A stretch of 64,000 bases of DNA. Source: a bacterium. Lineage in GTDB: Bacteria > Patescibacteriota > Minisyncoccia > Phycocordibacterales > Phycocordibacteraceae. Below, piece after piece: positions 1 through 64,000 of this stretch. Every line of letters begins with the position of its first letter. Within the stretch, counting starts at the first letter, position 1. The DNA is taken from NCBI GenBank assembly GCA_037200965.1, contig JBBCGK010000001.1:433992-497991 (forward strand), written 5' to 3'. Under the pieces are notes generated by a model. That model saw only the letters and a program-made list of their open reading frames with translations, had not been told where the DNA came from and made no database searches. The position numbers were made by a program, and so were the translations under genes.

Positions 1-404
1 TGCAGCCCAGGGTATCAAGGGACATGCTGATCTGGCGTCATCCCCACCTTCCTCTCCCGTGAGGGAGCAGTCTCGCCTGACATATATAACAGGCAACGGG
101 GGTTGCGTTCGTTACCCCACTGAAGGGAACAGTTCAAACCACGAACTGACGACGACCATGCATCACCTGTCCAGCACCCTCGAAGGCTCCGTCCCTTTCG
201 GGTCGGATGCAGCTGGATTTCTAACCCTGGTAAGGTTCTTCGCTTGCCGACGAATTAAGCCACATGTTCCACCACTTGTGCGAGTCCCCGTCTATTCCTT
301 TGAGTTTTAAGCTTGCGCTCGTACTACCCAGGCGGCTCGCTTATCGCGTTAGCTTAGCCCCACAGAGGGTCGATACTCCGTAGAGCGAGCGAGCAACGTT
401 TAGG

Positions 405-436
<32 letters not shown>

Positions 437-698
437 ATCCCCTGGCTTTCGTGTGTGAGCGTCAGGAACGTACCAGTCTATTGCCTTCGCCTTTGGTGTT
501 CCCCATGATATCAACGGATTTCACCCCTACACCATGAGTTCCATAGACCTCTTACGCCCTCGAGCCGTACCGTTTCCCGTGCGGACCGGAAGTTGAGCTC
601 CCGGATTTTACGCGAGACTAATACGGCCGCCTTGACACCCTTTACGCCCAGTGATTCCGGATAATGCTCGGGGCCTCTGTATTACCGCTCCTGCTGGC

Positions 699-1633
699 CA
701 TCGTGTGTGGCATGCCGCACGGGCATGCCGCTCATATCGCTATGAGGATCGGACTATATCATCACCCACCAATACTGATGGGGCTCGGCGTGTAGTCTCT
801 GAGGGGTCAAAGTATATATTCCGATGATCAGAAGGAAGCTTGTACCTGAAACAGGGCAGGATGTAAGGGGCGACGGTTCTTGTAAACGCGTCGCGTCCTT
901 CTTTCCCGATATACAGTTTCGGATACCGCTTCCCGCGGCACAGCGACAAATAGGTTTTTGCCGCGATGCCGAATCTCTCTAATAACAGCGCTTGCAGTCG
1001 CTTCACCTCCGATTCCGTGAAAGAATCAGTACTGATGTGGTACGCATAATGGGATTTTGCTCGATAATCGAGCCTCCCATCATCCATGAACCACACCGCG
1101 AGCGTGAGCGGCGACCGGAACAATTCGGTGATATTTCCAGGAACGACCTTCTCGCGTCCCGCGTAGAAGATTTTGCGCATGTCTTCGAGGTTCTCGAAGA
1201 AACGCGTTCCGAAATACCACTGTTTCGTATCCGGTCTTTGCTTCGGAGGAGTTTTGACGAGATGCGCGAAGTGACTATAAAGCCACACTACATACTCCTT
1301 TCGTTCCTCCGATTGCTTTACCTGCAATCGGGTGCCTCGATAGCCGTTAAACTCGAGATTTCCATCTCCGAGCATGAGGCCTACGAGCACATCCCGTTGT
1401 TGCTTCGAGAGCGCACAGATCATCTTCACAATTATACTCGACTTCCCTGCTGATTGTCTCTTGGGATCTGATTTTGATTTCAAAGAAATCTAAACCAGAC
1501 GCAGTCCACAAGAGAGTTCCAGCATATAGCCAAGTTTTCGATCTCGATTTCTCGAGAAAGCTGCACGCGGTAACGAACGGTTCGTGAGAACCGTTCGATT
1601 TGCTCCAATGCGCAGAGCCACCTGCGCACGTGT
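699..1633 (-). mobile_element. Group I intron in the 16S rRNA gene (about 935 bp), carrying a homing endonuclease ORF
   Basis: The insertion lies between exon blocks GTATTACCGCTCCTGCTGGC (ends 698) and ACAGAGTTAGGAGCC (starts 1634), i.e. within the conserved 515-530 region. The minus-strand RNA has group I core-like CAGAGACTACACGCCG (786-805 rc) and GATATAGTCCGATC (747-760 rc), resembling the Tetrahymena P7/P9.0 strands. Boundaries are good to about 5 nt. Confidence 0.8.
740..1483 (-). CDS. LAGLIDADG homing endonuclease (double-motif), intron-encoded
   Basis: The ORF lies wholly inside the 16S insertion. It has two LAGLIDADG-type motifs, LVGLMLGDGNLEF and AVWFMDDGRLDY. The C-terminal codons overlap the intron RNA core, and the true start may be the internal Met (MICALSK). 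Confidence 0.85.
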   Translation of the reverse strand: MKSKSDPKRQSAGKSSIIVKMICALSKQQRDVLVGLMLGDGNLEFNGYRGTRLQVKQSEERKEYVVWLYSHFAHLVKTPPKQRPDTKQWYFGTRFFENLEDMRKIFYAGREKVVPGNITELFRSPLTLAVWFMDDGRLDYRAKSHYAYHISTDSFTESEVKRLQALLLERFGIAAKTYLSLCRGKRYPKLYIGKEGRDAFTRTVAPYILPCFRYKLPSDHRNIYFDPSETTRRAPSVLVGDDIVRSS

Positions 1634-2221
1634 ACAGAGTTAGGAGCCCCTTATTCCCCGGGTACCGTCAATTACTTCGTCCCCGGGAAAAGCTGTTTAC
1701 GTACCTAAGCACTTCGTCCAGCACGCGGCGTCGCTCCGTCAGGCTTGCGCCCATTGCGGAATATTCTCGTCTGCGGCCTCCCGTAGGAGTATGGGCCGTA
1801 TCTCAGTCCCATCGGTGGGGGTCAGCCTCTCAGCTCCCCTAAACGTCGTAGCCTTGGTGAGCCATTACCTCACCAACTAGCTGATATTACGCAGGTGACT
1901 CCCGGAGCAATAAATCTTTACTCTCGCGAGACCATCGGGAATTACCCAACCTTTCGGCTGGCTATGCCCGACTCCGGGGGATCTCCCTGCGCGTTACTAC
2001 CTCGTTCGCCACTGCCCTTGCGGGCCGTTCGACTTGCATGACTTATCCACGCCGCCAGCATTCATCCTGAGCTAGGATCAAACTCTCATTAAGAATAGGC
2101 GGAACAAAACAAAACATAACTTACAGGTTTTCTTGCACCCCCAAGACCGTGCCGGTCCTGGGGACTTTATTCGTATGTCAGAGAGCAAATAAAACCGGCC
2201 CCCTGTGGGGCAGGTAAAGCC

Positions 2222-2250
2222 ATACTATAGGAGGGCGGGAGGGGCGTCAA
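2222..2250 (-). promoter_or_regulatory. Candidate sigma70-type promoter for the 16S rRNA gene
   Basis: The minus strand reads TTGACG (2245-2250 rc), a 17-nt C-rich spacer, then TAGTAT (2222-2227 rc), about 130 nt upstream of the 16S 5' end. The 23S gene has the same architecture upstream. Confidence 0.5.
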
Positions 2251-2347
2251 GAGGCGTTTTGATGGGCGTCGTAACGAACCGGAGACCCTTTGGACAGGCC
2301 TTAGCGCTTATGGTATATCTGGCCCAGATCCAACGGAGATTACGCAC

Positions 2348-2833
2348 ATGGGAACTCGGGTAGCCGACATGGCCAAGGCCATGGGAATGTCCTATATAGA
2401 CCTGAACCGCCGACTCTTTCCAGTCAACGCTCCCGCCAGGCTGGTGCCGACCATTGAAGAACTCGAGGAGGAACTGGAAGAATCTGAGACGATGGGCGAG
2501 GTCGCGTACGTCATAAACGAAACGAAGCCCGGAAGCCCCCTCAGGCACCGGGCAACCCAGAAACACTATGCGCTCTGGATCAAAGCCCGTGACGAAGCGC
2601 GCACGATTGCTGAGTGGTACGAAGTGCATCGCTTCGCGCGATTCGACAAGCAACGCGACGCTGCCAGGGCCAAGATCGACAATATCTTCGAGTCGAAATT
2701 CAATGCGGCAGACACTCTCCCGAAACTCATGGAACTTTGGGAAGCGTTGCCGCGGAAGAGCAGGACTTTCGGCTATCTGCGGACACGCATGCTCTTCAAG
2801 ATCGCCGAATACTACCAAGATGAAGGGGGATGA
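2348..2833 (+). CDS. Hypothetical protein
   Basis: 161-aa ORF with a balanced, non-repetitive composition. The competing antisense ORF 2225-2818 looks less protein-like. No motif recognised. Confidence 0.45.
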   Translation: MGTRVADMAKAMGMSYIDLNRRLFPVNAPARLVPTIEELEEELEESETMGEVAYVINETKPGSPLRHRATQKHYALWIKARDEARTIAEWYEVHRFARFDKQRDAARAKIDNIFESKFNAADTLPKLMELWEALPRKSRTFGYLRTRMLFKIAEYYQDEGG

Positions 2834-2958
2834 ATCTTTGAAAGGGCCTGCGGAAACGCGGGCCCTTCACTGTTTCCCTTATAAAACGATTCTTACCTCC
2901 GACAAGTTGCATGCGGCGTTGAAAAGCGTATGCTGGTTGAAGCCGTCAAACCTTACCT

Positions 2959-3651
2959 ATGAGCGCATCACCGCGGGAGCGTGTTGTCGTGTCTGTCGGA
3001 GGGTCTCTTATCGTCCCTGAGGGGATCGATGCTTCATTTCTCGCGCGCTTCCGCGAGCTTATTCTCAAAAAGATTTCCGAGGGCTTTTCTTTTTATATCA
3101 TCACGGGCGGCGGGAAGACCGCGCGCAGCTATCAGGAAGCCGCGCATCTTGTTCGCGGCGATCTCCCGCGCGAAGACCTCGATTGGCTCGGCATCCACTC
3201 GACCAGACTCAACGCGCACCTCATGCGCACGCTTTTTCGCGAGCAGGGGCACGCGAAGATCGTAAAGGATCCGACAATGGTCCCTGAGGAAAGCCCGGTT
3301 ATCATCGGTGCCGGATGGAAGCCCGGCTGGTCGACCGACTATTGCGCCGTGCTTGCGGCAAAGGCGCTCGGCGCGAAGCGCCTCGTGAACCTGTCGAATA
3401 TCGACTACGTATACGACAAAGACCCGAGGAAATTCGAGGGTGCGAAGAAGCTTGAAAAACTATCCTGGAGCGAGTTCCGAAGCCTTATCCCTGCCGAGTG
3501 GGATCCGGGGCTCTCTTCCCCGTTCGATCCGGTAGCGGCCAAGGAAGCGGAGGCGCTTGGTCTTGAAATCGCCATCATGAACGGCGCGCGTCTTGATGAA
3601 TTTGAAAACTATTTAGAAAATAGGAACTTCGAGGGAACGGTCATTTCATAA
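2959..3651 (+). CDS. pyrH: UMP kinase (short, archaeal-like type), amino-acid kinase family
   Basis: VVVSVGGSLIVPEG at the N-terminus and ITGGGKTARSY are typical of uridylate kinase / amino-acid kinase fold proteins. Length is 230 aa. Confidence 0.75.
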   Translation: MSASPRERVVVSVGGSLIVPEGIDASFLARFRELILKKISEGFSFYIITGGGKTARSYQEAAHLVRGDLPREDLDWLGIHSTRLNAHLMRTLFREQGHAKIVKDPTMVPEESPVIIGAGWKPGWSTDYCAVLAAKALGAKRLVNLSNIDYVYDKDPRKFEGAKKLEKLSWSEFRSLIPAEWDPGLSSPFDPVAAKEAEALGLEIAIMNGARLDEFENYLENRNFEGTVIS

Positions 3652-3657
3652 CGAAAC

Positions 3658-3675
3658 GGGCCGCTTTCGCGGCCC
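3658..3675. terminator. Short GC hairpin between convergent genes
   Basis: GGGCCGC-TTTC-GCGGCCC lies between pyrH (+) and the minus-strand membrane protein gene. The T-tract is weak. Confidence 0.35.
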
Positions 3676-3692
3676 GCAAGTTGGGGAAGACC

Positions 3693-4589
3693 TTAGTGAT
3701 ATAGGAATGAGGAATCCGACATCACGACCTGTCCGAGCGACAGGTCTTTGACCCATCCCGGCATTTCAGTCCGATGCTCATGCACGAGCGCGGCGAGGCG
3801 CAACTGCATGCTCGCCTCGGAACCTGTGATTTTCTTCTCTTCGATCTCACGCAGCACTCGGGCGATCTTGTCGGCAAGATACGGCGCAAGCGCTCCGGTA
3901 AACACGTTGAGCTGCATACCGGACCTGTCTCTGGTCTCTTGCGGGCCCAATGCCTGATAGTGCGTCGCAAGAAGTCCCTGGAGCGATGCGTTCGGCTTGA
4001 GCCTGAAGTCGACTGAAACGAGAGCATGGATGGTATAGCCCCCGTACCAGGCAACTGTGACCGGTACAATAGCGGAACGGCGCCAGACCGGCACCGGGAC
4101 GCTACGTACTTCCAGGCGTTCGGCCTGCACGATCTGCCCCGGCAAGAGCATCCGGCCATCGTCGGTTATCCGCACATACCCAGGAGCGGTACCGAGCAGA
4201 TGTCCGCCTTGGTTTATGTAGAGCGCCGCCGCAGTCGGCATGAGGGCGAGCAGCGTGAAGACGCTCAGCGTGATCGGGATAGCTTCGTCGGTCGCTTCGT
4301 AGAACCAGTACAGCGGACCGAAGTATTTGCGCGTCTTTCCTGTCCAATCATCTGTCCACACGAGAATAAGCGCGTAGGCACTGAGACAGATAACGCCGCC
4401 CGCCGACACCCAGATCGGCGTCCATTCCCAGAACGCGGCATTGTCTTCCATGGCGCTCACCCCATAGGCGTCCAATAGATACAGGGACGAAAAAAGAAAA
4501 GCGGCGACACTCACGGCGAAACCGGCAGCAATAAAGGCGGTCCGGCCCAGCCAGTGTGGGAGCTCGAAGCTCCGCGTTGTTGCAGTCAT
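3693..4589 (-). CDS. Hypothetical membrane protein
   Basis: 298-aa ORF with several hydrophobic segments in the N-terminal half (e.g. TAFIAAGFAVSVAAFLFSSLYLL, WVSAGGVICLSAYALILVW). No family recognised. Confidence 0.6.
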   Translation of the reverse strand: MTATTRSFELPHWLGRTAFIAAGFAVSVAAFLFSSLYLLDAYGVSAMEDNAAFWEWTPIWVSAGGVICLSAYALILVWTDDWTGKTRKYFGPLYWFYEATDEAIPITLSVFTLLALMPTAAALYINQGGHLLGTAPGYVRITDDGRMLLPGQIVQAERLEVRSVPVPVWRRSAIVPVTVAWYGGYTIHALVSVDFRLKPNASLQGLLATHYQALGPQETRDRSGMQLNVFTGALAPYLADKIARVLREIEEKKITGSEASMQLRLAALVHEHRTEMPGWVKDLSLGQVVMSDSSFLYH

Positions 4590-4675
4590 TGGATTATCCT
4601 CCGTAACGAGCTTGGTTGCCTAAGGCATTATAGCAGATAAACGTGGCACTGTAAAACGACGACGTCCACTGATCG

Positions 4676-5227
4676 TTATCTTGAAACTTCCGAGAGGATC
4701 CGGTCTATCTGCTTATGAAGCTCTTCGAGCGTGCCGTCGTTGGTGATTGTAAAGTCAGCCGAATCAATGACGGCACGGATATTGTGCTTTGCCGGATCGT
4801 TCGATGCTATTTCCCGCTCGTTGTCCTCGACAAACTTCTCAAAAGAAACCTGATCGGTCTCGGTTCCCCGCTTCCGTATACGTTCGTAGCGCGCTCTGAC
4901 ATCCGCGTCCACGCCCAGGATTATGGCCCCGTGCTCCCGGAGGAAATTCGCCTCTCCGAGCGTATGCAATGACTCGATGATAACATCGGCTCCGTACGAT
5001 TGCGCGCGCTTCAGAAGCTCTCCCGTGATATATCCGGCTCCATGTTTCGCGCGTAAATCGTTCGCGACGATGCTCAGATTATCGCGAACGCGCGGAAGGC
5101 CCCGGCGATCCACTTCTTCCCAGAGAAAGTTACGAACCGAGAAATGTGTAAATCCTTGTTCTTCGACCAAGTACTCGACCACCGTTCCCTTCCCCGCCCC
5201 GAGCGTCCCGGCGATACCGAGAATCAT
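4676..5227 (-). CDS. P-loop nucleotide kinase (dephospho-CoA kinase / dNMP kinase-like)
   Basis: N-terminal Walker A ILGIAGTLGAGKGT, 183 aa, and an overall layout like the CoaE / small nucleotide kinase family. Confidence 0.6.
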   Translation of the reverse strand: MILGIAGTLGAGKGTVVEYLVEEQGFTHFSVRNFLWEEVDRRGLPRVRDNLSIVANDLRAKHGAGYITGELLKRAQSYGADVIIESLHTLGEANFLREHGAIILGVDADVRARYERIRKRGTETDQVSFEKFVEDNEREIASNDPAKHNIRAVIDSADFTITNDGTLEELHKQIDRILSEVSR

Positions 5228-5230
5228 GGG

Positions 5231-6139
5231 CTATTTCTTCGCGAACCGGTGCGCGAGCGGGATAAGGAGCGGGGCGGAGCGGCAGATGGAAGAGAACGTT
5301 CCGGCGACGACGCCGACGAGCATCACGAGCGCGAAGTTGACGGTCACGGGCGCGCCGAAGAAAACGAGTGCGAGGAGTGCGAGCGCGACCGTGAGCCCGG
5401 TATTGATGGAGCGCGTCATGGTCTCGTCGATCGACTTGCCGATCGTCGTCTCGAACGATTCCTTAAGCCCGGTCTTCTCGTTCTTCGCAAGGTGCTCGCG
5501 GACGCGGTCGAAAATGACGATAACGTCGTTCACGCAGTACCCGAGAAGGGCAAGAAGGGCGACCACGAAGAGCGAATCGACTTGAGCGCCCGTGAAATGG
5601 CACAGCGCCGCGAAGAAGCCGGTCGGCACGATGATGTCGATCGCGAGCATGGCGACGACGGTAAGACCGTAGGTCCAGCCGGGGACCGGAGGCGGGACTT
5701 TCCGGAACGCCCAGGCGATATAGAGCACGATGGCGAGGACGACCGCGAGGATGGCCCAGATCGCTTTCTTGCCAAGCTCGGTGCCGAGAGCAGGCCCGAC
5801 GCTCGTGAATTTGTCTTCGGTGAACTCCGCCGTGCCGCCAAGGGTAAGCGCGGAAAGGACTGCCTCGTGTTCCGCGGGAGTGAGCGTCCGGGTACGAAGC
5901 GTTACGCCCGTCTCTCCCGACTGGCGGAGCGATATTTCCCCGAGCGCGACCCGGTCGGTAACGCTCTTCTTAAGCACGTCGAGCGAAGGCTCGGACGTGG
6001 TGTACGTGGCCTCAAGGAGCGACCCGCCCGTGAAATCGATGCCGAGCGGAAGACCGAAGAAGACGATGGCGCCGAGCGCGGCGGCAAGGATGACTCCGGT
6101 GATCCAGAAGAACAGCGTGCGATGGTTGACGATATACAT
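5231..6139 (-). CDS. secF: Protein translocase subunit SecF
   Basis: GIDFTGGSLLE, the GYCVNDVIVIFDRVRE motif and six predicted TM segments. It sits immediately downstream of secD. Confidence 0.9.
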   Translation of the reverse strand: MYIVNHRTLFFWITGVILAAALGAIVFFGLPLGIDFTGGSLLEATYTTSEPSLDVLKKSVTDRVALGEISLRQSGETGVTLRTRTLTPAEHEAVLSALTLGGTAEFTEDKFTSVGPALGTELGKKAIWAILAVVLAIVLYIAWAFRKVPPPVPGWTYGLTVVAMLAIDIIVPTGFFAALCHFTGAQVDSLFVVALLALLGYCVNDVIVIFDRVREHLAKNEKTGLKESFETTIGKSIDETMTRSINTGLTVALALLALVFFGAPVTVNFALVMLVGVVAGTFSSICRSAPLLIPLAHRFAKK

Positions 6140-6142
6140 ACG

Positions 6143-7444
6143 TTATTTGCGAAGCCCGCTACCAGTAAGAAAACGCCATGCCCCCGTGTTTGCTTCGGGC
6201 AGTATCGCAAGCAGGAAGATGCGCGAGACGGTGACGGCGGAGACGAGCGAAGCGATGACGCCGAGCGCGAAAACGAGCGCGAAGCCCTGGATGAGGCTCG
6301 TTCCGAGCCAGAAGAGAATCACCGCGGAAATAAGCATCGTAAGGTGGCCGTCCCTGATCGCGGGCCACGCGCGGCTGAAGCCGATGTGCGCGGCTTCGCG
6401 GGGCCCCTTCCCTTCGCGAAGCTCTTCCTTGATGCGCTCGAAGATGAGCACGTTCGCGTCGACCGCCATACCGACCGATATGATAAGCCCCGCGATGCCG
6501 GAGGCGGTAAACGTGACCGGAATGAATTTCATCACGGAAAGGACGAGCGCGAGATAGCCGACGAGGGCAACGTCCGCGACCAGGCCCGGAAGACGGTACC
6601 AAAGAAGCATGAAAACCGCGACCAGGAGGAATCCGACGATGCCGGCAAGCACTCCGGCGGTAATGGCGTTCGCGCCAAGAGTCGGCCCCGCGGTGTTCGA
6701 ACCGATAAGTTCGATCGGGACCGGAAGCGCGCCGAAGTTAAGGTTCTGCACCAGGCTCTTCGCTTCGGTCGCGTTGAACTTACCGGTAATGGTTGCGGTG
6801 CCGCCCGGAATCGCCTCCTGAATGACGGGCGTCGAAATCGGCGAGCCGTCGAGGAAGATGCCGAGTATGTCGCCGACGTGCTCGCTCGTGATTTTCTCGA
6901 AAAGCTTCGCGCCTTCGTCGTTGAACTTGAGAAGGACAATAGGGCTTCCAAGCACGTTGCTTGCGCCGCCGTTCCCGAATTCAAGCGACGCATTCGCAAG
7001 ATACTGGCCGGTGAGTCCGGTCGAGACGAACTCGGTCGTCGTGCCGACCGTCTTCTGGAGCCGGAATTCGAGCACCGGCGTCTTGCCGATCGCGTCGACC
7101 GCGGCCTTCACGTTCGTGACGCCCGGGAGATCGACGATAAGGCGGTCTTCCGCCTGGCCGTTGAGGGTGCTCGCCCGCTCGGTCTGGACGAGGGGTTCCG
7201 CGACGCCGAAGAGGTTCACGCGGCGCTCGATAACCTGATGAAGCGACGCGAGGGCGCCCGGGCGGCTTGCCTCAGCGATCGAGGCAGTATCCGCCTTATA
7301 GGTGAGTTCGGTACCTCCCGCAAGGTCGAGGCCGAGCTTGAAGCGCCACGGGGACTCGGGATTGGCCTGGGTCGACCAGACGAACCATATAAGCGCGGCT
7401 CCTATGATAAGGAGCCCGATGGCGGCAAGCCGATGATGCTTCAT
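6143..7444 (-). CDS. secD: Protein translocase subunit SecD
   Basis: GLDLAGGTELTY, a periplasmic domain, and a C-terminal TM bundle with MAVDANVLIFERIKEE. It forms an operon with secF. Confidence 0.9.
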   Translation of the reverse strand: MKHHRLAAIGLLIIGAALIWFVWSTQANPESPWRFKLGLDLAGGTELTYKADTASIAEASRPGALASLHQVIERRVNLFGVAEPLVQTERASTLNGQAEDRLIVDLPGVTNVKAAVDAIGKTPVLEFRLQKTVGTTTEFVSTGLTGQYLANASLEFGNGGASNVLGSPIVLLKFNDEGAKLFEKITSEHVGDILGIFLDGSPISTPVIQEAIPGGTATITGKFNATEAKSLVQNLNFGALPVPIELIGSNTAGPTLGANAITAGVLAGIVGFLLVAVFMLLWYRLPGLVADVALVGYLALVLSVMKFIPVTFTASGIAGLIISVGMAVDANVLIFERIKEELREGKGPREAAHIGFSRAWPAIRDGHLTMLISAVILFWLGTSLIQGFALVFALGVIASLVSAVTVSRIFLLAILPEANTGAWRFLTGSGLRK

Positions 7445-7504
7445 GATGGGCCTAGTATAAGGAATTAGGGGCCGGATGCAACCGCATCCGAACCAGGTGG
7501 AATC

Positions 7505-7774
7505 TTATTCAAAAAGATCGGCATGGGTGCCGGTGCGGTGGAGGATAATACTGGATTCCGTGACGGCATAGACGAGGAGCCAGTCGGGTTCGATATGGCA
7601 TTCGTCGGTTCCTTTCCACTCCCCTTGAAGGGGGTGAGGCTTGTAGTCCGGGGGAAGGCTGCCTTGAGCCGCAAGCAAGCGCGTGACGGCCACCATCTTC
7701 TCTCGATCTTTCCCCCGTTTTAACTGACGCCGGATATCTTTCTTGAACCGGCTTGTTTGAAGAAGAATCCTCAT
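7505..7774 (-). CDS. yafQ: Type II toxin, YafQ/RelE-family mRNA interferase
   Basis: HPLQGEWKGTDECHIEPDWLLVY...LHRTGTHADLF is the YafQ signature. The start is taken at MRILLQ, overlapping the antitoxin stop by 4 nt. Confidence 0.8.
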   Translation of the reverse strand: MRILLQTSRFKKDIRRQLKRGKDREKMVAVTRLLAAQGSLPPDYKPHPLQGEWKGTDECHIEPDWLLVYAVTESSIILHRTGTHADLFE

Positions 7775-8040
7775 GCGCGCATAGCGCGCAACTCCTTCTC
7801 CCATGCATCGAACGATTTCGGCTTCAGCAGCCCGCGGCCCTTACGGGCATCGCGGATGACTTTTGCGGTTTCGGCGTTGGGGATATTGGTACTGAACGGG
7901 AGTCCTTGGTTGAGGGTTACTTGCGTATAGAAGAGCGTAACGGCATCCGTCGGGGAGAGGCCGATTCTCGAAAGCACCGCCTCTCCCCTGCGCTTGAGCG
8001 AGGGTTCCATGCGGGCTCGTACCGTTGCGGTTTTTGCCAT
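7771..8040 (-). CDS. dinJ: Type II antitoxin, DinJ/RelB family
   Basis: MAKTATVRARMEPSLKRRGEAVLSRIGLSPTDAVTLFYTQV matches the DinJ/RelB ribbon-helix-helix N-terminus. It lies directly upstream of the toxin. Confidence 0.75.
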   Translation of the reverse strand: MAKTATVRARMEPSLKRRGEAVLSRIGLSPTDAVTLFYTQVTLNQGLPFSTNIPNAETAKVIRDARKGRGLLKPKSFDAWEKELRAMRA

Positions 8041-8078
8041 ATGCGCAGTGTAGCCCATTTGGGCTACACTTGCAAATC

Positions 8079-8891
8079 CTAAGAGTATTCGGCGAGCTCG
8101 ATAACGTTCTCAAACAGTTTCGCAACGGCGACCGGACCCACTCCTCCCGGGACGGGCGTAAAAAGAGAACATTTTTCGGCACCCGCCGGATCGGCATCTC
8201 CCCTTATAACGCCGCCGGACTCGGAGGTGCCCGCATCGATAAGGATGACTCCCTCCTTGATTATCTCAGGCTTCACAAGCCCCGCGGAACCCGCGCCCGC
8301 GACGATAATGTCCGCGCCGGAAAGCATGCGCGCGAGCTCTTCCGGAGCCGTTTCGATGGTCGCTATGGAAACGTCCGCACCTTGGCGGTTAAGCCATGTC
8401 GCAACCGGAGCGCCGACCAGCCAGCCATTCCCTATGACTACAGCCTTCTTCCCCGCTATCGATACGCCCCTCACTATTTCCGCGACCGCGCCGACGACCG
8501 GCGGCAGGAGCGCGCCGTCTTCTCCTCTTTCAAACCGCGCCCGGGCCGCGGACGAAAGCACGTCAGCGTCTTTTTCCACAGGAATCGCGTCGAGTACCGC
8601 CTGCGTATCGACCGTGGCCGGAAGCGGAAGCTGTACGATGAGCGCGTCTTCCGTAGCGGCCGTGACCGCGGCGATGAGCTCGGTTGTGGTCGCGGTCTCC
8701 GGGAGCGTCTGCACGATCATCCCGATACCGGCCTCCGCGGCGCGCTTTTCTTTGATCTTAAGATACGACGCCGTCGCGGCATTGCCCCCGCAGGCAACCA
8801 CGCGAAGCGTCGGCATGCGTCCGAGCTGTTCGGAACGCGCTCTGGCGCGCGAGAGTATATCCGCTGCGAGTCTCTTTCCGTCGAGAATCAT
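8079..8891 (-). CDS. folD: Bifunctional methylene-THF dehydrogenase / methenyl-THF cyclohydrolase
   Basis: MILDGKRLA..., LIVQLPLP, VVIGNGWLVGAPVA and TPVPGGVGPVAVA. The 401-aa track ORF has a spurious N-terminal extension, so the start is placed at the ATG at 8891. Confidence 0.88.
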   Translation of the reverse strand: MILDGKRLAADILSRARARSEQLGRMPTLRVVACGGNAATASYLKIKEKRAAEAGIGMIVQTLPETATTTELIAAVTAATEDALIVQLPLPATVDTQAVLDAIPVEKDADVLSSAARARFERGEDGALLPPVVGAVAEIVRGVSIAGKKAVVIGNGWLVGAPVATWLNRQGADVSIATIETAPEELARMLSGADIIVAGAGSAGLVKPEIIKEGVILIDAGTSESGGVIRGDADPAGAEKCSLFTPVPGGVGPVAVAKLFENVIELAEYS

Positions 8892-9952
8892 TTGTGGCGG
8901 CGCGCGCTTTCGGGCACGAACGACTCGTACGCGCCGTTGGTGTAATAGAAGGCGTCGAAGCTCGGGTAAGCATATGCATATCCGAGTTCCCTCGTAACTT
9001 TCGAGCCGTCGACCGCGATGGGATACGAATAGCTTTTCCAGGCCCCCTTGCCGGTCGGAATCTTCCCGCGCGAAAGATGCCAAAATACGAAAAACGGGAA
9101 GCGCACCATCCACGGATATACGGGAAGCAGCCGCTTCCCCACCGCCTTCGCCATATCGGGCCCGAGAACAACCGGACCCGGAGGGCAGATATTGAAGACC
9201 TCGTATCCCTTGACCGGTTCGCCAAACGCGAGACGCTCGACGATACCGACGACGTCGTCCTCGTGTATGAACTGCCGGAGCCACTTAGGCGTGACCGGAA
9301 CAAAGGAAACCATGCCGGAGACGAGACGATAGGCGAAGGAATCCTTGAGCTGCCCCGAAAGCGCGGCCTGAAGCCCGAACCGGATACGCATGAACCGCCC
9401 GCGGGGGCCCGTGATGGCCGCGGGGCGCACGACGGCGACGTTCACCCGCTTATCGCTTTTCGCATATTTCTCTTCGAGATGCTCCTCGGCAATCCTCTTC
9501 TCTTCCGCATATAGATAGTCCATTTTTCGGAACGGCTCGTCTTCCGCATACCGGTGTCCGGTCGAGTTGTCGGGATACGCGCCATAGGAAGCGACGGTGG
9601 AGAAATGGATCAGGCGCTCGACCGAAGGTTCGCCGAGCGCGAAATCGAATACCGCGTCGGATCCGTCGATATTCCACTTCCACGTAAGCGCATGATCGCC
9701 GTACACCTCCCGTATCTGCCACGCGGTGTGGATCACGATATCCGGCCTTTCCGCCCGCGCCCGCTCCTGCCAGGTCCCGTCGGAAGTATTGGCCTCTATA
9801 TAGAGAAGCTTCGGTTCCTTGGCGAGCAGTTCCGGAAGCGGTTCTTTATCGACGCCGATGATGCGTCCGATGTCCTCGCGCTTCGCGAAGCGTTCGACGA
9901 GCATGGCGCCTACATACCCTGCCGCCCCGGTGATGAGTATCGTGCGCTTCAT
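8888..9952 (-). CDS. NAD-dependent epimerase/dehydratase family protein
   Basis: Rossmann motif ILITGAAGYVGAMLV at the N-terminus, 354 aa. The stop overlaps the folD start (ATGA). Confidence 0.8.
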   Translation of the reverse strand: MKRTILITGAAGYVGAMLVERFAKREDIGRIIGVDKEPLPELLAKEPKLLYIEANTSDGTWQERARAERPDIVIHTAWQIREVYGDHALTWKWNIDGSDAVFDFALGEPSVERLIHFSTVASYGAYPDNSTGHRYAEDEPFRKMDYLYAEEKRIAEEHLEEKYAKSDKRVNVAVVRPAAITGPRGRFMRIRFGLQAALSGQLKDSFAYRLVSGMVSFVPVTPKWLRQFIHEDDVVGIVERLAFGEPVKGYEVFNICPPGPVVLGPDMAKAVGKRLLPVYPWMVRFPFFVFWHLSRGKIPTGKGAWKSYSYPIAVDGSKVTRELGYAYAYPSFDAFYYTNGAYESFVPESARRHK

Positions 9953-9953
9953 A

Positions 9954-11324
9954 TCACCATGAGCTTACGCGAAACAGCATCCTTTTGATAGTCTTGAGCG
10001 CGATAACGATGTCGAGCCCGAGCGAGCGGTATTTGAGGTAGTAGAAGTCGTAAGCGAGGCGGGTTTTGGTCTCTTCTATGGATTGCGGGCTGATGCTTCC
10101 CTGCTCGTACTGCTGGTTGATCTGCGCCCAGCCCGTGATGCCGGGCTTCACGATATAGCGGGCGTCGTAGTACGGAATAGCTTCGGAGAGACGCTTGCCG
10201 AGCCCTTCGATATCGCTTCGGGGGCCGATGAGCGAGATTTCGCCCCGAAGGACGTTGAGCCATTGCGGAAACTCGTCAAGCGACGTCACGCGAAGGAAGC
10301 TGCCGACGCGTGTGACCCGGTTCTCCCCTTCCGTCGTCCATTCGCCGGAACTTGCGAGATTCTTGGTCATGCTCCGGAACTTGCGCGCGGCGACCGGCCT
10401 TCCGCACTCCCCTATGCGGACCTGTTCGATGAATACGGGACCGGGACCTTCGAGTTTCTGCGCGAAATACACGAAGGGCGTAGCGAGCGCGGTTACGAGG
10501 CCCATCACGAGGCCCCCGATGATATCGATTGCGCGCTTGGCGGCCATATACGCAAGCGACGGATTCGCGGAAACGTGCTTGAGGAACCATTCGTGCTTCA
10601 TAAGCGAGAGCGGGATGCGGTCGAAGACCTCTTCGTATACCTGCGTGAATTCGGCAAACTGGTAGGTGCGCCTGAAGCAGGACAGGTGATAGATGAGCGG
10701 CAGGAGGCCCTTGGCAACGGGGTGCTCGGTATCGACGACGAGCATCCCCACGTTCGCTTTCTCGAACTCCGCTTCAAGCGCTGCGGCATCAAGGTCCGCG
10801 AACTCCTCCGGGGTGCGGACAAGCGCGAATTCGAGATGATAGCGGGAATTCCCGTTGACTTCCCGCACAAGCTCGTCCGCTTCCGCGCCGCTTGCGATGA
10901 GCGCCGCGCGAAAACGAACGCGGCGGCTGGTCAGTTTCGGATAGAGCGCAAGGCGCCAGAGGAAGATAAGCCCGAGCGAGATGACGAGATACAGAACGAG
11001 ATTGGTTTTCGGGGCGATGCCGACGCCGGGCACGAGAAAGAAGAAGAGTGCGGCGAGCACGATGTTGAATACCTGCGTCTTGAGGAGCGCATCAGCCAGC
11101 CGGCTCTTGAAGAGGATTACCCGCTTGCCATAGAGGCCCGAGAGATAGAAAACGAGGATCCATAGCGCGAACAGGAGCGCGAATACCGGGAAGTGAGCGC
11201 CGAACGTCTCGCGGCTCGGGAGTTCCCCGTAGCGAAGGAGAAGGGTAAGCCAAAGCGCCGCCACGAAGGCGGCAATATCGCCGAGAAACAGGAGCGCGGC
11301 TCCCCTTTTGCCACCGTGAGTCAT
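9954..11324 (-). CDS. Polyprenyl-phosphate sugar phosphotransferase (WbaP/bacterial sugar transferase family)
   Basis: N-terminal TM segments and a C-terminal catalytic domain with SLDEFPQWLNVLRGEISLIGPRS and KPGITGWAQIN. Confidence 0.85.
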   Translation of the reverse strand: MTHGGKRGAALLFLGDIAAFVAALWLTLLLRYGELPSRETFGAHFPVFALLFALWILVFYLSGLYGKRVILFKSRLADALLKTQVFNIVLAALFFFLVPGVGIAPKTNLVLYLVISLGLIFLWRLALYPKLTSRRVRFRAALIASGAEADELVREVNGNSRYHLEFALVRTPEEFADLDAAALEAEFEKANVGMLVVDTEHPVAKGLLPLIYHLSCFRRTYQFAEFTQVYEEVFDRIPLSLMKHEWFLKHVSANPSLAYMAAKRAIDIIGGLVMGLVTALATPFVYFAQKLEGPGPVFIEQVRIGECGRPVAARKFRSMTKNLASSGEWTTEGENRVTRVGSFLRVTSLDEFPQWLNVLRGEISLIGPRSDIEGLGKRLSEAIPYYDARYIVKPGITGWAQINQQYEQGSISPQSIEETKTRLAYDFYYLKYRSLGLDIVIALKTIKRMLFRVSSW

Positions 11325-11359
11325 CGGATACGGTTATACTATAGAACATCTACAGCCGC

Positions 11360-12490
11360 ATGGAAGTTACGCCCCCGCACAAGATTCTCTACGTCATCAC
11401 CAAGGCAAACTGGGGCGGCGCGCAGAAATACGTCTTCGACCTCGCGCTTGAGGCGAAAAAACGCGGGTACGATGCGGCGGTCGCGTACGGCGAGGAGGGG
11501 CTCCTGGCAAAAAAACTCGCGGAGGCGGGCGTGCGGACGATGCGCGTCGCGGCGCTTCGCCGCGACGTATTGGGGCTCGGGGAGTTCAAGGCGGCGGCGG
11601 AGCTGTGGCGTTTGTTTCGGGAGGAACGTCCGGACATCGTGCACCTTAACAGCTCGAAAGCGGGGTTTATAGGCACGCTCGCGGCGCGGATGGCCCGCGT
11701 GCCGCGCATAGTCTTCACGGCGCACGGATGGGCCTTCAACGAACCGCGCCGGAAGTTCGAGAAGAACCTTTTCGGCATCCTCCACCACCTCACCATTCTC
11801 GGGACGCACCGGACGATCTGCAATTCGGAAGCCACGTACCGGGACGTTGCGTGCATGCCGGGCGCCCGGGGAAGGCTTGTCGTGATATATAACGGGGTCG
11901 AACCGGTGGAACTGCACGGGCGGGCGGCGGCGCGCGCGAAGCTTGCCCCCGGTCTTAAGGCTACATTCTGGCTCGGTACGCTTGCGGAACTCCATCGCGT
12001 GAAGGGCCTTGATGTCGCGCTCAGGGCGTTCTCGAAGATCGCGGAGCGCTTCCCCGACATGGCGCTTGTGCTTATGGGAAGCGGCGAGGAACGCGCGCAT
12101 CTCACCGCCCTTGCGCACTGGCTTGGCATCGAGAAGCGCGTCTTTTTTTGCGGACATGTGGAAAACGCGGCGGGCTATCTCCCGGCGTTCGATCTGTTTC
12201 TCCTTCCGTCGCGCTCCGAAAGCTTCGGGTACGTGGTGGCCGAAGCGGGGCTTGCGAGGGTGCCCGTGATCGCAAGCAGCGTGGGCGGCGTGCCGGAGCT
12301 TATCGAACACAAGGTGACAGGGCTGTTGGTACCTCCGGACGATGCCGATGCGCTCGCGCAGGCGATAGCAGACCTGCGGGAAGATCCCGCGCTTGCCGCC
12401 GGACTTGCCGGGAAGTTCTTCGAGCGCGTGCACAGGGATTTCTCAAAACAGAAATCGCTTGACGAGACATTCGCGCTTTACGGCCTTTAG
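11360..12490 (+). CDS. Glycosyltransferase family 4 (GT-B)
   Basis: KILYVITKANWGGAQKYVFDLA at the N-terminus and the C-terminal PSRSESFGYVVAEAGLARVPVIAS (EX7E region). Confidence 0.85.
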   Translation: MEVTPPHKILYVITKANWGGAQKYVFDLALEAKKRGYDAAVAYGEEGLLAKKLAEAGVRTMRVAALRRDVLGLGEFKAAAELWRLFREERPDIVHLNSSKAGFIGTLAARMARVPRIVFTAHGWAFNEPRRKFEKNLFGILHHLTILGTHRTICNSEATYRDVACMPGARGRLVVIYNGVEPVELHGRAAARAKLAPGLKATFWLGTLAELHRVKGLDVALRAFSKIAERFPDMALVLMGSGEERAHLTALAHWLGIEKRVFFCGHVENAAGYLPAFDLFLLPSRSESFGYVVAEAGLARVPVIASSVGGVPELIEHKVTGLLVPPDDADALAQAIADLREDPALAAGLAGKFFERVHRDFSKQKSLDETFALYGL

Positions 12491-13623
12491 CCTATATATT
12501 CCTGGCCCGCGAGCGAACGCGAGACGCTCCTGCCGTGCCGGGCAAGCGATGAGACGATGCCAAGCGCCGCGAATTCCATAAGGAGATGCGACCCGCCGGA
12601 GCTCATGAACGGTATCGTCGTGCCGGTAACCGGCAGGAGTCCCAGGTTGATCCCCGCGTGTATGAAAAGGTGCGCCATAAGGACGAGGGCGACGCCAAGC
12701 GTGAAGAACGCGTCGAAATTGGTCGCCGCGCGCTTCGCGATATCGATGAGGCGGGCGAGCAGGAGGCCGTAGAGAAGCAGGAGAAGGAGAACGCCGACGA
12801 AGCCCCACTCTTCGGCGAACGCGGCGAACACGAAGTCCGTCTCGTATTCCGGAAGGAACCGGAGCTTCGACTGCGTGCCGTATCCGATTCCCTTCCCGAG
12901 CCACTCCCCGGAGCCCACGGCGACCGTCGCCTGATAGGCGTTATAGCCCGCGCCGCGGATGTCGGCCGCGGGATTGAGGAAGGCGACAATGCGCGTCCGC
13001 TGATAGTCGTGAAGGCCAAGGGACCAGAACCCCGCCGCGGCGACGATGCCCGCAAGCGCGACGAGCGCCAGATGCTTTTTCGAGATGCCGGAAACGAGCA
13101 TCATGCCAAGCCATACGGCGGAAAGTATCACGGCGGTCCCGAGATCGGGCTGCACGAGGACCAGAAGAATCAGGGCGGCCGCATAGAGGCCGGAAATGAT
13201 GACGTGCTTCAGCTGCGCGATGTCGACGTGCCGGCGAGAGAGGTATTTCGACAAAAGCATTACGAGCGCGAGCTTCGCGAAATCGGCGGGCTGGAACGAA
13301 AAGCCGCCAAGAAGAAACCAGCTTTTCGCCCCCATTACCTTATGCGCGACAAGGAGGAGGAGCGCGAGGAGCGCGACCGCAAGCGCGTACGCCGCGAACA
13401 CGACCTCCTTGCGCCTCAGGAACCGCAAATCAAGCGAGGAAAGGGCGAAATACGCGAATACCGCGAGGACGAGCCACTCAAGCTGGCGCGGCGCGAGGCT
13501 TGCGCCCACGCCGAACGTATTCATGGTAAGGACGCCAAGCAGCGTGAGCGTTATGGCCGGAAGGATGAGGAGCCAGTCGAACCGGCGGGGGAAGCCCTCG
13601 GCCTTCGAAAACAGTTCCCTCAT
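12487..13623 (-). CDS. ftsW: FtsW/RodA/SpoVE family peptidoglycan glycosyltransferase
   Basis: Ten-TM SEDS layout with PADFAKLALVMLLSKYL, GTAVILSAVWLGMM and GTTIPFMSSGGSHLL. Confidence 0.85.
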   Translation of the reverse strand: MRELFSKAEGFPRRFDWLLILPAITLTLLGVLTMNTFGVGASLAPRQLEWLVLAVFAYFALSSLDLRFLRRKEVVFAAYALAVALLALLLLVAHKVMGAKSWFLLGGFSFQPADFAKLALVMLLSKYLSRRHVDIAQLKHVIISGLYAAALILLVLVQPDLGTAVILSAVWLGMMLVSGISKKHLALVALAGIVAAAGFWSLGLHDYQRTRIVAFLNPAADIRGAGYNAYQATVAVGSGEWLGKGIGYGTQSKLRFLPEYETDFVFAAFAEEWGFVGVLLLLLLYGLLLARLIDIAKRAATNFDAFFTLGVALVLMAHLFIHAGINLGLLPVTGTTIPFMSSGGSHLLMEFAALGIVSSLARHGRSVSRSLAGQEYIG

Positions 13624-14411
13624 CGCGGGAGCATAATGACGGGCTTGACCTCAATGCGGGCTACCGGGGCCGGGAAGGCCGCGTTCCAGGTGAAGATCGC
13701 AGAAGCGCTACCCTGCGGCTGGATCGCTTCGAGCACGGTCTGCGAGGCGCCGACCGCGTTTCCGGATGCGTCGAATACCGTCGCGACGACTTTCGTATTG
13801 TAAAGCGGCTCAACGTCGTCGTTTTGGAGAACGGCAGTGATGCGGGGCGCATCCGGCGTGCCGCCAAGCTCCGCGCTCCTTGCTTTCGGAAGTACGCGCG
13901 TCTCCCGATAGCTTTCCCACAGGACGGAATCCTGATCGAACGTAAGAAACACCCGAACGACCTGCTGGTTGCCGGAAAAGAAATTCGGCACGTAGACCGG
14001 GACGACCGACTTCGGCGGGAGGTCAACCGTACCGTTCGAGCTCGCGATGATCACATTCCCCGCTCCGTAGAGATCGATGCGATACGGGGCGCTGCGGGCG
14101 GCAGCGGATGGATTCTGATTCTCGACGTACGCGATCACATCGGTACGGCCCGCGCGAGGCGAGAGCGCCCTGACGAATTGCACCACCGGAGCTTCGGTCT
14201 TGACCGCACAAAGGTACGGACAGGGTCCGCCGCAGTCCACGCCTTCTTCGCCCTGGTTCTGCTTCGTGTCGGTACATGAAGGCGCCCTATACACCGCGGC
14301 AAACAGAATGGCCGCCGCGAGCACAGCCGCAAGGGCGATAAGCCCCCCGAGTATCCAGAATCTTCGTCGCGCTGCCCAGGACATATCTCTAGTATAAACG
14401 AATGCAGCCAA
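13620..14411 (-). CDS. Hypothetical membrane-anchored protein
   Basis: 263-aa ORF with one N-terminal TM segment (RFWILGGLIALAAVLAAAILFAAV), a Cys cluster and a beta-rich remainder. It overlaps the ftsW start by 4 nt. Confidence 0.6.
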   Translation of the reverse strand: MAAFVYTRDMSWAARRRFWILGGLIALAAVLAAAILFAAVYRAPSCTDTKQNQGEEGVDCGGPCPYLCAVKTEAPVVQFVRALSPRAGRTDVIAYVENQNPSAAARSAPYRIDLYGAGNVIIASSNGTVDLPPKSVVPVYVPNFFSGNQQVVRVFLTFDQDSVLWESYRETRVLPKARSAELGGTPDAPRITAVLQNDDVEPLYNTKVVATVFDASGNAVGASQTVLEAIQPQGSASAIFTWNAAFPAPVARIEVKPVIMLPR

Positions 14412-14447
14412 CTCAACGAGTCGGCCGCAAACTCACCTTATGATCTC

Positions 14448-14690
14448 TTATCGTCTGAAAAGCACGCGGTCGACCGAAGCTTGGAATCGGCGTTTGCAGA
14501 AAGCGCATCCGCTTCCCGCGAACATATGTTCGTAGATAGCAGCAAGCGATGCATGCGGGTCCGCCGACGCTCCTAAACAGGTAGCGTAGGTGCCCACAAA
14601 AGGAACTTCCCATTCATCAATTGCCGCGATGTGCGGATATTTGTTCGCTAACGCCAAAACTTCTGCCGATTCTTGTCCCGAAGTTCTCAT
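14448..14690 (-). CDS. Hypothetical small protein (uncertain)
   Basis: 80-aa ORF between the 5S rRNA gene and the next gene. No motif recognised. Confidence 0.3.
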   Translation of the reverse strand: MRTSGQESAEVLALANKYPHIAAIDEWEVPFVGTYATCLGASADPHASLAAIYEHMFAGSGCAFCKRRFQASVDRVLFRR

Positions 14691-14760
14691 GGGCCTTACT
14701 CCTTCTCTCCTTTACCGGGAACTCGTAAATACGGTGCAAGGTTACGAAAACACGCCCGCA

Positions 14761-14871
14761 GTGCTGGCGACTACCTACTCTCCCCCTTGCGGAGTACCAT
14801 CGGTTCAAGAGGGCTTGACTGCCGAGTTCGGAATGAGATCGGGTATGACCCCTCCGACAAATCACCAGCAC
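14761..14871 (-). rRNA. rrf: 5S rRNA
   Basis: Plus strand GTGCTGGCGACTACCTACTCTCCC...CCGAGTTCGGAATGAGATCGGGTATGACC...CACCAGCAC parallels the reverse complement of E. coli 5S (GCCTGGCAGTTCCCTACTCTCGC...GAGTTCGGCATGGGGTCAGGTGGGACC...). It lies about 90 nt downstream of the 23S 3' end. Confidence 0.85.
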
Positions 14872-15259
14872 CGCGGGCGCGTTTTATAAAACGGCACGCA
14901 CGATGCAAACGAGATACGTATAGATGGAAAATGCGAGCGCGCGCAGATTGTGGCACGCAGAGTTCCGCACAGTAGACTCGGCATATTAGTATTCCTCCGC
15001 TCCGGCAATTGCTTGCCTTCCACGTAGAACCTATCAACCTGGTAATCTCCCAGGTGCCTGATAACGATTTCTAATCTTGGAGCACGCTTCCCGCTTATAT
15101 GCTTTCAGCGGTTATCGCAACCCGACATAGCTACCCAGCGGTGCCCTTGGCAGGACAGCTGGCAGACCAGAGGTCAGTTCATCCCGGTCCTCTCGTACTA
15201 GGGACGACCCTCCTCAAAAATCAACGCCTGTAGTAGATAGGAGACCAACCTGTCTCACG

Positions 15260-15934
15260 CATGTTCTCACGCATTACTGCGTGCATCGGACTGTAACTTC
15301 ATCGGTTCTCGATGTTCAACGTTCAGTCTCTACGGGCGATATACCTCCGTATCCGCTTCTTGGAGTAGTTCAGTTCTCCGAAAGCGTTTACGAGTTCGAG
15401 CAATTTCTTGAATGCTGCCTGATTCTGTTCGCGCTTCTTGCAGTCCAGGACCTTCTTCAGGAGAGCGATCTGTTTCTTCTTCAACCGAACGAAAGGTTCG
15501 ACGAGTCGGATCATCTCTTCTAAGTCGTCAAGACGCTGCACCGTGTACTCGCACACGCCATCCTTGCGTTCCCGAAGGGAACCGAACGGCATAAGCGTAC
15601 ACATCTTCTCGAAAGAATCCTTCGACTTGGCGGACTGGAAGAACACTATCGCTGGTGCAATCTGGTATCCGAACCGATAGGTTGAATTAGGTTTTGCACG
15701 AACGTAGATGCTTCCATCCCCATCGAGGAATCCTGCGAGATAAGCCCTGTCAGTGTCAGATAGGCGAATTTGCTTCATATCTTCCCTCGGTATTATCCTA
15801 CCATATGACAGGTTAGGACTTCACCGATATAAGTTGAATTGTCGTACTGCATTCCTGCAATACGCCGCCGTGATCATGTCTTCTGCCTCGGGGCTCAGAC
15901 CGTTCAGTGGCCGATGCTTTCATCTAGCCGCTGA
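15260..15934 (-). mobile_element. Group I intron in 23S (675 bp) at the I-CreI-type site
   Basis: The exon sequence ...CTGTCTCACG (ends 15259) resumes at ACGGTCTGAACCCAAC (15935). RNA sense reads ...GGTTCAGACCGT|intron|CGTGAGACAG..., the conserved site occupied by the Chlamydomonas I-CreI intron. Core-like GTAGAGACTGAACG...GTTACAGTCCGATGC is present. Confidence 0.8.
15323..15778 (-). CDS. LAGLIDADG homing endonuclease (single-motif, I-CreI-like size)
   Basis: [14 protein letters not shown] motif, 151 aa, located entirely inside the 23S intron. Confidence 0.85.
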
Positions 15935-16268
15935 ACGGTCTGAACCCAACTCACGTAACATTTTAATTGGCGAACAGCCAAACGCTTGGGACCTTCTCCA
16001 GCCCCGCGCTATGTTGAGTCGACATCGAGGTGCCGAACTCCGCCGTCGCTATGGACGCTTGGGCGGAACTAGCCTGTTATCCCCAGAGTAACTTTTATCC
16101 GTTGAGCTCTGGCCGCATCTAAGGCGTACCATCGGATCACTATGCTCTGCTTTCGCATCTGCTCGGGATGTACCCCTTGCAGTTAAGCTCTCTTATGCCA
16201 TTACACTATCGGCACGGTTTCCATTCGCGCCTAGAGAACCTTAATAGACTCCTCCGTTACTTTTTAGG

Positions 16269-16563
16269 CGTGTGGTACTCAATCGCTTGAGCGCGCGATC
16301 ACGGAATCGCACCTCTATGTCGCCATAGAGATCGGACTATATCTTCATCACCTTGCGGTGAGATCGGCGTGTAGTCTCTGAGGGTTCTCTTACGAGTCTT
16401 CCCTGCTGATTGTCCGCACCGGACGGATTTTCACTCTTTCGAGTACCGCCGGATACCCGGATGTTCCAGCATTTGGCCGATTTGCTTGTACCGGTTGCCC
16501 GGCACAGTCCCCCTTTTTTATATTTATCGGTTTTCGGATGATGGTCGAACGGGCGCCGCTTTC
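16269..16563 (-). mobile_element. ORF-less group I intron in 23S (about 295 bp)
   Basis: The insertion lies between CCTCCGTTACTTTTTAGG (ends about 16268) and AGGATAGCGCCCCACC (starts about 16564). It carries GATCGGACTATATC (16330-16343) and CGGCGTGTAGTCTCTGAGGG (16365-16384), near-identical to the 16S intron core. No LAGLIDADG ORF is present. Confidence 0.7.
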
Positions 16564-16891
16564 GAGGATAGCGCCCCACCAAAACTGCCTACCACGCACG
16601 GTCCCGAGGAGGATCCCTCCTCGGTTAGGAACTGCACAATTCAAGAGTGGTATTTCACTGACGAGTCCACGGGAGCCGAAACCCCCGCTTCAACCTCTCC
16701 CACCTATGCTACGCAGGAATCACGCAGCCCCAATACGAAGCTGCAGTAAAGCTTCTGGGGTCTTTTCGTCTAACTACAGGTAACCGGCATCTTCACCGGT
16801 AATGCATTTTCACCGAGCGAGTCCTCGAGACAGTTCCCCAGTCATTACGCCATTCGTGCACGTCGGAATTTACCCGACAAGGAATTGCGCT

Positions 16892-17850
16892 CTTCTATTC
16901 CTCTACGAAGGACCATTTCTTCACCCCCGAAGGGGTGCGCGGCGTATGGCCTCTCTTGTGAGCCGCGGATCTGCTATGCGTTGCCGCATAACGAGGTAGC
17001 TTGTCATGACGTAATCTTTCGAACTGTTTACGGTCTCCTACAATCGTCCCAATCCGTTCCGCGCTCGATCGCTCGAACGCGGAACCTTAGGCATATCTCC
17101 TTCCTGTCGCCAGGAGGTTGGACTTTATCATCTCGCGTCTCAAGCGAGTCCGACGTAAAGTCTCTGAGGATTCATGTGTTCAATTACTAATCCGGGAGCG
17201 TCGCGAGCATCTCTTGTAGAGCGTGCTTGCGGCCCTTTCCTTGTTGATTCATCGAGTATGCGAGTGTTGCTATCCTCACAAACCCTTCCTTCGTCCAGTG
17301 CTCCCGCTTCTCCATTGCCGCGACGATCTCCTTGAAGATCACGAATGTCTCGGCTTTGACGAGAAGCGGGTATCGCTCGAAGAACGGTATAACCCGCTCG
17401 ACGATTGAACGTCTCGAATCGATGCTGAAGTTGAGGACGGGATGAGTTCCGGATTTTCGATATATCGACCCTGTCCCGAAGGTTTCCTTCATGAGTTCAA
17501 GCACCTCGCGGTGCTTCTCATGCTGGTATACCTGGAAACAAGGATTGATCATCCATCCGAACTTTTGGGTCGGATGCTTGATGATCGATACCGAGAAGCT
17601 TCCCTCTCCGTCCACGAATCCTGCTACATAGTAGTTGCGCTGATGTCGCTTGCCACGGAAGTAGCTCATGACATCAGCCGAGTTATTCAGTCTCATGGCT
17701 AAGTTTGTTAGTTGTGAGACGAACACATGTCTTTCCTGCTGATTGACTGCACCGCGCGCATTGTTACCTGCTCGGTAGCGGCGGATACACCAGTTATTCC
17801 AGCATTTGGTCGGATTTTATAATCGCCCGACTTTTGACCTACTTGCGCAG
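16892..17850 (-). mobile_element. Group I intron in 23S (about 960 bp) at the I-CeuI/I-PpoI-type site
   Basis: The exon GACAAGGAATTGCGCT ends at 16891 and resumes near 17851 (GTTTGTAGGGTCCACGATTATAGTTATCGCC, corresponding to E. coli ...AGGACCGTTATAGTTACGGCC). Core-like AGTCCGACGTAAAGTCTCTGAGG lies at about 17148-17170. Boundaries are good to about 10 nt. Confidence 0.7.
17187..17726 (-). CDS. LAGLIDADG homing endonuclease (single-motif)
   Basis: YVAGFVDGEGSFSV motif, 179 aa, inside the 23S intron. Confidence 0.85.
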   Translation of the reverse strand: MFVSQLTNLAMRLNNSADVMSYFRGKRHQRNYYVAGFVDGEGSFSVSIIKHPTQKFGWMINPCFQVYQHEKHREVLELMKETFGTGSIYRKSGTHPVLNFSIDSRRSIVERVIPFFERYPLLVKAETFVIFKEIVAAMEKREHWTKEGFVRIATLAYSMNQQGKGRKHALQEMLATLPD

Positions 17851-18056
17851 GTTTGTAGGGTCCACGATTATAGTTATCGCCGACATTCACCAGGGCATAT
17901 ACAGCCCAGCACTATATCCGAAGACATAGCACCCTCCGTACTTAACCTTCTGGCATCGGTCAGGCGTCACCCCCTATACATCCTCTTACGAGTTCGCAGG
18001 GAGCTGTGTTTTTGGTAAACAGTTGCCAGGGAATCTTTCGCTGCGGCCCGCGCACC

Positions 18057-18398
18057 ACTTTAGCCTCAACTCTTTTGGAAGGAGCGGAAACTAAAGTACT
18101 CGACGATCAAGACATGTTGTGAATCCGGATATCCGTTCCGATCTTCGTGGAATTATCCACAAAGAAAAGTCGGGGGCGTCTCCGTTCTACAACGTCATCC
18201 ATCAGCTGGCCCAGGTCTTCCGGGCCGCAGATGTATTTCTGATCATCGTTCACGAACTCTAACGTGCACTCGGAAGCACTCGGATAACGATACTTGAACG
18301 ACCTCAACTCTCTGGTCGTGAGCATCGTATACAGTACTTCGAGGTCAAGTTTTGTTCTTTGCTGCGTCATTTTGCTCTCCATATGTTGAGGACAAAGT
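18057..18398 (-). other. 342-bp insertion at the apex of a 23S helix (variable-helix / expansion-type insertion)
   Basis: GCCCGCGCACC (18046-18056) pairs with GGTGCGCGGGC (18399-18409). The intervening sequence has no counterpart in E. coli 23S, where a short variable hairpin sits. No group I core motif was seen. Confidence 0.6.
18107..18370 (-). CDS. Hypothetical 87-aa protein encoded inside the 23S insertion
   Basis: The ORF MTQQRTKLDLEVLYT...IHNMS is preceded by GGAGAGCAAA-ATG (SD-like). The longer track ORF (to 18529) would run into the rRNA exon and is disfavoured. No LAGLIDADG, GIY-YIG or HNH motif is present. Confidence 0.4.
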   Translation of the reverse strand: MTQQRTKLDLEVLYTMLTTRELRSFKYRYPSASECTLEFVNDDQKYICGPEDLGQLMDDVVERRRPRLFFVDNSTKIGTDIRIHNMS

Positions 18399-19651
18399 GG
18401 TGCGCGGGCAGGCCTTATCGCTAACTTACGGCCGCTTTTTTGCCGAGTTCCTTGAGGACCTCTCACTCGTTCGTCTTGGTCTTCTCGACCTGACCACCTG
18501 TGTCGGTTTACGGTACGGTCGTCGCACATTAAGCTTAGAAGTTTTTCTTGGAACCGCGCTCTCTACTCTCCGCTCCCCCGTGGGAGAACGTTGCGGCTAC
18601 GCTCGGAATAGCGCATGGCGGATTTACCTACCACACTTCCTCGCGCAACCGACCCAAATCCAATTATGGGCGGTAGATACAGCAGTCCGTCGCTCCATCG
18701 CATATGCGAACGGTCACGGAATATTAACCGTGTGTCCATCGGGTTCGGCTCTCGCCTACCCCTTAGGCCCGACTAACCCAGAGTTGATCATCATGGCTCT
18801 GGAAACCTTGGTCTTTCGACGTGCGGGGTTCTCACCCGCATTGTGGTTACTTGTACCGGCATCCTCACTTCCGTACGCTCCACGACGGGTTACCCCTTAC
18901 GCTTCAGCGCATACGGAACGCTCTCCTACCGCATACCTTTCCCGAAGGAAAGGTACACCCGCAGTTTCGGCACTACGCTTAACCCCGATCATCTTCGGCG
19001 CAGGAACCCTCGATGAGTGAGCTGTTACGCTTTCTTTAAATGGTGGCTGCTTCTAAGCCAACATCCTCATTGTCGAAGGATTCCCACTTCCTTAAGTCGT
19101 ACTGAGCGTAGATTTTGGGGCCTTAACTTGCGATCTGGGCTCTTCCCCTCTCGACCAGTGGAGCTTCGCCCCCACGGTCTAACTGCCATATTCTTGACCC
19201 TTGGTATTCGGAGGTTGATAGGGTCAACGAGATTTCTCCCTGTTTGACCCTTCCAGTGCTCTACCCCCAAGGGGAACATATGACGCCAACCCAAAAGCTG
19301 TTTCGGAGAGAACCAGCTATTACTAGATTCGATTAGCTTTTCACTCCTTACCACAAGTCATCCGAAGACGTTGTACGATCTACCGGTTCGGGCCTCCATC
19401 CGTCTTTCGACGAACTTCACCCTGCTCATGGCAAGCTCATCTAGCTTCGGGTCGTATGCATACTACAGGCGCGCTATTAACACTCGGTTTCCCTGAAGCT
19501 CCATCCGGTAAAGGATTTAGCTACGCAGCATGCATACACTCGCCGGCTCATTCTTCAATAGGCACGCTGTCACGGATACGGCTTGCGCCGTTCCGCTCCA
19601 ACCCCTTGTAAGTGCACGGTTTCAGTTCTATTTCACTCCCCTCTCGGGGTG

Positions 19652-19691
<40 letters not shown>

Positions 19692-20470
19692 CTGCGTGAT
19701 ATTTAGCCTTACCGGTTAGTTCCGGCAGATTCATTCGAGCTATTCGTGTCTCGAACTACTCAGGAACGGAAGCACAAGAGAGATCTCTATTTCGCGTACG
19801 GGGCCATTACCCTCTGGGGCGCTGCTTCCCAGCAGCTTCCGCTATAGAGACCTTTTGTAACTCCTGCCGTATAAATACGGCGCTTCCGCCCTACAACCCC
19901 GAAGATCGAAACCTTCGGTTTGGGCTCTTCCCGTTTCGCTCGCCGCTACTAAGGGAATCGCGAGAGACGTGTTCCACCCCCTCGACGAATCGAGGAGCCG
20001 GAACACGGCTCGCTGTTGTTTTCTATTCCTCCGGGTACTGAGATGTTTCACTTCCCCGGGTACGCTTCCATCCTCTGTCGAGGCGGATTCCCGATATACG
20101 GGAGGGTTTCCCCATTCGGAAATCTTCGGATCAAAGGCTATAAGCCGCCTCCCCGAAGCATATCGCTGGCTGATCGCGTCCTTCATCGCTCACGCAAGCC
20201 TAGGCATCCACCGTGCACCCTTATGTCTCCTGTGCGGAGATCTGTTCACCACAATCTGATAGCACTTGCATTTTGCTGACCGCACGGGCTTAGCCCATAC
20301 GGTTTTGCTTACCATCTATACGTATTCGTATGTCAAAGGGCGCACTATCCACGCGATTTTTCCGACTAAAAAACCGCTCAGAGGAGCGGTCGCATTTGCA
20401 TGCAAGGCCTTCCGGCCTTTATCCGCTACTCGTTGTTAGGGTTTTTCGGGTCGGTATCACGTGTAGGGAG

Positions 20471-20499
20471 AGTATAGGGGAGGGGGCAAAGGCTGTCAA
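20471..20499 (-). promoter_or_regulatory. Candidate sigma70-type promoter for the 23S-5S rRNA unit
   Basis: The minus strand reads TTGACA (20494-20499 rc), a 17-nt C-rich spacer, then TATACT (20471-20476 rc), about 230 nt upstream of the 23S 5' end. Confidence 0.55.
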
Positions 20500-20582
20500 C
20501 AAGGGCATGAGTGGGTGGTTTATAAGGTCCGCCCGCAGATTTGACAAGAATATAGAACTAGTCCATAGTTATATACGAAACA

Positions 20583-20777
20583 GTGGAGAGTCGGCCTAAA
20601 GGCCGATATGCTCATATGAAGCCAGGAGTTACGCCTCAGATGAAGGAAACAACCAGGACTGCTAAGGAGCGGCGCGAGCGGTCAAGAATTGCCATGTTGA
20701 TTGTCGGCATTCCTGTTATTTCGATCGTTCTGGCACTGATCGGGTTAGGGGTTCTTCTCTTGCATGGGCCCTTTTGA
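20583..20777 (+). CDS. Hypothetical small membrane protein (uncertain)
   Basis: 64-aa ORF with a basic N-terminus and one TM segment (IAMLIVGIPVISIVLALIGLGVLLL). An alternative start is at 20616 (MKPGV). Confidence 0.3.
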   Translation: MESRPKGRYAHMKPGVTPQMKETTRTAKERRERSRIAMLIVGIPVISIVLALIGLGVLLLHGPF

Positions 20778-20853
20778 CGGACTGATGTGTTGGGAGTGCG
20801 AAGCGAGCAATCGCTTCCCTCCCTGCCCATCGGTTTTTGTTTTTATAGACTAA

Positions 20854-20891
20854 AAACAAACACGCCGCGCTTCTGCGCGGCGTGTTTGTTT
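20854..20891. terminator. Rho-independent terminator hairpin (bidirectional form)
   Basis: AAACAAACACGCCGCGC-TTCT-GCGCGGCGTGTTTGTTT, flanked by A/T runs on both sides and just downstream of the minus-strand gene ending at 20908. Confidence 0.75.
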
Positions 20892-20907
20892 TAAAACCCG
20901 AGAAACC

Positions 20908-21588
20908 TTATCCGACCTGCTCGCGAACCTTGTCGATGTAGCGGGCAGCCGCTGCCTGGCCGCCAAGGCCGAAGGCAAGGCCCACCGCCAGGGAAACCGC
21001 GATGACGACGCCCGTGAAGAGGGTCTGCACGAAGGCGGTCGCGACCTGAAGCTGCGCGAGCGCCGCGAGGATCGCGAAGATCCAGATCGCCCATCTTGCG
21101 ACGGAGCCGAGGAAGTTCGCCGACGGCATGTTCGCCGCGCGCGCTGCGCCCGCGACGAGGTTCTGCACCACGTCCGCGATCACCGCTGCGACGAGAAGGA
21201 TAAGGACGGCCACGATAACCTGCGGGAGATACCCGAGCACTACTTCGCGAAGGAAGATCGTCACGTCGGAGAGCCCGAGTACGTCGAGGGACGCGATGAG
21301 GAACACGACGATGAAGAACCACTTGACCAGGGCGCCAAGGAACGCGCCGGAGTTAAGGGTGAATCCTGCGCGGGTGAGGACGCGCTCTACGCCCGCCGAA
21401 CGGAGCGCCTGATCGACGCGGATCGAGTTAATGATCTGCGCGACCACGCGGCCGACGCCTGCGCCGATAAGCCAACCGATGACGAAGATGATGATCGCGA
21501 CGACGAGCGTCGGGATGAACTGCACGAGGCCGTAGAAGAGACCCAAAAACGACTGGCTGAGCACGTCTGACCAAGTAGTGAGAAACAT
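20908..21588 (-). CDS. Conserved TM-helix-repeat membrane protein (mechanosensitive-channel-associated type)
   Basis: 226 aa made of repeated hydrophobic helices with short linkers. It resembles 'conserved TM helix repeat' proteins, but the assignment is tentative. Confidence 0.6.
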   Translation of the reverse strand: MFLTTWSDVLSQSFLGLFYGLVQFIPTLVVAIIIFVIGWLIGAGVGRVVAQIINSIRVDQALRSAGVERVLTRAGFTLNSGAFLGALVKWFFIVVFLIASLDVLGLSDVTIFLREVVLGYLPQVIVAVLILLVAAVIADVVQNLVAGAARAANMPSANFLGSVARWAIWIFAILAALAQLQVATAFVQTLFTGVVIAVSLAVGLAFGLGGQAAAARYIDKVREQVG

Positions 21589-21735
21589 AGTGTGGGTAGT
21601 TTTTATAATTGTCCCTCGAGGCTGCCTCTCTTGGAACGGTTATCCGGTAAAGCCGGCCCGGGTCTCCCCGTGTGGCCTGCTGTCTATAAGTGTAGCAGGG
21701 ATGGGCAAAAACAGCCTTTCGGGTGTGGATAGTTT

Positions 21736-22347
21736 TTAGGAAGGTTTGAGCCCTATTTTATCGAAAATGGCCCGGTGCGGATAGTCGAGAACGTTCCGTA
21801 TGAGGCGGTCGTAGACGCCCAGACGGTAGCGGAAGTCTTCCGTGGAGAACGAGGCGTAGCGTATCTCGCGCCCGAGCTCGGCTTCGATGCCGTGAACCGC
21901 TGCCTTAAGCGCCCGCTCGACAAGCTTGTCGCCTACGATAAGCAAGTCGATCTCGGATTCGGCGACGCCCGTGAAGAGCCCTGAAGTAACGACAAGGCGA
22001 AGAGTTCCTCCTTTTCTAAGTGCGGCCAGAACTTCGGCATTCTCCACGTTCGTCGTCGTGCGCACGAAGTCGGCAAGCGCGTCGTAATACGGGAAACGCT
22101 TCTCGGCGGCATACCCGCTTCCCCGCTTCTTGATAACGCCCGCGGCGGCAAGGGTGCTTATCTCCTTGCGCGCCGCGGCTTTTGAAAGCTTCGTCCGGAA
22201 TGCCGCGTCGGAAACGGAGAACGCGGATGCGGGGTTGAAAATGAAAAGACGAAGGAGCTTGAGGCGGGCGTTCGAGCCGAAGAGTTTCGCGAGCGGATCC
22301 ATATTCGATTCCGCGCATTCTACCGCGCTTCGAAGTCCCGTGTCCAA
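21736..22347 (-). CDS. Hypothetical protein with an N-terminal winged-helix-like domain
   Basis: ARLKLLRLFIFNP...ISTLAAAGVIKKRG resembles a wHTH. The start is probably at MDPLAKL (22302). No further assignment. Confidence 0.55.
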   Translation of the reverse strand: MDTGLRSAVECAESNMDPLAKLFGSNARLKLLRLFIFNPASAFSVSDAAFRTKLSKAAARKEISTLAAAGVIKKRGSGYAAEKRFPYYDALADFVRTTTNVENAEVLAALRKGGTLRLVVTSGLFTGVAESEIDLLIVGDKLVERALKAAVHGIEAELGREIRYASFSTEDFRYRLGVYDRLIRNVLDYPHRAIFDKIGLKPS

Positions 22348-22356
22348 GCCTTGACG

Positions 22357-22399
22357 AAAACAACAAAAAACGCCCTGTGGGGGCGTTTTTTGTTGTTTT
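22357..22399 (-). terminator. Rho-independent terminator downstream of rplL
   Basis: AAAACAACAAAAAACGCCC-loop-GGGCGTTTTTTGTTGTTTT forms a long perfect stem with a T-run, 10 nt beyond the rplL stop. Confidence 0.8.
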
Positions 22400-22409
22400 C
22401 GCTTTCGGA

Positions 22410-22883
22410 TTATTTGAGCGTAACCTTCGCTCCTGCCTCCTCGAGCTTCTTCTTGAGTTCATCGGCTTCCTCCTTCTTCATGTCGGCCTTCACGACCGAC
22501 GGAGCCGCGTCGACGAGATCCTTCGCCTCCTTGAGACCAAGGCCGAGCGCCTCCTTCACCACCTTGATGACGGCGATCTTCGATGCGCCGGAGTCGGTAA
22601 GTTCGACGGTTGCGGTCGACTTCCCTTCCTCGGCGGGACCCGCGGCTGCGGGACCCGCGACCGCGACTGCCGCAGCCGAGACGCCGAACTTCTTCTCGAG
22701 CACCTTCACGAGTTCTGAGAGCTCAAGAACAGTCATGTTCTCAACTTCCTCGACAAGCTTCTTGAACTTTGCCGGTACCTCCACCTTCTCCTCTTCTTTC
22801 GGGGCTGCCGCAGGAGCCGGAGCCGCCTCCGGCGCAGCTGCCTCGGGGGCCGCCGCTTCCTCTACCTTCTTTTCTTCGTCCAT
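22410..22883 (-). CDS. rplL: 50S ribosomal protein L7/L12
   Basis: Ala/Pro-rich hinge and C-terminal domain [24 protein letters not shown]...[10 protein letters not shown]. Confidence 0.92.
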
Positions 22884-22908
22884 AGTAATGAGTTAAATGG
22901 GAATAAAG

Positions 22909-23403
22909 TTATGCCGCTTTCTTTTCCGCGATCTTGTTGAGCGCGACCACGAATCCCTGGATAGGGCTATTGATCACGTTCACGAACATGCCGCGAAGCA
23001 CCGGTACCGGCGGGATGGTGGCGATGGCCGTCATCTGGCCCGCATCCGCGAATGCGTTCTCGAACACGCCGCCGACAATCGCGAGCGCTTCCTTGAGCTT
23101 CTTCGCGTGCTCGTAGATCGAGCGGGCGGGAAGCGTCGCGTCTCCCTTGCCCCAGGCGATCGCGATTTCTCCGGCAAGCTCCGGAACGTCTCCGGTATAG
23201 CCTCGCTCGGCGAGCGCGCGACGGATAAGCGTCTTCTTCGCGACATAGAACCCGACGCCCTCGGCGCGAAGCGCCTTGCGCATTTTGGTCGTGTCCGCGA
23301 CCGAAAGCTTGTGGAAGCGCACGAATACGACCGAAGCCGCTTCGCCAAGCGCGCCCTTGAGCTTTTCAACGATGTCTACTTTCTTTTGTTTGGTGATTGC
23401 CAT
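22909..23403 (-). CDS. rplJ: 50S ribosomal protein L10
   Basis: MAITKQKKVDIVEKLKGAL...VFVRFHKLSVADTTKMRKALR. The start is set at ATG 23403, since the upstream extension in the track ORF is implausible. It forms an operon with rplL. Confidence 0.88.
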   Translation of the reverse strand: MAITKQKKVDIVEKLKGALGEAASVVFVRFHKLSVADTTKMRKALRAEGVGFYVAKKTLIRRALAERGYTGDVPELAGEIAIAWGKGDATLPARSIYEHAKKLKEALAIVGGVFENAFADAGQMTAIATIPPVPVLRGMFVNVINSPIQGFVVALNKIAEKKAA

Positions 23404-23600
23404 GTGATTTGTTAGTACGAAACGACACTGGTCCCGGAAGCTTTCGCTTCCGGGACCGAAGGAGGGCTCGACCTCTTTCACCCCGCATGAGGGGATCAAG
23501 ATGTGCCTCGGCAGGGTTTACGGCCTTTCGGGCCACCTGCTGTCTTCGGTCCGTACCCGGCCACCATACTAAATGGTGGCCGATAAGGCAAGCGCCGCTT
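23404..23600 (-). promoter_or_regulatory. Structured 5' leader of rplJ (possible L10 autoregulatory leader)
   Basis: About 200 nt of untranslated sequence containing strong hairpins (GGTCCCGGAAGC-TTTC-GCTTCCGGGACC; GGCCACCAT..ATGGTGGCC). L10 leaders are known in many bacteria, but homology was not verified. Confidence 0.3.
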
Positions 23601-23681
23601 CATGAAGGTTCTTCATGAAATCTTCGTAATCCGTAGGTTCTACTGATTGCGTTCCCCTTAGAAACCGTTACCCTCTACACT

Positions 23682-24359
23682 ATGCGCATCCTTATCGTGG
23701 AAGACGAGCCGCAGCTCGCCGAAAACCTCAAGAAGGGCCTTGAAATGAAGGGGTTCGCCGTCGACTGGGTCGCCGAGAGCGAGAAGGCGCGGACCCGGAT
23801 CATGCTCTATAAGAACGAGTACGACCTCATACTCCTTGACCTCATGCTTCCGGGCCTCGGAGGCGACGCCATCTGCCGGGAAGCCAGGGAAGCGGGGGTG
23901 AAGACGCCGATCATTATCCTCACCGCCAAGGCCGAAGCCGAAGAGAAGGTGTCGCTCCTCAACTCGGGAGCGGACGACTACGTCGTAAAGCCGTTCTCGT
24001 TCGACGAGCTTGTCGCCCGCATAAACGCCGTGCTGCGGCGCCCCGAAAGCGCGCTTCCCGCCGCGCTTACCGTCCGCGATATCATTCTTGACCCGGCAAC
24101 GAGACAAGTCACCAAAGCCGGCGAGAAAATCGCGCTTACACTCAAGGAATACTCTCTCCTCGAATACTTCATGCGCCGGCCGGGCGAAGCGCTTACCCGG
24201 GAAGACGTGCTCGATCATGTCTGGAATTTCGACTTCTCCGGGTTCAGTAACGTGCTTGACGTGCATATGAAGAATCTCCGCAAGAAGCTCGACGATTACG
24301 CGGGCGGCACTCCCCTCTTCGAGACGGTGCGGGGCGTAGGGTACCGCCTGAATCCGTAA
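23682..24359 (+). CDS. OmpR/PhoB-family response regulator
   Basis: Receiver domain (MRILIVEDE..., DLILLDLMLPG, KPF) plus a winged-helix output domain (LTLKEYSLLEYFMRRPGEALTRE...VRGVGYRL). Confidence 0.9.
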   Translation: MRILIVEDEPQLAENLKKGLEMKGFAVDWVAESEKARTRIMLYKNEYDLILLDLMLPGLGGDAICREAREAGVKTPIIILTAKAEAEEKVSLLNSGADDYVVKPFSFDELVARINAVLRRPESALPAALTVRDIILDPATRQVTKAGEKIALTLKEYSLLEYFMRRPGEALTREDVLDHVWNFDFSGFSNVLDVHMKNLRKKLDDYAGGTPLFETVRGVGYRLNP

Positions 24360-24360
24360 C

Positions 24361-24528
24361 ATGGCCGATATCCCCCACGACATCCGCAGTTCCCTCGCGA
24401 TCATCAAGAGCGGTACCGAACTCGCGCTCATGAATCCCGGGCTTGATCCTGAGTCGAAAAAGATATTCGATTCCACGCTTCGCGAAATCGACCGCATACA
24501 CGAACTTCTGAAACAGCTTCCGAAATAA
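24361..24528 (+). pseudogene. 55-aa HisKA-like remnant of a sensor histidine kinase
   Basis: ATG at 24361, 1 nt after the regulator stop. MADIPHDIRSSLAIIKSGTELAL...REIDRIHELLKQL matches the H-box/dimerisation helix pattern (xSHELRTPLxxI...). A stop follows, and there are no sensor or ATPase domains. Confidence 0.55.
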
Positions 24529-24541
24529 AATCCGGGTAAAT

Positions 24542-24569
24542 CAAAACCGCCCCGTACGGGGCGGTTTTG
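24542..24569. terminator. Bidirectional rho-independent terminator
   Basis: CAAAACCGCCCC-GTAC-GGGGCGGTTTTG between convergent genes. Confidence 0.8.
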
Positions 24570-24586
24570 ATTTCTAGCGTGAGAAT

Positions 24587-26143
24587 TTACTTAATCCACG
24601 CACGGGTCTTCGGACCGAAGTAGCCAGCAGCAGGCGTGATGCCGACCGATGCCTGGTACTTTGCGAGCGCGGCCTGGGTAAGGGCCCCGAAGAGGTCGGT
24701 TTCCATACCAGCCGACCCTGGTCCCGTCGCGGCGACCATGAAGCCATGTGCGTTGAGCCACATCTGGAGAGCCTTCACGTCGGCTCCGCTTGAACCGATG
24801 GTGAGGTCGCGGGTGAAGGAAGCCGAAACTCCTCCCATCGCGTTTGCCTGCGCCATAAGTGCTGCGAGCTGCGCGTTGAGGGCTGCAAGCTGCGCTTCTA
24901 CGCTCGTCGAGGTGGTAGTCGTGGTGGTGGTAGAACCGGAAGTGCTCGAGCTCGAAGAAGACGAGCCGCCGGAGCTGTGGTGATGGCTTCCGCCACCGCC
25001 ACCGTTTGTGCTTCCCGCGCCCGCTCCCACTTCAACGTCGGTGCTGTAAGTGAAGGCGGTTCCTGCGACAGCGGCCGTACAGGTAACCATGACATCGTCT
25101 TCGGTACAGGTGACATCCGTATTCGAAGCAAGCTGCCCGTTCAGTGCTTCAACGACCTGCTGGGCAGTAACATCGGTTCCGGAGCTGTAACTATAATCAG
25201 TATCGTTGATCGTTACCGTGTACTTCGCGCGAATGACGCTTCCCGGAGTAAAGGTAACTACCTGTGCGGTCGTGCCGTAGTTAGAATCGCCAAGGACGAT
25301 TGACCCGTTCGCTCCGTTCGCCCGCGTGAAGGTCAGGTTGGCCGCGCTCGGGTTCGTTACAACGTATGCGCCCGTCGAGCCGTAGCTGGTACCGCCGGTG
25401 TACGTAGCAGCAGCGAGAGCCGCAGCAACTTGATTCGCGGTGAGCACGGACGTGCCGAGGTTGATGACGACACCGTCAACCGTCACCGAATGGTCGCCAG
25501 CGTTTGCCGGGAGACCAGCGGGAATGACGACGGTCGTCGTTGCCGGGATGGCGTTTGCGCCCCCGGCAAGCGCGGTGAGCGTAAATCCTGCGTTCGTCAC
25601 GCCTTCGGCCCAATAGCCAGAGTTGACGGCAATATTTCCTGCTGCGCCAGCCGTGTCGTTTGTCAGGACCAGGATTCCCCCGCCGCTGTTAGAGGACGTA
25701 ATGGTGAGTGCGGAGGTGACTCCATTGATTGCCGTGTTGATAAGTGCGGCAACGCTTGCGGCGTCGGTCGCGGCGCTAACTGCGATCTCGATGCCTCCTG
25801 CTACGCCGTTGGCATCTTTACAAGCCTGGGCCGTACCCGCATCGCTTGAAAGCGAGTTATCCACGTCGAAGTAGAAACAGACCGCGGTCGCGGCGACTCC
25901 GGTGTGCGAGAGGATGAAGTAATCGTTGTTCGCGAGGTTCGCTTTCGCGACGGCCGTCAGGGTTGACGTTGCCGCGATTGCTACGGTACCGCCGGTAAGG
26001 GCGATAGCCGGGATCGAAGCGGTCTCGGTATTGGCCACAGTTTCCTGTGCGGTCAGGGTCGGCGTGACCGCTGCAAGCCCGACCGAAGGAAGGACAAGAA
26101 GCGCGAGCGCCAGGACCGGGGTTAATAGGGCAAGCTTTTTCAT
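24587..26143 (-). CDS. Secreted surface protein with a C-terminal peptidoglycan-binding domain
   Basis: Signal peptide MKKLALLTPVLALALLVLPSVGLAA (start set at 26143), a Thr/Ala/Gly-rich beta region, a Ser/Thr/Gly/His linker, the coiled segment AQLAALNAQLAALMAQ, and a PG_binding_1-like FTRDLTIGSSGADVKALQMWLNAHGF...GYFGPKTRAWI. Confidence 0.75.
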   Translation of the reverse strand: MKKLALLTPVLALALLVLPSVGLAAVTPTLTAQETVANTETASIPAIALTGGTVAIAATSTLTAVAKANLANNDYFILSHTGVAATAVCFYFDVDNSLSSDAGTAQACKDANGVAGGIEIAVSAATDAASVAALINTAINGVTSALTITSSNSGGGILVLTNDTAGAAGNIAVNSGYWAEGVTNAGFTLTALAGGANAIPATTTVVIPAGLPANAGDHSVTVDGVVINLGTSVLTANQVAAALAAATYTGGTSYGSTGAYVVTNPSAANLTFTRANGANGSIVLGDSNYGTTAQVVTFTPGSVIRAKYTVTINDTDYSYSSGTDVTAQQVVEALNGQLASNTDVTCTEDDVMVTCTAAVAGTAFTYSTDVEVGAGAGSTNGGGGGSHHHSSGGSSSSSSSTSGSTTTTTTTSTSVEAQLAALNAQLAALMAQANAMGGVSASFTRDLTIGSSGADVKALQMWLNAHGFMVAATGPGSAGMETDLFGALTQAALAKYQASVGITPAAGYFGPKTRAWIK

Positions 26144-26242
26144 CGTTAAATTAAAGTTGAGACTAATAAATACTTCTTCAGTATACCTACGCACTCCGCA
26201 TGAAGATAAGTTATCCCCCATTGGTTCTTCCCTCCCTCAAAC

Positions 26243-26272
26243 GCAAAACCCCCGCTTTCGCGGGGGTTTTGC
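26243..26272 (-). terminator. Rho-independent terminator downstream of the 26326-28302 gene
   Basis: GCAAAACCCCCGC-TTTC-GCGGGGGTTTTGC. Confidence 0.7.
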
Positions 26273-26325
26273 TGCCTGACAACTCGTCTGGCTAACGTGT
26301 TCCGGAACGAATCCCGGAAAGCTCG

Positions 26326-28302
26326 TTAGTCAGCCGTGATGTACACAGCGTCGGTCTCGTAGTCCGCATTGTCGAGGTCGACATTGAACTTCGAGAGCGG
26401 CGTGAGGTCATTCTCTACAGAGTAGTTGACCTCAGCGAGCTGGATCGCGTACTGACCGGTGCCGGTCAAGGTGAGCGGATCAAGAGTGACGGTGAGCGTG
26501 AACGTTTCCGTCGCGCCTGCGTCAACCTTGAAGTTTCCGTTCTTCGTGTGCGCCGTCGAAGAAAGCGTTGCCGTCTTCGAGTCGAACGCGACCGAGGTGG
26601 TTGCACCGTTCTTGATGATGTCGTAGACCGCACCGGCAGTGTCGTTGCCAAGCGTCGAGCTTGCAGCCGTCTTACCGATGAAGATCGGATCATCCTCGTC
26701 AGCCGTCACATCGAACTTGATGATGAAGGTACCGTACGCATCGGAGTTGTCGGTCGAAGCCGTTACCGATTGCGAGGTGCTCTTCGGCGCGACATCGAAG
26801 CCGGTCTCCGAGACCATGTGGTCTTCAGAGGTTGCCGAGCCGGAGATGTCGGTCGATTCGACTTCGTCACCGCTTTCGACGCCCTCAGCCTCTACGCTCG
26901 AGTGATCGATCGCGAAGGTGATGGTGTTCGGAAGGTCGGAAGCGTATCCGCTGTCCGAAGCGAACTCGACGGAGAGGGTGAAGGTCTTGGTGCTGTCACC
27001 GTCAACCTGCGCCTCAATGTCGTCAAAGTCGATGGTTCCGTCATCGTTGATGTCGCCATCGTACTCATCATCGCCGTCGGAGACGGTCGCCTTCCGGATG
27101 ATATCCGATACATCGGCGGTGTTGAAGAGATCAGAGCTCGTCGCGACCGTGATGGTGAAGTCGGTGATGAGCGTATCCGCGTTGTCCTTGTTGCGGACAT
27201 CCCATGCGAATACGTCATATGCGTCCGAGGACTGGTCGTTCTCGACCTTAAGGGTCGTGGCATCCGGATTCTCGTCGCTTTCGCGGATCGAGAGGTCACC
27301 GTTCTCCTCGGCCTGGAAGTCGAAGCCAACCTTGTCGCTCGTCTTACCCGTGTACTGCTGGATGCCAGCGGCATCGATTGCGCGGATACCCTGGTCGGTC
27401 TCTACGGAGAGATCGAAGGATCCGTCATCGACATCGTCGTCGTCCATGTTGTCCGCGATGTCCGCTGCGAAGGTGAGCTCGGCAGTGCTGCCGTCCCTCA
27501 CCATGTAATCGAAGCCGGAAACCGAGATAGTGTAGACGCCGTCATCCTGGTCATCCCAATCGGCACGGCTGTCGGCATTGACATCGGCAAGCTTCTTGCC
27601 GTTGCCCCATACCGAGATCGTGTCGAAGTAGTCCCAAGGGCGCTCGCTTGCGGAACCCGAACCGGTGAATTCCACCGTGAGTTCTGCGCGCTGCACGTTC
27701 ACGTCACCGCCGTCAACGTCGAACTTCGCCGTTGCAAGCTTGACGTCCTGCTCGCCTTCCGCGCCGTCTCCGTCCTCCGAGCGGAGGTCGAAGTCAGTGA
27801 GGTCCGCCTCGCCGCCCTTAAGGGTCGTCGTGGTGGTCGTGGTCGAGCCGCCAGTCGTGGTGGTCGTGGTGGTCGTAGCGGACATCGAAGCGACCTTGGC
27901 GCGAGTGATCGGACCGAAGTAGCCTGCTGCCGGGCTTACGCCGTTTGCAGCCTGCCATGCGGCGAGAGCCGCCTTGGTCTGAGCACCGAAGTAGCCGGTT
28001 GCGCCAGCTGGGATCGCGAAGCCTTTCGCGATGAGCCAGGTCTGGAGCGCGGTTACGTCTGCGCCGGTCGAACCGATGGTGAGGTCACGAGTGAACGTGG
28101 TGCTCGTCGTGGTGGTCGTAGAGCCGTTCACCTGCGCCTGAAGCGCTGCGATGGTCTGCATGAGCGTCGCGATCTGCGCCTGGAGATCCGCCTGGCTCTG
28201 TGCGTGTGCCGGAGCAACTGCCGCAACAAAGGAAAGCGAAGCCGCCATAGCGAGACCGGCCGCAACTGCAGCGATCTTGGAGATCGAAGTTGCTTTAGTC
28301 AT
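26326..28302 (-). CDS. Secreted acidic surface protein with an N-terminal peptidoglycan-binding domain
   Basis: Signal peptide ...AVAPAHAQ, the coiled segment QADLQAQIATLMQTIAALQAQ, poly-Thr linkers, the PG-binding motif FTRDLTIGSTGADVTALQTWLIAKGF...GYFGPITRAKV, then about 480 aa of Asp/Thr-rich beta repeats. Confidence 0.75.
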   Translation of the reverse strand: MTKATSISKIAAVAAGLAMAASLSFVAAVAPAHAQSQADLQAQIATLMQTIAALQAQVNGSTTTTTSTTFTRDLTIGSTGADVTALQTWLIAKGFAIPAGATGYFGAQTKAALAAWQAANGVSPAAGYFGPITRAKVASMSATTTTTTTTGGSTTTTTTTLKGGEADLTDFDLRSEDGDGAEGEQDVKLATAKFDVDGGDVNVQRAELTVEFTGSGSASERPWDYFDTISVWGNGKKLADVNADSRADWDDQDDGVYTISVSGFDYMVRDGSTAELTFAADIADNMDDDDVDDGSFDLSVETDQGIRAIDAAGIQQYTGKTSDKVGFDFQAEENGDLSIRESDENPDATTLKVENDQSSDAYDVFAWDVRNKDNADTLITDFTITVATSSDLFNTADVSDIIRKATVSDGDDEYDGDINDDGTIDFDDIEAQVDGDSTKTFTLSVEFASDSGYASDLPNTITFAIDHSSVEAEGVESGDEVESTDISGSATSEDHMVSETGFDVAPKSTSQSVTASTDNSDAYGTFIIKFDVTADEDDPIFIGKTAASSTLGNDTAGAVYDIIKNGATTSVAFDSKTATLSSTAHTKNGNFKVDAGATETFTLTVTLDPLTLTGTGQYAIQLAEVNYSVENDLTPLSKFNVDLDNADYETDAVYITAD

Positions 28303-28840
28303 AACTTGGTGTGCTTGTTTAATTTGGAACGCATGCGTCCGCGGCGTAACTGATAAGGTGCCGCGGCGCGCATGCGCGTTTTAAGTAATGTGAGTTCGCA
28401 CAAGAACTTCGCACTTTCAAACTACCCCGCGAAACGCGGTATCGACCTGCGCTCCCCGGGTTAGTTGGCAAGGTTTGGCGGAATTCGGCGGTTCTTTCGT
28501 AGAGGTAAAGCGGTCGTTCGGTACTCCGTTTTAGCAAACGGGCAAACACGCGGATGCTCCCGCGATTTTCTATGTACGCGCTTTCACGCGTTATTTCATT
28601 TTCAAAGTCCGGTCACTTCTGCCTGCTGCCCCGTATACAGTGACTGGATCAAAGTATACGGGATAGCCGCGGCGTTCTATACCGCAAGAAGCCTGTATGA
28701 ATGTGGATAACCGACTCCGCCTGGAAAACACAAAGAGGCCGTTTCCGGCCGCAGTCGTGATTACCGGTAGGTCGTCACCACATATAGAAGATACCTCCTG
28801 CGGCGGCCTAAGTCAATCTACCTCTAACTACCCAAAGAAA

Positions 28841-29626
28841 TTATGAAGGCTGCCCGGCAAGGCGATATGAGGTCCACCTGCGTTCCCCCGCTTTAATCAC
28901 AACTCCTTCATCGACAAGGGCCTGGAGCTCCCGCTGGATAGTCTTCTCGCTTACGTCTCGTATTACCATCGAAACATCCTTTATATAGAGGGGGCCTTTC
29001 CCGCGCAGTACGGCAAGTACGGCATCGCGGCGTCCTGATTTGCGCGGTTTGTCCGATATTTGTCCTATATGTCCTATATGCTCCGGGCGGTTCGCCGGTG
29101 TCCCCGGACGCGATTGCGGAATGGGTTTTACAAGCGTCTGAATGTTTCTTTGCGTCAGGATCTTGGCGAGTTCGGCAAGGGTCGGCGTGTTCTCAAGCAT
29201 GACGCGCGGCTCCTCATAGGCAGCAACTTCCTGGAGAAGTTCCCGGGCCTCATGCGCGATTAGGTCGGCATTCATGGAAGAGAGGAGGCCTCCGGTACGG
29301 GCGATCGCCAAAACACTTGAGAGCGCAAGAAGCTCGCGGGAAAGAGCCTCGCGCGCTTCTCGCGGTGCGAGTATCGCGCCGTCTATGAGGCCGACGGCGA
29401 CCGCGTCGATCTTGTCTCTTAGAGAGGGCGCGCGGGAAAATGCCGGACTTACTAAATGCACGGCTTTCGCGAGGCGCTCCGCTTTCTTGTAAATGAATAC
29501 GCGACGTATGTCCTTATCGAATATGTTGGAGAATATGCTCTTCTCTAGGACAAAGTCAGACAAGTCGGGGTTATAAGGACGCTGTGCGCTTGACTGGATT
29601 TCTGGATGTTGTCCTTTTTCCGCCAT
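28841..29626 (-). CDS. Hypothetical protein with a C-terminal winged-helix DNA-binding domain
   Basis: 261 aa. The C-terminus LYIKDVSMVIRDVSEKTIQRELQALVDEGVVIKAGERRWTSYRL is wHTH-like. Confidence 0.6.
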   Translation of the reverse strand: MAEKGQHPEIQSSAQRPYNPDLSDFVLEKSIFSNIFDKDIRRVFIYKKAERLAKAVHLVSPAFSRAPSLRDKIDAVAVGLIDGAILAPREAREALSRELLALSSVLAIARTGGLLSSMNADLIAHEARELLQEVAAYEEPRVMLENTPTLAELAKILTQRNIQTLVKPIPQSRPGTPANRPEHIGHIGQISDKPRKSGRRDAVLAVLRGKGPLYIKDVSMVIRDVSEKTIQRELQALVDEGVVIKAGERRWTSYRLAGQPS

Positions 29627-29731
29627 AAAGTCTTTTATGTAGTTCGTCCTTGAGAAGGAGTATATGTCTTATATACCGCTCGCGCAAATGTGTATAACAC
29701 CGCCAGAAAACCTAAGTGGTACAATGCTTAA

Positions 29732-31969
29732 ATGAAGAAAGCCAAGAAGAAAAATGTCGAGACGTACGAAACGCTGTTGCGGATCGCTGCGGCCATAGTA
29801 CTTCTCGCCCTTGGCGCGCTTATGGGACTTGCGGCGTTCGCGGACCTTGGCGGATCTCCTCTTGCGGGTCCAGTCGGCTCTACGATATTCGGGTTTGCGT
29901 ATCTTCTCGTCGGTATCGGCGCATTTCTTCTGCCGCTCCTTATGATTTGGCTTGGAATCTATGCGGGTTTCAGGCGTCCGCGCATCGCGCCCCTTACCGC
30001 AGCCGGTACCGCGCTCATCCTCGCTGCGGTGCTCGCTTTCGCCGGGCTGTTTTCCAAAACCGTCGGAGGCCTTGCAGGTGCTTCCCTTGGAGACGAACTT
30101 CAACAGTTCTTCGGATTTTGGGGGGCGCTTGTCCTGGTACTTGCGATAGCAGCTGCGGGGATCGTTATCGTAAGCGATGTGGCGGCCATAGTACGTGTAC
30201 TGGTAAACGCGCTCGCCGCGCTTGGCCGGGCAATCGGGAACGCGTGGCTTGCGGCGATTGCGCGCAGGCGCGAACGAAGGCTTGAGCGACAGGCGCAGGA
30301 GCTTGAAGACAACATTGCTACAGAATCTTCGGAAACGGAGGCCGAAGTGGCACCACAGGAAGTATCGGATGAGCTCGTCGAGCGAGACCCGCTCGTCACG
30401 ATGTTTAACGAAAGCCCGTCCCAAGCCCGTGCGGCGTCCCCCGGCGGCATCCCGAGCTTTGATGCCGAGTACGACGCCCCTCCCCTCTCACTCCTTGGGG
30501 GCGACAAGGGCAAGCCTGACGTAGGCGACATAAAGGCGAACGCCAATATCATCAAGCGCACGTTCCAAAATTTCGGCATTAACGTGGAGATGGACGAAGT
30601 ATCGGTTGGCCCTACCGTCACGCGCTACGCGATAAAACCGGCGGAAGGAGTGCGACTTTCAAAAATAATATCGCTCCAAAACAACCTTGAGCTTGCACTC
30701 GCCGCGCATCCCGTGCGCATCGAGGCGCCGATCCCAGGCAAGTCGCTTGTCGGTATCGAGGTCCCGAACGCCTCAAAAGCGACCGTGGGCCTCGGCGGCG
30801 TTATGGGCGCGCCGGAGTGGACCAAGAGCGCGAAGCCGCTTCTCGCGGCGCTTGGCCGTGATATCACCGGCACGCCGCACTACGTGAACATCGCGAAGAT
30901 GCCGCACGGACTTGTCGCGGGCGCGACCGGTTCCGGAAAGTCGGTTGCCATGCACGCAATCATCACTTCCCTGCTCTATCGGAACGGCCCGAACCAGCTG
31001 CGGTTCATCATGGTCGACCCGAAGCGCGTCGAGCTCACCCTCTATAACGGCATCCCCCACCTTCTCACGCCCGTCATCACCGACTCGAAGAAGGCGATCC
31101 TTGCGCTTAAGTGGGCGGCGAAGGAAATGGAACGCCGCTACAACATCCTCGAGGCCGAGACCGTGCGCGATATTGATTCCTATCACGCGACCGTCTTTGA
31201 GCCCGCAAAGAAACTTAAGGGCGAGGCGCGCCCGGAAGCGATGCCGTTCATTGTCATCGTCATCGACGAGCTCGCCGATATTATGCAGACCTATCCGCGG
31301 GAACTCGAAGCGGCTATCGTGCGCCTTGCGCAGATGAGCCGCGCCGTGGGCATCCACCTGGTCCTTTCGACACAGCGCCCTTCGGTGAATGTCATCACCG
31401 GCCTCATCAAGGCGAACGTGCCAACGCGTATGGCGCTTCAGGTGGCCTCGCAGATCGATTCGCGCACCATTCTCGACTCGGGCGGCGCCGAAATGCTTCT
31501 TGGCGCCGGGGACATGCTCTATCTCTCGGCCGATATGCAAAAGCCGGTACGCATCCAGACCGCCTATATAGGAGAGGGTGAAGTGAAGAAGGTGGTGCAG
31601 TATATAAAAAAGAACAATGCGGGCGATCTTTCTTCGCTTGACCTTGGAGGTACAGGCGGCGCATCTGAAGGCCCGAATGACGCGATCCTCATGGCGGGAG
31701 AAGATGACGACGTGGACGACGACCTCTACACACAGGCAAAGGCAGCGGTCGAAGAAGCGGGCCGGGCTTCCACGTCGTACCTGCAGCGCAAGCTCCGCAT
31801 CGGATATTCCCGCGCGGCCCGCCTCATGGATCTCCTTGAGGCCAAGGGGGTCATCGGCACTGCCGATGGCAGTAAGCCCCGAGAGGTGCTCACGGCAGCG
31901 GGAGCCGCGGCAGCCGCGTCTTCCGCCGATCTCTCCCCTTCCGAAGATGAAGAACCGTCAGTCTTCTAG
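29732..31969 (+). CDS. ftsK: DNA translocase FtsK/SpoIIIE
   Basis: N-terminal TM segments, the motor domain with Walker A GATGSGKSV and Walker B IVIVIDELADIM, and a C-terminal gamma wHTH (ASTSYLQRKLRIGYSRAARLMDLLE). Confidence 0.92.
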   Translation: MKKAKKKNVETYETLLRIAAAIVLLALGALMGLAAFADLGGSPLAGPVGSTIFGFAYLLVGIGAFLLPLLMIWLGIYAGFRRPRIAPLTAAGTALILAAVLAFAGLFSKTVGGLAGASLGDELQQFFGFWGALVLVLAIAAAGIVIVSDVAAIVRVLVNALAALGRAIGNAWLAAIARRRERRLERQAQELEDNIATESSETEAEVAPQEVSDELVERDPLVTMFNESPSQARAASPGGIPSFDAEYDAPPLSLLGGDKGKPDVGDIKANANIIKRTFQNFGINVEMDEVSVGPTVTRYAIKPAEGVRLSKIISLQNNLELALAAHPVRIEAPIPGKSLVGIEVPNASKATVGLGGVMGAPEWTKSAKPLLAALGRDITGTPHYVNIAKMPHGLVAGATGSGKSVAMHAIITSLLYRNGPNQLRFIMVDPKRVELTLYNGIPHLLTPVITDSKKAILALKWAAKEMERRYNILEAETVRDIDSYHATVFEPAKKLKGEARPEAMPFIVIVIDELADIMQTYPRELEAAIVRLAQMSRAVGIHLVLSTQRPSVNVITGLIKANVPTRMALQVASQIDSRTILDSGGAEMLLGAGDMLYLSADMQKPVRIQTAYIGEGEVKKVVQYIKKNNAGDLSSLDLGGTGGASEGPNDAILMAGEDDDVDDDLYTQAKAAVEEAGRASTSYLQRKLRIGYSRAARLMDLLEAKGVIGTADGSKPREVLTAAGAAAAASSADLSPSEDEEPSVF

Positions 31970-31984
31970 GGCGCCGAAGACGCC

Positions 31985-32311
31985 ATGCTAGTCCGTATAG
32001 CTATCCCCCTGGTACTTCTCGCCATTCTTGGCTTCGGGGTCGTGAAAGGACTGCCGCTTGTCCTCGGGCCCCGCATCGTCCTTTCTTCCCCCGCAGACGG
32101 GGCCGTTATTCCCGACGGATTCCTCGTGGTCTCCGGCACCGCGTACCGGATCGACTCGCTCACCCTCAACGGCGCAAAGATTCTCCCGGAGGCCAGCGGG
32201 CACTTCGAGAAGCTCCTGGTACTCCCTTCGGGGCATACTATACTGTCCCTGACCGCCGCCGACCGCTTCGGGAGGTCCACGATCCTTCGCCGCACGGTCG
32301 TCGTTCCGTAG
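31985..32311 (+). CDS. Hypothetical membrane-anchored protein
   Basis: 108 aa with an N-terminal TM segment (LVRIAIPLVLLAILGFGVV) and a beta-rich remainder. Confidence 0.5.
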   Translation: MLVRIAIPLVLLAILGFGVVKGLPLVLGPRIVLSSPADGAVIPDGFLVVSGTAYRIDSLTLNGAKILPEASGHFEKLLVLPSGHTILSLTAADRFGRSTILRRTVVVP

Positions 32312-32361
32312 TCCTTTGTTTCAGATTTATTTCATAACTTACCCGTTAGCCTTACGAAACC

Positions 32362-33411
32362 ATGGCCGCCAAGAAATCCGCAAAGACCGCAGAAAAAGAA
32401 AATCAGGCCGAAGGGGCCGCGCCTCAGTCCGACAAGCAGAAGTCTATCGACCGTGCGATCAAGGAAATCCAGACCAAGTTCGGCGATGAGGCCATCATGA
32501 CGTATGGCTCCACTTCCCCGGCAAAAATCGCATTCGTTCCGACGGGCTCGATCGGGCTCGACGCGGCGCTCGGGATCGGCGGGCTTCCCCGCGGCCGCAT
32601 CATCGAAATATACGGGCCAGAATCCTCAGGCAAGACGACGCTTGCGCTCCATGTGATAAGCGAAGCACAGAAGCTTGGCGGCATCTGCGCGTTCGTCGAC
32701 GCCGAACATGCGCTTGATCCGGAATACGCACGCAGGATCGGCGTACGGCTCCAAGAGCTTTTGATATCGCAGCCGGATACCGGCGAACAGGCGCTCGAGA
32801 TCGTCGAGAGCCTCGTGCGCGCCGGCTCGGTCGACGTGATCGTGGTCGACTCGGTCGCCGCGCTTACCCCGAAAGACGAGATCGAGGGCGACATGGGACA
32901 GGCCCAGATGGGCAAGCAGGCCAGACTCATGTCCCAGGCGCTCAGGAAGCTCACGGCCATCACCGCGAAGTCGAAGACCATCATCATTTTCATCAACCAG
33001 ATCCGCATGCAGCTCGGCGTGATGTTCGGGAATCCCGAGACGACGACCGGCGGCAAAGCCCTCAAGTTCTATACTTCCGTGCGCCTCGACATCAGGCGCA
33101 TCGCATCCATCAAGAAGGGCGAAGAAGTTGTCGGCGGGAGGGTGCGGGTGAAGGTGGTGAAGAACAAGGTGGCGGCGCCCTTTAAGACCACCGAGTTCGA
33201 TCTCCTCTATAACGAAGGCATCAGCCGCGAAGGCGAGCTTATCGCGCTTGGTGAGAAGTATGAGCTCGTGCAGAAATCAGGCAATACGTACAAATTCGGC
33301 GAACAGAAGCTTGCCGTCGGGTACGATGCTTCGCGCACCTTCCTCAGGGAGAACAAGGCTATCGCGAACGATCTTCTGAAGCAGATCAGAGCGAAGCTTG
33401 CGGAGGGGTAA
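32362..33411 (+). CDS. recA: Recombinase RecA
   Basis: [39 protein letters not shown] and [22 protein letters not shown]. Confidence 0.95.
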
Positions 33412-33417
33412 ATTCTT

Positions 33418-34158
33418 ATGAGGGAAGGATACGTCGCTCCGAAGCAATCAGGTGAGACATCGCCTGAAATGCGGATTACCGCTTGTATCGGAGCAAAGGC
33501 GGATTTCGACCCGTACACACGAGCAGATATACACGATTTGGACGCCATCCCCGTCGACTATTACGGGAACACAAAAAAATGGAACCGCTTCAATCAACTT
33601 AATGGAGGCGAGGGTACCTATGTAATTTCGGCCATCGATGCAAGCAATAAGGAATCGAAAGATTATCTCGACTGTACCGGTCTTGCCGCCGTAGGCACGG
33701 ATAAGAGATCTGGTGAAACTGTTTCGCTTTTGACTCATCAAGACCCCAAACAGATCGTACAAGAACACCGCGATCGGTACATTGTCGATATGACATCGCG
33801 TTTAATGGAATTGCATGACAACTGCTCCCCTCATTCAATCGATGTGATGCTTTTTGGTGGAGCGGCAAGGAATTCCGAAGATATGAAAGGGTACCGAGAA
33901 TCAATTATGCTTCTAAGGAAACTGTGCGAAAAGACCCTAGGCATCGATCCGCATGTCGTAGTAGGACCGAACAATCCTGATTTTAATCAATGGGATTGGG
34001 AGGTTGGAGCGGTACTCGATACCAAGCATCGGCGACTTTATATTACTCGAGCGCCACAAGATACAGTTCGTGATGCCGAAACTAGTTTTGGATTCAAAGC
34101 TTCTGAACTCGAAAACGTCGAGAGGCGGTGGCGAAACCCTTCCAACGGAAAAACTTAA
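33418..34158 (+). CDS. Hypothetical protein
   Basis: 246-aa ORF starting 6 nt after recA. Codon usage is visibly more AT-rich than in neighbouring genes. No motif recognised. Confidence 0.55.
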   Translation: MREGYVAPKQSGETSPEMRITACIGAKADFDPYTRADIHDLDAIPVDYYGNTKKWNRFNQLNGGEGTYVISAIDASNKESKDYLDCTGLAAVGTDKRSGETVSLLTHQDPKQIVQEHRDRYIVDMTSRLMELHDNCSPHSIDVMLFGGAARNSEDMKGYRESIMLLRKLCEKTLGIDPHVVVGPNNPDFNQWDWEVGAVLDTKHRRLYITRAPQDTVRDAETSFGFKASELENVERRWRNPSNGKT

Positions 34159-34177
34159 TGGGTATCGTTTAGAATTT

Positions 34178-34513
34178 CTAGGCTTGTACTGAAATAGCAG
34201 CAGAAAAAACAAACGCCCGCGCGGTCTCGCGCGCAAGATAGACAACCGCCACGAGCACGACGAGCGAAAGCAGCTGTACCGGCAGGCGTGTGTCAAGAAA
34301 TGCAGAGACCCAGAAGTGCATAAAGGCGTTTATATGCGCGAGCGACGGCGCGTTCGCAAATACCTTCGCCACCCACACTTCCCTGCCGATGCCGTAGAGC
34401 GCGAATGCGGCAAGAATAAGTGCCCCGGTCTCGAGGCTCAGGGCCATGCGCGAAGCGCGTATGATGCGCACCCGGCGCATCACGGTTTTCTGGATCGCAG
34501 AGGTTGGTTCCAT
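34178..34513 (-). CDS. Putative membrane anti-sigma factor
   Basis: 111 aa with two TM segments, directly downstream of the ECF sigma gene (13-nt gap). The assignment is by position only. Confidence 0.45.
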   Translation of the reverse strand: MEPTSAIQKTVMRRVRIIRASRMALSLETGALILAAFALYGIGREVWVAKVFANAPSLAHINAFMHFWVSAFLDTRLPVQLLSLVVLVAVVYLARETARAFVFSAAISVQA

Positions 34514-34526
34514 ACGGAAAAGATAA

Positions 34527-35111
34527 CTAGCGCTGCTTGTTAAAAGTTTCCCTGAAAAGCTTCTTCGCCCGGTGTACCCGCGTCTTCACGGCCGAGACGC
34601 TCGCGCCTTCTATTCGCGCCATTTCCTCTTGGTTTTTTCCTTCAAGGAATTGGAGTCTCAAAAGCCTTGCGGCGGACTCCGGAAGCTTCGCGAGCGCCTG
34701 GAGCACCTCGTCCCTAGCGGTAAGGTCAGCAACGAAATCCTCGCGGTCGGCGATGCGCTCGAAGCTTTCGGGCTCTAACTCGGTGCGCACGCCCCGCTCG
34801 GCTTTCAGTTTCTGATACTTGGTATAGGCGACCCGGTTGAGGATGGCATACGCCCAGGAAGAGAAGCTCGCGCCCTCCTGGGCCTCATAGCGGTCGGCGT
34901 AGAGGTATATGCGGGTGAAGGCGTCCTGCACCGCCTCTTCCGCGTCCTCGTCGCTCCGGAGTATCGCTTTGGCCCGCCGGAGCAGGGGTGCCTCGTAGCG
35001 GGCGACGAGGATGGCGAAATGCTCGGGAGAACTTCGGGAAAGGACGAGTATCTCGGCGTCGGGAAGCTCGGGGGCCGCCTCTCTTGAAAAGCTCATAATA
35101 GCCTGTATCAT
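34527..35111 (-). CDS. ECF-type RNA polymerase sigma factor (sigma-70 family)
   Basis: Region 2 (AEEAVQDAFTRIYLYADRY...FSSWAYAILNRV) and region 4 HTH (QEEMARIEGASVSAVKTRVHRAKKLF). Confidence 0.88.
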   Translation of the reverse strand: MIQAIMSFSREAAPELPDAEILVLSRSSPEHFAILVARYEAPLLRRAKAILRSDEDAEEAVQDAFTRIYLYADRYEAQEGASFSSWAYAILNRVAYTKYQKLKAERGVRTELEPESFERIADREDFVADLTARDEVLQALAKLPESAARLLRLQFLEGKNQEEMARIEGASVSAVKTRVHRAKKLFRETFNKQR

Positions 35112-35186
35112 ACGCTACATCCGCGGGTCGGACATTTTTTATAACCGCCCTTCCCCGCCGTTAGTTTCAAGCACTAATCAATCCCT

Positions 35187-35762
35187 ATGGCAGTACTCAG
35201 CTACAACGAGATAGTCCCGAAGGTCGTGATCGAATACGAAGGCGCTCCGTACGAGGTGCTCTCCTCGCACGTGTTCCGCATGCAGATGAGGAAGCCCGTG
35301 AACCAGACCAAGCTCCGAAGCATGCTCACGGGCAAGGTCACCGAGATATCCTTTCACCAGAGCGAAACGGTCAAGGAAGCCGATATCTCGACTATGGAAG
35401 CGAACTATCTCTATACCAACCGCGGCCAGTCGTGGTTTGCCGAAACCGGCAACGCGAAGAACCGTTTCTTTTTCGAGGAGGACGCCGTATCTGACAAGGT
35501 GAAATACCTGGTCCCAAATTCGGAAGTCGAGATATTCCAATACGAGGGCAAGCAGGTCTCCGTGAAGATTCCGGTCAAGATCGATCTTAAAGTCACCGAC
35601 GCTCCCCCGGCCGTCAAAGGAAACACCGCCCAGGGCGGCAGCAAGCTCGTCACGCTTGAGAGCGGGGCGACCGTAAACGTTCCGCTCTTCATAAACGAGG
35701 GGGATATCCTCCGCCTCAACACGGACACGGGCGAATACGTGGAACGGGTCGAGAAAGCGTAA
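35187..35762 (+). CDS. efp: Elongation factor P
   Basis: 191 aa. VIEYEGAPYEVLSSHVFRMQMRKPVNQTKLRSMLTGKV and the three-domain EF-P length. Confidence 0.9.
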   Translation: MAVLSYNEIVPKVVIEYEGAPYEVLSSHVFRMQMRKPVNQTKLRSMLTGKVTEISFHQSETVKEADISTMEANYLYTNRGQSWFAETGNAKNRFFFEEDAVSDKVKYLVPNSEVEIFQYEGKQVSVKIPVKIDLKVTDAPPAVKGNTAQGGSKLVTLESGATVNVPLFINEGDILRLNTDTGEYVERVEKA

Positions 35763-35766
35763 AGCG

Positions 35767-35796
35767 AAATGGCGGGACCCCGGGGTCCCGCCATTT
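35767..35796. terminator. Rho-independent terminator after efp
   Basis: AAATGGCGGGACC-CCGG-GGTCCCGCCATTT. Confidence 0.75.
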
Positions 35797-35817
35797 ACTG
35801 CAGCTCCGTTTCTTCGA

Positions 35818-36369
35818 TCATCGTGACCTCCGGCCGGTCCGAACGGTCACGGAAGAGTCCGAAGCGACGAACGTCAGTCCGTCAGGCGTAAGCGCGTAGG
35901 GAAGGAGGAAATATGATTTTCCCTGCGGTACGCCATATTCGCCTTCCCGTCCGAACCATTGCGAGCGAATACCAAAGACGGTGAAAACCCGCGCGACCGC
36001 GATTACGCGGCACGCTCCCGCGCCGGAGATCGCGACAAATCGCGCTCTTGCTACGCGTAGCGATACCGCATGCTCGAGCCTCTGCGTCATGTCGTGCCGA
36101 GCTACCGCTTGAACGACTGGTTCCGGCCATTTCAAACATTCAGCCGCTTTCACGCTTGCCGCCCGAATCTCGGCTACAGTCAATCGCCCGCCGACCGCTG
36201 ACGGGCGATCATACAGGTCGACAGACCAATCAAGCGCCATGATGAACATCATCCCGAGCGTGAATATGATGCTCGACCTCGGGATTGCCGCCTCTACTTC
36301 GGCAAGCAGTCTTTGCAACGTTTTGAGCCCAAGCACCGCAGCGCGCCGAGGCCAGGTTTGAATCCGCAT
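35818..36369 (-). CDS. Hypothetical protein (uncertain)
   Basis: 183-aa ORF with no recognisable motif. It is Arg/Ala-rich, so it could be a GC-driven spurious ORF. Confidence 0.35.
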   Translation of the reverse strand: MRIQTWPRRAAVLGLKTLQRLLAEVEAAIPRSSIIFTLGMMFIMALDWSVDLYDRPSAVGGRLTVAEIRAASVKAAECLKWPEPVVQAVARHDMTQRLEHAVSLRVARARFVAISGAGACRVIAVARVFTVFGIRSQWFGREGEYGVPQGKSYFLLPYALTPDGLTFVASDSSVTVRTGRRSR

Positions 36370-36455
36370 CGCTTTCGGGCCTCGTTAAGGTACGGGCGGC
36401 ACCCCGTGTGCCGCCGCTTCCTGAAGCGGAGAGTGCCACAGCAAAAATGTAAACG

Positions 36456-36483
36456 CAAGAAGGCGGTAAAAACCGCCTTCTTG
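36456..36483 (-). terminator. Rho-independent terminator after rpsR
   Basis: CAAGAAGGCGG-TAAAAA-CCGCCTTCTTG, 19 nt beyond the rpsR stop. Confidence 0.75.
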
Positions 36484-36501
36484 TAGTTTGCCTAACGAGA
36501 A

Positions 36502-36708
36502 TTACGCCGCGAGGTACGGCATGAGGGCCATGTAGCGGGCGCGCTTTATCGCCTGCGTGATATCGCGCTGCTTTCCGGCCGGAAGTCCGGTGCGCTTTCT
36601 GGGGAGCATCTTCGCGTGCGGGCTCGTGAACTGGCGAAGATATTCCACATCCTTGTAATCGATGTGCTTCTTAAGCTCTACCTCTTCCCGTTCGGATTGA
36701 TATGCCAT
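36502..36708 (-). CDS. rpsR: 30S ribosomal protein S18
   Basis: IDYKDVEYLRQFTSPHAKMLPRKRTGLPAGKQRDITQAIKRARYMALMPY. Confidence 0.92.
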   Translation of the reverse strand: MAYQSEREEVELKKHIDYKDVEYLRQFTSPHAKMLPRKRTGLPAGKQRDITQAIKRARYMALMPYLAA

Positions 36709-36718
36709 AGGTGATTAT

Positions 36719-37168
36719 TTAAAACGGAATGTCTTCCGGGTTGATGTCTTCGTCCGGGTACTGGATCTCGTCGGCGGGCGCGCCCTTGTCCTGGCTTCCC
36801 TCTCCCGCGCCCTCCTGGCCGCGGGTACCTCCGCCCATTCCGGCACCCGCAGGACCGAACTGGAAGTTCTCGACGACGATCTCGGAGCGGTACTTCTTCT
36901 GCCCTTCGCTCTCCCAGGAACGGGTCTGCATGCGGCCTTCGACGAAGATCGCCTTGCCTTTCTTCATGTACTGGCCGATAACTTCCGCCTGGCGGCCGAA
37001 CGCCACGATGTTATGGAACTCGGTCGACTCCTGCTTCGCCCCCTCCTTGTTCTTGTATGTACGGTTGGTCGCGATCGAAAACGACGCGACTTGCTGGCCC
37101 GAAGGGAGCGCGCGGAGTTCCGGATCGCGGGTGAGGTTGCCGTAGACGAAAGCTTTGTTGAGATACAT
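36719..37168 (-). CDS. ssb: Single-stranded DNA-binding protein
   Basis: OB fold MYLNKAFVYGNLTRDPELR...FHNIVAFGRQAE...VEGRMQTRSWE, a Gly-rich tail and the acidic tip DIPF. Confidence 0.92.
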   Translation of the reverse strand: MYLNKAFVYGNLTRDPELRALPSGQQVASFSIATNRTYKNKEGAKQESTEFHNIVAFGRQAEVIGQYMKKGKAIFVEGRMQTRSWESEGQKKYRSEIVVENFQFGPAGAGMGGGTRGQEGAGEGSQDKGAPADEIQYPDEDINPEDIPF

Positions 37169-37180
37169 CTGGGTAAGGTA

Positions 37181-37669
37181 TTAGACGGTCGTAGCCGTTT
37201 CAAGCGCCGCGTCGAGCTCGACTTCGGAGATGCCCTCCTCCTTTTGCGGAACCTGCATGCGGATAGAGCGCAGATCGGCCGCATGACGAGCGGCCTCACG
37301 GTCAGTCTTCACATCGATAAAGCGAATGATGCGCTTCTCTTCCCCCGCTTTCGAGATAACTGCAGCATGTCCTTCGCCTTTCGCTTCATATGCGATCCAT
37401 GCGAAGAACGCGCTGTTGAAGTCGCGGCGTCCGCCTACATCGCTTCTTGAGATGGTGTACGCGAGCGGGATACTTTCCGGCTCTCCCTCGGCAACGATCT
37501 CGCCTGCGGCTTCTGCCGCATCGCGGATGCCCTGATAGACCTTCTTCACTTCCTCGCTTGGAAGCTCGGGGTCGATATGGAAACCAAGCTCGTATACGCG
37601 GGCCTCGCCATCATCGATGTCGGCGTCGAATTCCGCGCTCTCCGCTGCCTGATCCTTCTTCTTGGCCAT
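37181..37669 (-). CDS. rpsF: 30S ribosomal protein S6 (with acidic N-terminal extension)
   Basis: RVYELGFHIDPELPSEEV...PLAYTISR core, in the conserved rpsF-ssb-rpsR order. Confidence 0.8.
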   Translation of the reverse strand: MAKKKDQAAESAEFDADIDDGEARVYELGFHIDPELPSEEVKKVYQGIRDAAEAAGEIVAEGEPESIPLAYTISRSDVGGRRDFNSAFFAWIAYEAKGEGHAAVISKAGEEKRIIRFIDVKTDREAARHAADLRSIRMQVPQKEEGISEVELDAALETATTV

Positions 37670-37726
37670 AATAGGGGCATCCTAGCACGCTGCCCTACCC
37701 CTCGCAAGGCAGCTTTAAAGCGTAAA

Positions 37727-38542
37727 TCAGGCGAGCTTAAAGATCCGCCTGGCGTTTATAAGAAGCGCTTCGCGGACAGTTTCGACTTCCTCCCCGCGGA
37801 TGCGGGCGATGGCGGAGACGACATCCATGACGGCCAAAGGATCGTTCCTCTTCCCCCTGCGGGATGAGGGAGCGACGTAGGGAGAATCGGTTTCGGAGAG
37901 AAGGTGCGTAAGGGGCGCGGCGCGTACCACCTCGTCATAGTCGTGGGTAAAAGTGAGCACGGCCGTATAGGACGTAGTGAAATCAAGCGCGAAGAGCTTG
38001 CGCGCCTCTTCGATGCCGCCTACGAAGAAATGTACATTTCCGGTAAGGCGGTCTCCGTGCTCGCGCTTCGCGCTTTCGAGAATATCGATGAGATCGCTAT
38101 ATGCGTCGACCGTTCCCTTGGAAGGCCGCGCATGAATCATCAGGGGCTTCCCGGTCTCGGCTGCAAGCACGACATGGCTCTCGAATACCGCTCGCTGTTT
38201 TTTCTTCGCTTCGTCGCTTGTATCAACGGGGCGGAAATAGTCTAGCCCGCACTCCCCTATCGAAACTACCTTCGGGTGCGCGGCAAGCGAGCGGAAGGCC
38301 GTCTCGTCGAATCTTTCTTCGGGCGTGTCGTTCGGATGGAGTCCGACAGAGGCGTAGAAGTCGGGACGGCTCTCCACGAGGACTATCGCCTGCTCGGAAG
38401 ACTTCCGGTCGACGCCGACAACGATGCCGCCGACCTCATTCTCCGCAAGATTCTCGAAGAGCCTTCCTCGGTCCTCGTCGAACAGGTCGAACTGGACGTG
38501 GCAATGCGCATCGAAATACTTCATGCGGTTGAACGATAGCAT
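37727..38542 (-). CDS. tatD: TatD-family metal-dependent hydrolase/DNase
   Basis: KYFDAHCHVQF (HxH), ASVGLHP, IGECGLDY, MIHAR, HFFVG and ETDSPYV motifs. The start may be the second Met (38524). Confidence 0.88.
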   Translation of the reverse strand: MLSFNRMKYFDAHCHVQFDLFDEDRGRLFENLAENEVGGIVVGVDRKSSEQAIVLVESRPDFYASVGLHPNDTPEERFDETAFRSLAAHPKVVSIGECGLDYFRPVDTSDEAKKKQRAVFESHVVLAAETGKPLMIHARPSKGTVDAYSDLIDILESAKREHGDRLTGNVHFFVGGIEEARKLFALDFTTSYTAVLTFTHDYDEVVRAAPLTHLLSETDSPYVAPSSRRGKRNDPLAVMDVVSAIARIRGEEVETVREALLINARRIFKLA

Positions 38543-38558
38543 AAAAAGGTCTGAGTGA

Positions 38559-38594
38559 GTTGCACAACCTCCTTTTTACGAACGATCCTGCAGG
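38559..38594 (+). repeat. Array repeat R1
   Basis: Exact 36-mer, 16 bp from the annotated tatD start codon. Confidence 0.98.
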
Positions 38595-38603
38595 TTAAAA
38601 GCC

Positions 38604-38912
38604 GTGACTGATTTTCATCGAAAGCACGGCTACGACGTGGGGACCGGGAACATGGCGGTCATGTCGCTCAGAATTGGACTACTCATAGAAGAACTGGGTG
38701 AACTCCACGCCGTGGTTTCAAAGGGTGTTGGCGACATTTCAGAGGAACACGCAGACCTCTTGTATCTACTTCTTGGAAACTGCGTCACGCTTGGTATTGA
38801 TATAGAAACTGCTTTCTTTGCAAAACATGCCATTAACATGCGGAGGGAAGCCAAGGTAGTGAGGGGGAACCGCCGTGTATCGGATTGGTCCCATGAAAAA
38901 TCTCAGGAATGA
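38604..38912 (+). CDS. MazG-like all-alpha nucleoside triphosphate pyrophosphohydrolase (probably 5'-truncated at R1)
   Basis: LLIEELGELHAVV and EEHADLLYLLLGNCVTLGIDIE are the paired acidic helices of MazG/HisE-type NTP-PPases. The frame is open back through R1, and the only start available is a GTG 9 nt after the repeat. Confidence 0.7.
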   Translation: MTDFHRKHGYDVGTGNMAVMSLRIGLLIEELGELHAVVSKGVGDISEEHADLLYLLLGNCVTLGIDIETAFFAKHAINMRREAKVVRGNRRVSDWSHEKSQE

Positions 38913-39940
38913 AAGCTACAGTCATCATCGGTGCGCAGTATGGCAGCGAAGGAAAAGGTAAGATTGCAGCTTATCTTTCAGATGAGTTCGCTCGTGCAGT
39001 TCGAACTGGCGGGCCAAACTCGGGGCATACCGTCGAGCGCAATGGCACGTTCTATCAAGTTCGAGCGGTCCCTAGTGCCTTCGTGAACCAACAATGTCGC
39101 CTCGCGATTGGTGCCGGGGCCATAATAAACACTGCCGTACTATTAGGAGAATTAACGGCATGTGGTATTGTCGAGGGGCGTTTGATAGTTGACCCTCAGG
39201 CTGTCATAATTGATGAAGAATATCAAAATTCGGAACTAGATTTAATCAGTTCGATTTCGTCCACCGGACAAGGCGTTGGTGCAGCAATCGCAGCTAAGGT
39301 CTTACGTCGGAAAGTAACTCTCGCAAGAGACGTGCCCGAGTTGCGGCCACTGCTTGCCGATGTTGCTGGCACGATCAATTCCGAACTCCAACAAGGCCTA
39401 GCTGTAATGATTGAGGGGTCGCAAGGATTTTTCTTGAGTTTGCATCATGGTTACTATCCGTTTGTAACAGGCAGGGAAACGACCGCAAGTTCATTTTGCG
39501 CCGAAGTAGGAATCGGTCCCAAAGATGTGGGTCAAGTGATTGGAGTTCTCCGCACCCACCCGATTAGAGTTGGCGGCCCTTCGGGACCTCTTCAAGACGA
39601 AATCGATTGGCAGACCGTCACCGCCGAGTCGGGCTACCCAACACCGCTGTTAGAGATAACTACCGTTACCAAACGAATTCGACGCGTCGGGAGGTTCTCA
39701 ATGGCCGAAGCTAAACGATCTTTGATGATCAATTCGGCGACCCAAATTGCTTTAAACTTCGTCGACTACTTGGACCATGCAAACTTTGGACTTAGAAGCT
39801 ACACCGCACTGACTGCTTCAACAAAAAAATTCATCGACGCACTAGAGACACAAACGGGAGTTCCCGTTTCGCTGGTGGGCACGGGGCCCCGTAACAGCGA
39901 TATGATAGACTTACGACGCGAAAAGAACCTCCCCCATTAG
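38909..39940 (+). CDS. Short adenylosuccinate-synthetase-family enzyme (PurA/PurZ-like)
   Basis: P-loop GAQYGSEGKGKI (PurA has GDEGKGK), GPNSGHTV, STGQGVGAA, IEGSQGFFLSLHHGYYPFVT, TTVTKRIRRVG and GTGPRNSD all parallel PurA motifs. At 343 aa it is like the archaeal/phage short forms. Its start overlaps the MazG-like stop (ATGA). Confidence 0.8.
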   Translation: MKATVIIGAQYGSEGKGKIAAYLSDEFARAVRTGGPNSGHTVERNGTFYQVRAVPSAFVNQQCRLAIGAGAIINTAVLLGELTACGIVEGRLIVDPQAVIIDEEYQNSELDLISSISSTGQGVGAAIAAKVLRRKVTLARDVPELRPLLADVAGTINSELQQGLAVMIEGSQGFFLSLHHGYYPFVTGRETTASSFCAEVGIGPKDVGQVIGVLRTHPIRVGGPSGPLQDEIDWQTVTAESGYPTPLLEITTVTKRIRRVGRFSMAEAKRSLMINSATQIALNFVDYLDHANFGLRSYTALTASTKKFIDALETQTGVPVSLVGTGPRNSDMIDLRREKNLPH

Positions 39941-39948
39941 ATACCAGC

Positions 39949-40701
39949 ATGAAAAACCAATACTTTGGCGACTTGAGCGACTATAAGAAGTACGGTTTGC
40001 TGCGCACACTTTCGATTGAGGGTGAGTGCTCGCTCACTGTGTGTTGGATGCTGACGCGAGATGATCAAAGTACCGACGGGCGGCATACAACTTATTTGGC
40101 GGACGTAAGAGAATGGCGCAACCATGAGCCGTTGGTATTTGATCTACTCGCGGACGCAGTCTTCAAAAATTCCCGTAATCTCGAAATAGTTGAAAAGTCC
40201 GGACTAATACCGAACTCAAACTACTTTCGTGAGGAAATCGGCGATGCTCCCTCCCAACGGGAAGCTTTTTTTGCCCGATTGGCAGATGAAGCCCGCAATT
40301 CTGATATTGTGTTCTTGGACCCCGACAACGGCCTTGAAGTGAAGTCAGTCCCCTATGGCTCCAAGGGAGCACATAAGTACATTTATCGGTCTGAAATCGA
40401 AAAGTTATCTCGGAATGGACTTTCAATCTTGCTGTATCAACATTTTGGTCGGAAAGAACGGTCTGAGTTTATCCGAGCTATTGCATTGAAACTCATCGAT
40501 TGGCTGAATGTGGAGGAAGTATTTTCACTTCGGACGACGCATACCGTATTTTTTCTTGTGCCGAAAGCTGCCCACAGGTCGCGAATAGATCGATCCCTCC
40601 AGGCAGTAAATAGACAATGGGGAGATAAGATCTTTATCGAGATACACTCTAAGGAGTCTGTATCAACGGTTACAACGAAAAATCAGTTAGACCTACTCTA
40701 A
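39949..40701 (+). CDS. Hypothetical protein
   Basis: 250-aa ORF with N-terminal FGDLSDYKKYGLLR and central FLDPDNGLE. I do not recognise the family. Confidence 0.6.
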   Translation: MKNQYFGDLSDYKKYGLLRTLSIEGECSLTVCWMLTRDDQSTDGRHTTYLADVREWRNHEPLVFDLLADAVFKNSRNLEIVEKSGLIPNSNYFREEIGDAPSQREAFFARLADEARNSDIVFLDPDNGLEVKSVPYGSKGAHKYIYRSEIEKLSRNGLSILLYQHFGRKERSEFIRAIALKLIDWLNVEEVFSLRTTHTVFFLVPKAAHRSRIDRSLQAVNRQWGDKIFIEIHSKESVSTVTTKNQLDLL

Positions 40702-40714
40702 GTAAGTGAGCAAC

Positions 40715-40774
40715 ATGGATATTGGAAAGGAGCCTGACTTCGCCTCGGATGCCTACTTTGATAATCCGCAACAA
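40715..40774 (+). pseudogene. 5' fragment (20 codons) of an unknown gene, cut by R2
   Basis: ATG at 40715 opens MDIGKEPDFASDAYFDNPQQ, which runs straight into the repeat. Confidence 0.35.
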
Positions 40775-40810
40775 GTTGCACAACCTCCTTTTTACGAACG
40801 ATCCTGCAGG
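40775..40810 (+). repeat. Array repeat R2
   Basis: Exact 36-mer. Confidence 0.98.
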
Positions 40811-40812
40811 AC

Positions 40813-41427
40813 GATATCCACAAATCACTGCTGCGCAGCGCGGGCCTCGCGCATCTCTCGGCGGATGAGATTGGGGACTTGAGGGACTTGGCAGCGCATG
40901 AGCTACGGAATGAGACCGCGGACCGCGGTGGTCTCATGGCGGGATTGCGACTGCGCCTGCAACAATGCGACACACGGCTATCACGCCTTACAGACGCGCT
41001 CCTCGACCACCTCATCGAAAAGCAGGAATACGAAGCCAAGAAGGCCGCGCTCCTGGGCGAGCGGCGCGAACTGCTAGACAAACTGGAAAGCCCGGAGGCT
41101 TCGCGTCAACCCGCCGACGGCGTGCTGCAAGCATTGGAACTGCCAGATGTCGTGGAAACACGCTACGAAATGGCTTTGCCGGACCAACGGCGCCGCATTG
41201 CGTCTGCAATCGCTTGGAACCTAACTGGTAGCGGAAAAGAGGCCGTACCTGAGCTGAAATCTCCGTACCGGGAGATCGTACAGTGGCGTCTTTCCAATCC
41301 GGTGCGCCGTAACGGGGAGCGATCGGAACCTGACATAAAGCTGCTATACGAAGCGCTCAAAGAAGTCTGCCGGCGAGAAGACAAGCCGCCGCAACGTCCC
41401 CAACGTCCTGATGTCTCCGGCATATAA
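40813..41427 (+). pseudogene. Large serine recombinase, C-terminal fragment (5'-truncated at R2)
   Basis: The frame is open from the first base after R2. The coiled-coil segment LRLRLQQCDTRLSRLTDALLDHLIEKQEYEAKKAALLGERRELLDKLE is typical of the C-terminal domain of large serine recombinases. No catalytic N-terminal resolvase domain is present. Confidence 0.65.
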
Positions 41428-41494
41428 GGCGACATACTTTTTCGAGAATTGTCGCGCCTTATGCCGCGTGAATGTCAGGCAGATGCTGTTCTGC

Positions 41495-42724
41495 ATGGAT
41501 GCGAGCATCAGCTACTTCGCCCGCACCAACTTCCGCAACCGAAACCAGCTCTTCGGTGTGAGGCAAGCCGACCGTCTTTCGCACCTGTACGTCATCGGCA
41601 AGACTGGCACGGGCAAGTCCACCCTCCTTGAAACCCTCGCCCGGCAAGACCTTCGGGCCGGGCGCGGCTTCGCCCTCATAGACCCGCACGGCGATCTCGT
41701 GGAACGGATCGCGAGGGACGCGCCGGAAGCCGTCTATCTGAACGCCCCCGATCCCTCCCAGCCCTTCGGCTATAATCCGCTCCGGAGGGTCAGGGACGAC
41801 AAGATACCGCTTGCCGTCTCGGGCTTCCTCGAAACCCTCAAGAAGCTCTGGCCCGACGCGTGGGGCGTGCGCATGGAGCACGTCCTTAGGAATACGCTGT
41901 ATGCGCTATTCGAGCAGGAGGATGCGCGGCTTCCCGATATCCTCCGCCTCTATGCCGACGAGACATACCGGAAGGCGCTCGCCAAGGGGATTAGGAACGA
42001 TACCGTCCGCCGCTTCTGGCTCCATGAGTTCGAGCACTTCCACTTTCGCCAGAGGGCGGACGCCGTGGCTCCGATACAAAACAAGATCGGGGCGCTCCTT
42101 GCCGACCCCACGCTCTATCGCATCCTCGTCGAGCCAAAGGAGGATATCCGCTTCCGTGCCCTCATGGACGGCGGCGGGGTTCTTCTGGTCAATCTCTCGA
42201 AGGGCAAACTTGGCGAGGACAGCTCGCACATCCTCGGCGCGCTCATCGTCTCGACCCTGGGCCTTGCTGCCTTTAGTCGGGCCGACAGTCCCCCAACCTC
42301 CCGCCGCCCTTTCTTCGTCTATATCGACGAATTCCAGTCCTTCACGACCCTTATGCTCGCCGACATGATGTCGGAGCTGCGGAAGTACGGCGTGGGCCTT
42401 ACCTTGGCGCACCAATATATGCACCAGCTTGAACCCGAGATACGGCATGCGGTTCTGGGGAACGCTGGGACGCTCATATCATTCCGTGTTGGCCCCGAGG
42501 ATGCGTCAATCCTGGCGAAGGAGTTTCAGCCGACGTTTGACACACACGATCTCCTGAACCTGCCTAACCACCATATCTATCTGAAGCTGATGATTGATGG
42601 GGTGCCGGGCGGGGCGTTTAGTGCAAATACAGTCGATCATTCGACGCGGGGAGAGACAAAGCTCGCACCGCTACGAAGGACTTCAGACTTGAATGCGGGC
42701 GAAAGCGCGTCTGACTATGTGTGA
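41495..42724 (+). CDS. P-loop ATPase, type IV secretion coupling-protein-like (TraD/VirD4-type DNA-binding domain)
   Basis: Walker A VIGKTGTGKST, Walker B FFVYIDEFQSF and LAHQYMHQL. The start is taken at MDASISYF, because the track ORF start at 41411 overlaps the recombinase fragment. Confidence 0.7.
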   Translation: MDASISYFARTNFRNRNQLFGVRQADRLSHLYVIGKTGTGKSTLLETLARQDLRAGRGFALIDPHGDLVERIARDAPEAVYLNAPDPSQPFGYNPLRRVRDDKIPLAVSGFLETLKKLWPDAWGVRMEHVLRNTLYALFEQEDARLPDILRLYADETYRKALAKGIRNDTVRRFWLHEFEHFHFRQRADAVAPIQNKIGALLADPTLYRILVEPKEDIRFRALMDGGGVLLVNLSKGKLGEDSSHILGALIVSTLGLAAFSRADSPPTSRRPFFVYIDEFQSFTTLMLADMMSELRKYGVGLTLAHQYMHQLEPEIRHAVLGNAGTLISFRVGPEDASILAKEFQPTFDTHDLLNLPNHHIYLKLMIDGVPGGAFSANTVDHSTRGETKLAPLRRTSDLNAGESASDYV

Positions 42725-42859
42725 GCGGGATCACGTTTTTTTGCAGATGGCACGCCCGCGTGGGCTGTTTTGGTAATTGCCATAGCGTCTTGGCAACAAC
42801 TGGGCGTCAGTACCTGGCTTCCCTCACAGGTTGAATATATTACAGTATAGCTCAACCAT

Positions 42860-43864
42860 ATGTTGAGTCGCCGCATGCCCGGTATTACCGAATTACTTTT
42901 GAAAATCGCGCCCAAGATCGGCGCAAAAGTGCTGATCGAGCCTGAGTGGGGCTACGTCGGGCAAATCGCCTTCCGAAGCGGTCGCAAGCGGTACTTCCGG
43001 TTCTCCAGCGTTGACGTGAATACGCTGGGCGCATCGGAAGTCGCGAAGGACAAAGATTTTGCGAACTTCTTCATGAAGCACATGGGTTATCCCATCGTGA
43101 AAGGAAAAACGTTCTTCCGGGACGACTGGGCAGAGACAATCCGCTCCAAGCGAAAGATCACGGCCGCCTATCGATACGCGCGACGGCTGGGATTTCCGGT
43201 GATTGTGAAGCCTAACAGCGGCAGTCAGGGGAAAGCAGTATGCTTGGCTCGCACGAAGCGTCAATTCTATCGCGGAATGCGGGCGACCTTTGAGGTGGAC
43301 AAAGTCGCGCTTGTCCAAATACCTGTTTCAGGAAAAGACTACCGCATCGTGGTCTTGGACCGAGAAATCATTTCGGCGTACTACAGGGTTCCGCTAAGCG
43401 TCGTCGGCAATGGAAAAGCTTCCGTAGCGGCGTTGCTCAAGTCGAAGCAGAAAGAGTTTCGGCGCGCCGGGCGCGACACGGCGATCAGGGCCGACGATCC
43501 GCGCATAGCGGAAAAGCTCGAGCATCAGGGACTGAGCTTCGCTTCCGTTCTCCGAAAGGATCAAAAGGTTTTTCTTTTGGATAACGCCAACCTTTCGACG
43601 GGCGGCGAATCGGAAGACGTAACGGAAAGCGTGCACAAGGAGTTCAGGAAAATCGCGGTGTCGCTTACGAGGGATATGGGACTGCGCCTGTGCGGCGTCG
43701 ATCTCATGATAGACGGGGATATCTCGGAGCCGCCCAAAACGTATTGGGTGCTTGAAGTCAATTCGGCCCCGGGGCTCGATCATTATGCGAAAAGCGGCGC
43801 GGCACAAAACAAAATCGTCGAAAAGATGTATACGACGGTGCTTAAGAGCTTGGATCGTGACTAG
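42860..43864 (+). CDS. ATP-grasp enzyme (cyanophycin-synthetase / RimK-like ligase domain)
   Basis: FPVIVKPNSGSQGKAV, DYRIVVLD, ANLSTGGESEDVTESVH and VLEVNSAPGL match ATP-grasp ligase motifs. Confidence 0.7.
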   Translation: MLSRRMPGITELLLKIAPKIGAKVLIEPEWGYVGQIAFRSGRKRYFRFSSVDVNTLGASEVAKDKDFANFFMKHMGYPIVKGKTFFRDDWAETIRSKRKITAAYRYARRLGFPVIVKPNSGSQGKAVCLARTKRQFYRGMRATFEVDKVALVQIPVSGKDYRIVVLDREIISAYYRVPLSVVGNGKASVAALLKSKQKEFRRAGRDTAIRADDPRIAEKLEHQGLSFASVLRKDQKVFLLDNANLSTGGESEDVTESVHKEFRKIAVSLTRDMGLRLCGVDLMIDGDISEPPKTYWVLEVNSAPGLDHYAKSGAAQNKIVEKMYTTVLKSLDRD

Positions 43865-43956
43865 CTCGTGTATAGTCCATACGACCGATCTTCCTGACAC
43901 CAATAGGCATCGGCCAAATCGTGATTGCTGACCAACGTTTTGCGCCGAGCGACCGC

Positions 43957-44262
43957 CTAGTCGGGATCGTAGGGATTATTGGTATCCGTGCCATTGCGCG
44001 AGGAACCAGACGGCGAACTATACGGATCGACGCGCTTGTGACCTTGCTCGCCCGTATAGGGGTTCACGTTTGGATACGTCGAGTAATTGTTATAGGGATT
44101 GCTGTCAGGCGATGAGCGATGGTGTGGCGGAACATACGTGCCGTCCTTCCGCACATAGCCTCTGACACTGACGTCCTTCGCTGCCGCCTCAGCGCCAGTG
44201 GCCAGCAGGGTCGTGAAGACCAAAAGGGCGGCAAAAATCTTGCGCATATTAACTCCGATCAA
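43957..44262 (-). CDS. Small secreted Pro/Asn/Tyr-rich protein
   Basis: Signal peptide MRKIFAALLVFTTLLATGAEA followed by a low-complexity mature part. Confidence 0.5.
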   Translation of the reverse strand: MIGVNMRKIFAALLVFTTLLATGAEAAAKDVSVRGYVRKDGTYVPPHHRSSPDSNPYNNYSTYPNVNPYTGEQGHKRVDPYSSPSGSSRNGTDTNNPYDPD

Positions 44263-44357
44263 AAATGCGGCTCGATGCTAGTTTAGTGGCTGGCGCAGGG
44301 CCAGAGGAATAATCTTCGCAAGCGTGCGTCAGGCCACGCCCTACGGTAACGCGTCGA

Positions 44358-45341
44358 TCAGTTCGCCTCGTCGAAAATCCCATTCAGGATCGCCCCAAGC
44401 CGCACCCCTGCCGCCTGCAAGCGCTCTTCCACGATGGCGGCGCGGTCTTCCTTGTAGTTGCCGTCGGGCGCGAAGACGCGAACGGCGCCACCGGTATACG
44501 TCTCGCTGTCTTCGGAATAGCGGCAGGTGGTGCCGGAGAGCGTACAGTATCCGGTGTCGGGCGCGCGGGAGACGGTGAGCGATTCGTTGGCCCATACCAT
44601 CGGATCGAGCGACGCCTTCCACGTTGCCCGCTGCTCGTCCGTGATTTCCTTTTGAAGAACATTGCCAAACGCCTCGCGCCCAGGGCCTGCTGGCTTCGTC
44701 TGCGCGATGTGGAGATCACGCATGACTTGTTCGGGAATGCAGGTGTCCCACACGGTATGGAGCGCGGTTTTGCCGTCATAGGCGCAGCCCGAGACGCCCT
44801 TCACGCCGACGCTGTTGCCGCCGCGATCATCGGCATACGAAATGTGGAGCGGCTGGTGTATGTCGCCGAGCCAGTGCCCGAGGAATTTGAGGGCCGTGCG
44901 CTTCTTGTCGGTTGAGGCATTCGGGTCTTTGAGGATGGCGATATCGGCGGGGATGGCCGTGAAAAGGCACGTCGCCGCATTCACGCACTTGGCCTCGGGG
45001 AAGCTCGTCCAATCGCGCGGCATATTGATGAAGTGCTCCGCCCTCCGGCTGCTTTGCACATCGCCCTTCTCGTCCGGCCAGGTGCAGGCCCCGTGGAAGG
45101 TTCTCGGTATCTCCTTGCCGTCAGCGTCCTTAAGCGGGGTTTCTGAGCGGATAAGCTTGTTGACCGCCTTGCGGGCCGTCGGCGTGAGCTCCTTGTATGC
45201 GATCTCGCAGACCGCCTCGTGGCCGGTGCCGCCGAAGGCGAGGGCACCGCTCGTTGTGAGACAAAGACTGACGAAGCCACCAGCTCCAAACAGCGCAAGA
45301 AGAACCCGCCGACGTCCACCCATGTACCCGCTCCCCCTCAC
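44358..45341 (-). CDS. Secreted S1/P1-family zinc nuclease
   Basis: Signal-like N-terminus, FGGTGHEAVCEIA (WG..GH equivalent), HFINMP, and LKFLGHWLGDIHQPLH (the H..GD.HQPLH zinc motif). Confidence 0.8.
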   Translation of the reverse strand: MRGSGYMGGRRRVLLALFGAGGFVSLCLTTSGALAFGGTGHEAVCEIAYKELTPTARKAVNKLIRSETPLKDADGKEIPRTFHGACTWPDEKGDVQSSRRAEHFINMPRDWTSFPEAKCVNAATCLFTAIPADIAILKDPNASTDKKRTALKFLGHWLGDIHQPLHISYADDRGGNSVGVKGVSGCAYDGKTALHTVWDTCIPEQVMRDLHIAQTKPAGPGREAFGNVLQKEITDEQRATWKASLDPMVWANESLTVSRAPDTGYCTLSGTTCRYSEDSETYTGGAVRVFAPDGNYKEDRAAIVEERLQAAGVRLGAILNGIFDEAN

Positions 45342-45453
45342 TATTCGTGCCCAGGATGCGAGGACTCGCCCTAGCCGAAGAACGGATGATGCCCGGATGA
45401 TTTCACCCGTCCAAGAGGAATGTGCGCCTTAGACTTCGTATCGGGCCGGGCCT

Positions 45454-46359
45454 ATGCTGCTTCTATTGGTGGGGTGTTTCTCAGGGGGTATTGGCATGAC
45501 TAGCGGCACGCGAGTTTTTCCGACGCGTTCGTATCGGGCATCATTTCCCATTCATGCGCTTCTTGCCGTCTTCGCGCTTCTCGTCGCGGGTGCGTATGGC
45601 CCGGCCGGTTCGGCCTTGGCCGCGACCAGCGCGGCGTCCTTCTGCCTTGACGCATGCCCCGAGGGCGCGCCGGCAAAGAACAAGACGGTCGTGCACCATG
45701 TCTATGCGCTCAGCTCGAACCCCGACACGAAATTCGCCGATTGGGTCGCGTACAAGATCTCCAAAGCGACCATCGGGTCGAACTGTTCGCGCAAGTGGGC
45801 GAAGGACCCGGACCTAGCGGCCGGCACCACGCTCAAGCCCGCCGATTACAAGGACATCAGTGCGGCGCTCCAGTCCGACCGGGGCCATCAAGCGCCCTTG
45901 GCAAGCCTATGCGGCTCGAAGTTCAATGCCGAGGCGAACTATCTCTCGAACATCACCCCACAAAAGTCCGACCTCAATCAGGGCGCATGGGTGCGGCTCG
46001 AAACCGCCGAACGCAAGCTCATTACGGGCGGCACCGCGAAGACCGTGTATACCGTCACCGGGACGCTCTACGAAAAGAAGATGCCGCCGCTTCCCAAGGC
46101 GAGCGTCAAGCACAAAGTCCCTTCGGGCTATTGGAAGATCGTCGCCGTCGAGACGGACGACGGGATCGACGCCGTGGCGTTCGTCATGCCGCAGGATACA
46201 CCCAAAGCCGCCGATTATTGCGAAACGCGCACCACCATCGGCGACGTTGAGACGCGCTCGGGCCTCAAGTTCTTCCTCGATCTCAACGAGACCGACCGCA
46301 CGCAGCTTGAGGAGAGCGAGGCGAAGACCGGCCTCTATGAGGATTTGGGCTGCGAGTAG
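45454..46359 (+). CDS. Secreted DNA/RNA non-specific endonuclease (NucA/Serratia nuclease family)
   Basis: Signal/TM segment, the catalytic SDRGHQAPLASL (DRGH motif) and downstream NITPQKSDLNQGAW. Confidence 0.8.
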   Translation: MLLLLVGCFSGGIGMTSGTRVFPTRSYRASFPIHALLAVFALLVAGAYGPAGSALAATSAASFCLDACPEGAPAKNKTVVHHVYALSSNPDTKFADWVAYKISKATIGSNCSRKWAKDPDLAAGTTLKPADYKDISAALQSDRGHQAPLASLCGSKFNAEANYLSNITPQKSDLNQGAWVRLETAERKLITGGTAKTVYTVTGTLYEKKMPPLPKASVKHKVPSGYWKIVAVETDDGIDAVAFVMPQDTPKAADYCETRTTIGDVETRSGLKFFLDLNETDRTQLEESEAKTGLYEDLGCE

Positions 46360-46381
46360 CACGAGCGCGGGAAGATACGGC

Positions 46382-46669
46382 ATGCGCAAGGCATTCATAC
46401 TGACGCTGGTGGCGTTCTCCGCACTTGCGGCAACCCCACTCATCGCGCGGACCACGGATGCGGAAGTCCGGGGACAAATGATCCGCGAGTCCATCGCAAG
46501 CTATCCCGGCAACTGCCCGTGTCCGTACAGCACGATGCGAAACGGGCGCTCCTGCGGCGGGCGAAGCGCGTACAGTCGGCCCGGCGGATATGCTCCGCTG
46601 TGCTACCCGTCTGACGTTTCGGACGATATGGTGCGCGGCTATCGAAGCACGCATGGGCTCGGGAACTGA
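46382..46669 (+). CDS. Small secreted Cys-rich protein
   Basis: MRKAFILTLVAFSALAATPLIA signal followed by a Cys-rich mature region. It uses an internal start within the longer, implausible track ORF 45860-46669. Confidence 0.5.
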   Translation: MRKAFILTLVAFSALAATPLIARTTDAEVRGQMIRESIASYPGNCPCPYSTMRNGRSCGGRSAYSRPGGYAPLCYPSDVSDDMVRGYRSTHGLGN

Positions 46670-46865
46670 TCGATCCGATTGATATCTGGCGAAGCGCGCA
46701 AACGCTCATCTCGCTCTATGGCGATGAGGCGGAACAGTTCGCGCTTCGCCGCGCCGCTACCCTGCTCGGCGAAGGAGACCGGGAGGGCCATGCGGCAATG
46801 GCAAGCGTTGCGGAAGCGGTGAAGAAGCTGCGGCAGGAGCGGCCCGAAAGCGGCGATGCCGTCCA

Positions 46866-47339
46866 CTAGTCGGCGTCCGGCAGCTTATCGGAAGCCTCGG
46901 CAAACTCCCGCACCAGCGCGACGATGTGCTTGCGCCGGGCGGGCGACTTGACCTGCGCGAACGCTCTCGCAAGCGCCCGCCCGTCGGCGCTCGAAAGCAG
47001 CGGCATTTCTTCCGCGAACAGTGCCGAACGGGCTTTGTCGTATGCCTCGGAAACGAAGTATTCCCAGGGCAGATCAAGCACCACCATCATCCGCAACAGC
47101 GCTTCAAGCGGCAGCCGGTTGGTTCCCTTTTCATACTTCTGCATCTGTTGGAAACTAACGCCGAGGCGCTTTCCGAGAGCGAGTTGCGACAGGCCGCGCA
47201 GCGTCCGTGCGGCAAATATCTTTTGGCCGATAATCTTATTGATCTCTGACGAACTGTGCTTGCGCGGGGCCATTCTCAATCCCGTTATACTATCGATCTC
47301 GCAAATTCTATGGCGCGAAAACCCCATTGTCGCGCGCAA
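46866..47339 (-). CDS. XRE-family helix-turn-helix transcriptional regulator
   Basis: IGQKIFAARTLRGLSQLALGKRLGVSFQQMQKYEKGTNR is a canonical XRE HTH. The likely start is at MAPRKH (47273). Confidence 0.75.
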   Translation of the reverse strand: MRATMGFSRHRICEIDSITGLRMAPRKHSSSEINKIIGQKIFAARTLRGLSQLALGKRLGVSFQQMQKYEKGTNRLPLEALLRMMVVLDLPWEYFVSEAYDKARSALFAEEMPLLSSADGRALARAFAQVKSPARRKHIVALVREFAEASDKLPDAD

Positions 47340-47349
47340 TCTCAGCCTG

Positions 47350-48393
47350 TTACGCCTCCTTCATCCACTCCCGGTGCATGCGCTCCCATTCCGGGCGCGG
47401 CGCTTCGAACTCTTCCCGGAACCACGGCATATGCTCTGGCACGAAGACCGTCTCGCGCAGGAACGCGAGCGTCGATTTGACGGCGGGTTTTGCGGCATGC
47501 ACGCGGTTATATGAGATGTAGAGCTTGCCGGGAAGGCGAAACGCAAGCGGAAGGGCGACGAGGTCCGGGTCGCCAAGCGCGTGGTAGGTAGGTGCGAGCG
47601 CGATGCCCGCGCCAAAATGCAGGCACCGCTCGAAGAAGCTCGTCTGGTTGGTGAGGATCGACACGTTCTTGACGACGTTTCCGCCCGACCATGCGGCCCA
47701 GGATGCCGTGCGCGTCTGATACTGGGCGAGATCGAGCAACCGGTGCTCGCTAAGCGCTTCGCTCGTCTGCGGCGTCCCGTGTTTTTGCAGATAGGACTTC
47801 GACGCGAACAGGGCGTAATGGACGGTCGCGAGCGGCCTCGACACCTGATCCGAATTTCCCGGATCGTAGAAGTGGATGCGGATGTCGAAGCTGTCGCTTC
47901 GGGGCGCGGTGATGTCCTGATCGGGCGATACCTTGAGCTCAATGTTCGGATGCCGTTCGAGGAAGCTCGGCATGAACTGCGCCAGCCAGAGGCTCGCAAC
48001 CCCGTCCGCGACCAGGATGCGGCAGTCGCCTTGAACGCTGCCTCCGCTGTCCTTCGCGTCCCTGCGAAGGAGCGCAATGCATTTGCGCGCCTCAAACGCG
48101 TTCGGAAGCAGACGTTCGCCGAGGTCGGTGAGCGCGCAGCCGTCGGTGCCGCGTATGAATACGCGCCCGCCGATCCACTGTTCGAAGCTGCGCAGCCGCT
48201 TGCTCACGGTTGCCTGCGTTGATCCGAGCATCGCCGCGGCCCGCTTGATGCTGCCGCCCTCGGCGATTGCGAGAAAATAGCGGAGATCGTTCCACTGCTC
48301 GGGCGAGGGGTCATCACTATTGGAAAGTACCATCTTCCGTCCCTTGGCTTCCGGGCGGCGATAATCGAATGGCAATTTAAGCTCCGGCAACAA
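47350..48393 (-). CDS. LysR-family transcriptional regulator
   Basis: LRYFLAIAEGGSIKRAAAMLGSTQATVSKRLRSFEQWIG HTH plus a LysR substrate-binding domain. It is divergent from the GNAT gene. An alternative start is at 48333. Confidence 0.85.
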   Translation of the reverse strand: MLPELKLPFDYRRPEAKGRKMVLSNSDDPSPEQWNDLRYFLAIAEGGSIKRAAAMLGSTQATVSKRLRSFEQWIGGRVFIRGTDGCALTDLGERLLPNAFEARKCIALLRRDAKDSGGSVQGDCRILVADGVASLWLAQFMPSFLERHPNIELKVSPDQDITAPRSDSFDIRIHFYDPGNSDQVSRPLATVHYALFASKSYLQKHGTPQTSEALSEHRLLDLAQYQTRTASWAAWSGGNVVKNVSILTNQTSFFERCLHFGAGIALAPTYHALGDPDLVALPLAFRLPGKLYISYNRVHAAKPAVKSTLAFLRETVFVPEHMPWFREEFEAPRPEWERMHREWMKEA

Positions 48394-48434
48394 AAAAATG
48401 CATAAGGCGCCAGGCGGCGCCGTGGAGTAATTCC

Positions 48435-49601
48435 TTGGAAAAGAACGATTTTAGCGCGATACGAAGCGGTACCTACGGGCCCGAACATGCCGCAGCGCAT
48501 CCCGATGGGGGAAGCGTATGGCTGCGTCCGGCCGGGGTCGGGGATATTCCGTTTGTGCATAGCCTGACCGTCTCGGACATCTCCGCCGAAACGGCACCGG
48601 AGGAGGTTATTCGGGCTGTTCACGCCCGCAATCCCGATGCCCTGTGGCTTATCGAGCGCCAAAGAGGCGGGGAGCCACCGGCCCCTATCGGCTATTTCGG
48701 CTTCCTGCCGCTCACCGATCCCGGTCTCGACGCGCTCAAGGAAGGCGCGCTCGACCGCAAGAGCCCGCCGCTTGAGCTTGTGGCCGAGGGCGGCACGCGT
48801 CCGGCGGCGGTGTACGTGTGGGGCGTCGTGGCGCATCGCCTAGTGCGGGTCACCGCGCCGCTCCTCACCCTCGCGCTTTCGCCTTACATCGACGTTCCCT
48901 TCTACACCGTCTCCCAGACCGAAGAGGGGCTGCGCTCGGCCCGTAGGCGCGGCTTCGTGCCGGTCGATGCGCGGATCGGCGACCGGGGCGGGCTCGTGCT
49001 GCTGCCGCTTGGCAGCCTTCTTGCGCCGCCGCCAAGCAAAGTCGCGCAGCTCGACGTGATCGTGGCCTCGAACGCCGAGCACCTCATGATGTGCGCCTAT
49101 GTTCGCGGCGTGGTGTTCGGCGCGGAGCAGCTCGCCCCCTACCGCGAGGAATTCGACGGCAACGACTTCTGCGGCATCCAGCTTCTGGGGTTCGTGAACA
49201 ACGAGCCTGCGGCAGTGCTTCGCATCCGTCACTTCGCGTCATTCGCGAAATTCGAGCGGTATGCCGTGCTCGAGCGCTTCCGCAAAACGCGGATCAAGTA
49301 CGAAATCCTGGAGTTCGGAATCGAGCTGTGCCGCCGCAAGGGATACACGAAGCTCTACGCGCACTCGCAGGTGCGCCTCGTCCGCTTCTATGAGCGGTTC
49401 GGCTTTCGTCTGTGCGCCGCGCAGCGTCCGCTCGTCTTCGCGGATCACGAATACGTCGAGATCGAAGCCGACCTCGCGCCGCATCCCGAGGCGATCACGA
49501 CCGCCACCGATCCCTACGTGATCATCCGACCCGAAGGGGCGTGGGACAGGCGCGGCGTTCTTGACCAGTCAGCGGCACGGCCCGCGACTAATCCCGTCTA
49601 G
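48435..49601 (+). CDS. GNAT-family N-acetyltransferase (two-domain)
   Basis: C-terminal LERFRKTRIKYEILEFGIELCRRKGYTKLYAHSQVRLVRFYERFGF is the GNAT acetyl-CoA-binding core. Confidence 0.7.
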   Translation: MEKNDFSAIRSGTYGPEHAAAHPDGGSVWLRPAGVGDIPFVHSLTVSDISAETAPEEVIRAVHARNPDALWLIERQRGGEPPAPIGYFGFLPLTDPGLDALKEGALDRKSPPLELVAEGGTRPAAVYVWGVVAHRLVRVTAPLLTLALSPYIDVPFYTVSQTEEGLRSARRRGFVPVDARIGDRGGLVLLPLGSLLAPPPSKVAQLDVIVASNAEHLMMCAYVRGVVFGAEQLAPYREEFDGNDFCGIQLLGFVNNEPAAVLRIRHFASFAKFERYAVLERFRKTRIKYEILEFGIELCRRKGYTKLYAHSQVRLVRFYERFGFRLCAAQRPLVFADHEYVEIEADLAPHPEAITTATDPYVIIRPEGAWDRRGVLDQSAARPATNPV

Positions 49602-49603
49602 GA

Positions 49604-49840
49604 GTGCTCGACATGGCCGGAACGCTCGATTGCTTTGTCCGCCTTGTTGAACTCGACACCTGCGTGCGTGAGTTGGCACAGCGCAAGCGCGCGAATAATA
49701 GGATCAGCATATCCGATCTTGATGACGTTCTCCTGGCGCTTGCTGAAGCTCGGGAAACGATCCAGGACGACGCGTATGACGAGATGGCGAGGCGGCGAGC
49801 GATAACAACGGCGGACATAATGCAGTTCGCAAAAGATTAG
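49604..49840 (+). CDS. Hypothetical small protein
   Basis: 78-aa ORF starting 2 nt after the GNAT stop. No motif recognised. Confidence 0.35.
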   Translation: MLDMAGTLDCFVRLVELDTCVRELAQRKRANNRISISDLDDVLLALAEARETIQDDAYDEMARRRAITTADIMQFAKD

Positions 49841-50107
49841 CGAAAGCGCGCGGCTCTATTCAAAACGCGGCCTACGACAAGTTCGCAACTATTCGTCCGA
49901 CAACACTCGCCCGATAACGGATCATTCGGCAACCAGAGGATAATGAGTATATCGCGGGAGCGAAGCATAGGAGACGATGCAGTGCATAGTCCGTCATAAA
50001 TTCAACGGCGGCATCCTGATGGTAGCTGTATAACAGCGTGGTGCCGGAACTTCCCCTTGTAGCCAATACCGGGCTTCGTTACAAAGCTTCAAGGGGAGGC
50101 TATATGC

Positions 50108-51743
50108 ATGCTTAATCACACCTTTGGAGTGATCTCGCTGGGTCGTTTCCTCACTGCTATACGTCCTGCGCGTTATGCGGTCCGCTCTGCCAATCGAACA
50201 CGCTTCGGCCAAGGGCTGGTCTCGGTCCGCACCCTAGTCGTCGCTGCGTGCGTTGCAATGAGTTGGCTAGCCGCATTGCCGCAAGCCGCCATCGCGAGCA
50301 GCGTCTTGATGAGCGTGCCAGGCGAAAGCGACGTAAACTCGGCGGGTGCCTTCACATATTCACTTCCTATTGCAGTTCCGCCCGGGACTGCCCGCATCGT
50401 ACCGCGACTGTCGCTTGATTATTCCAGTCAAAGCGGCAATGGCCTCCAAGGCCTCGGCTGGTCGCTTTCCGGATTGCCGGCAATAGGAAGATGCGCGCGC
50501 ACGGTGGCGCAAGACGGCGTGCATGGCAGTGTCAATTACGACGGCAGCGACAAATTCTGCTTGGAAGGCCAGCGCCTAGTCGCCCTAAGCGGCGTCTATG
50601 GCGCGAACAATACGGAATATCGTACCGAAATAGAGAGTTTCACCAAAATTATTTCATACGGAACGGCGGGTAACGGGCCAGCCTCGTTCAAAGCGTGGAC
50701 CAAGTCCGGTCAAATCCTGGAATTCGGAAACACGGCGGATTCCCGTATCGAAGCGGTCGGCAAGACAACGGTGCGCGCGTGGGCCGTCAATAAGGTTTCC
50801 GATGCCAAAGGAAACTACGTCACGGTCGAATACACCGACGACCAAACTAACGGAGAGGCGTATCCGGTTCGGATTGATTATACCGGCAATCCCAACGCAA
50901 CGCCGGTGGTTATGCCGTACAATTCCGTGCAGTTCACATACACAACGCGCGCAGATATCACGATTGCCTATCAGGCCGGTTCGCAGCAGAAGATCACAAA
51001 ACTTCTCACCAATATTAAGACTTATCAAGCCGCGAATTTGGTTTCCGACTATCGCCTTGCCTATCAAGCCGGCTCATCGCTCGCACATTCGCGTCTAACG
51101 TCCATCACGTTATGTGATGGGTCGGGTACGCCGGTATGCCTTGCCCCCACGACCTTTGGCTGGCAGGGTGGCAGCGGTAGCCTGCCGACAATGACCGGGA
51201 CCGCATCCACTATCATTCCGACGCAAAGCGGTGATTTCAACGTTGACGGATTAACAGACCCCTTTGTCAAAGCCCCGTATTTTGGAACTCAGAGCGGAAC
51301 GTTCGTCGCGAGCGGCATGACTATAAGCTATACCGACCCCATATCGGGATTGCCGTGGTCGGGTCTAACGGCTTTCCCCAACACAATGGTCGGGTTTGTA
51401 TTGGGTGATACCGACGGAGACGGGTATAGCGACGTCACCGCGATGCGGGGTATCGCACATGGCGCTTATGCCAGGTTGGTGGTTACGCGCAACGACCAGC
51501 TCGGAAATCTTGGTCAGATCGGCCTGATCGATCCGCTGCATGCTGGCGCCATATTCAGCGGCGACTTCAATGGAGACGCGCGCACGGACGTTTTCGTGAC
51601 GGGTGTAGCTTCTTATAACAGTACGACGTATCTGAGCCTGGGGACCGGATCGTTCACCGCCATCAACATGAGTTCGGTATATGAACCCATCACGACCGCC
51701 GATTTTGATGGTGACGGATGCACCGATTTCTTGGGATCGACTA
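50108..51743 (+). pseudogene. SpvB/TcdB-type toxin-complex protein, N-terminal part with FG-GAP/VCBS repeats (3'-truncated at R3)
   Basis: AGAFTYSLPIAVPPGTARIVPRLSLDYSSQSGNGLQGLGWSLSGLPAIGRC is the SpvB N-terminal signature. Later GDFNVDGLTD, GDTDGDGYSD, GDFNGDARTD and ADFDGDGCTDF are FG-GAP/VCBS repeats. The protein sense ends at the repeat, and the track ORF beyond 51743 is read-through into unrelated DNA. Confidence 0.75.
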
Positions 51744-51779
51744 GTTGCACAACCTCCTTTTTACGAACGATCCTGCAGG
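51744..51779 (+). repeat. Array repeat R3
   Basis: Exact 36-mer. Confidence 0.98.
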
Positions 51780-51793
51780 TTTCCGTTAATCTT

Positions 51794-53134
51794 CTAAGTC
51801 TCTTGTTGAGACGCAACACAGCCCCACGCCGCTTTTACCGAGTCATAGATAAAGCCTACCGTCAGAACCTTGGATATAACCGTCGTGGTTGGCAACGCCG
51901 TGCCTTCTGCCACGAACGACGCCCCCCAGGTAATCGCCCGGGCCGTACCGTCGTCTTTGATCCTGAAGATGAGCGTCTGGAAGTTCGTGGGTGTACCGGA
52001 GAGATTTGTCGTCATCGACGTGATCGCGGTCGCAAGAGCAGTAATCGTCACGGCGTCGCACCCATCGCTATTCACTGTAGGGGTTGCCGAAGAAACAATC
52101 GTCGTTATGCGTGGAGTATTTCTCTTATTTGCAAGAGTCTGTGTACCATTGTTAGTCACGACACTGTCAGCGTTTGTGCCTGCAACCGAGATTCTCAAAT
52201 CTCCTGTTCCAACGGTAAGCACTCCTGAGGTGTGCGTTGCAACCCAGTTACCGTTACTAATGTTCCAGGTAAAACCAGTAGCACTAAAGAGATCGGCCCA
52301 TCCAAGCGCGGTCGTCCCAAGAGCGGCAATATCATTCGTGACCGGGGAAAGAGCGGAGGAGGTAAGTTGTATCGTTCCTGTTCCGTTGATAGCCAGACCA
52401 AGCGTATTGGTTGTAGGAAGGTAGAGGCGATTACCGGTAGCAGTTGAAGAGGTAGGAGCAAAGCCAGCCGCAGTTGCCAGCGATGCCAACGTCAAAGCTC
52501 CGGCGTCGGTCAAGGTTGCATTGGTGGATGTTGCTTGTGCGCCGCGCGAAGTACCATCGGACCGAAGTATAGATTCATCTGTGGCAAAAGTGGCGGCAGC
52601 GGTGACTACATTACTCGGTATATCGCTTGTAAGAGCGACGGTACCCGTGGACGCCGGAAGGGTAATGGTGTTAGTTCCAGCGATTGCCGTAGGGACGAGG
52701 GCGATGGTACCGGAAGTTGAACCCGAGAAGGTTACACCCTGGGTACCGGAAATGATGCCAGTGGTGTCAGCAATAAGCACTGCCGAGTTCTGGATCAGCT
52801 TACCAGTGGTAGTGTCGAAGCGGGCCACGGCGTTATCAGTTGCTGAAGCCGGGCCTACAACATAGGTAGCAAGGGAAGCAGTCGTAGGAATAACATAGCC
52901 GCTTTGGAGCGCTATAGCGATCGTTCCGGAAGTAGTGATCGGTACGCCGGATACCGTAAGTCCTGTCGGTACCGTAGCGTCAACGGATGTAACCGTACCT
53001 CCTCCTCCGGGGAGGTCTATAAGAAGCCTGTGCGTCGTCGGGTCTGCATATAGACGCACAGGCGTCTTGCCGTCAGCGCTTGAAGCTGCTATCAGCGTTG
53101 GAACATCGTTCTGGTCTCGGTAAGCATCAGCCAT
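51794..53134 (-). CDS. Phage tail-fibre-like protein
   Basis: 446 aa, Thr/Gly/Ala/Ser-rich beta-repeat sequence with AVARFDTTTGKLIQNSAVLIAD and similar segments typical of phage fibres. Its stop is 14 nt from R3. Confidence 0.6.
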   Translation of the reverse strand: MADAYRDQNDVPTLIAASSADGKTPVRLYADPTTHRLLIDLPGGGGTVTSVDATVPTGLTVSGVPITTSGTIAIALQSGYVIPTTASLATYVVGPASATDNAVARFDTTTGKLIQNSAVLIADTTGIISGTQGVTFSGSTSGTIALVPTAIAGTNTITLPASTGTVALTSDIPSNVVTAAATFATDESILRSDGTSRGAQATSTNATLTDAGALTLASLATAAGFAPTSSTATGNRLYLPTTNTLGLAINGTGTIQLTSSALSPVTNDIAALGTTALGWADLFSATGFTWNISNGNWVATHTSGVLTVGTGDLRISVAGTNADSVVTNNGTQTLANKRNTPRITTIVSSATPTVNSDGCDAVTITALATAITSMTTNLSGTPTNFQTLIFRIKDDGTARAITWGASFVAEGTALPTTTVISKVLTVGFIYDSVKAAWGCVASQQET

Positions 53135-53136
53135 AA

Positions 53137-53327
53137 TCAGGTACTTTGTACGAGTAATTCCCCGGCACTATTGGCGTAGAGCACCACAGGCGTCTTGCCG
53201 TCAGCGCTTGAGACAGCCATGAGTGCAGGAACAAAGTTTGCGTCCCGCAGATCGTCTACCGGCCCAAAGTCCGACCCGGTAGTGTCGTCGTCCGCCATAA
53301 GCGCATGTGTTGAAGGGTCAGCAACGA
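53137..53327 (-). pseudogene. 3' fragment of a second tail-fibre-related gene (5'-truncated at R4)
   Basis: ...ADPSTHALMADDD...LMAVSSADGKTPVVLYANSAGELLV parallels the N-terminus of the downstream fibre protein (LIAASSADGKTPVRLYADPTTHRLL). The frame is open into R4, and the apparent GTG start lies inside the repeat. Confidence 0.55.
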
Positions 53328-53363
53328 GTTGCACAACCTCCTTTTTACGAACGATCCTGCAGG
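53328..53363 (+). repeat. Array repeat R4
   Basis: Exact 36-mer. Confidence 0.98.
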
Positions 53364-53460
53364 AGTATGAGTACTGATACCGTCCAATCTGCCATTGAAT
53401 ATGCGCGACACTCGCCGTCGTGACGACGTTGAGTTAAGTCAATGGCGATTTATGTTACTG

Positions 53461-53982
53461 TCACCGGACCGGCACGAACCCTTCGGGAAGAAACTGCGTC
53501 GGGTCCTTCCACGGTTCAATAGCAACTGCTTTGGGGTATTTGCTTATCATGTAAGCATCGGTGCAATACACCAAACTTTCGGGATCATCGTCCGAAGGCT
53601 CAAGGCCTGAAAATTCAACCATCACAGATTTCTGGTTGGTAATTTTTCCAAAGGTGTCAATGAACCGCTTGATTTTGTCAAACTCACGCACAAAATCGTC
53701 GGGCTCAAATAGATAGGAATACACTACTACTGTATTCTCGCCGACGATCCGTTCGGAACCGTCCTCATTTTTCACGCGGAAACGCCCAGCGGCGAGCGGC
53801 AATTGGGTTACACCGCCATTGATCCGCACCATAATTTCCATGGCGCTATCGACCCATTTGTCAAAATTTTCAACAGGCTTCTGATCGCGATCTTGGTTAG
53901 GCAAATAAACTGCAAACCGTTGTACCGATTCAGATGTATCGGCACCTAGCGCGGTCTTGAGGTCAAAATCTACGAGCGCCAT
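53461..53982 (-). CDS. Hypothetical protein
   Basis: 173-aa ORF with normal composition. No motif recognised. Confidence 0.5.
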   Translation of the reverse strand: MALVDFDLKTALGADTSESVQRFAVYLPNQDRDQKPVENFDKWVDSAMEIMVRINGGVTQLPLAAGRFRVKNEDGSERIVGENTVVVYSYLFEPDDFVREFDKIKRFIDTFGKITNQKSVMVEFSGLEPSDDDPESLVYCTDAYMISKYPKAVAIEPWKDPTQFLPEGFVPVR

Positions 53983-54068
53983 GATCGCTTCCTATTAGCC
54001 ATCAATGAAAAGGCCCCATAGCCGGGGCCTTAAAGTAGGCAAAATGCCAAATTGCAACGCTGATGCCG

Positions 54069-54738
54069 CTACCGCGGTCTTGAAGGTCTCCGAATTCCGA
54101 GCACCGTTTTAGGGTCCCGCTTGATCTTTAGAAACCGTCCAAATCCCGAACGAGCGTCTTCAGGTTTCTCCGCTTGTTGGGAAGCTGAACGAATCGCTGT
54201 CACTATCTCGTTAGCAGCTTCTGATATGGGCGGCAAATTTTGCCGGTTATAGTCGCCTGGCGGGATTCCCGCGTGCTTCTTTTTCATATGATTTTCTCCT
54301 GTTTCTTCACAGGGTTGCGACCCATCGGTCTCAGCCCCGTGTTGATCGGGAGAAAGCCCTTCAAGAATCGGGCCGCGTACGTCGGTTTCCCAGGTTAAGG
54401 CTTCGACGCGAATATCCTGGCCACGGTCCGTCCTTATGCTTTCGCGATGGGGACCATACCCACATAGTACCACAGCGGCATGCGTAGTCGCGCCCGAAAT
54501 CTCGTGGACTATATCCGCAGCAGCGCCAATACCAGCGCCCGTTACTATCAAGTCATAGACCATCAAGATGCGATCACCGGAAAGCGGTTTGTCTGCCGTT
54601 ATTGCTACGCCCTTCGCCCAACGCGTCTCGCGATAGATGCAGGCGGGCAATCCGGTTTCGGCGACGAGGGACGAGAGCATCGAAATCGCGCCGACCGGCC
54701 CCATCTCTTTTTCGATAAAGCACAATCGCGTAATGCCG
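54069..54738 (-). pseudogene. Phosphoribosyltransferase-domain protein (probably 5'-truncated at R5)
   Basis: GDRILMVYDLIVTGAGIGAAA is the PRPP-binding loop of type I PRTases. The frame is open back into R5, with only a TTG start at 54725. The usual 40 or so N-terminal residues of the PRT fold appear to be missing. Confidence 0.55.
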
Positions 54739-54774
54739 GTTGCACAACCTCCTTTTTACGAACGATCCTGCAGG
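54739..54774 (+). repeat. Array repeat R5
   Basis: Exact 36-mer. Confidence 0.98.
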
Positions 54775-55372
54775 AAACCATGAGAGAACCCGAGTTGATC
54801 TCGGTGGCCACGATCTTCAAAGGCGACAACTCGTTAAATTCCTCATAGTTCAGGTCAGCGAACCGAATTCGATCAGGCACTCCATCGTGATCACGACCAT
54901 TTGCGGCATATAATTCCCGCATACGTTCTCGAAGAACTGTGTTGATGAATTCACGAATGGGCGTTGTGGTGAAAAAGCCTAAGTGCCGCCATATGCGCAG
55001 CATTCCAAACGTAACTAGGGGAGCTGTTAAAAAAGACAATAATACACCCCCCAACGCCGTAGCGGACAATGCCCATCGAAGTCCCTGGCGGAGGCGAACA
55101 AATCTACGCCAATCATCAGCCCCCAATAACGTTACGGGGGTCAAGTTATGTAGGCTGAGAATATTTTGATCCCTAATGTCGGGATTCATCAAAGTCGAAG
55201 CACTGTATCCCGCCGCGACTAGCGTTGCCACGATCGCGCCAGCTGACGCCCCGGCTACACCTACGAAGGCGAGCCCATTCTTCGCGGCACCCTCCAAAGC
55301 ACCAATATGCGCTATGCCCTTAGCACCGCCACCTTCGAATATGCCAAAGGCTGGCCTCTTAGCGTCCATCAC
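54775..55372 (-). pseudogene. Patatin-like phospholipase, N-terminal part (3'-truncated at R5)
   Basis: FEGGGAKGIAHIGAL (oxyanion GGGxxG) and GASAGAIVA (GxSxG nucleophile). The catalytic Asp (DGG/DGA) region is absent because the sequence runs into R5. The track ORF 54605-55372 continues as unrelated read-through. Confidence 0.75.
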
Positions 55373-55505
55373 TGTATGTATCCTTTCGCAAATCAGGTCG
55401 GGGCCTGCACAAACGACAGAACATCGGACAGGCTGGTGAAATAATGAGATACCAGCCTTCGCACATTGCTGTTCCGCATACAGATACAGCAGTTGCTAGT
55501 TCAAA

Positions 55506-57077
55506 TCAGTTCAGTTGCTCCCGCACCAACGAAAGATCGTTGAACAACGTTCTCGTAAGATTCGGGATTTTTTCCAGTTTGTCTGCTTGTATTAACTTCG
55601 CCATAAAACGAATGCTTCCCTCCACTCGCTCGTCATAGAATATTTCGTGCAGAAACTTCCGCCCCTGCCGCAAATCCGTAGCATCAAACAGAAATTCCAG
55701 CTTGGCTTCGTTATCGACCATAGCAACTGCACGCCAAAAGAATCGAGGAAAATTCGCTGTCAGGAGGCTCTTGCGGACTATCTTGCTTAGGGAGGAGCGC
55801 GAAACAATCTCGCGTTTCAGATCGCTTGGGCCATTCAAAAATATGTCCCACTCGAAACGAGCCATATCACTATTGCTCGATAATTTTTTAAGCATCTCTA
55901 AAATATGATCAAATGCCAGGATAGCATCGTACACGTCGTCAAATCGGACGCGAATTTTGCTATAGAGCGGCACGAGACACAAATCCGCGCGAGCACGGGT
56001 TATCTTCGTCCCACGCTTTCGAGACCAAGTTGTCGTTATGATGTTAGATGGGCCGCTCAGCTTGATCTCAGAGTATGGGCCGATGCCGTCGTCATGCGCA
56101 TACAGTTTGGTTATGCGCGTCGCCCGTAGAAGAAAACCCGTGCGAGGTTCGGGTACTATGGGACCAGTTGTGGGCCCAAGGCCGCTGAGTGCGACCGCGT
56201 GAAATGCTCGTTTGCTTTTCTTGGAGCGTTCTAAGTTGAAGTCAAAACTCAGAATGATCGGAATATTGCCCCTCAAGAATGCATTTGCTGCGGCTTGGAT
56301 ATTGGCTCGCTCGGGCGTCATAAACAAATCCGCTTCGAGACCGACATTGCGCAAAACGCCAGCCATTTGATCGATATCCAAGCCGTCGTTCGGGAGAGCT
56401 AGGCCAGCTGTTGGCAGCGAAGCAAACGCTCGTTTGGTTATTTCAATAGGTGATAAGATTGGATTGTCATACAAATTCGCCGTGCCATGCAGTGTAGTCC
56501 ACAGAGCGCTGGTAGCGCATGCGCCAACCTCTCGGTCTTGTTCTTGAAAAGGCAGCGCACGTACAGGCAGATCTATGCCGAAAAGATTTGGTACATATCC
56601 GCGCTCAGTGAGGAAGCGACTCGATGGATTACTCCCAACCGGCGCCAAACACGTTCGCCCAATGATGGTTTCGGGAAGAGGTTTGACAACTACAAAGCCG
56701 TGATATCCCAAGACGTCGAACCTACACTCACCGCGGCCCGAAACGAAAAGCGCTTCGACCATATCTTTATCGAACGGTTGCCGAAAAAAGTGAATTCGTG
56801 AACATTCTTTCGGATAGTTCGCGTGGCATCTCGCGTAGTATCCTGTATGATCTTCGGCGAAATGCTTGTCGATGTAGTCGCGCTCAAATACAAGAGTTTC
56901 GATTTTCGCGGCTTCACAGTAACGAGCTAGAAAAATGACCTGGGGCTTTTGTGCAATTTGCTCCAGTCTAGGTTTAAATGCTCCGGCAACAAAAAGCGCT
57001 ACCAAGTTCTCTCGATTGTACTTGAGTACTTGGTAGCGCTCGCCCATGTGATCTAACTGAATATCCGCGTACGTCAC
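55506..57077 (-). CDS. Hypothetical protein with a putative papain-like cysteine peptidase core
   Basis: 523 aa. QEQDREVGACATSALWTTL (Gln...Cys), RAFHAVALSGL (His) and YAHDDGIG (Asp) occur in the order expected for a papain-fold / C39-like peptidase. The assignment is by motif pattern only. Confidence 0.5.
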   Translation of the reverse strand: MTYADIQLDHMGERYQVLKYNRENLVALFVAGAFKPRLEQIAQKPQVIFLARYCEAAKIETLVFERDYIDKHFAEDHTGYYARCHANYPKECSRIHFFRQPFDKDMVEALFVSGRGECRFDVLGYHGFVVVKPLPETIIGRTCLAPVGSNPSSRFLTERGYVPNLFGIDLPVRALPFQEQDREVGACATSALWTTLHGTANLYDNPILSPIEITKRAFASLPTAGLALPNDGLDIDQMAGVLRNVGLEADLFMTPERANIQAAANAFLRGNIPIILSFDFNLERSKKSKRAFHAVALSGLGPTTGPIVPEPRTGFLLRATRITKLYAHDDGIGPYSEIKLSGPSNIITTTWSRKRGTKITRARADLCLVPLYSKIRVRFDDVYDAILAFDHILEMLKKLSSNSDMARFEWDIFLNGPSDLKREIVSRSSLSKIVRKSLLTANFPRFFWRAVAMVDNEAKLEFLFDATDLRQGRKFLHEIFYDERVEGSIRFMAKLIQADKLEKIPNLTRTLFNDLSLVREQLN

Positions 57078-57538
57078 ACTGTGAACGGGATACGCCGACG
57101 GTCAGGAGAAATCTGGTTGGCTTGTTCTCGACTTTCAATTGCCTTGAGCATTGGCGAAAGACGCTTAGCGACTTGCGCAGTAAGATCAGTTCTGGAGGCC
57201 GTCGCCTTGGACTTGGGCCGTGCAGAACTCTTCGTCTTTTTGTGACGCATAGCGCAACCTCCAATTTCGGTGAGCAGGATGTTGCCCTCAGTTCCAGCCC
57301 GGCGGGTATAAACTCCAACACGGGGATCAAAATCAAGCTCATGGACTTGACTTCCTGGAACGGGGCCGCCTAGGGCTCCCCTGTAACGAATCAGCCCTGT
57401 TCTTAACGTACCACGAGCGCCTTCGTATCCCCAATATTTTGTATGTGGATAATCCACCAACACAAGTTCTTTGAATGGTGAGGCTGGCCGTTGCCTTTCC
57501 TCAGTGGCGTCGCCGTCCGTTGACCCAATCGCCTGCAT
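57074..57538 (-). CDS. Hypothetical protein (first gene of the S5 operon)
   Basis: 154-aa ORF overlapping the next gene's start by 4 nt. It has a basic C-terminal half and no recognised motif. Confidence 0.45.
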   Translation of the reverse strand: MQAIGSTDGDATEERQRPASPFKELVLVDYPHTKYWGYEGARGTLRTGLIRYRGALGGPVPGSQVHELDFDPRVGVYTRRAGTEGNILLTEIGGCAMRHKKTKSSARPKSKATASRTDLTAQVAKRLSPMLKAIESREQANQISPDRRRIPFTV

Positions 57539-57677
57539 AACAATTTAATGCCTTCCTTCTGGCAGCAGACCACTAGGAGCGGCAGACGGCCGTTCATTAT
57601 CAGCGTGGATCATTGGCTGGACCGAGCCCCAATCGGTGACTGATTCGTACGGCTAAAGACCGCTCGGGTCAACTAAG

Positions 57678-57713
57678 GTTGCACAACCTCCTTTTTACGA
57701 ACGATCCTGCAGG
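57678..57713 (+). repeat. Array repeat R6 (cas-proximal)
   Basis: Exact 36-mer, 32 bp from the cas2 stop codon (57746). Confidence 0.98.
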
Positions 57714-57745
57714 AGTCCGTGTATATTGAGCGGTAACGCGAATTA

Positions 57746-58042
57746 CTAGACAATCTCAAAGGACTTGATCTTATAATACTCCCCGATAACGGCATCGGCA
57801 GTTGAATTAAGTGCGCATGATTTGCAGGAAGAAAATAGATGCAGCCGATCCCGTTTTCCCGTGAATAGCGATCGCATCTTCATTTCAAATTCCCGGCGCT
57901 CCTTAAAGGAAAGGCGTCCGACGTAGAGAGTCTGTTGAAGTGCGGATAAACCATAGTCCTTTGATAACTTTTCCGCGCGGATCTGGCGCTGCCGATTGGC
58001 GGTTCTCCAGGCGACTATTGCAAGGAAGCATGGATCATTCAT
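57746..58042 (-). CDS. cas2: Cas2-like protein (atypical)
   Basis: 98 aa, overlapping the cas1 stop by 4 nt. The pattern FLAIVAW-R..RQRQIRAEKLSKDYGL-SALQQTLYVGRL-SFKERREFEMKM...DRLHLF follows the Cas2 ferredoxin fold (beta-alpha-beta-beta-alpha-beta). The usual Y-D at the end of strand 1 reads W-R here. Confidence 0.6.
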   Translation of the reverse strand: MNDPCFLAIVAWRTANRQRQIRAEKLSKDYGLSALQQTLYVGRLSFKERREFEMKMRSLFTGKRDRLHLFSSCKSCALNSTADAVIGEYYKIKSFEIV

Positions 58043-59094
58043 GGTGCCGCATATTCAAACGGCACATATAAGGGCGCTTTTTCAAGAAATACCCGGCTTA
58101 AGAGCTCGCTCTGTTCCGTAATGGTATTGCGGAGCGTACGGCGTTTCCCGTGATGGAGGACTTTCGACTCGAGGCGCTTAAGCACCGCCTCAACCACCTT
58201 GCTCTTTCCTTGCGCAGAAAGCCGATATTCGATCTTGCTTACCTGCTCGAAATCGCCGCGCTTGCCAAGTTCCTGAGAAATGAAGAGCGGCATGACTGCA
58301 GCGTCGACGACGGGGACCCGAAACTCTTCGACCAGATCGAGGACGAGCGCGGGCTTGCCGTAACGCTCGGAATGATAAAGTCCGAGATACGGGTCGAGAC
58401 CGATATAAAGGCACGCCCGCTCGACTTCGTTATAGAGGATGCCGTATCCGTAATTAAGAGCGCTGTTGAACTTGTCCCTGCCTTGCGGTATCCGGCCCGG
58501 GAACTTAAAAAGCGATTTCATGCCTTGCCAATAGCGCTCTGCAATGGATCCTTCAAGGCCAAGCAGTTCCTCGTTCACCCGGTTGCTCGGAAGCAGCTTC
58601 GCTATCGACTCAAAAACCGCCTCCGCCTGCATCCGCTCCTTCGCATTCTCCGCACCGTATCGGTCGGCAAGATGGCGCATAAAGCGGATTTGGTTGCGGC
58701 ACTTACCGACAACGAAGGTACGCGCAAGTTCGAAGGATTTAGCCGGATCGGAGGAAGTCGTAAGCTGTGCGCGGCGCAATGTCGCGAGCCCCTTCGGGTC
58801 GCTTGAGAAAATGCGCCCGACGGGTTTCCCAAATGCGCCGAGATAGACGATATCGACTTCGTGCTCGAGCGCGAGTTGCACCGCATGCATGGAAATGGAG
58901 GACGGACGGAGTATGACGATCTTAGCAAGCCGCCGGACCGGATACTCCTTCTTAACCCGGAGAAGCTTTACCGCAGTTCCCCGCTTGCGACGCCTGCCAC
59001 CCCCAAGCGGCTTTCGCGGAACCGGGAGACTGACCGTAATACGCTCGCCCGTCGCGCCGATGAAGCTGCCATAGGTATCTATCAGCAAATCCAT
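58039..59094 (-). CDS. cas1: CRISPR-associated integrase Cas1
   Basis: 351 aa. N-terminal beta domain (LLIDTYGSFIG...), LGLEGSIAERYW (catalytic Glu), NSALNYGYGILY, and GLYHSERYGKPALVLDLVEEFR (catalytic His and Asp/Glu) all match Cas1 motifs. Confidence 0.88.
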   Translation of the reverse strand: MDLLIDTYGSFIGATGERITVSLPVPRKPLGGGRRRKRGTAVKLLRVKKEYPVRRLAKIVILRPSSISMHAVQLALEHEVDIVYLGAFGKPVGRIFSSDPKGLATLRRAQLTTSSDPAKSFELARTFVVGKCRNQIRFMRHLADRYGAENAKERMQAEAVFESIAKLLPSNRVNEELLGLEGSIAERYWQGMKSLFKFPGRIPQGRDKFNSALNYGYGILYNEVERACLYIGLDPYLGLYHSERYGKPALVLDLVEEFRVPVVDAAVMPLFISQELGKRGDFEQVSKIEYRLSAQGKSKVVEAVLKRLESKVLHHGKRRTLRNTITEQSELLSRVFLEKAPLYVPFEYAAP

Positions 59095-59149
59095 GGGGCG
59101 TATATACTACCGCCTTGACCTAGTGTCAAGGATCACGCAACGCCCTCGC

Positions 59150-60580
59150 TTACCCAAGCCTCGGAAACAGATTCTCCGGTTTCTTATTTTCCGTAACCGC
59201 CTCTTTTATTTTCTCGCTCGTCGACGGCATGAAAGGACTGAGGAAACGGGCAATCCAATAGAGCTCGGCGGCGAGCCCGGCAATGATCGCTCTTCCCTTT
59301 TCCGGATCGTTCTTCACGAGCTTGAACGGCTCTTCGGCCGTGATGCGTTCGTCGGCAGCTTGTATGCGCGCGAATATGTAATCGAGCGCCTGATCGAAAC
59401 GGAAAGCTGCGAACGCATCAATATATTCTTTCGGAAACGCTTCCGACGGGGCAGGACGCGCGACCGGCTCCGGAAGGTGCGTCTCGGCAAGCTTCATCAC
59501 ACGCGCGACGAGGTTCCCGAGGCCGTTCGTAAGATTCGCGGTATACCACTCATCAAGCCGCTCCCACGTGACATCGGAATCTTCAACCGGATGCACGTGC
59601 CGAAGCAGCATGTAGCGGGTGGCGTCCGTACCGTATTTCGCAACAAGCTCGCCCGGGCTTATGACATTCCCGAGACTCTTGCTCATCCGCTGCCCGCCGG
59701 AATTTATGAATCCGTGATAGAAGACCTGATCGGTGTTCTTAATGCCGGCCGAAAAGAGCATCGCCTGCCACATAAGCGACTGGAATCGCACCTGATCCTT
59801 CCCTGCCGTCTGGAGCGTTTGTCCTTCCTCCCAGAACTTCTTGAAATTGCCGTCCGCGTCTCCGGGCCATCCGAGCGCCGAGATGTAGTTCGTAAGAGCG
59901 TCGAACCAGACGTACATAACCTGCGTATCGTCTCCCGGAACCGGAACCCCCCACGAAAGCCGCGCTTTCTCGCGCGAGATACTGAAATCCTCGAGCCCTC
60001 CTTTCACGAAGCTGAGCGCCTCCTCCCTCCTCCACTCAGGAATTACGACATCCGGACGGGCGAGGTACTCGATCAGGCGGTCCTGATACTTTGAATATCT
60101 AAAGAAATGATTTTCTTCCGAAATCTCCTGGAGCTCGAGATTTGGGTGGAGCACGCAATGCCCGTCGGCCAGCTCCTTTTCCGTCTTGTACGCTTCGCAT
60201 CCGACGCAATACCAGCCAACATAGGCCTTCTTATATATATCCCCCGCTGCCTCGCACCGCTTCCACATCTCCTCGGCAGCCCTGATATGCTCGGGGCTCG
60301 TCGTCCGCATGAACCCGTCGTTAGTGAGTGCGAGCGTCTCCCTAAGCGAGCGTACCCGTCCCGCATAGTCGTCGACGTAGGCCTGCACATCCTGTCCTAC
60401 TTTTTCGGCTGACTGGAATATCTTTTGCCCGTGCTCGTCGGTTCCAGTCGAGAAAAATACTTCTTCGCCAGAAAGCCGCCAGAAACGCGCAAGCGCGTCG
60501 GCCTGCACAAGCTCGAGCGCGAAGCCGATATGCTGATCGGCATTCACGTACGGAATCGTTGTCGTTACGTATCTCGCCAT
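59150..60580 (-). CDS. metG: Methionine--tRNA ligase
   Basis: TTTIPYVNADQHIGFA (HIGH-type), FSTGTDEHGQKI, CVGCEAYK zinc knuckle and GQRMSKSLGN (KMSKS). Confidence 0.92.
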   Translation of the reverse strand: MARYVTTTIPYVNADQHIGFALELVQADALARFWRLSGEEVFFSTGTDEHGQKIFQSAEKVGQDVQAYVDDYAGRVRSLRETLALTNDGFMRTTSPEHIRAAEEMWKRCEAAGDIYKKAYVGWYCVGCEAYKTEKELADGHCVLHPNLELQEISEENHFFRYSKYQDRLIEYLARPDVVIPEWRREEALSFVKGGLEDFSISREKARLSWGVPVPGDDTQVMYVWFDALTNYISALGWPGDADGNFKKFWEEGQTLQTAGKDQVRFQSLMWQAMLFSAGIKNTDQVFYHGFINSGGQRMSKSLGNVISPGELVAKYGTDATRYMLLRHVHPVEDSDVTWERLDEWYTANLTNGLGNLVARVMKLAETHLPEPVARPAPSEAFPKEYIDAFAAFRFDQALDYIFARIQAADERITAEEPFKLVKNDPEKGRAIIAGLAAELYWIARFLSPFMPSTSEKIKEAVTENKKPENLFPRLG

Positions 60581-61630
60581 TTATGCCGCAAGGCGCGCGC
60601 GCTCCCTGCGCGCCTTGTCAATGTCGCTCACGAACTCCTGGAGAATCGCCGCGAGCGGGACCGAGAGGAAAACCCCGAGGAACCCGGCGAGTTCCCCGCC
60701 CGCGATAAGGGCGACGATGACGAGGAGCGGCGGCACGCCGATGATCTTCTTCACCACGAGCGGGTAGATGAGGTTCGCCTCGAACTGGTTCACGACGACG
60801 AAGAGCCCGGCGACAATGAACGCAAGGGGCGTCCCGCCGAATGTCCAGGCGACGACGATCGCCGGAACCGCCGCGATGAAGGAGCCGAAGACCGGGATGA
60901 TTTCGCACATCGCCGTGAAGATGCCAAGAAGCAGAGCATAGGGAACGCCGAGAATGAGGAGGCCGAGATAGACGAGAATGCCTGCGAGAAGCGACATGAG
61001 AAGCTGTCCCTGCATCCAGAGGCCGATCTTCTGCTGCGAACGCCGCCAGAGGCCGACGACATACTGCTCCTTCGAGACCGGCGTGATGAGGCGTATGAAA
61101 TCCTCGACGCCCGACTCCTGCACGGAGAAATAAAACGAGAGGACGATAACGAGGAAGAGCGAGAACGCGCCGCCGAAGAACGCGGCAAGAAGATTGATCG
61201 CGCCTTGGGAACCGGCCGCAAGCCCGTCGCGAAGCGCGAGCAGCTCGCCAAGCACGTTGCCTCCCCCGCCCTGGTCGGTGAGCGAAGCGGGAAGATTCAC
61301 GCTCTCAAGATAGTGCGGGACGCTTGAGAAGAAGCCGCCCGCCTCGTCGAGTATCGGCGGGAAGAAGAAAAACAGCACGATGAACACCGCGCCGAACACG
61401 ATGAGATACATGGCAAGGACCGCCAACACGCGCGGGAAGCGGTACCGCATAAAGAAATGCACGCCGGGGCGTATCGCCGAGGCGAGGACGACGGCGGTAA
61501 TGAGGAGAAGCACGAGGCCCTTGAGCGTCCAGAGGGCATAGGCGCCCGCGGCGATAACGAGCGCCATGAGCATCGTTCCCGGGGTGATGGTGATCGAGAA
61601 CTGCTTATCCATGGCGGAATAGTAACACAA
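60581..61630 (-). CDS. AI-2E family transporter (PerM/TqsA-like permease)
   Basis: 349 aa, about eight TM segments. EIIPVFGSFIAAVPAIVVA and the C-terminal LSVPLAAILQEF are typical of the family. Confidence 0.8.
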   Translation of the reverse strand: MCYYSAMDKQFSITITPGTMLMALVIAAGAYALWTLKGLVLLLITAVVLASAIRPGVHFFMRYRFPRVLAVLAMYLIVFGAVFIVLFFFFPPILDEAGGFFSSVPHYLESVNLPASLTDQGGGGNVLGELLALRDGLAAGSQGAINLLAAFFGGAFSLFLVIVLSFYFSVQESGVEDFIRLITPVSKEQYVVGLWRRSQQKIGLWMQGQLLMSLLAGILVYLGLLILGVPYALLLGIFTAMCEIIPVFGSFIAAVPAIVVAWTFGGTPLAFIVAGLFVVVNQFEANLIYPLVVKKIIGVPPLLVIVALIAGGELAGFLGVFLSVPLAAILQEFVSDIDKARRERARLAA

Positions 61631-61677
61631 AGGGCGCTCCGAATGGAGCGCCCTGAGTTTCCGTTTCCGGCACTCCT

Positions 61678-62199
61678 TCAGCGTGCCGCAGCGCCAAGCT
61701 GCTCGTCGGGGAGCCTGTCGTCGGGCGACATGAAGAGCGCAACCACCCCAAGGACGACAGACAGAAATCCGAATCCCGGATTAGCTCCGAGGCCTGCGGA
61801 GAGGAGCACGAGCGCGGGCATGGTGAGCGAAATCGTCGTCGCCCCCAAGTGGAGGACCGGGTGTTCGATCGCGTTCACGCTGCGCGGATAGCCGAAGTCC
61901 GAGACGTAAAGCAGAAGAAGCAGTGTGGCTGCGGTACTCGCGACGCCGATCACCCAAGAACCGCCGAGGAAAAGCATGACGGTGCCCGCGGCCGCAAAGA
62001 CTGCCGAAGGCGCCGCAATGGTTGCCTGCATTTTATTCATCTTTTGCAGGATGCCCATGCCGACCGCAAGCAAGAATACAATACCCATCACCCTATTCTG
62101 CTGGGCGAGCACATTGACATGAAACAGGGAGCTGGTGACGTAAAAGTACAAAGGACCGGTTGCCATGAGGGCAGCCGCGAATATCTTGTTCATGAGCAA
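61678..62199 (-). CDS. Hypothetical integral membrane protein
   Basis: 173 aa, five or six hydrophobic segments. Confidence 0.55.
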   Translation of the reverse strand: MLMNKIFAAALMATGPLYFYVTSSLFHVNVLAQQNRVMGIVFLLAVGMGILQKMNKMQATIAAPSAVFAAAGTVMLFLGGSWVIGVASTAATLLLLLYVSDFGYPRSVNAIEHPVLHLGATTISLTMPALVLLSAGLGANPGFGFLSVVLGVVALFMSPDDRLPDEQLGAAAR

Positions 62200-62285
62200 T
62201 CTCCCGATTTGGCACGCAGGATGCGGGCCGAGCCTCTGAGCAGCAGAGTAGCGCTGCTTGTAGAAAGTGCAAGAGGTTCTTCTGC

Positions 62286-63683
62286 TTATGAAAGCGTTGC
62301 CCTTAGTCTCTCGGCAACCTGCCCGACCGTAAGGCGCTCCTGCGCTCCGGTATCCCGGTCGCGAAGCGTCACGGTGTCCTTAAGTTCCGGCATCTCCCCG
62401 AGCGTATCGAAGTCGATTGTCACGCACCAGGGCGTTCCGATCTCGTCCTGCCTCCGGTAGCGCTTGCCGATGTTGCCGTTATCGTCCCAGGCGATTGCCG
62501 GATGGATCTTCTTAAGGGCCGCGCGCACTTCCCTCGCCTTTTCGACGAGTTCCGGCTTGTTTTTGAGGAGCGGAAAGACCGCCGCTTTCACCGGCGCGAC
62601 CTTCGGCGAGAGCGCGAGACGTATCCGCTTTTCTCCGCCAAGTTCGTCCTCCTGATACGCATCGAGAAGAATCGCGAAGAACAGGCGCCCGACACCTCCC
62701 GAGGATTCTATGATGTGCGGGATGAAGCGGGTGCCGCTTTCTTCGTCGAAGTAATCGAGCGACTTCCCGCTTCCTTTCGAGTGCTGCGTAAGGTCGTAAT
62801 CGCCGCGCGCGTGAATACCCTCGAGCTCGTCGAACCCCCACGGGAAACGATATTCGATATCCCACGCGTCTTTCGCATAGAACACGAGATTCTCATGCCG
62901 TTTCCAGCGAAGATTGTCCGCGTCAAATCCCAGTTCGAGGATCGCATTCCATCGGTACTCCCTGAGTTTCTCGTACTCGGACATCTCCTGCTCCGGACGC
63001 GTAAAATACTGCATTTCCATCTGTTCGAACTCGCGCCCGCGAAAGAGAAACTGCCGCGGCGATATTTCGTTCCGGAACGCCTTGCCGATCTGCGCGATGC
63101 CAAACGGCAATTTCATGGGGTTCGAGTCGAGCACGTTCTTGTAGTCCACGTAAATGCCCTGGCATGTCTCTCCGCGAAGATATGCCGGGGCGCTGCCCTG
63201 TTCGGTGAAGTCGCCGAGATTCGACTTCACGAGCAGATTGAACTTTCGCGCCAGAGAGAAATCGTGGCTCCCGCACTTCTCGCACGCGATTTCCGCCCGG
63301 TGCGCGTCGAAGAGCTTGTTTATCTCGTCCTCGCTCATCTTCTCGTCAGCCACGATTCCTATCGATTCGAGCGCCTTATCAACCCGTATGCGCGTATTGC
63401 ACACCTTGCACTCCGCCATCGGGTCTGAGAAGCCTTTCGTATGGCCGCTCGCTTCCCAGACGCGCGGATTCATGAAGATCGCCGCATCGAGGCCGACGAT
63501 ATCGTCCCGATCGTATACCATCTTTCTCCACCACTGCGCTTTCAGGTTGTTTTCGAGTTCGACGCCGAGAGGGCCGAAATCGTAGACCCCGGCGAAACCG
63601 CCGTAGATTTCGGAGCTCGGATACACGAACCCCCGGCGCTTCGCGAGCGACACGATCTTCTCCATCTTGTCCGCAGCCTCCAT
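62286..63683 (-). CDS. glyQS: Glycine--tRNA ligase (dimeric class II type)
   Basis: MEKIVSLAKRRGFVYPSSEIYGGFAGVYDFGPLG, FRNEISPR, GIAQIGKAFRNE and an anticodon-binding C-terminus. The start is probably at MEKIVSL (63665). Confidence 0.92.
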   Translation of the reverse strand: MEAADKMEKIVSLAKRRGFVYPSSEIYGGFAGVYDFGPLGVELENNLKAQWWRKMVYDRDDIVGLDAAIFMNPRVWEASGHTKGFSDPMAECKVCNTRIRVDKALESIGIVADEKMSEDEINKLFDAHRAEIACEKCGSHDFSLARKFNLLVKSNLGDFTEQGSAPAYLRGETCQGIYVDYKNVLDSNPMKLPFGIAQIGKAFRNEISPRQFLFRGREFEQMEMQYFTRPEQEMSEYEKLREYRWNAILELGFDADNLRWKRHENLVFYAKDAWDIEYRFPWGFDELEGIHARGDYDLTQHSKGSGKSLDYFDEESGTRFIPHIIESSGGVGRLFFAILLDAYQEDELGGEKRIRLALSPKVAPVKAAVFPLLKNKPELVEKAREVRAALKKIHPAIAWDDNGNIGKRYRRQDEIGTPWCVTIDFDTLGEMPELKDTVTLRDRDTGAQERLTVGQVAERLRATLS

Positions 63684-63711
63684 ATCGAATCCGTTATAGC
63701 AAAGCCGCGGA

Positions 63712-64000
63712 TTATTGCACGTCCGACGTGTCCGGACGGTACGCCGGATCGCGGTCCATTTGCGTCGTGACGACGCTTCCCTGTCCCGTGACCGTCACCT
63801 GCGCGAAACGGTCGACGCCCGTGATCGTCGGCGCGTTTACCAAGACCGGACTTCCCCCGCGCTGGTTGACGCTTGGCGTGAAGCCGATCTGGAACATCGC
63901 CTGAGCCGAGGCGCCTGCGGCTATGTCGCCCGCGCTCCAGGTAACGGTGCGGGACGACGGGTTATAGGAAACGGAACCGTCGGCGGGAGAGGTCGCGCCG
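63712..64000 (-). CDS. C-terminal part of a beta-rich surface/repeat protein (5' end outside the window)
   Basis: The frame is open to the window edge: ...SYNPSSRTVTWSAGDIAAGASAQAMFQIGFTPSVNQRGG...VTVTGQG resembles DUF11-type conserved-repeat domains. Confidence 0.45.
   Translation of the reverse strand, partial: GATSPADGSVSYNPSSRTVTWSAGDIAAGASAQAMFQIGFTPSVNQRGGSPVLVNAPTITGVDRFAQVTVTGQGSVVTTQMDRDPAYRPDTSDVQ

What the first reader, a model, noticed from the sequence alone, without database searches (positions are those of the whole stretch)
38559..59094. Cas1-Cas2 next to a CRISPR-like array whose 'spacers' are 1.4-10.9 kb gene-bearing DNA segments
Six copies of an identical 36-bp sequence lie in direct orientation immediately downstream of cas1-cas2, which is the layout of a CRISPR array. 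The inter-repeat segments are 2180, 10933, 1548, 1375 and 2903 bp. Canonical spacers are tens of bp, so these are 40 to 300 times longer. Repeats make up 216 bp of the 19155-bp locus. Duplication of the repeat on each side of an insert is what Cas1-Cas2 integration chemistry produces. The simplest reading is that this integrase has integrated kilobase-length DNA without the usual ruler-type length control. I know of no described CRISPR or casposon system with this architecture.
Basis: partly seen in the sequence, partly recalled or inferred. Interest (0 to 1): 0.97.

Follow-up and report, generated by a model that had tools for sequence, protein, structure and literature searches.

The report
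Cas1-Cas2 array with kilobase-long spacers
A tiny-genome (Patescibacteria) bacterium, like a whole clade of its relatives, carries a CRISPR-type Cas1-Cas2 integrase next to repeats separated by 0.14-12 kb pieces of foreign DNA rather than ~35-bp spacers, which suggests a natural Cas1-Cas2 that inserts DNA without measuring its length.

Summary
Six identical 36-bp direct repeats start 32 nt after cas2 and are separated by 2903, 1375, 1548, 10933 and 2180 bp.

It is not an assembly artefact:
- An independent MAG contig with 7 SNPs has the same structure.
- k=31 Logan contigs from two read sets run from the segments into the repeat.
- A third assembly bridges the record origin, which lies inside the 10.9-kb segment.

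Segment contents are foreign:
- One segment (2180 bp) is 100% identical to part of an ICE in a 4.0-Mb genome of the same sample. Identity stops exactly at the repeat borders, and the ICE has no repeat there.
- Another segment carries a phage tail-fibre-like gene.

The architecture is clade-wide. In about 25 loci holding two or more repeats, I measured 49 spacers of 140 to 10,933 bp (median about 1.5 kb). These came from Nanopore and Illumina MAGs, a closed 876-kb chromosome and JGI metagenomes. None has canonical length, and 81 metagenome contigs with this repeat family never show canonical spacing. Near-identical strains differ in what follows the first repeat.

Cas1 keeps its catalytic residues, and Cas2 has the Cas2 fold. 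No other cas gene lies within 10 kb in the loci checked.

Best explanation: a stand-alone Cas1-Cas2 integrates untrimmed DNA fragments without a ruler. This is inferred, not demonstrated, and its function is unknown. I found no published description.

The parts
58039..59094 (-). cas1 (351 aa)
   Evidence: The Pfam Cas_Cas1 hit is 1.1e-63. NCBIfam generic cas1 TIGR00287 scores 221 bits, and no subtype model passes its cutoff. E181, H241, D253 and E256 are invariant in 26 clade members. The best solved relatives are Cas1 proteins.
57746..58042 (-). divergent cas2 (98 aa)
   Evidence: The Pfam Cas2 hit is only 18 bits against a cutoff of 23.8. The AlphaFold2 model (pLDDT 75) has the b1-a1-b2-b3-a2-b4 fold, and the top 18 Foldseek PDB hits are all Cas2 (prob 1.00, TM 0.6-0.7). 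It always follows cas1 in the clade. A CxxC motif is invariant, and the usual Asp after b1 is absent.
57714..57745 (-). 32-nt leader-like stretch between the cas2 stop and the first repeat, ending in GGACT
   Evidence: A GGCT-type motif directly precedes the first repeat in nearly all clade loci but not interior repeats.
57678..57713 (-). repeat 1 (cas-proximal)
54775..57677 (.). spacer 1 (2903 bp): 154-aa and 523-aa unknowns plus a patatin gene cut by repeat 2
   Evidence: The same spacer is present in the independent MAG contig L007.
54739..54774 (-). repeat 2
53364..54738 (.). spacer 2 (1375 bp): 173-aa unknown plus a PRTase-like ORF open at the border
   Evidence: Logan contig L013 is 1375 + 56 nt.
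53328..53363 (-). repeat 3
51780..53327 (.). spacer 3 (1548 bp): phage tail-fibre-like gene 51794-53134(-)
   Evidence: The gene has 379 relatives in IMG/VR viral contigs and matches PHROG 3030 at 1e-22. Logan contig L002 spans repeat-spacer-repeat.
51744..51779 (-). repeat 4
40811..51743 (.). spacer 4 (10,933 bp): ICE/plasmid-like fragment
   Evidence: It carries a serine-recombinase 3' fragment, a T4CP/DUF87 ATPase, an ATP-grasp protein, an S1/P1 nuclease, an NS endonuclease, XRE, LysR, GNAT and an SpvB/FG-GAP gene cut by repeat 4. Its recombinase/T4CP end is 70% identical to the ICE that donated spacer 5. Continuity across the record origin 46708|46709 is shown.
40775..40810 (-). repeat 5
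38595..40774 (.). spacer 5 (2180 bp): truncated MazG-like gene, short PurA-like gene and a 250-aa unknown
   Evidence: It is 2180/2180 identical to L003 9687-11866 (4.0-Mb contig JBBCBH010010880.1, same assembly), and identity stops exactly at both repeat borders. In the donor the MazG-like gene is 297 aa, against 102 aa here.
38559..38594 (-). repeat 6 (distal), 16 nt from the tatD start
37727..38542 (-). flanking housekeeping gene tatD (then S6, SSB, S18)
59150..60580 (-). flanking housekeeping gene metG (MetRS)

Best explanation
This is a stand-alone CRISPR adaptation module: cas1, a divergent cas2, a very short leader and 36-37-bp repeats. It belongs to a clade found mainly in Patescibacteria whose integrase inserts unprocessed DNA fragments of arbitrary length instead of ruler-measured ~35-bp prespacers.

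**Proposed mechanism.**
- Each insertion follows ordinary Cas1 chemistry. The 3'-OH ends of a double-stranded fragment attack the two borders of a repeat on opposite strands, most likely the cas-proximal repeat.
- Gap repair then duplicates the repeat, so every insert ends up flanked by identical repeats.
- Because fragments are not trimmed and the two ends are not held at a fixed distance, inserts range from about 140 bp to about 12 kb. The lower limit may reflect the need to loop the DNA.
- Substrates are whatever linear DNA is in the cell: ICE and phage DNA, and occasionally the cas locus itself.
- Arrays stay short (1-8 repeats), probably through recombination between repeats.

**Shown versus inferred.** Shown are the architecture, the foreign origin and exact borders of one insert, the clade-wide distribution, the strain polymorphism and the intact Cas1 active site. 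Inferred are catalysis by Cas1-Cas2, polarity, the looping limit and turnover.

**Function.** It is unresolved. No effector gene lies nearby. The candidates are a leftover integrase activity, a gene or DNA capture platform, and a memory read by a trans factor.
For: **1. Exact repeat duplication around unrelated inserts.** Six identical repeats are in direct orientation on the cas strand and start 32 nt after cas2.

**2. A known donor.** Spacer 5 is 100% identical over 2180 bp to an ICE region of a co-assembled 4.0-Mb genome. Identity ends at the exact repeat borders. The donor has no repeat there, and a donor gene is cut from 297 to 102 aa.

**3. Inserts look like arbitrary fragments of gene-dense DNA.**
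- They are 87% coding, and 26 of 34 ORF-bearing spacers have an ORF running into a border.
- There is no orientation bias (16 plus, 11 minus, 7 mixed) and no end motif.
- No spacer is homologous to another across loci.

**4. The pattern is clade-wide.**
- All 16 analysed GTDB loci plus L066 and L072 have 37-nt repeats of one family right after cas2, with spacers of 140-10,933 bp.
- One interval is 12,050 bp.
- The loci include the closed chromosome OY969557.1 and Nanopore MAGs.
- 81 JGI contigs with 47 repeat variants never show canonical spacing.

**5. Strain polymorphism.** Contigs carrying the identical Cas1 P0005 are 99.96-100% identical up to the last base of the first repeat and then diverge completely.

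**6. A spacer from the cas locus itself.** Spacer L041_s1 is cas1(res 112-346)-cas2-leader and ends exactly at the leader|repeat junction of a paralogous locus. This is expected if Cas1 nicking there creates a DNA end.

**7. Proteins are intact.** Cas1 residues E181/H241/D253/E256 are invariant, the Cas2 fold is confirmed, and the conserved repeat ends form an inverted repeat TGCAC/GTGCA.

**8. No competing machinery.** No other recombinase or cas gene is conserved next to the arrays. The repeat family is absent from 2.9 million viral contigs.
Against: - There is no biochemical or time-series evidence that Cas1-Cas2 makes these insertions.
- Known Cas1-Cas2 complexes are strict rulers, and no structural reason for losing the ruler was identified here.
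- Donors are known for only two spacers, so neither PAM nor end processing could be assessed.
- The insert with the perfect donor match is the one farthest from cas2, which gives no support to cas-proximal polarity.
- Only 64 kb of the 960-kb genome was seen, so effectors, trimming nucleases or other recombinases elsewhere cannot be excluded.
- Some loci have an orphan repeat without cas genes.
Confidence: 0.7

Rival explanations
1. Assembly artefact. A normal CRISPR array was collapsed, or chimeric walks through spacer/protospacer identity joined unrelated contigs at the repeat.
For: The repeat is short. The sample contains the donor of one segment. The record origin and two older contigs break inside or near the 10.9-kb segment.
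Against: - k=31 contigs contain each tested segment plus 27-28 nt of repeat at the ends, with end positions predicted exactly by the window's junctions.
- An independent MAG with 7 SNPs has the same order.
- A third assembly bridges the origin.
- The same architecture occurs in Nanopore MAGs and a closed chromosome.
- No locus of the clade has a normal array that could have been collapsed.
Confidence: 0.03
2. Another recombination system built the array. Candidates are integron-like or att-type site-specific recombination of repeat-bearing circular elements, or MGEs carrying a solitary repeat unit that recombine with the chromosomal repeat.
For: Identical direct repeats flanking gene-bearing cassettes resemble integron arrays. 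Spacer 4 starts with a serine-recombinase gene fragment.
Against: - The donor of spacer 5 has no repeat at either border.
- Inserts cut genes at their borders and are as short as 140 bp.
- The recombinase in spacer 4 is truncated.
- No recombinase is conserved beside the arrays.
- The repeat family is absent from 2.9 million viral contigs.
Confidence: 0.07
3. Homologous recombination or end-joining rather than Cas1 transesterification. One route is a double crossover between former short spacers and matching protospacers on incoming DNA. Another is ligation of random DNA into breaks at the repeat.
For: Patescibacteria encode RecA (window 32362-33411) and are thought to take up DNA. The outcome would look the same for a single insert.
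Against: - No short spacer exists in any locus of the clade to serve as homology.
- Thirty-odd bp of homology is a poor substrate, and this would have had to happen dozens of times.
- End-joining would not duplicate the 36-37-bp repeat perfectly each time.
Confidence: 0.08
4. The 36-mer is a generic dispersed repeat (REP/MITE-like or a regulatory element), and the segments are native genes.
For: Many metagenome contigs hold a single repeat without cas genes.
Against: - There are no copies elsewhere in the 64-kb window or in the 10-kb upstream flanks.
- The repeat is always on the cas strand, starts right after cas2 and varies with the Cas1 lineage.
- Segments are demonstrably foreign.
- Single-repeat contigs are expected when spacers are about 1.5 kb and contigs are short.
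Confidence: 0.02

Closest known systems
Canonical CRISPR adaptation (Cas1-Cas2 integrase plus leader and repeat-spacer array), especially stand-alone adaptation modules left after effector loss (Hudaiberdiev et al. 2017, PMC5704561)
   Same: - It has Cas1 with an intact active site and a Cas2-fold partner.
- The direct repeats are identical, 36-37 bp long, and have inverted-repeat ends.
- The array lies immediately downstream of cas2.
- The inserts are unique and of foreign (ICE, phage) origin.
- The repeat is duplicated at each insertion.
- No effector genes lie nearby, as in known stand-alone modules.
   Different: - Spacers are 140 bp to about 12 kb (median about 1.5 kb) with no preferred length. 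Canonical spacers are about 25-70 bp and uniform within an array.
- Arrays hold only 1-8 repeats.
- The leader is only 2-38 nt, so the array is probably transcribed from the cas operon.
- Cas2 lacks the usual Asp and has an invariant CxxC.
- No cas4 or other trimming gene is adjacent.
Type III-A-associated Cas1-Cas2 of methanogens (for example Methanospirillum stamsii, locus L049)
   Same: These are the nearest canonical Cas1 relatives recovered (about 30-35% identity). Their repeats have similar ends (C.TGCAG...ACAAGGATTGCAAC).
   Different: They have normal 72-77-bp repeat spacing, a canonical Cas2 (Pfam 4e-18) and a full Cas10/Csm effector module.
Casposons (Cas1-solo 'casposase' transposons)
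   Same: A Cas1-family integrase inserts kilobase-long DNA and duplicates the target site. The Cas1 profile still hits the solved casposase 6opm at 7e-35.
   Different: - The inserted DNA here does not carry cas1, PolB or terminal inverted repeats.
- Inserts are unrelated to each other.
- The integrase stays fixed beside the target.
- Cas2 is present.
- The duplicated target is a 36-37-bp CRISPR-type repeat rather than a 14-15-bp site.
Integrons
   Same: Both are ordered arrays of gene-bearing inserts next to an integrase gene and separated by a recurring site.
   Different: - There is no tyrosine recombinase.
- The sites are identical rather than degenerate attC hairpins.
- Inserts are arbitrary fragments with truncated genes.
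- The donor lacks the site.

Membership tests
CRISPR array | Several near-identical direct repeats of about 23-55 bp | tested here: met
   Six identical 36-bp repeats are present. Repeats of 37 nt are identical within every related locus.
CRISPR array | Short spacers (about 20-70 bp) of nearly constant length | tested here: not met
   Spacers in the window are 1375-10,933 bp. Across 49 spacers of the clade the range is 140-10,933 bp, and none is of canonical length.
CRISPR array | Spacers are unique and derive from foreign DNA | tested here: met
   Spacers share no homology with each other. Spacer 5 is identical to an ICE of another genome, and spacer 3 carries a phage-type gene.
CRISPR array | Adjacent cas genes and a leader | tested here: met
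   cas1-cas2 lie directly upstream. A 2-38-nt leader-like stretch ends in a conserved GGCT motif. No separate promoter-like leader was found.
CRISPR-Cas immune system | Effector module and crRNA processing | not testable with these tools
   No other cas gene lies within 10 kb in the six annotated loci, and the window has no large cas-like ORF. The rest of the genome was not available. The repeat hairpin has no covariation support, and Rfam gave no CRISPR-DR hit.
Cas1 integrase (PF01867 / TIGR00287) | Full-length domain match above the curated cutoff | tested here: met
   Pfam scores 215 bits against a cutoff of 22. TIGR00287 scores 221 bits against 72. No subtype-specific model passes its cutoff.
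Cas1 integrase (PF01867 / TIGR00287) | Metal-binding catalytic residues (Glu, His, Asp/Glu) | tested here: met
   E181, H241, D253 and E256 are invariant in 26 sequences. Their assignment to the catalytic motif rests on the motif pattern GxEG...H...DxxEE known from solved Cas1 proteins, which is my own knowledge.
Cas2 | Sequence-family match | tested here: inconclusive
   The Pfam hit is 18 bits, below the 23.8 cutoff. In a clade profile search against PDB, six of the seven hits (E up to 10) are Cas2, with E only 0.02-1.4.
Cas2 | Ferredoxin-like b1a1b2b3a2b4 fold | tested here: met
   The AlphaFold2 model (pLDDT 75) has this topology, and the top 18 Foldseek PDB hits are all Cas2.
Casposon | Mobile element carrying its own cas1 (with PolB), bounded by TIRs and a short TSD | tested here: not met
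   Inserts carry no cas1 or PolB, apart from one cas1 fragment in L041, and no shared ends. cas1 is outside the inserts.
Integron | IntI tyrosine recombinase, attI, and attC-bounded cassettes with whole ORFs | tested here: not met
   There is no tyrosine recombinase beside the array. Genes are truncated at the borders, and the donor lacks the site.
Stand-alone adaptation module | cas1-cas2 (+/- cas4) with an array but no effector genes in the locus | tested here: met
   See the neighbour tables. The concept is described in PMC5704561. Genome-wide absence of effectors was not tested.

The most novel reading that the evidence does not exclude
A widespread clade of Cas1-Cas2 has naturally lost length measurement. 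It works as a sequence-independent, site-specific integrase for kilobase DNA.

In episymbiotic, small-genome bacteria it would keep a turnover-prone archive of DNA taken from neighbouring cells' ICEs and phages. That archive could serve as a gene-capture platform or as a long-form memory of invaders used without a classical effector.

It would be either a living analogue of the hypothesised casposon-to-CRISPR intermediate or a reversion to it.
Probability: 0.45. Interest if true: 0.95.

Novelty: new variant of a known kind. Interest (0 to 1): 0.9.

Why it matters
**Mechanism.** All studied Cas1-Cas2 integrases act as molecular rulers that accept only short prespacers. A natural clade that writes 0.14-12 kb of arbitrary DNA into a defined 37-bp site would change that picture.

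**Evolution.** It would give a concrete system for testing how CRISPR adaptation evolved from casposon-like integration.

**Technology.** It could provide a template for large-cargo DNA writing or recording tools.

**Biology of Patescibacteria.**
- These organisms are usually described as nearly devoid of CRISPR-Cas, so this reveals a route for foreign DNA to enter their genomes.
- Perfect matches between inserts and co-resident genomes can link uncultured episymbionts to the organisms whose DNA they encounter. Here the match is to an ICE of a 4.0-Mb bacterium.

**Detection.** CRISPR finders cap spacer length, so they would miss these arrays by design.

Tried and rejected
- **Assembly chimera.** Rejected on the evidence given under rival explanations.
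- **Artificial join at the record origin (46708|46709).** Rejected after GCA_015689235.1 showed the same gene spacing and NCBI protein numbering ran continuously through the locus.
- **Recurrent mobile element or conserved cassette.** Rejected because blastn and tblastx found no homology between spacers.
- **Repeat-bearing MGEs.** The repeat pattern has 0 hits in viral contigs, and the donor lacks the repeat.
- **Repeat RNA hairpin with covariation.** The hairpin is foldable, but RNAalifold gave no consensus and pair counts equal the shuffles.
- **Rfam.** No CRISPR-DR family hit.
- **Promoter/terminator scan of the array.** Fewer sites than in shuffles.
- **Donors of spacers 1-4.**
  - There was no match in the plasmid or phage collections.
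  - The 523-aa protein has no viral relatives.
  - Exact-protein look-ups found only the array copies.
- **Donor taxonomy from LysR homologues.** Uninformative.
- **PAM.** Only two donors are known and they share no motif.
- **Spacer-end composition.** No clear motif.
- **Conserved synteny around cas1-cas2.** None found; the module sits in different housekeeping contexts.
- **Literature.** Seven searches found no description of kilobase spacers. Subscription-only papers are not covered.

Full report
**1. The observation**

The 36-mer GTTGCACAACCTCCTTTTTACGAACGATCCTGCAGG occurs six times, all exact and all on the + strand. The copies are at 38559, 40775, 51744, 53328, 54739 and 57678. There is no other copy in the 64-kb window even with three mismatches, and none is expected by chance.

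The intervals are 2180, 10933, 1548, 1375 and 2903 bp. On the minus strand lie cas1 (58039-59094, Pfam 1e-63) and a 98-aa ORF (57746-58042) with a weak Cas2 match. The cas2 stop is 32 nt from the nearest repeat.

The outer flanks are housekeeping genes:
- On one side: tatD, rpsF, ssb and rpsR.
- On the other side: metG, a permease and glyS.

The window also holds rRNA genes with insertions typical of Patescibacteria.

**2. It is not an artefact**

The window comes from the 960,259-bp record JBBCBH010010897.1 of GCA_037975565.1.

Independent k=31 Logan contigs carry the junctions. These can only be built from k-mers present in the reads:
- L002 is 28 nt of repeat + the 1548-bp segment + 28 nt of repeat.
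- L013 is the 1375-bp segment + 56 nt.
- L001 is cas1-cas2 + 27 nt of repeat.
- L005 comes from a second read set (SRR10968228) and is 28 nt of repeat + the 2180-bp segment.

The number of repeat bases at each contig end (27 or 28) is what the window's own set of junctions predicts for a k=31 graph.

A separately deposited MAG contig (JAATEX010000139.1, GCA_015655515.1) matches window 64000->47300 with 7 mismatches and no gap. It therefore has the same cas genes, repeats and first three and a half segments.

The window wraps the record's origin at 46708|46709, inside the 10.9-kb segment. That join is real:
- A 6.6-kb contig of a third assembly (GCA_015689235.1) has the endonuclease and XRE genes at the same 507-nt distance across it.
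- NCBI protein accessions run continuously through the locus.

**3. What the segments are**

They are dense in genes, and genes are cut at the borders:
- The SpvB/FG-GAP ORF is cut by the repeat at 51744.
- The patatin ORF is cut by the repeat at 54739.
- A serine-recombinase ORF and a MazG-like ORF are open at their segment borders.

The 2180-bp segment is 2180/2180 identical to positions 9687-11866 of L003. L003 is part of a 4.0-Mb contig of the same assembly, in a region with an integrase, a relaxase, TrwB-like ATPases and AlpA, so it is an ICE.

Identity stops exactly at the two repeat borders. The ICE has unrelated sequence there and no repeat. The MazG-like gene is 297 aa in the ICE but 102 aa in the window.

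For the other segments:
- The end of the 10.9-kb segment (recombinase/T4CP) is 70% identical to the same ICE, so it comes from a related element.
- The 1548-bp segment encodes a 446-aa protein with 379 relatives in IMG/VR viral contigs and a PHROG match, so it is a phage tail-fibre-type gene.
- The remaining two segments have no identifiable source.

**4. The same thing happens throughout the Cas1 clade**

Cas1 has hundreds of relatives, and most of those that carry a source name are labelled Paceibacterota, Parcubacteria, Kaiserbacteria, Adlerbacteria or Nomurabacteria. A scan of one genome per species returned 43 loci.

In the loci with Cas1 at least ~54% identical, a 37-nt repeat of one family starts 2-38 nt after cas2, on the cas strand. 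The L042 locus, with Cas1 only 40% identical, also has it. The consensus is CCTGCACAnnnnnGTCGCAAAAAGGATATTGTGCAAC.

Copies within a locus are identical and are hundreds to thousands of bp apart. Examples:
- L015: 1332, 1379, 1340 and 2377 bp.
- L027, on the closed 876-kb chromosome OY969557.1: 213, 2526, 144, 579, 4007, 386 and 140 bp.
- L041: 1081, 2460, 2518, 2223 and 1798 bp.
- L072: 8016 and 1086 bp.
- One contig has 12,050 bp between two copies.

Many loci have only the first repeat.

A degenerate repeat pattern found 81 JGI metagenome contigs with 47 repeat variants. Where several copies occur, they are 220-2715 bp apart start to start (spacers of 183-2678 bp). None shows 60-80-bp periodicity.

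In total I counted 49 spacers of 140-10,933 bp. The median of the first 38 is about 1.48 kb.

Spacers share no homology across loci. They are 87% coding, mostly have an ORF open at a border, and show no strand bias. Their contents are varied:
- a DnaX fragment
- glycosyltransferases
- a kinase
- an RHS toxin tail
- a dCTP deaminase
- a methyltransferase

By contrast, the distant Cas1 relatives (30-35% identity) in methanogens and a Bacteroidales MAG have ordinary arrays with 72-77-bp periodicity. The Methanospirillum stamsii locus (L049) also has a canonical Cas2 and a type III-A effector module.

**5. Signs of activity**

Six ENA contigs encode the identical Cas1 protein P0005. Three of them are 99.96-100% identical to L058 up to the last base of the first repeat and then diverge completely. 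In L058, L059 and L063 the repeat is followed directly by housekeeping genes. That is a gain or loss precisely at the first repeat between near-identical strains.

One spacer (L041_s1, 1081 bp) is 100% identical to cas1(res 112-346)-cas2-leader of a paralogous locus in the same MAG. It ends exactly at the leader|repeat junction. This is what one expects if Cas1 nicking at that junction generates a DNA end that is then captured. Acquisition hotspots at the array are known for E. coli, which is my own knowledge. Two JGI contigs also have a spacer ending in a cas1 fragment.

The first repeat, but not interior repeats, is preceded by a conserved GGCT.

**6. The proteins**

Cas1 passes only the generic model. 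The I-D, I-G and I-C subtype models score below their cutoffs. Residues E181, H241, D253 and E256 are invariant. The best solved relatives are archaeal and I-D-type Cas1, and a casposase ranks third.

The second gene is a divergent Cas2:
- Its profile finds only Cas2 structures, but weakly.
- The AF2 model (pLDDT 75) has the Cas2 topology, and the top 18 Foldseek hits are Cas2.
- The clade's Cas2 lacks the usual Asp after strand 1 and has an invariant CxxC.
- The family comprises about 68 clusters at 50% identity.

No other cas gene is within 10 kb in the annotated loci. The module sits in different housekeeping contexts in different genomes.

**7. Interpretation**

The simplest account is that this Cas1-Cas2 performs ordinary staggered integration at a repeat, duplicating it, but on untrimmed DNA of any length.

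Each rival fails on at least one tested point:
- Assembly chimera: excluded by the read-level junctions and the long-read genomes.
- Site-specific recombination of repeat-bearing elements: the donor lacks the repeat, inserts are truncated fragments, and the repeat is absent from viral contigs.
- Recombination through former short spacers: none exist anywhere in the clade.
- Generic dispersed repeat: position, strand and co-variation with Cas1 argue against it.

Several things remain inferred:
- catalysis by Cas1-Cas2
- insertion polarity
- the cause of the about 140-bp lower limit, which I suggest is DNA looping between the two repeat borders
- array turnover by repeat-repeat deletion

Function is open. 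There are three possibilities:
- It is a residual integrase activity after effector loss.
- It is a DNA or gene capture platform.
- It is a memory used by a trans-acting system. Type III-like processing would need only the first about 35 nt of each insert, and the nearest canonical relatives are type III-A-linked.

The repeat can fold into a hairpin, but there is no covariation support for an RNA role.

**8. Novelty**

Stand-alone adaptation modules are known (PMC5704561). Seven full-text searches found nothing on kilobase spacers or Cas1-linked arrays of gene-bearing inserts.

I classify it as a new variant of a known kind: a CRISPR adaptation module with a qualitatively different, ruler-less output. 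Interest is high.

Noticed in passing
window 1-2093 and 14762-20235: The rRNA genes carry insertions. The 16S gene is split by an insertion of about 730 nt (Rfam hits 1-837 and 1571-2093), overlapped by ORF 740-1483(-). The 23S gene spans 4345 nt and contains a group I intron at 16313-16529. This is typical of Patescibacteria.
   Followed up: no
window 38604-40701; L003 9111-13015: The captured ICE fragment carries a MazG/PRA-PH-like gene, a short archaeal-type PurA-like gene and an unknown 250-aa gene. The PurA-like gene scores 361.8 bits against a 368 cutoff for PRK04293, and 219 against 300 for the PurZ model. In the donor these genes sit next to a P450. They may form a nucleotide-modification module, but the function is unknown.
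   Followed up: partly
window 46708|46709 and about 47262-47300: The origin of the record lies inside the 10.9-kb spacer. Two older short-read contigs (GCA_015689235.1 and GCA_015655515.1) both end within about 40 nt of each other in the XRE gene. This suggests local strain heterogeneity or a sequence shared with another genome.
   Followed up: partly
L041 10003-11083; L174 about 956-1127; L189 about 1481-1652: Some spacers are made of cas1-cas2 DNA itself. One ends exactly at the leader|repeat junction of a paralogous locus (100% identical to L030 10285-11365).
   Followed up: partly
L163, L209 (repeat with GGCT but no cas genes); L162, L191, L197, L224: Degenerate loci exist. Some are orphan leader-like GGCT+repeat units without cas1-cas2. 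Others keep only the last about 28 codons of cas2 before the repeat.
   Followed up: no
L030, L033, L039, L041 (MAG MFD05512.bin.1.167); L029, L031, L032, L047: The module is not confined to Patescibacteria-labelled MAGs. MAGs labelled FCPU426 or 'uncultured proteobacterium' carry it. One MAG has at least four cas1-cas2-repeat loci with the same repeat.
   Followed up: no
window 54775-57677: Spacer 1 holds a truncated patatin-like phospholipase gene plus 523-aa and 154-aa proteins with no family match. It may be a fragment of a defence island.
   Followed up: no
L043 11016-11125: A 34-nt direct repeat (CTGAGGCGGGAGTCCGATTCTCCCCGGGTCCACA) occurs twice, 76 nt apart, at the very start of that locus's first spacer. 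It is unexplained.
   Followed up: no
L064 8021-8293, L065 748-1020: An HU-family DNA-bending protein gene lies directly upstream of cas1 in one lineage. This may be a coincidence, or it may be relevant to looping long substrates.
   Followed up: no

Follow-up and report, generated by a model that had tools for sequence, protein, structure and literature searches.

Kilobase-long, gene-carrying inserts between identical repeats beside a Cas1-Cas2 module in Patescibacteria

Introduction

Known Cas1-Cas2 complexes measure their prespacers with a fixed ruler, and the spacers of CRISPR adaptation modules have a fixed length of 30-40 bp. Casposons are transposons that move themselves: their Cas1 acts without Cas2, they encode a family B polymerase, and they have terminal inverted repeats as well as target-site duplications. 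Integrons assemble promoterless single-gene cassettes through the tyrosine recombinase IntI, an attI site and attC sites, which are imperfect inverted repeats of 57-141 nt. Patescibacteria are reported to have almost no CRISPR-Cas and to be dependent on other cells.

Here we describe a locus in a 64-kb stretch of DNA (the window) from a 960-kb patescibacterial genome. Like CRISPR adaptation modules of the I-C, I-D or I-G-like type, it combines a generic-type Cas1 with a Cas2 fold, keeps the order cas1, cas2, leader, array, and has direct, identical copies of a partly palindromic repeat, 36-37 nt long in this family and ending in ...TTGTGCAAC. It likewise contains an insert that matches foreign DNA exactly between the repeat borders. 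In contrast to those modules, the inserts here and in related arrays range from 140 bp to 10.9 kb and carry whole and truncated genes, the neighbourhood is without Cas4, effector or Cas6, no PAM signature is visible, and the leader is only ~20-35 bp long, directly after cas2.

With casposons the locus has in common a Cas1-family integrase associated with kilobase-sized DNA, and the Cas1 family profile matches a solved casposase (6opm, E=3e-35). However, Cas2 is present, PolB and terminal inverted repeats are missing, and unrelated cargo collects at one fixed repeat site. With Cas2 present, no conserved polymerase nearby and direct repeats without inverted copies, the locus does not qualify as a casposon. 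The likeness to integrons is one of function only: a fixed platform beside an integrase gene holds gene-sized units between repeated sites, and the integrase-proximal end is the presumed entry point of new units, as may be the case here. The present locus instead has Cas1-Cas2, identical 36-mers and arbitrary, gene-cutting fragments in either orientation. With these identical 36-mer repeats, gene-cutting units of mixed orientation and no conserved recombinase, it does not qualify as an integron either. We found no published description of Cas1-Cas2 arrays with kilobase spacers.

Results

The 36-nt repeat GTTGCACAACCTCCTTTTTACGAACGATCCTGCAGG, as read on the + strand, occurs in six exact copies between positions 38559 and 57713 of the window, with 0 mismatches and a chance expectation of 0 matches. 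Assigned to the minus strand, the copies are R1 (38559-38594), the farthest from cas2 and followed after 16 nt by the start codon of tatD, R2 (40775-40810), R3 (51744-51779), R4 (53328-53363), R5 (54739-54774) and R6 (57678-57713), the closest to cas2 at a distance of 32 bp. The genes tatD-rpsF-ssb-rpsR begin 16 nt after R1 and run in the same direction. Conservation among the six repeats is limited to the 36 nt, the flanking bases do not align, and all copies are direct, with no inverted copy in the window. An earlier note on this DNA had stated that all six repeats, including both terminal copies, are 100 percent identical. The exact matches bear this out, and the terminal repeats are truly perfect, because scans tolerating up to 14 mismatches and half-repeat scans of both strands gave no degenerate or partial copy in the 64 kb. 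The exact repeat had no match among 185,579 representative genomes. Perfect repeats are typical of the family (17 of 18 multi-repeat arrays), locus L008 alone having one variant copy. The array was identical in every assembly and read set covering the region, as judged by exact-protein look-ups and Logan unitigs, with no array variants.

The same note had credited the repeat with little self-complementarity. Folding in both orientations upheld this for the + strand as written (-1.5 kcal/mol) and contradicted it for the opposite strand, on which cas1-cas2 are transcribed: there the whole repeat is predicted to form a hairpin of -10.4 kcal/mol, matched by 5 of 200 shuffles. Across the family, the mean folding energy was -9.8 kcal/mol for repeats versus -5.6 kcal/mol for shuffles. 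Since the paired fraction (81.6%) equals the shuffle mean (81.0%) and covariation was not significant, covariation lends the hairpin no support. At the gathering score, Rfam returned rRNAs and a group I intron only, with no match to the repeats.

The cas1 gene (58039-59094, minus strand) encodes 351 amino acids matching Pfam Cas_Cas1 (PF01867, E=1.1e-63). Among NCBIfam models, the generic cas1 model TIGR00287 scored 221 bits, whereas the subtype-specific models, with I-D, I-G and I-C scoring best, all stayed far below their cut-offs. The family profile matched solved Cas1 structures (best 4n06, E=2.8e-47). We collected 458 Cas1 homologues, of which the best 120 are 50-100% identical, and E181, H241 and D253/E256 (window numbering) are invariant in the family alignment.

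The adjacent cas2 gene (57746-58042, minus strand) encodes a divergent protein of 98 amino acids with a conserved C-x2-C motif and without the N-terminal Asp. Its match to Pfam CRISPR_Cas2 was below the cut-off (E=0.0034), its profile matched nothing but Cas2 in the PDB (best E=0.015), and hhalign aligned the Cas2-like family weakly with canonical Cas2 (E=0.09). The AlphaFold model (pLDDT 74.9) has the order beta-alpha-beta-beta-alpha-beta, and the top 18 Foldseek hits in the PDB were all Cas2 (TM 0.58-0.67). The sequence evidence is weak; the fold search settles the assignment, and on the predicted structure the 98-aa protein is Cas2. A cas2 gene directly follows cas1 in 23 related loci.

Transcription of cas1-cas2 is directed towards the array, and since R6 adjoins these genes, the locus is a CRISPR-like array with five long "spacers". 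The leader (57714-57745, minus strand) comprises the 32 bp from the cas2 stop codon to the first repeat. In 52 loci, its 3' end shows G at -3 (43/52), C at -2 (43/52) and T at -1 (41/52), with an A-rich tract at -18 to -23. The conserved leader ends in GGCT and precedes the first repeat only; internal repeats are without such an upstream bias. Cas1, an adjoining Cas2, identical direct repeats of the 23-55-nt class and a leader beside the cas genes are all present. The 64-kb window contains no cas gene besides cas1 and cas2 and no effector or interference module (Cas3/Cascade, Cas9, Cas10, Cas12 or Cas13).

The unusual feature of the array, absent from the first reading, is its kilobase-long, gene-carrying spacers. 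From the cas2-proximal end they measure 2903, 1375, 1548, 10933 and 2180 bp; at 1375-10933 bp they are not the short uniform spacers (about 26-72 bp) of a CRISPR array. Insert 5 (2903 bp, 54775-57677; GC 0.506 versus ~0.58 in the flanks) encodes proteins of 154 and 523 amino acids of unknown function and contains a patatin gene. The 523-aa protein belongs to a hypothetical family widespread in non-CPR bacteria (best homologue 49% identical). The patatin ORF (54605-55372, minus strand) reads through R5 and matches Pfam model positions 2-118 of 191, and the gene appears to have lost its 3' end at R5. Insert 4 (1375 bp, 53364-54738) has ORFs of 173 and 218 amino acids, and insert 3 (1548 bp, 51780-53327) has a 446-aa ORF whose C-terminus matches phrog_3030.

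Insert 2 (10933 bp, 40811-51743) is a fragment of a conjugative/integrative element with both ends inside genes. Its first ORF corresponds, at 60% identity, to residues 337-514 of a 516-aa serine recombinase of locus L001, and therefore the first ~336 codons are missing. The start region shows 70% nucleotide identity to L001 1-1014, the second gene encodes a TraD/VirD4-like ATPase, and the last ORF is an SpvB/FG-GAP toxin gene whose Pfam matches end at aa 542, with R3 beginning at aa 546. Insert 1 (2180 bp, 38595-40774), the cas-distal one, exactly reproduces part of an ICE-like element from a different contig of the same assembly: all 2180 bp match L001 9687-11866 (JBBCBH010010880.1, 4.0 Mb) with 100% identity. 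The match runs precisely up to the repeat borders and no further, and each end interrupts a source gene, a 297-aa AAA/PRA-PH gene being shortened to 102 aa and a P450 gene being represented by its start only.

Most inserts are compositionally foreign, with a GC content of 0.49-0.54 versus 0.58 and a tetranucleotide correlation with the host of 0.26-0.55. Foreign origin is also seen in the match of insert 1 to an ICE-like region and in the relation of insert 2 to a similar element. The 960-kb and 4.0-Mb contigs are not separated by composition (tetranucleotide r=0.91-0.93), so assigning the larger one to a different organism rests on its size and gene content. PADLOC and PHROGs did not clearly identify any of the unknown insert genes as defence or phage genes; their only hits were to phrog_3030, to a mad8/HerA-like ATPase and, weakly, to a phospholipase. 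Neither the array, compared with plasmids and phages by megablast, nor the 523-aa protein, compared with phages by tblastn, had a match.

We compared the locus with ~65 related Cas1 loci, mostly from Patescibacteria and spread over many lineages, in which a homologous 36-37-nt repeat stands right after cas2. The family consensus is CCTGCA-N7-GTCGCAAAAAGGA-NN-TTGTGCAAC, with 47 distinct variants. In ~30 of 34 genome loci and 36 of 50 metagenome loci, a gap of 20-70 bp separates cas2 from the start of the repeat. Among the 44 spacers measured, lengths ranged from 140 to 10933 bp (median 1473); none fell between 25 and 60 bp, and every array among the related loci has long inserts. The array period is a normal 72-77 bp in an outgroup locus with 31% Cas1 identity. 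ORFs cross ~37 of 66 insert borders in the related arrays, gene orientation is mixed, and Pfam identified truncated kinase, FAD-monooxygenase and MFS genes amid ordinary cellular genes. No third gene besides cas1 and cas2 is conserved in 35 related loci. The loci have DNA in common exactly as far as the first repeat extends, its final base included, and no further. In L037, L077 and L087, the breakpoints of rearrangements are exact leader/repeat or repeat borders, consistent with nicking there. No clear PAM or end motif emerged from the ends of the 44 spacers or the flanks of the one protospacer, and with only one source-copy pair found, no such rule is derivable.

The earlier note had read the perfect repeats as a sign of recent or ongoing integration or of homogenisation. 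Recent integration is strengthened by repeats adjoining cas1-cas2 and by a cas-distal insert still 100% identical to its source over 2180 bp. The same inserts between diverged repeats in related genomes would have weakened it; relatives with 84-85% identical Cas1 have different repeat variants and no insert in common with this array, so that situation does not arise. No flanking genes are common to the window and the loci with the closest Cas1.

Discussion

The locus is best explained as a minimal module of the CRISPR-adaptation type, made up of the cas1-cas2 pair, a short leader and a 36-nt repeat, in a clade found mainly in Patescibacteria (CPR). In the arrays of this clade, inserts without a set length (0.14-11 kb) take the place of ~30-bp spacers. 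Long inserts in every related array suggest a CRISPR-type integrase that captures whole genes. We give a probability of roughly 0.7 to the reading that Cas1-Cas2 of this clade integrates long fragments, a figure that covers no single biological role.

In the mechanism we propose, Cas1-Cas2 would bind the ends of linear, incoming or scavenged foreign double-stranded DNA, with no length ruler and no fixed orientation. The two 3'-OH ends would attack the cas2-proximal repeat at its junction with the leader and at its far border, and gap filling would duplicate the repeat. Each event would add one insert and one perfect new repeat, presumably on the leader side, given the position of the leader. 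Such duplication would explain why the six repeats are identical, why inserts and repeats join exactly and why genes are cut where inserts end, and it would make homogenisation unnecessary. Among the related loci, we found no pair of arrays with old inserts in common and different new ones. The fixed ruler of known Cas1-Cas2 complexes counts against long-fragment integration, and so does the need for one complex to hold both ends of a kilobase-long fragment.

The strongest rival accepts the same integration and takes the array as immune memory, whose long transcripts, whole or diced, would silence matching invaders with the help of host RNases or of an effector with its gene elsewhere. Of the five inserts, two derive from conjugative/integrative elements, the repeat has hairpin potential on the cas strand, here and across the family, and the co-directional genes 16 nt beyond R1 suggest that transcription may run through the array end into tatD-rpsF-ssb-rpsR. 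Against this, neither the window nor ~35 related loci contain an effector or Cas6 gene, the inserts of other arrays are mostly ordinary metabolic genes, the covariation of the hairpin is not significant, and known phages gave no match. An effector gene could lie elsewhere in the 960-kb genome. Because the module is without an effector gene, classical crRNA-guided immunity is probably not the work of this array, and we regard a memory function as unlikely.

Much less probable is an integron-like or att-site cassette array, built by a tyrosine or serine recombinase or by tandem island integration, beside which cas1-cas2 would be incidental. Gene-sized units between identical direct repeats would fit it, as would the serine-recombinase fragment inside an insert here and an integrase fragment inside an L008 insert. 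However, these recombinase genes are truncated cargo, and only cas1 and cas2 are conserved beside the arrays. Insert ends that cut genes and mixed orientations are unlike cassettes, and ~65 loci of many lineages have the repeat after cas2, preceded by a conserved leader. The window has no tRNA or tmRNA gene, and a tRNA-type att site is therefore unlikely.

We give still less credence to an ordinary CRISPR array later disrupted by mobile elements or stripped of most of its repeats. The cas1-cas2 pair and the CRISPR-like, partly palindromic repeat would suit such an origin, but short spacers number 0 of 5 here and 0 of 44 in the family (shortest 140 bp), the inserts abut the repeats directly without short-spacer remnants, the match of insert 1 to its source is unbroken between the two flanking repeats, and no insert was found to have its own transposase or terminal repeats. 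A repeat-induced chimera of unrelated contigs can practically be dismissed: although many public-assembly contigs break at these repeats, independent NCBI assemblies and Logan unitigs give the same repeat-insert order, and long-read MAG contigs of 0.1-0.9 Mb have the same architecture.

Long-fragment integration by Cas1-Cas2 leaves several roles to consider. The likeliest of them, though we hold it only tentatively, is that foreign genes are captured and kept at a safe site; that the array has no selected role seems about as unlikely as a memory function. A broader reading, to which we would give somewhat less than even odds, is that a Cas1-Cas2 lineage widespread in Patescibacteria lost both the ruler and the link to interference and became a homology-independent, site-specific platform for capturing kilobase pieces of foreign DNA. 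These pieces would include whole genes from the conjugative elements of the hosts, placed into the chromosome. The platform would be the equivalent of an integron, derived from CRISPR, and would let bacteria with minimal genomes gain genes.

If long-fragment integration is correct, this clade would be a natural exception to the rule that CRISPR integrases measure their substrates, and its enzyme a natural one that inserts gene-sized DNA site-specifically and without homology. The clade would also provide a concrete mechanism of horizontal gene gain in Patescibacteria and would stand, as a living form, midway between casposon-like DNA movers and CRISPR adaptation. Because the spacer lengths fall outside the definition of a CRISPR array, array-based searches have probably missed such arrays. 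Since insert 1 is traceable base for base to a co-resident 4-Mb genome, donor-recipient relations are directly testable. Over the 50-59.5 kb region of the window, a promoter and terminator scan gave fewer sites than in shuffles. A search of IMG/VR viral contigs yielded no member of the Cas1 family. Some MAGs have the cas1-cas2-repeat unit in several different genomic contexts.

A CRISPR-like array with kilobase-long spacers

The 36-nt repeat GTTGCACAACCTCCTTTTTACGAACGATCCTGCAGG is present in six exact plus-strand copies (R1 to R6), starting at positions 38559, 40775, 51744, 53328, 54739 and 57678; the minus-strand reading is CCTGCAGGATCGTTCGTAAAAAGGAGGTTGTGCAAC. As the earlier note had stated, all six are 100% identical over 36 of 36 nt, the terminal copies included, and no further copy was detected in the 64 kb, either in a scan tolerating 14 mismatches or in half-repeat scans of both strands. 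Shuffled sequence yielded no copies, and alignment of the six repeats with 100-nt flanks revealed conservation confined to the 36 nt. The intervals from R1 to R6 measure 2180, 10933, 1548, 1375 and 2903 bp, and the array occupies 2% of the ~1-Mb genome.

Directly beyond R6 lies cas2, a 98-aa gene (57746-58042, minus strand), adjoined by cas1 (58039-59094, minus strand). Transcription of both genes runs in the direction of the repeats, and the gap between the cas2 stop codon and R6 is only 32 bp. Judged by its sequence, the cas1 product is unambiguously Cas1 (Pfam E = 1e-63; TIGR00287, 221 bits); its scores against subtype-specific models were all far under the cut-off, with I-D, I-G and I-C nearest. 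The 98-aa protein matched Pfam Cas2 marginally (E = 0.0034), and a PDB profile search returned Cas2 matches only (best E = 0.015). Its AlphaFold model (pLDDT 74.9) displayed a ferredoxin-like order of elements, and the top 18 Foldseek matches in the PDB were Cas2 without exception. On this evidence it is identified as a divergent Cas2. Because cas1 and cas2 adjoin R6, the six repeats are a CRISPR-like array, one with kilobase-long "spacers" (inserts 1 to 5, numbered from R1); no cas genes other than cas1 and cas2 were found within the 64-kb window.

The Cas2-like family is small: 68 clusters (50% identity) in a set of 1.84 billion representatives. In its alignment, a C-x2-C motif (C73, C76) is invariant and a third cysteine (C27) nearly so, and Trp-x-Thr/Ser occupies the position of the canonical N-terminal Tyr-Asp of Cas2 in one hhalign comparison.

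Content and origin of the inserts

Insert 1 (38595-40774, 2180 bp), the one most distant from cas2, matches positions 9687-11866 of L001 at 100% identity along its full length; L001 is a locus on the 4.0-Mb contig JBBCBH010010880.1 of the same assembly, and homology stops at the repeat borders. At its left end the match cuts into a source gene for a 297-aa AAA/PRA-PH protein, of which 102 aa are left in the window; at its right end it runs just into a P450 gene. Since source genes are cut at both ends, the array copy is the derived one. The L001 region encodes a serine recombinase, a tyrosine integrase, TrwB-type coupling proteins and a relaxase. The first ORF of insert 2 (10.9 kb) corresponds to residues 337-514 of the L001 serine recombinase (516 aa; 60% identity), so ~336 codons are absent; the next gene encodes a TraD/VirD4-like ATPase whose best plasmid match is from Sulfitobacter (49%). 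The final ORF of this insert is SpvB/FG-GAP, with domain matches ending at residue 542, four residues short of R3. In insert 5, a patatin ORF with a partial domain match runs through R5.

Inserts 1, 3, 4 and 5 have a GC content of 0.49-0.54 (vs 0.58 for the surrounding genome), and their tetranucleotide usage correlates with that of the surrounding genome at r = 0.26-0.55. At the DNA level, the inserts gave 0 matches to known phages and plasmids. What fills the array is foreign DNA in arbitrary pieces, at least two of which stem from conjugative or integrative elements.

Insert 1 (38604-40701; L001 9111-11793) carries a short archaeal-type adenylosuccinate synthetase (PRK04293, 362 bits; PurZ model, 219 bits, below the model cut-off) adjoining a MazG/PRA-PH-like gene and a 250-aa protein without assigned function. 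The first gene of the trio in the source ICE is a 297-aa AAA-PRA-PH fusion, and the three genes may form a module for nucleotide modification or defence. Insert 3 contains, inside a 446-aa ORF, a 74-nt direct repeat (53046-53119 and 53174-53247), its copies 128 nt apart and 74% identical; it probably reflects repetition within the encoded protein. Insert 5, the cas-proximal insert, encodes a 523-aa protein within 55506-57538, overlapped by a 154-aa partner gene. Its relatives form a large family of ~510-535-aa hypothetical proteins in Pseudomonas, Phycisphaerae, Armatimonadota and others, with no match in Pfam, PADLOC or PHROG; so scattered an occurrence suggests that the two genes form a mobile or defence pair.

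The array belongs to a family found mostly in Patescibacteria

A search with Cas1 returned 458 homologues (E ≤ 1e-20), and 86 loci of relatives were fetched from representative genomes and metagenomes. Most belong to Patescibacteria (Kaiser-, Adler-, Taylor- and Nomurabacteria, Paceibacterota), a minority to MAGs labelled FCPU426, Verrucomicrobiota or 'proteobacterium'; the nearest Cas1 relative (85%) is in a Kaiserbacteria MAG. A homologous 36-37-nt repeat starts 20-70 bp past cas2 in ~30 of 34 genome loci and 36 of 50 metagenome contigs. The 47 distinct variants follow the pattern CCTGCA-N7-GTCGCAAAAAGGA-NN-TTGTGCAAC, and loci missed by this pattern contain variant or degenerate copies. The earlier note had proposed comparing the repeats with those of related genomes; identity within an array proved common to the family, the exception being one array with a single variant copy. 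ORF clustering across 35 loci recovered only Cas1 and Cas2 as conserved.

Where a second repeat exists, spacers (n = 44) range from 140 to 10933 bp with a median of 1473, and none of the 44 is near 30-60 bp. Roughly 37 of 66 insert borders in other arrays are crossed by ORFs. Pfam identified truncated genes at such borders (a kinase without its N-lobe; an FAD monooxygenase interrupted at position 220 of the 349-position model) as well as ordinary cellular genes in the inserts (isochorismatase, SDR, polyprenyl synthase, DnaX, CDP-alcohol transferase), in both orientations. With Cas1 at 31% identity, a Bacteroidales locus shows normal array spacing, its repeats recurring every 72-77 bp. At another locus (L076; Cas1 48% identical), the family-type repeat is absent and repeated segments of ~94 nt (95% identical) and ~35 nt flank the gene (5597-5728, 7159-7362), which may represent a different arrangement in a neighbouring clade.

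As to what the array does, the candidates are capture of genes, a memory based on long transcripts, or no selected role at all. An integron-like expression platform is disfavoured by the mixed orientation and the truncated genes; classical immunity is disfavoured by the metabolic cargo and the lack of any effector. Arrays of integron or att type, in which a recombinase would move the units, are an improbable reading: conservation does not extend to any recombinase, genes are severed at unit ends, and in dozens of lineages the repeat goes together with cas2 and a leader. An ordinary CRISPR array that was later disrupted is excluded, as short spacers are wholly absent and insert 1 matches its source from repeat to repeat. 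An assembly artefact is likewise excluded by the agreement of independent assemblies and long contigs.

Full-text literature searches returned no account of kilobase spacers in Cas1-Cas2 arrays. Cas1, Cas2, leader and repeat are already known; gene-sized, unmeasured inserts without an effector are not. There is a substantial chance that the CRISPR integrase has a new function in this array family.

Leader, junctions and proposed integration

The ~30 nt preceding the first repeat are conserved family-wide, ending in GGCT, which reads GACT in the present array, and containing an A-rich tract at -18 to -23; sequences before internal repeats showed no comparable bias. This segment has the look expected of a leader steering integration to the first repeat. 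Closely related loci share DNA that ends exactly with the first repeat's last base, with nothing in common past that point, which fits either different inserts added there or a unit residing in different places.

In the established chemistry of CRISPR adaptation, Cas1-Cas2 performs a staggered attack on both repeat borders, followed by gap filling. Each integration event would thus generate one perfect repeat duplicate, and six identical repeats would be expected because the repeat is copied at every event. We infer that this Cas1-Cas2 accepts kilobase substrates.

In L037 (10003-11083), an insert extends from cas1 codon ~112 through cas2 and the leader up to the leader-repeat junction, and matches a second locus of that MAG at 100% identity. 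In L087 (~6093) and L088 (~1503) the resident cas1 breaks off at codon ~115, in L077 (~2230) at codon ~250, and in each a repeat comes next. Breakpoints in these decayed loci lie exactly on leader/repeat or repeat junctions. The cas1 pieces fused to repeats could reflect self-capture or deletions from the leader-repeat junction.

In L023, L024, L026, L033 and L034 (~9898-11402), a ~1.5-kb unit starts at a hairpin, TGTCCACGACGGGGACCCTTCGTG, ~100 bp ahead of cas1 and stops with the final base of the first repeat. Its copies in unrelated genomic contexts are 98-99.8% identical, and MAG CAVYRH01 carries four copies, one truncated. No target duplication was visible by eye around the unit. The cas1-cas2-repeat unit may itself be mobile.

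Folding of the repeat

The repeat had been described as having little self-complementarity apart from its terminal palindrome. This held for the plus strand (-1.5 kcal/mol) but not for RNA of the cas strand (-10.4 kcal/mol; z = -2.5). The mean folding energy of 42 family repeats was -9.8 kcal/mol, compared with -5.6 kcal/mol in shuffles, with a TGCA(CA)/(TG)TGCA outer stem and a variable inner stem; the reverse strands folded about equally. The dyad symmetry of the repeat is real, and covariation across the family repeats was not significant.

Genome surroundings

Exact-protein look-ups, which also supplied the precomputed Pfam annotation of the window proteins, matched the window in GCA_037975565.1, GCA_015655515.1, GCA_015689235.1 and two Logan read sets. 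The 960-kb contig encodes recA, ftsK, ribosomal proteins and tRNA synthetases. The 16S gene (within 1-2093) is split by a ~730-bp insertion encoding a LAGLIDADG_2 endonuclease (740-1483, minus strand). The 4.3-kb 23S gene (15891-20235), ~14 kb from the 16S, contains a group I intron (16313-16529) and a LAGLIDADG_1 ORF (17187-17726, minus strand), and the 5S gene (14762-14869) is separate from both. A split 16S, an intron-bearing 23S and dispersed rRNA genes are typical CPR/Patescibacteria traits. Taken with the contig's size and gene content and the Kaiserbacteria Cas1, they indicate a bacterium of Patescibacteria type whose genome is ~1 Mb. At the other end of the array, R1 lies on the upstream side of tatD, 16 nt from its start codon (38543-38558), with rpsF, ssb and rpsR following in the same direction (36500-38542). 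Because there is no promoter room between the array and tatD, array transcription may enter this operon, and tatD-rpsF-ssb-rpsR may be read from the array.

What the first reader, a model, noticed from the sequence alone, without database searches (positions are those of the whole stretch)
38595..57677. Insert boundaries cut genes mid-ORF, and sequences on the two sides of each repeat are unrelated
S1 starts inside a MazG-like ORF (frame open through R1) and ends 20 codons into a new ORF. S2 starts inside the C-terminal coiled-coil of a serine recombinase and ends inside an SpvB/Tc-toxin gene. S3 ends inside a tail-fibre paralogue. S4 ends inside a PRTase gene. S5 starts inside a patatin gene, before its catalytic Asp. 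Not every end is truncated: the fibre gene in S3 stops 14 nt before R3, and the R6-proximal 139 bp of S5 look non-coding. The missing gene halves are not on the other side of the repeats, so the repeats are not simple insertions into pre-existing genes. Arbitrary end points and mixed gene orientation (S1 and S2 mostly +, S3-S5 all -) fit random fragment capture as in spacer acquisition. They do not fit cassette capture of functional genes as in integrons.
Basis: partly seen in the sequence, partly recalled or inferred. Interest (0 to 1): 0.85.

Follow-up and report, generated by a model that had tools for sequence, protein, structure and literature searches.

The report
CRISPR array with kilobase-long spacers
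Right next to cas1-cas2 in a tiny (about 0.96 Mb) candidate-phyla-radiation (CPR) bacterium, six identical 36-nt CRISPR-type repeats separate 1.4 to 10.9 kb pieces of foreign DNA cut through genes, and relatives show the same, so this Cas1-Cas2 lineage seems to store whole DNA fragments instead of about 35-nt spacers.

Summary
Six perfect 36-nt direct repeats (38559-57713) bound five inserts of 2180, 10933, 1548, 1375 and 2903 nt, and seven of the ten insert ends cut recognisable genes.

This is a CRISPR-type array with spacers about 40-300 times the normal length.

- **It is real.** Three NCBI assemblies and contigs from two sequencing runs carry it.
- **A source exists.** Insert S1 is 100% identical over 2180 nt to part of an integrative element on a 4.0-Mb contig of the same assembly. 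There the two cut genes are intact and no repeat is present.
- **It is lineage-wide.** Across the about 60 related loci that carry this repeat type, mostly Patescibacteria, I found 42 distinct spacers of 140-10933 nt (median about 1.4 kb) and none of canonical length.
- **There is a clean split.** Cas1 relatives at 39% identity or less (13 loci, one shown to be type III-A) have related 37-nt repeats at normal 65-80-nt spacing.
- **No partner genes.** Only cas1 and cas2 are conserved, and no effector was found.

Best reading: Cas1-Cas2 integrates long DNA fragments without a length ruler. What the array is for is unknown. I found no prior description in ten searches.

The parts
58039..59094 (-). 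cas1 (351 aa). The integrase catalytic residues E181, H241, D253 and E256 are invariant in the clade.
   Evidence: Pfam Cas_Cas1 1e-63. TIGR00287 scores 221 bits against a cut-off of 72. PADLOC Cas1 3e-68. The clade profile matches PDB Cas1 4n06 at 6e-47.
57746..58042 (-). cas2 (98 aa), divergent, with a conserved CxSC motif. It overlaps the cas1 stop by 4 nt.
   Evidence: Pfam hit is weak (E 0.004). PADLOC Cas2b 9e-7. The AlphaFold model has pLDDT 86 and a beta-alpha-beta-beta-alpha-beta fold. The top 23 Foldseek PDB hits are Cas2, TM-score 0.6-0.7.
57714..57745 (-). 32-nt leader between the cas2 stop and the first repeat. It ends in ...CACGGACT, matching the clade-wide motif tt.a.t..c.GGCT just 5' of the first repeat.
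   Evidence: The motif is present ahead of the first repeat in nearly all of 47 distinct loci and absent ahead of internal repeats.
57678..57713 (-). Repeat R6, nearest cas2. In the cas1-to-cas2 direction it reads CCTGCAGGATCGTTCGTAAAAAGGAGGTTGTGCAAC.
   Evidence: The Logan contig L001 ends inside it.
54775..57677 (.). Spacer S5 (2903 nt). It holds a 139-nt non-coding end, 154-aa and 523-aa ORFs of unknown function, and a 3'-truncated patatin gene (54775-55372, minus strand).
54739..54774 (-). Repeat R5
53364..54738 (.). Spacer S4 (1375 nt). It holds a complete 173-aa ORF and a 5'-truncated PRTase-like gene (54069-54738, minus strand).
53328..53363 (-). Repeat R4
51780..53327 (.). Spacer S3 (1548 nt). 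It holds a 5'-cut fibre-like fragment (53137-53327, minus strand) and a complete 446-aa phage fibre-like gene (51794-53134, minus strand).
51744..51779 (-). Repeat R3
40811..51743 (.). Spacer S2 (10933 nt), a piece of an integrative or conjugative element. In order: the serine-recombinase C-terminus (40813-41427, + strand; 312 aa missing), a TrwB/HerA-like ATPase, an ATP-grasp protein, an S1/P1 nuclease, a non-specific endonuclease, an HTH protein, a LysR regulator, a GNAT acetyltransferase, and the N-terminal 545 aa of a TcB/SpvB protein (50108-51743, + strand).
   Evidence: Its continuity is confirmed by Logan contig L123 and by the ends of the circular contig, L003 and L120. It contains no degenerate repeat.
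40775..40810 (-). Repeat R2
38595..40774 (.). Spacer S1 (2180 nt). It holds the last 105 aa of a 297-aa MazG/PRA-PH gene, a PurZ-like adenylosuccinate synthetase (343 aa), a 250-aa ORF, and the first 20 codons of a P450 gene (40715-40774).
   Evidence: 100% identical to L002 9687-11866 on contig JBBCBH010010880.1.
38559..38594 (-). Repeat R1, farthest from cas2. It is a perfect copy and lies 16 nt from the tatD start codon.

Best explanation
This is a CRISPR-derived locus with no effector genes: cas1, cas2, a very short leader, and 36/37-nt repeats.

**Proposed mechanism.** The Cas1-Cas2 integrase inserts long double-stranded DNA fragments (0.14 to about 11 kb) at the leader-proximal repeat and duplicates the repeat each time. 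This is the same chemistry as normal spacer acquisition, but without a ruler that measures length and without end-trimming. Fragments are taken from whatever DNA enters the cell. The end points are largely arbitrary, so genes at the edges are cut and orientation is mixed.
- Mobile elements of neighbouring bacteria contribute (S1, S2).
- Phages contribute (S3).
- Ordinary chromosomal genes contribute.
- Even the organism's own cas locus contributes in some relatives.

**Shown here.**
- The anatomy of the locus.
- The identity of Cas1 and Cas2.
- The kinship of the repeat with canonical repeats.
- The exact source locus of S1.
- The truncations at the insert ends.
- The lineage-wide kilobase spacing.

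**Inferred, not shown.**
- That Cas1-Cas2 performs the insertion.
- That insertion occurs at the cas2-proximal repeat.
- That the observed 140-nt minimum reflects the need for a long duplex to loop so that both ends reach one repeat.

**Function (inferred, low confidence).** The array is probably not used for crRNA-guided cleavage.
- No effector was found.
- Self-derived and housekeeping-gene inserts are tolerated.

My order of preference for its role is:
1. A store or entry point for acquired DNA, that is, gene acquisition in genome-reduced symbionts that scavenge DNA.
2. A defence memory read out as long transcripts.
3. A by-product of a self-propagating cas1-cas2-repeat module.
For: **The locus is a Cas1-Cas2 module.** cas1 and cas2 lie directly beside R6. 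The Cas1 catalytic residues are invariant across the clade.

**The array is not an artefact.** The same array appears in GCA_037975565.1, GCA_015655515.1 and GCA_015689235.1. Logan contigs from SRR28211700 and SRR10968228 break at the repeats, as expected for a multi-copy 36-mer.

**A donor locus exists.** S1 equals 2180 nt of a 4.0-Mb contig at 100% identity. The match ends exactly at the repeat edges, the donor has no repeat, and the cut genes are intact there.

**The trait is lineage-wide.**
- In the about 60 related loci that carry this repeat type, the repeat begins 0-50 nt after cas2.
- All copies are on the same strand, and 42 distinct spacers measure 140-10933 nt.
- All spacers are unique to their array.
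- The 13 loci with Cas1 at 39% identity or less have related repeats at 65-80-nt spacing. One of them is a type III-A locus.

**No partner genes.** Only cas1 and cas2 are conserved within 10 kb either side across 36 loci. No defence hit appeared among eight unassigned ORFs of the window.

**Ends behave like cuts.** The longest stop-free run read inward from a spacer end has a median of 97 codons, against 44 in shuffled sequence. A relative also shows a clear truncation: in L019 a protein kinase domain is cut at Pfam profile position 157 of 263.

**Self-derived DNA is tolerated.** One L035 spacer is 99.8-100% identical to the intact cas1-cas2 copies of the same MAG (L022, L025, L032), spanning cas1 residues 112-346, cas2 and the leader.
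Against: - No integration event was observed. All datasets carry the same five spacers, so activity and polarity are not shown.
- S1, the spacer with a perfect donor match, sits farthest from cas2. If new spacers enter next to cas2 this is unexpected, unless all five are recent.
- The leader is only 0-50 nt long.
- I found no PAM or end motif. The only signal is that G is rare as the first spacer base, 3 of 44.
- Only 64 kb of this genome, and 10 kb either side in relatives, could be inspected. An effector or Cas6 encoded elsewhere is not excluded.
- Spacer ends cut open frames slightly less often than length-matched random fragments, and complete genes are mildly enriched. Pure random capture does not predict this.
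- The possible 3' hairpin in the repeat has no covariation support.
Confidence: 0.8

Rival explanations
1. The locus is a gene-capture platform, functionally like an integron but built from Cas1-Cas2 and CRISPR repeats. Inserts would be kept because they deliver complete, usable genes. Truncated edges would be collateral.
For: - Many 1.0-1.5-kb spacers in relatives hold a single complete gene: isochorismatase, a short-chain dehydrogenase, a methyltransferase, a DKNYY protein, a polyprenyl synthetase.
- The longest complete frame covers 0.47 of a spacer, against 0.33 of a length-matched random fragment (p=0.007).
- S2 carries about eight intact genes.
- No effector is present, and self-derived or housekeeping inserts are tolerated.
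Against: - Seven of ten ends in this window cut genes.
- Gene orientation is mixed.
- No promoter-like signal lies in the repeats or exceeds chance.
- Eleven spacers of 140-673 nt are too short to carry a gene.
- No spacer is shared between different organisms, so there is no sign of long-term retention.
- The enrichment of complete genes could simply reflect shorter genes in donor mobile elements.
Confidence: 0.3
2. It is still an immune memory. The array is transcribed from the cas2 side, and the long transcripts act against matching invaders. They might be used as they are or after processing by a Cas6, RNase III or an effector encoded elsewhere.
For: - The system descends from adaptation modules of canonical systems, type III-A among them.
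- The repeat keeps the conserved 3' end ...TTGTGCAAC, which in related type III repeats gives the 8-nt crRNA handle. This last point rests on general knowledge.
- S1, S2 and S3 come from mobile elements and a phage.
- The repeats within each array are perfectly maintained.
Against: - No effector or Cas6 lies in 64 kb here or within 10 kb either side in 36 relatives.
- The spacers include chromosomal-type genes such as dnaX, a protein kinase and a polyprenyl synthetase, and the organism's own cas genes. A targeting system would risk autoimmunity from these.
- No Rfam family and no supported repeat structure were found.
- Gene orientation relative to the array direction is mixed.
Confidence: 0.25
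3. Cas1-Cas2 is a bystander. The inserts would arrive by homologous or site-specific recombination at the repeat, for example from mobile elements that carry a copy of the repeat or through an unidentified recombinase.
For: - The 36-nt perfect repeats are long enough for RecA-mediated exchange. This is general knowledge; recA lies at 32362-33411.
- A serine recombinase fragment lies inside S2.
- Some relatives show rearranged loci, such as cas1 fragments abutting repeats.
Against: - The S1 donor locus has no repeat at either break point.
- The repeat is absent from IMG/VR and from JGI metagenome contigs.
- The recombinase in S2 lacks its catalytic domain.
- cas1-cas2 is the only conserved neighbour across 36 loci.
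- Recombination between repeats would move existing blocks. It would not create unique blocks each bounded by a new repeat.
Confidence: 0.06
4. It is an assembly artefact: unrelated contigs chimerically joined through a short repeat. A variant of this rival is an ordinary array whose short spacers were later interrupted by mobile elements.
For: CRISPR repeats do tangle assembly graphs. The window comes from a metagenome-assembled genome.
Against: - Three independent NCBI assemblies and contigs from two sequencing runs agree.
- Each insert would need the repeat at both ends in the reads.
- The same architecture appears in long-read and short-read MAGs from many studies.
- S1 matches its donor right up to both repeat edges, leaving no remnant of a short spacer.
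- The inserts show no transposase and no terminal inverted repeats.
Confidence: 0.02

Closest known systems
Canonical CRISPR adaptation module (Cas1-Cas2 integrase with leader and repeat array), in particular modules attached to type III-A or I-D-like systems with 37-nt repeats
   Same: - Cas1 has an intact active site and Cas2 has the Cas2 fold.
- The gene order is cas1-cas2-leader-array.
- The direct repeats are identical, 36-37 nt long, and belong to the same sequence family (CcTGCA...AAAGGA..TGTGCAAC compared with CTTGCA...AACAAGGACTGCAAC).
- Each array has unique inserts.
- At least one insert has an exact foreign source.
   Different: - Spacers are 140-10933 nt instead of about 30-45 nt, with no uniform length.
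- No effector or Cas6 lies nearby.
- The leader is only 0-50 nt.
- No PAM is evident.
- Self-derived and housekeeping-gene inserts are present.
Casposons (Cas1-solo 'casposase' transposons)
   Same: A Cas1-family integrase inserts kilobase-scale DNA and duplicates a short target sequence. The clade profile also matches the solved casposase 6opm at 1.6e-34.
   Different: - Casposons move one defined element bounded by terminal inverted repeats. They usually carry a family B polymerase and lack Cas2.
- Here the cargo is arbitrary, the repeats are direct, Cas2 is present, and insertions stack into an array.
- This Cas1 is closer to CRISPR Cas1 (4n06, 6e-47) than to the casposase.
Integrons (IntI, attI, attC gene cassettes)
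   Same: Both are tandem arrays of kilobase-scale inserts separated by a recurring site next to the gene of the inserting enzyme. Some inserts here hold one complete gene.
   Different: - There is no tyrosine recombinase.
- The repeats are identical 36-mers, not imperfect attC palindromes.
- The inserts have cut genes at their ends and mixed orientation.
- There is no attI or Pc-like promoter signal.
Virus- or plasmid-borne mini-arrays and solitary repeat units
   Same: Many relatives carry a single repeat after cas2, and their arrays are very short (1-8 repeats).
   Different: Those elements carry normal-length spacers and sit on mobile elements. Here the loci are chromosomal and the spacers are kilobases long.

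Membership tests
CRISPR-Cas adaptation module with CRISPR array | Cas1 integrase with the conserved catalytic residues | tested here: met
   Pfam 1e-63. TIGR00287 scores 221 bits against a cut-off of 72. PADLOC 3e-68. E181, H241, D253 and E256 are invariant in 30 clade members.
CRISPR-Cas adaptation module with CRISPR array | Cas2 encoded beside cas1 | tested here: met
   Sequence evidence alone is weak (Pfam E 0.004). PADLOC Cas2b scores 9e-7. The AlphaFold model (pLDDT 86) has Cas2 structures as its top 23 PDB matches.
CRISPR-Cas adaptation module with CRISPR array | Array of near-identical direct repeats of about 23-50 nt beside the cas genes | tested here: met
   Six perfect 36-nt repeats, the first one 32 nt after cas2. 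The repeat family is shared with canonical arrays.
CRISPR-Cas adaptation module with CRISPR array | Spacers short and of nearly uniform length (about 25-50 nt, rarely up to about 70) | tested here: not met
   Spacers here are 1375-10933 nt. Across the clade they are 140-10933 nt, with none of canonical length among 42 distinct spacers.
CRISPR-Cas adaptation module with CRISPR array | Spacers derived from foreign DNA (protospacer match) | tested here: met
   S1 is 100% identical over 2180 nt to an integrative element on a 4.0-Mb contig. S2 is related to the same kind of element. S3 is related to phage proteins. Sources of S2-S5 were not found at the DNA level.
CRISPR-Cas adaptation module with CRISPR array | Effector (interference) module and crRNA processing | tested here: not met
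   No cas genes other than cas1 and cas2 appear among the larger ORFs of the 64-kb window that were scanned. None is conserved within 10 kb either side in 36 relatives. Transcription and processing cannot be tested with these tools.
CRISPR-Cas adaptation module with CRISPR array | Leader with a conserved junction at the first repeat, and polarised addition of new spacers | tested here: inconclusive
   A conserved motif (..GGCT) precedes only the first repeat. No two datasets differ in spacer content, so polarity could not be observed.
Integron | IntI tyrosine recombinase, attI site and attC imperfect inverted repeats bounding promoterless cassettes in one orientation | tested here: not met
   No integrase lies beside the array. 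No inverted repeats were found. The repeats are identical direct copies. Gene orientation is mixed and the end genes are cut.
Casposon | Cas1-solo without Cas2, terminal inverted repeats, target-site duplication, usually PolB | tested here: not met
   Cas2 is present. The repeats are direct, not inverted. No polymerase is present. The cargo differs in every unit.

The most novel reading that the evidence does not exclude
A widespread clade of Cas1-Cas2 integrases, mostly in Patescibacteria, has given up the spacer-length ruler and the link to any effector. It now works as a general 'DNA recorder' or gene-capture device, stacking kilobase pieces of incoming DNA between CRISPR repeats. Sources would include host bacteria, phages, mobile elements and kin. 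This would be a distinct biological use of CRISPR integration chemistry, and a natural enzyme that integrates long DNA of arbitrary sequence at a defined site.
Probability: 0.45. Interest if true: 0.95.

Novelty: new variant of a known kind. Interest (0 to 1): 0.9.

Why it matters
**Why it would change the picture.** All characterised Cas1-Cas2 integrases measure their substrates to about 30-40 bp, and that ruler is central to current models of CRISPR adaptation. A natural clade that inserts 0.14-11 kb fragments would show three things.
- The chemistry can be separated from length control.
- It would be a living counterpart to the proposed casposon-to-CRISPR transition, although here it is probably a secondary derivation.
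- It would offer a candidate route of horizontal gene acquisition in ultra-small symbiotic bacteria, which were reported to be largely devoid of CRISPR defence systems (from general knowledge, not checked here).

**Practical consequences.**
- A site-specific integrase that accepts long, arbitrary DNA without homology would be of clear interest as a tool.
- These loci are probably missed by standard CRISPR finders, which as far as I know cap spacer length. NCBI names at least the truncated MazG fragment as an ordinary gene, MEJ0053610.
- Donor-recipient pairs such as S1 and the 4-Mb genome record who exchanged DNA with whom. This could help identify the hosts of uncultured CPR bacteria.

Tried and rejected
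- **Regulatory cassette.** I considered that the repeat, which contains AAGGAGG on the minus strand, is a promoter or ribosome-binding cassette ahead of minus-strand genes. I rejected this. Start codons are not placed consistently after it, the AAAGGA core is ancestral in canonical repeats, and promoter and terminator scans are at chance level with none in the repeats.
- **Integron, shufflon or att-site array.** Rejected: there are no inverted repeats and no adjacent recombinase.
- **S2 as several spacers with decayed repeats.** Rejected: the next best repeat match in the window has 16 of 36 mismatches.
- **An assembly break inside S2.** Two NCBI contigs end at 46708 and 47300. This is explained by the start and end of a circular 960,259-nt contig (L003 and L120), and a Logan contig bridges the gap.
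- **Searching the exact repeat elsewhere.** It gave nothing in JGI metagenome contigs or IMG/VR.
- **DNA matches of the inserts.** A megablast of all inserts against the phage and plasmid collections gave no match.
- **Exact-protein look-ups.** Genes of S2, S3 and S5 were found only in copies of the array, not in donor loci. The S5 523-aa protein has no IMG/VR relatives.
- **Rfam.** No family matched the array.
- **Repeat RNA structure.** RNAalifold predicts none. A hand-proposed 6-bp 3' hairpin is 86% paired but has no covariation.
- **PAM or end motif.** None is convincing.
- **Literature.** Seven full-text searches and three paper look-ups found no description of kilobase spacers.

Full report
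**1. The observation**

The window holds six exact copies of the 36-mer GTTGCACAACCTCCTTTTTACGAACGATCCTGCAGG. All are on the + strand, at 38559, 40775, 51744, 53328, 54739 and 57678. Shuffled sequence gives none. An alignment with 80-nt flanks shows identity that begins and ends abruptly at the 36-mer. The inserts are:

| Insert | Length (nt) |
|---|---|
| S1 | 2180 |
| S2 | 10933 |
| S3 | 1548 |
| S4 | 1375 |
| S5 | 2903 |

No further copy exists in the window, degenerate or not. The next best match has 16 of 36 mismatches.

**2.

On the minus strand, 32 nt beyond R6, lies a 98-aa gene, and a 351-aa gene overlaps its start.
- The larger gene is Cas1. Pfam gives 1e-63, TIGR00287 scores 221 bits against a cut-off of 72, and PADLOC gives 3e-68.
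- The smaller gene is a divergent Cas2. Its Pfam hit is weak and PADLOC Cas2b gives 9e-7. An AlphaFold model (pLDDT 86) has the Cas2 fold, and its 23 best PDB matches are Cas2 structures.

The locus therefore reads, on the minus strand, cas1-cas2-32 nt-R6-S5-R5-S4-R4-S3-R3-S2-R2-S1-R1. It is embedded in ordinary chromosome. On one side are ftsK, recA, efp, rpsF-ssb-rpsR and tatD. On the other are metG, an AI-2E transporter and a class II tRNA synthetase.

I found no other cas or defence gene among the larger ORFs of the 64 kb.

**3. The array is real**

- The Cas1 protein and the genes inside the inserts occur on a circular 960,259-nt contig, JBBCBH010010897.1 of GCA_037975565.1. Its two ends, L003 and L120, meet inside S2.
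- They also occur on a 22-kb contig of GCA_015655515.1 (99.96% identical from 47300 to 64000) and on a 6.6-kb contig of GCA_015689235.1.
- Logan contigs from SRR28211700 and SRR10968228 carry them too. These break at or inside the repeats, as expected for a multi-copy 36-mer at k=31.
  - L005 is exactly S1.
  - L119 is S3 plus 28 nt of repeat on each side.
  - L001 ends 26 nt into R6.
  - L123 bridges the contig ends inside S2.
- NCBI protein accessions run consecutively across the window, from MEJ0053600 (RecA) to MEJ0053630 (MetRS).

**4. A donor locus**

S1 is 100% identical over all 2180 nt to positions 9687-11866 of L002. L002 is part of a 4.0-Mb contig (JBBCBH010010880.1) in the same assembly. 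The identity starts and stops exactly at the repeat edges, and the donor carries no repeat there.

In the donor the two cut genes are whole:
- The MazG/PRA-PH gene is 297 aa, and S1 keeps its last 105 aa.
- The P450 gene is 402 aa, and S1 keeps its first 20 codons.

The donor region is an integrative element. It has a serine recombinase, a TrwB-like ATPase, a tyrosine integrase, AlpA and a relaxase.

A flanking glycosyltransferase has Rhizomicrobium sp. as its only named close homologues, at about 71% identity. The donor is therefore probably an alphaproteobacterium. That inference is weak.

**5. The other ends**

- **S2 left.** S2 begins at the equivalent of residue 313 of a 516-aa serine recombinase (63% identity to the L002 enzyme, aligned from the first residue).
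- **S2 right.** S2 ends after 545 aa of a TcB/SpvB-type protein. Its solved relative YenB has 1491 aa.
- **S4.** S4 ends in a PRTase-like gene. Its 337-354-aa homologues align from the fragment's first residue.
- **S5.** S5 begins in a patatin gene cut after ...IVATEINSGSLMV, at Pfam profile position 118 of 191.
- **S3.**
  - It has a complete 446-aa phage-type gene. The C-terminal domain matches phrog_3030, and 379 of the candidate IMG/VR stretches encode relatives.
  - That gene stops 14 nt from R3.
  - On the R4 side, an open frame starts in the middle of a unit of the fibre's N-terminal motif.
- **Uncut ends.** The R6-proximal 139 nt of S5 are non-coding. So seven of the ten ends cut recognisable genes.

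**6. The trait is lineage-wide**

The Cas1 search returned 481 proteins at E<=1e-10. The few source names among the top 120 hits are all Patescibacteria (Paceibacterota, Parcubacteria, Nomurabacteria), and the related genome loci add Kaiserbacteria, Adlerbacteria and Taylorbacteria.

I fetched 45 genomic and 66 metagenomic loci. A profile of the repeat found copies in 60 loci.
- The repeat begins 0-50 nt after cas2.
- It is preceded by a conserved ..GGCT leader motif.
- It always recurs on the same strand, at kilobase spacing.
- There are 42 distinct spacers of 140-10933 nt, with a median of about 1.4 kb and none of canonical length. The list has 44 entries. Two of these span the cas operon itself rather than an acquired insert (L025, 8291 nt, and L035, 1081 nt).
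- Several loci have a lone repeat with 9 kb or more of unrelated sequence downstream.

Every spacer is unique to its array.

By contrast, 13 loci whose Cas1 is 39% identical or less carry related 37-nt repeats (CTTGCA...AACAAGGACTGCAAC) at 65-80-nt spacing. These are from Methanospirillum, Methanocalculus, Bacteroidales, Iainarchaeum and metagenomes. The Methanospirillum stamsii locus is type III-A. No locus mixes the two modes.

Only cas1 and cas2 are conserved within 10 kb either side.

Nucleotide homology between loci is confined to a module of about 1.45-1.5 kb: a short upstream stretch, cas1, cas2, the leader and the first repeat. It ends exactly at the end of that repeat.

**7. How random is the capture?**

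I measured the longest stop-free run read inward from each spacer end.

| Sequence set | Median run (codons) | Share at 80 codons or more |
|---|---|---|
| Spacer ends (n=66) | 97 | 61% |
| Shuffled spacers | 44 | 10% |
| Random genomic positions | 141 | 72% |

With length-matched random fragments the medians are 97 against 134 codons (p=0.047). The longest complete internal frame covers 0.47 of a spacer against 0.33 of a random fragment (p=0.007).

Relatives show both kinds of content:
- Clear truncations, for example a protein kinase domain cut at profile position 157 of 263 in L019.
- Spacers holding one complete gene, such as isochorismatase, a short-chain dehydrogenase, a methyltransferase or a polyprenyl synthetase. 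A dnaX gene also occurs, open at the spacer edge.

Ends are therefore largely arbitrary, with a mild excess of complete genes. That excess could reflect short donor genes, a preference for certain DNA ends, or retention of useful genes.

**8. Mechanism**

The simplest account is ordinary CRISPR integration chemistry without length control.
- The two 3'-OH ends of a long duplex attack the two borders of the leader-proximal repeat.
- Gap repair then duplicates the repeat.
- The conserved leader junction, the perfect repeats, the same-strand stacking and the unique inserts all fit this account.
- The 140-nt minimum is close to the length at which a duplex can loop back on itself. This is my inference, based on the persistence length of DNA.

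Integration by Cas1-Cas2 was not observed directly.

On function, three things argue against crRNA-guided cleavage: there is no nearby effector, chromosomal-type genes are captured, and self-derived DNA is tolerated. In L035 a spacer is 99.8-100% identical to the intact cas1-cas2 copies of the same MAG, spanning cas1 residues 112-346, cas2 and the leader.

I rank three possible roles: gene or DNA acquisition, a memory read out as long transcripts, and a by-product of a selfish module. None of them is established.

**9. Rivals**

- Recombination at pre-existing repeats fails because the donor lacks the repeat.
- Integron and casposon membership fail on their defining features.
- An assembly artefact is excluded by independent data (section 3).

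**10. Prior knowledge**

Seven full-text searches and three paper look-ups found nothing on kilobase spacers or on this clade. The look-ups included the 2025 CRISPR-Cas classification. The library does not cover most subscription journals.

**11. Caveats**

- All datasets show the same five spacers, so activity and polarity are unproven.
- The only spacer with an exact donor, S1, is the one farthest from cas2.
- The remainder of the genome could hold partner genes.
- Donors for S2-S5 were not found.

Noticed in passing
38604-39940 (S1); L002 9111-11032: S1 carries a PurZ-like short adenylosuccinate synthetase (343 aa; phrog_1211, annotated 2-aminooxy adenylosuccinate synthetase, 6e-72). It sits next to a MazG/PRA-PH pyrophosphohydrolase, which in the donor is fused to an AAA kinase-like domain (297 aa). 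From general knowledge, this pairing resembles the PurZ/MazZ genes that phages use to make 2-aminoadenine (Z) genomes. Here it sits on an integrative element of a 4-Mb bacterium.
   Followed up: partly
L022, L023, L025, L031, L032 (positions about 9899-11402); window 57678-59130 compared with L007, L008, L053, L081: Homology between loci is confined to a 1.45-1.5-kb module of cas1, cas2, the leader and the first repeat. Both borders are sharp and the flanks are unrelated. One MAG (MFD05512.bin.1.167) has four copies that are about 99.7-100% identical to one another. In that subgroup the left border is a hairpin, TTGTCCACG..CGTGAACAA. The module itself may be mobile.
   Followed up: partly
L035 9966-11120; L083 2170-2266; L112 6040-6129; L025 3038-3074: Fragments of cas1 abut repeats at exact repeat borders.
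- In L035 a repeat is followed by cas1 residues 112-346, cas2, the leader and the next repeat. This stretch is 99.8-100% identical to the intact copies in the same MAG.
- In L083 cas1 is cut after ...YGKP and followed directly by a repeat.
- In L112 and L113 cas1 residues 1-115 are followed by a repeat.
- L025 has an extra repeat 7 kb upstream of cas1.

These suggest capture of kin or own CRISPR-locus DNA, or Cas1-mediated rearrangement.
   Followed up: partly
L012, L014, L016, L031, L032, L094 (first repeat at about 11.1-11.4 kb): Several relatives have only one repeat after cas2, with 7.8-9.7 kb of downstream sequence and no second copy. These are either empty arrays or spacers longer than the fetched flank. 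In L032 the next repeat is about 12 kb away, seen in L035.
   Followed up: partly
L021, L023, L024, L041 (candidate division FCPU426 MAGs); L022, L025, L031, L032, L035 ('uncultured proteobacterium' MAGs): The same cas1-cas2-repeat system with kilobase spacers also occurs in MAGs that are not labelled Patescibacteria. One of these contigs is 1.6 Mb. The system is therefore not strictly confined to CPR bacteria, unless those bins are mislabelled.
   Followed up: no
Spacer termini across 44 spacer intervals: G is rare as the first spacer base after ...GTGCAAC, 3 of 44. Both spacer ends are mildly AT-rich, about 65% A or T. The two S1 break points in the donor lie in or next to AT-rich palindromes (CTTTTAAAAG and CAATTG). 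With only one donor locus this may be chance.
   Followed up: no
50108-52228 (+): The 706-aa ORF that gene callers report here is a chimera. It joins 545 aa of a real TcB/SpvB N-terminus to the translated repeat R3 and a chance open frame antisense to the fibre gene. Because this ORF is called, the true 446-aa gene (51794-53134, minus strand) is missing from the gene calls of the NCBI contigs.
   Followed up: yes
5144-7468 (+), 12586-13803 (+), 24587-28302 (-): Large ORFs in the chromosomal part of the window (774 aa and 405 aa) have no Pfam or PADLOC match. Two neighbouring proteins of 544 aa and 658 aa carry only a peptidoglycan-binding domain. This is typical uncharacterised CPR content and was not examined further.
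   Followed up: no
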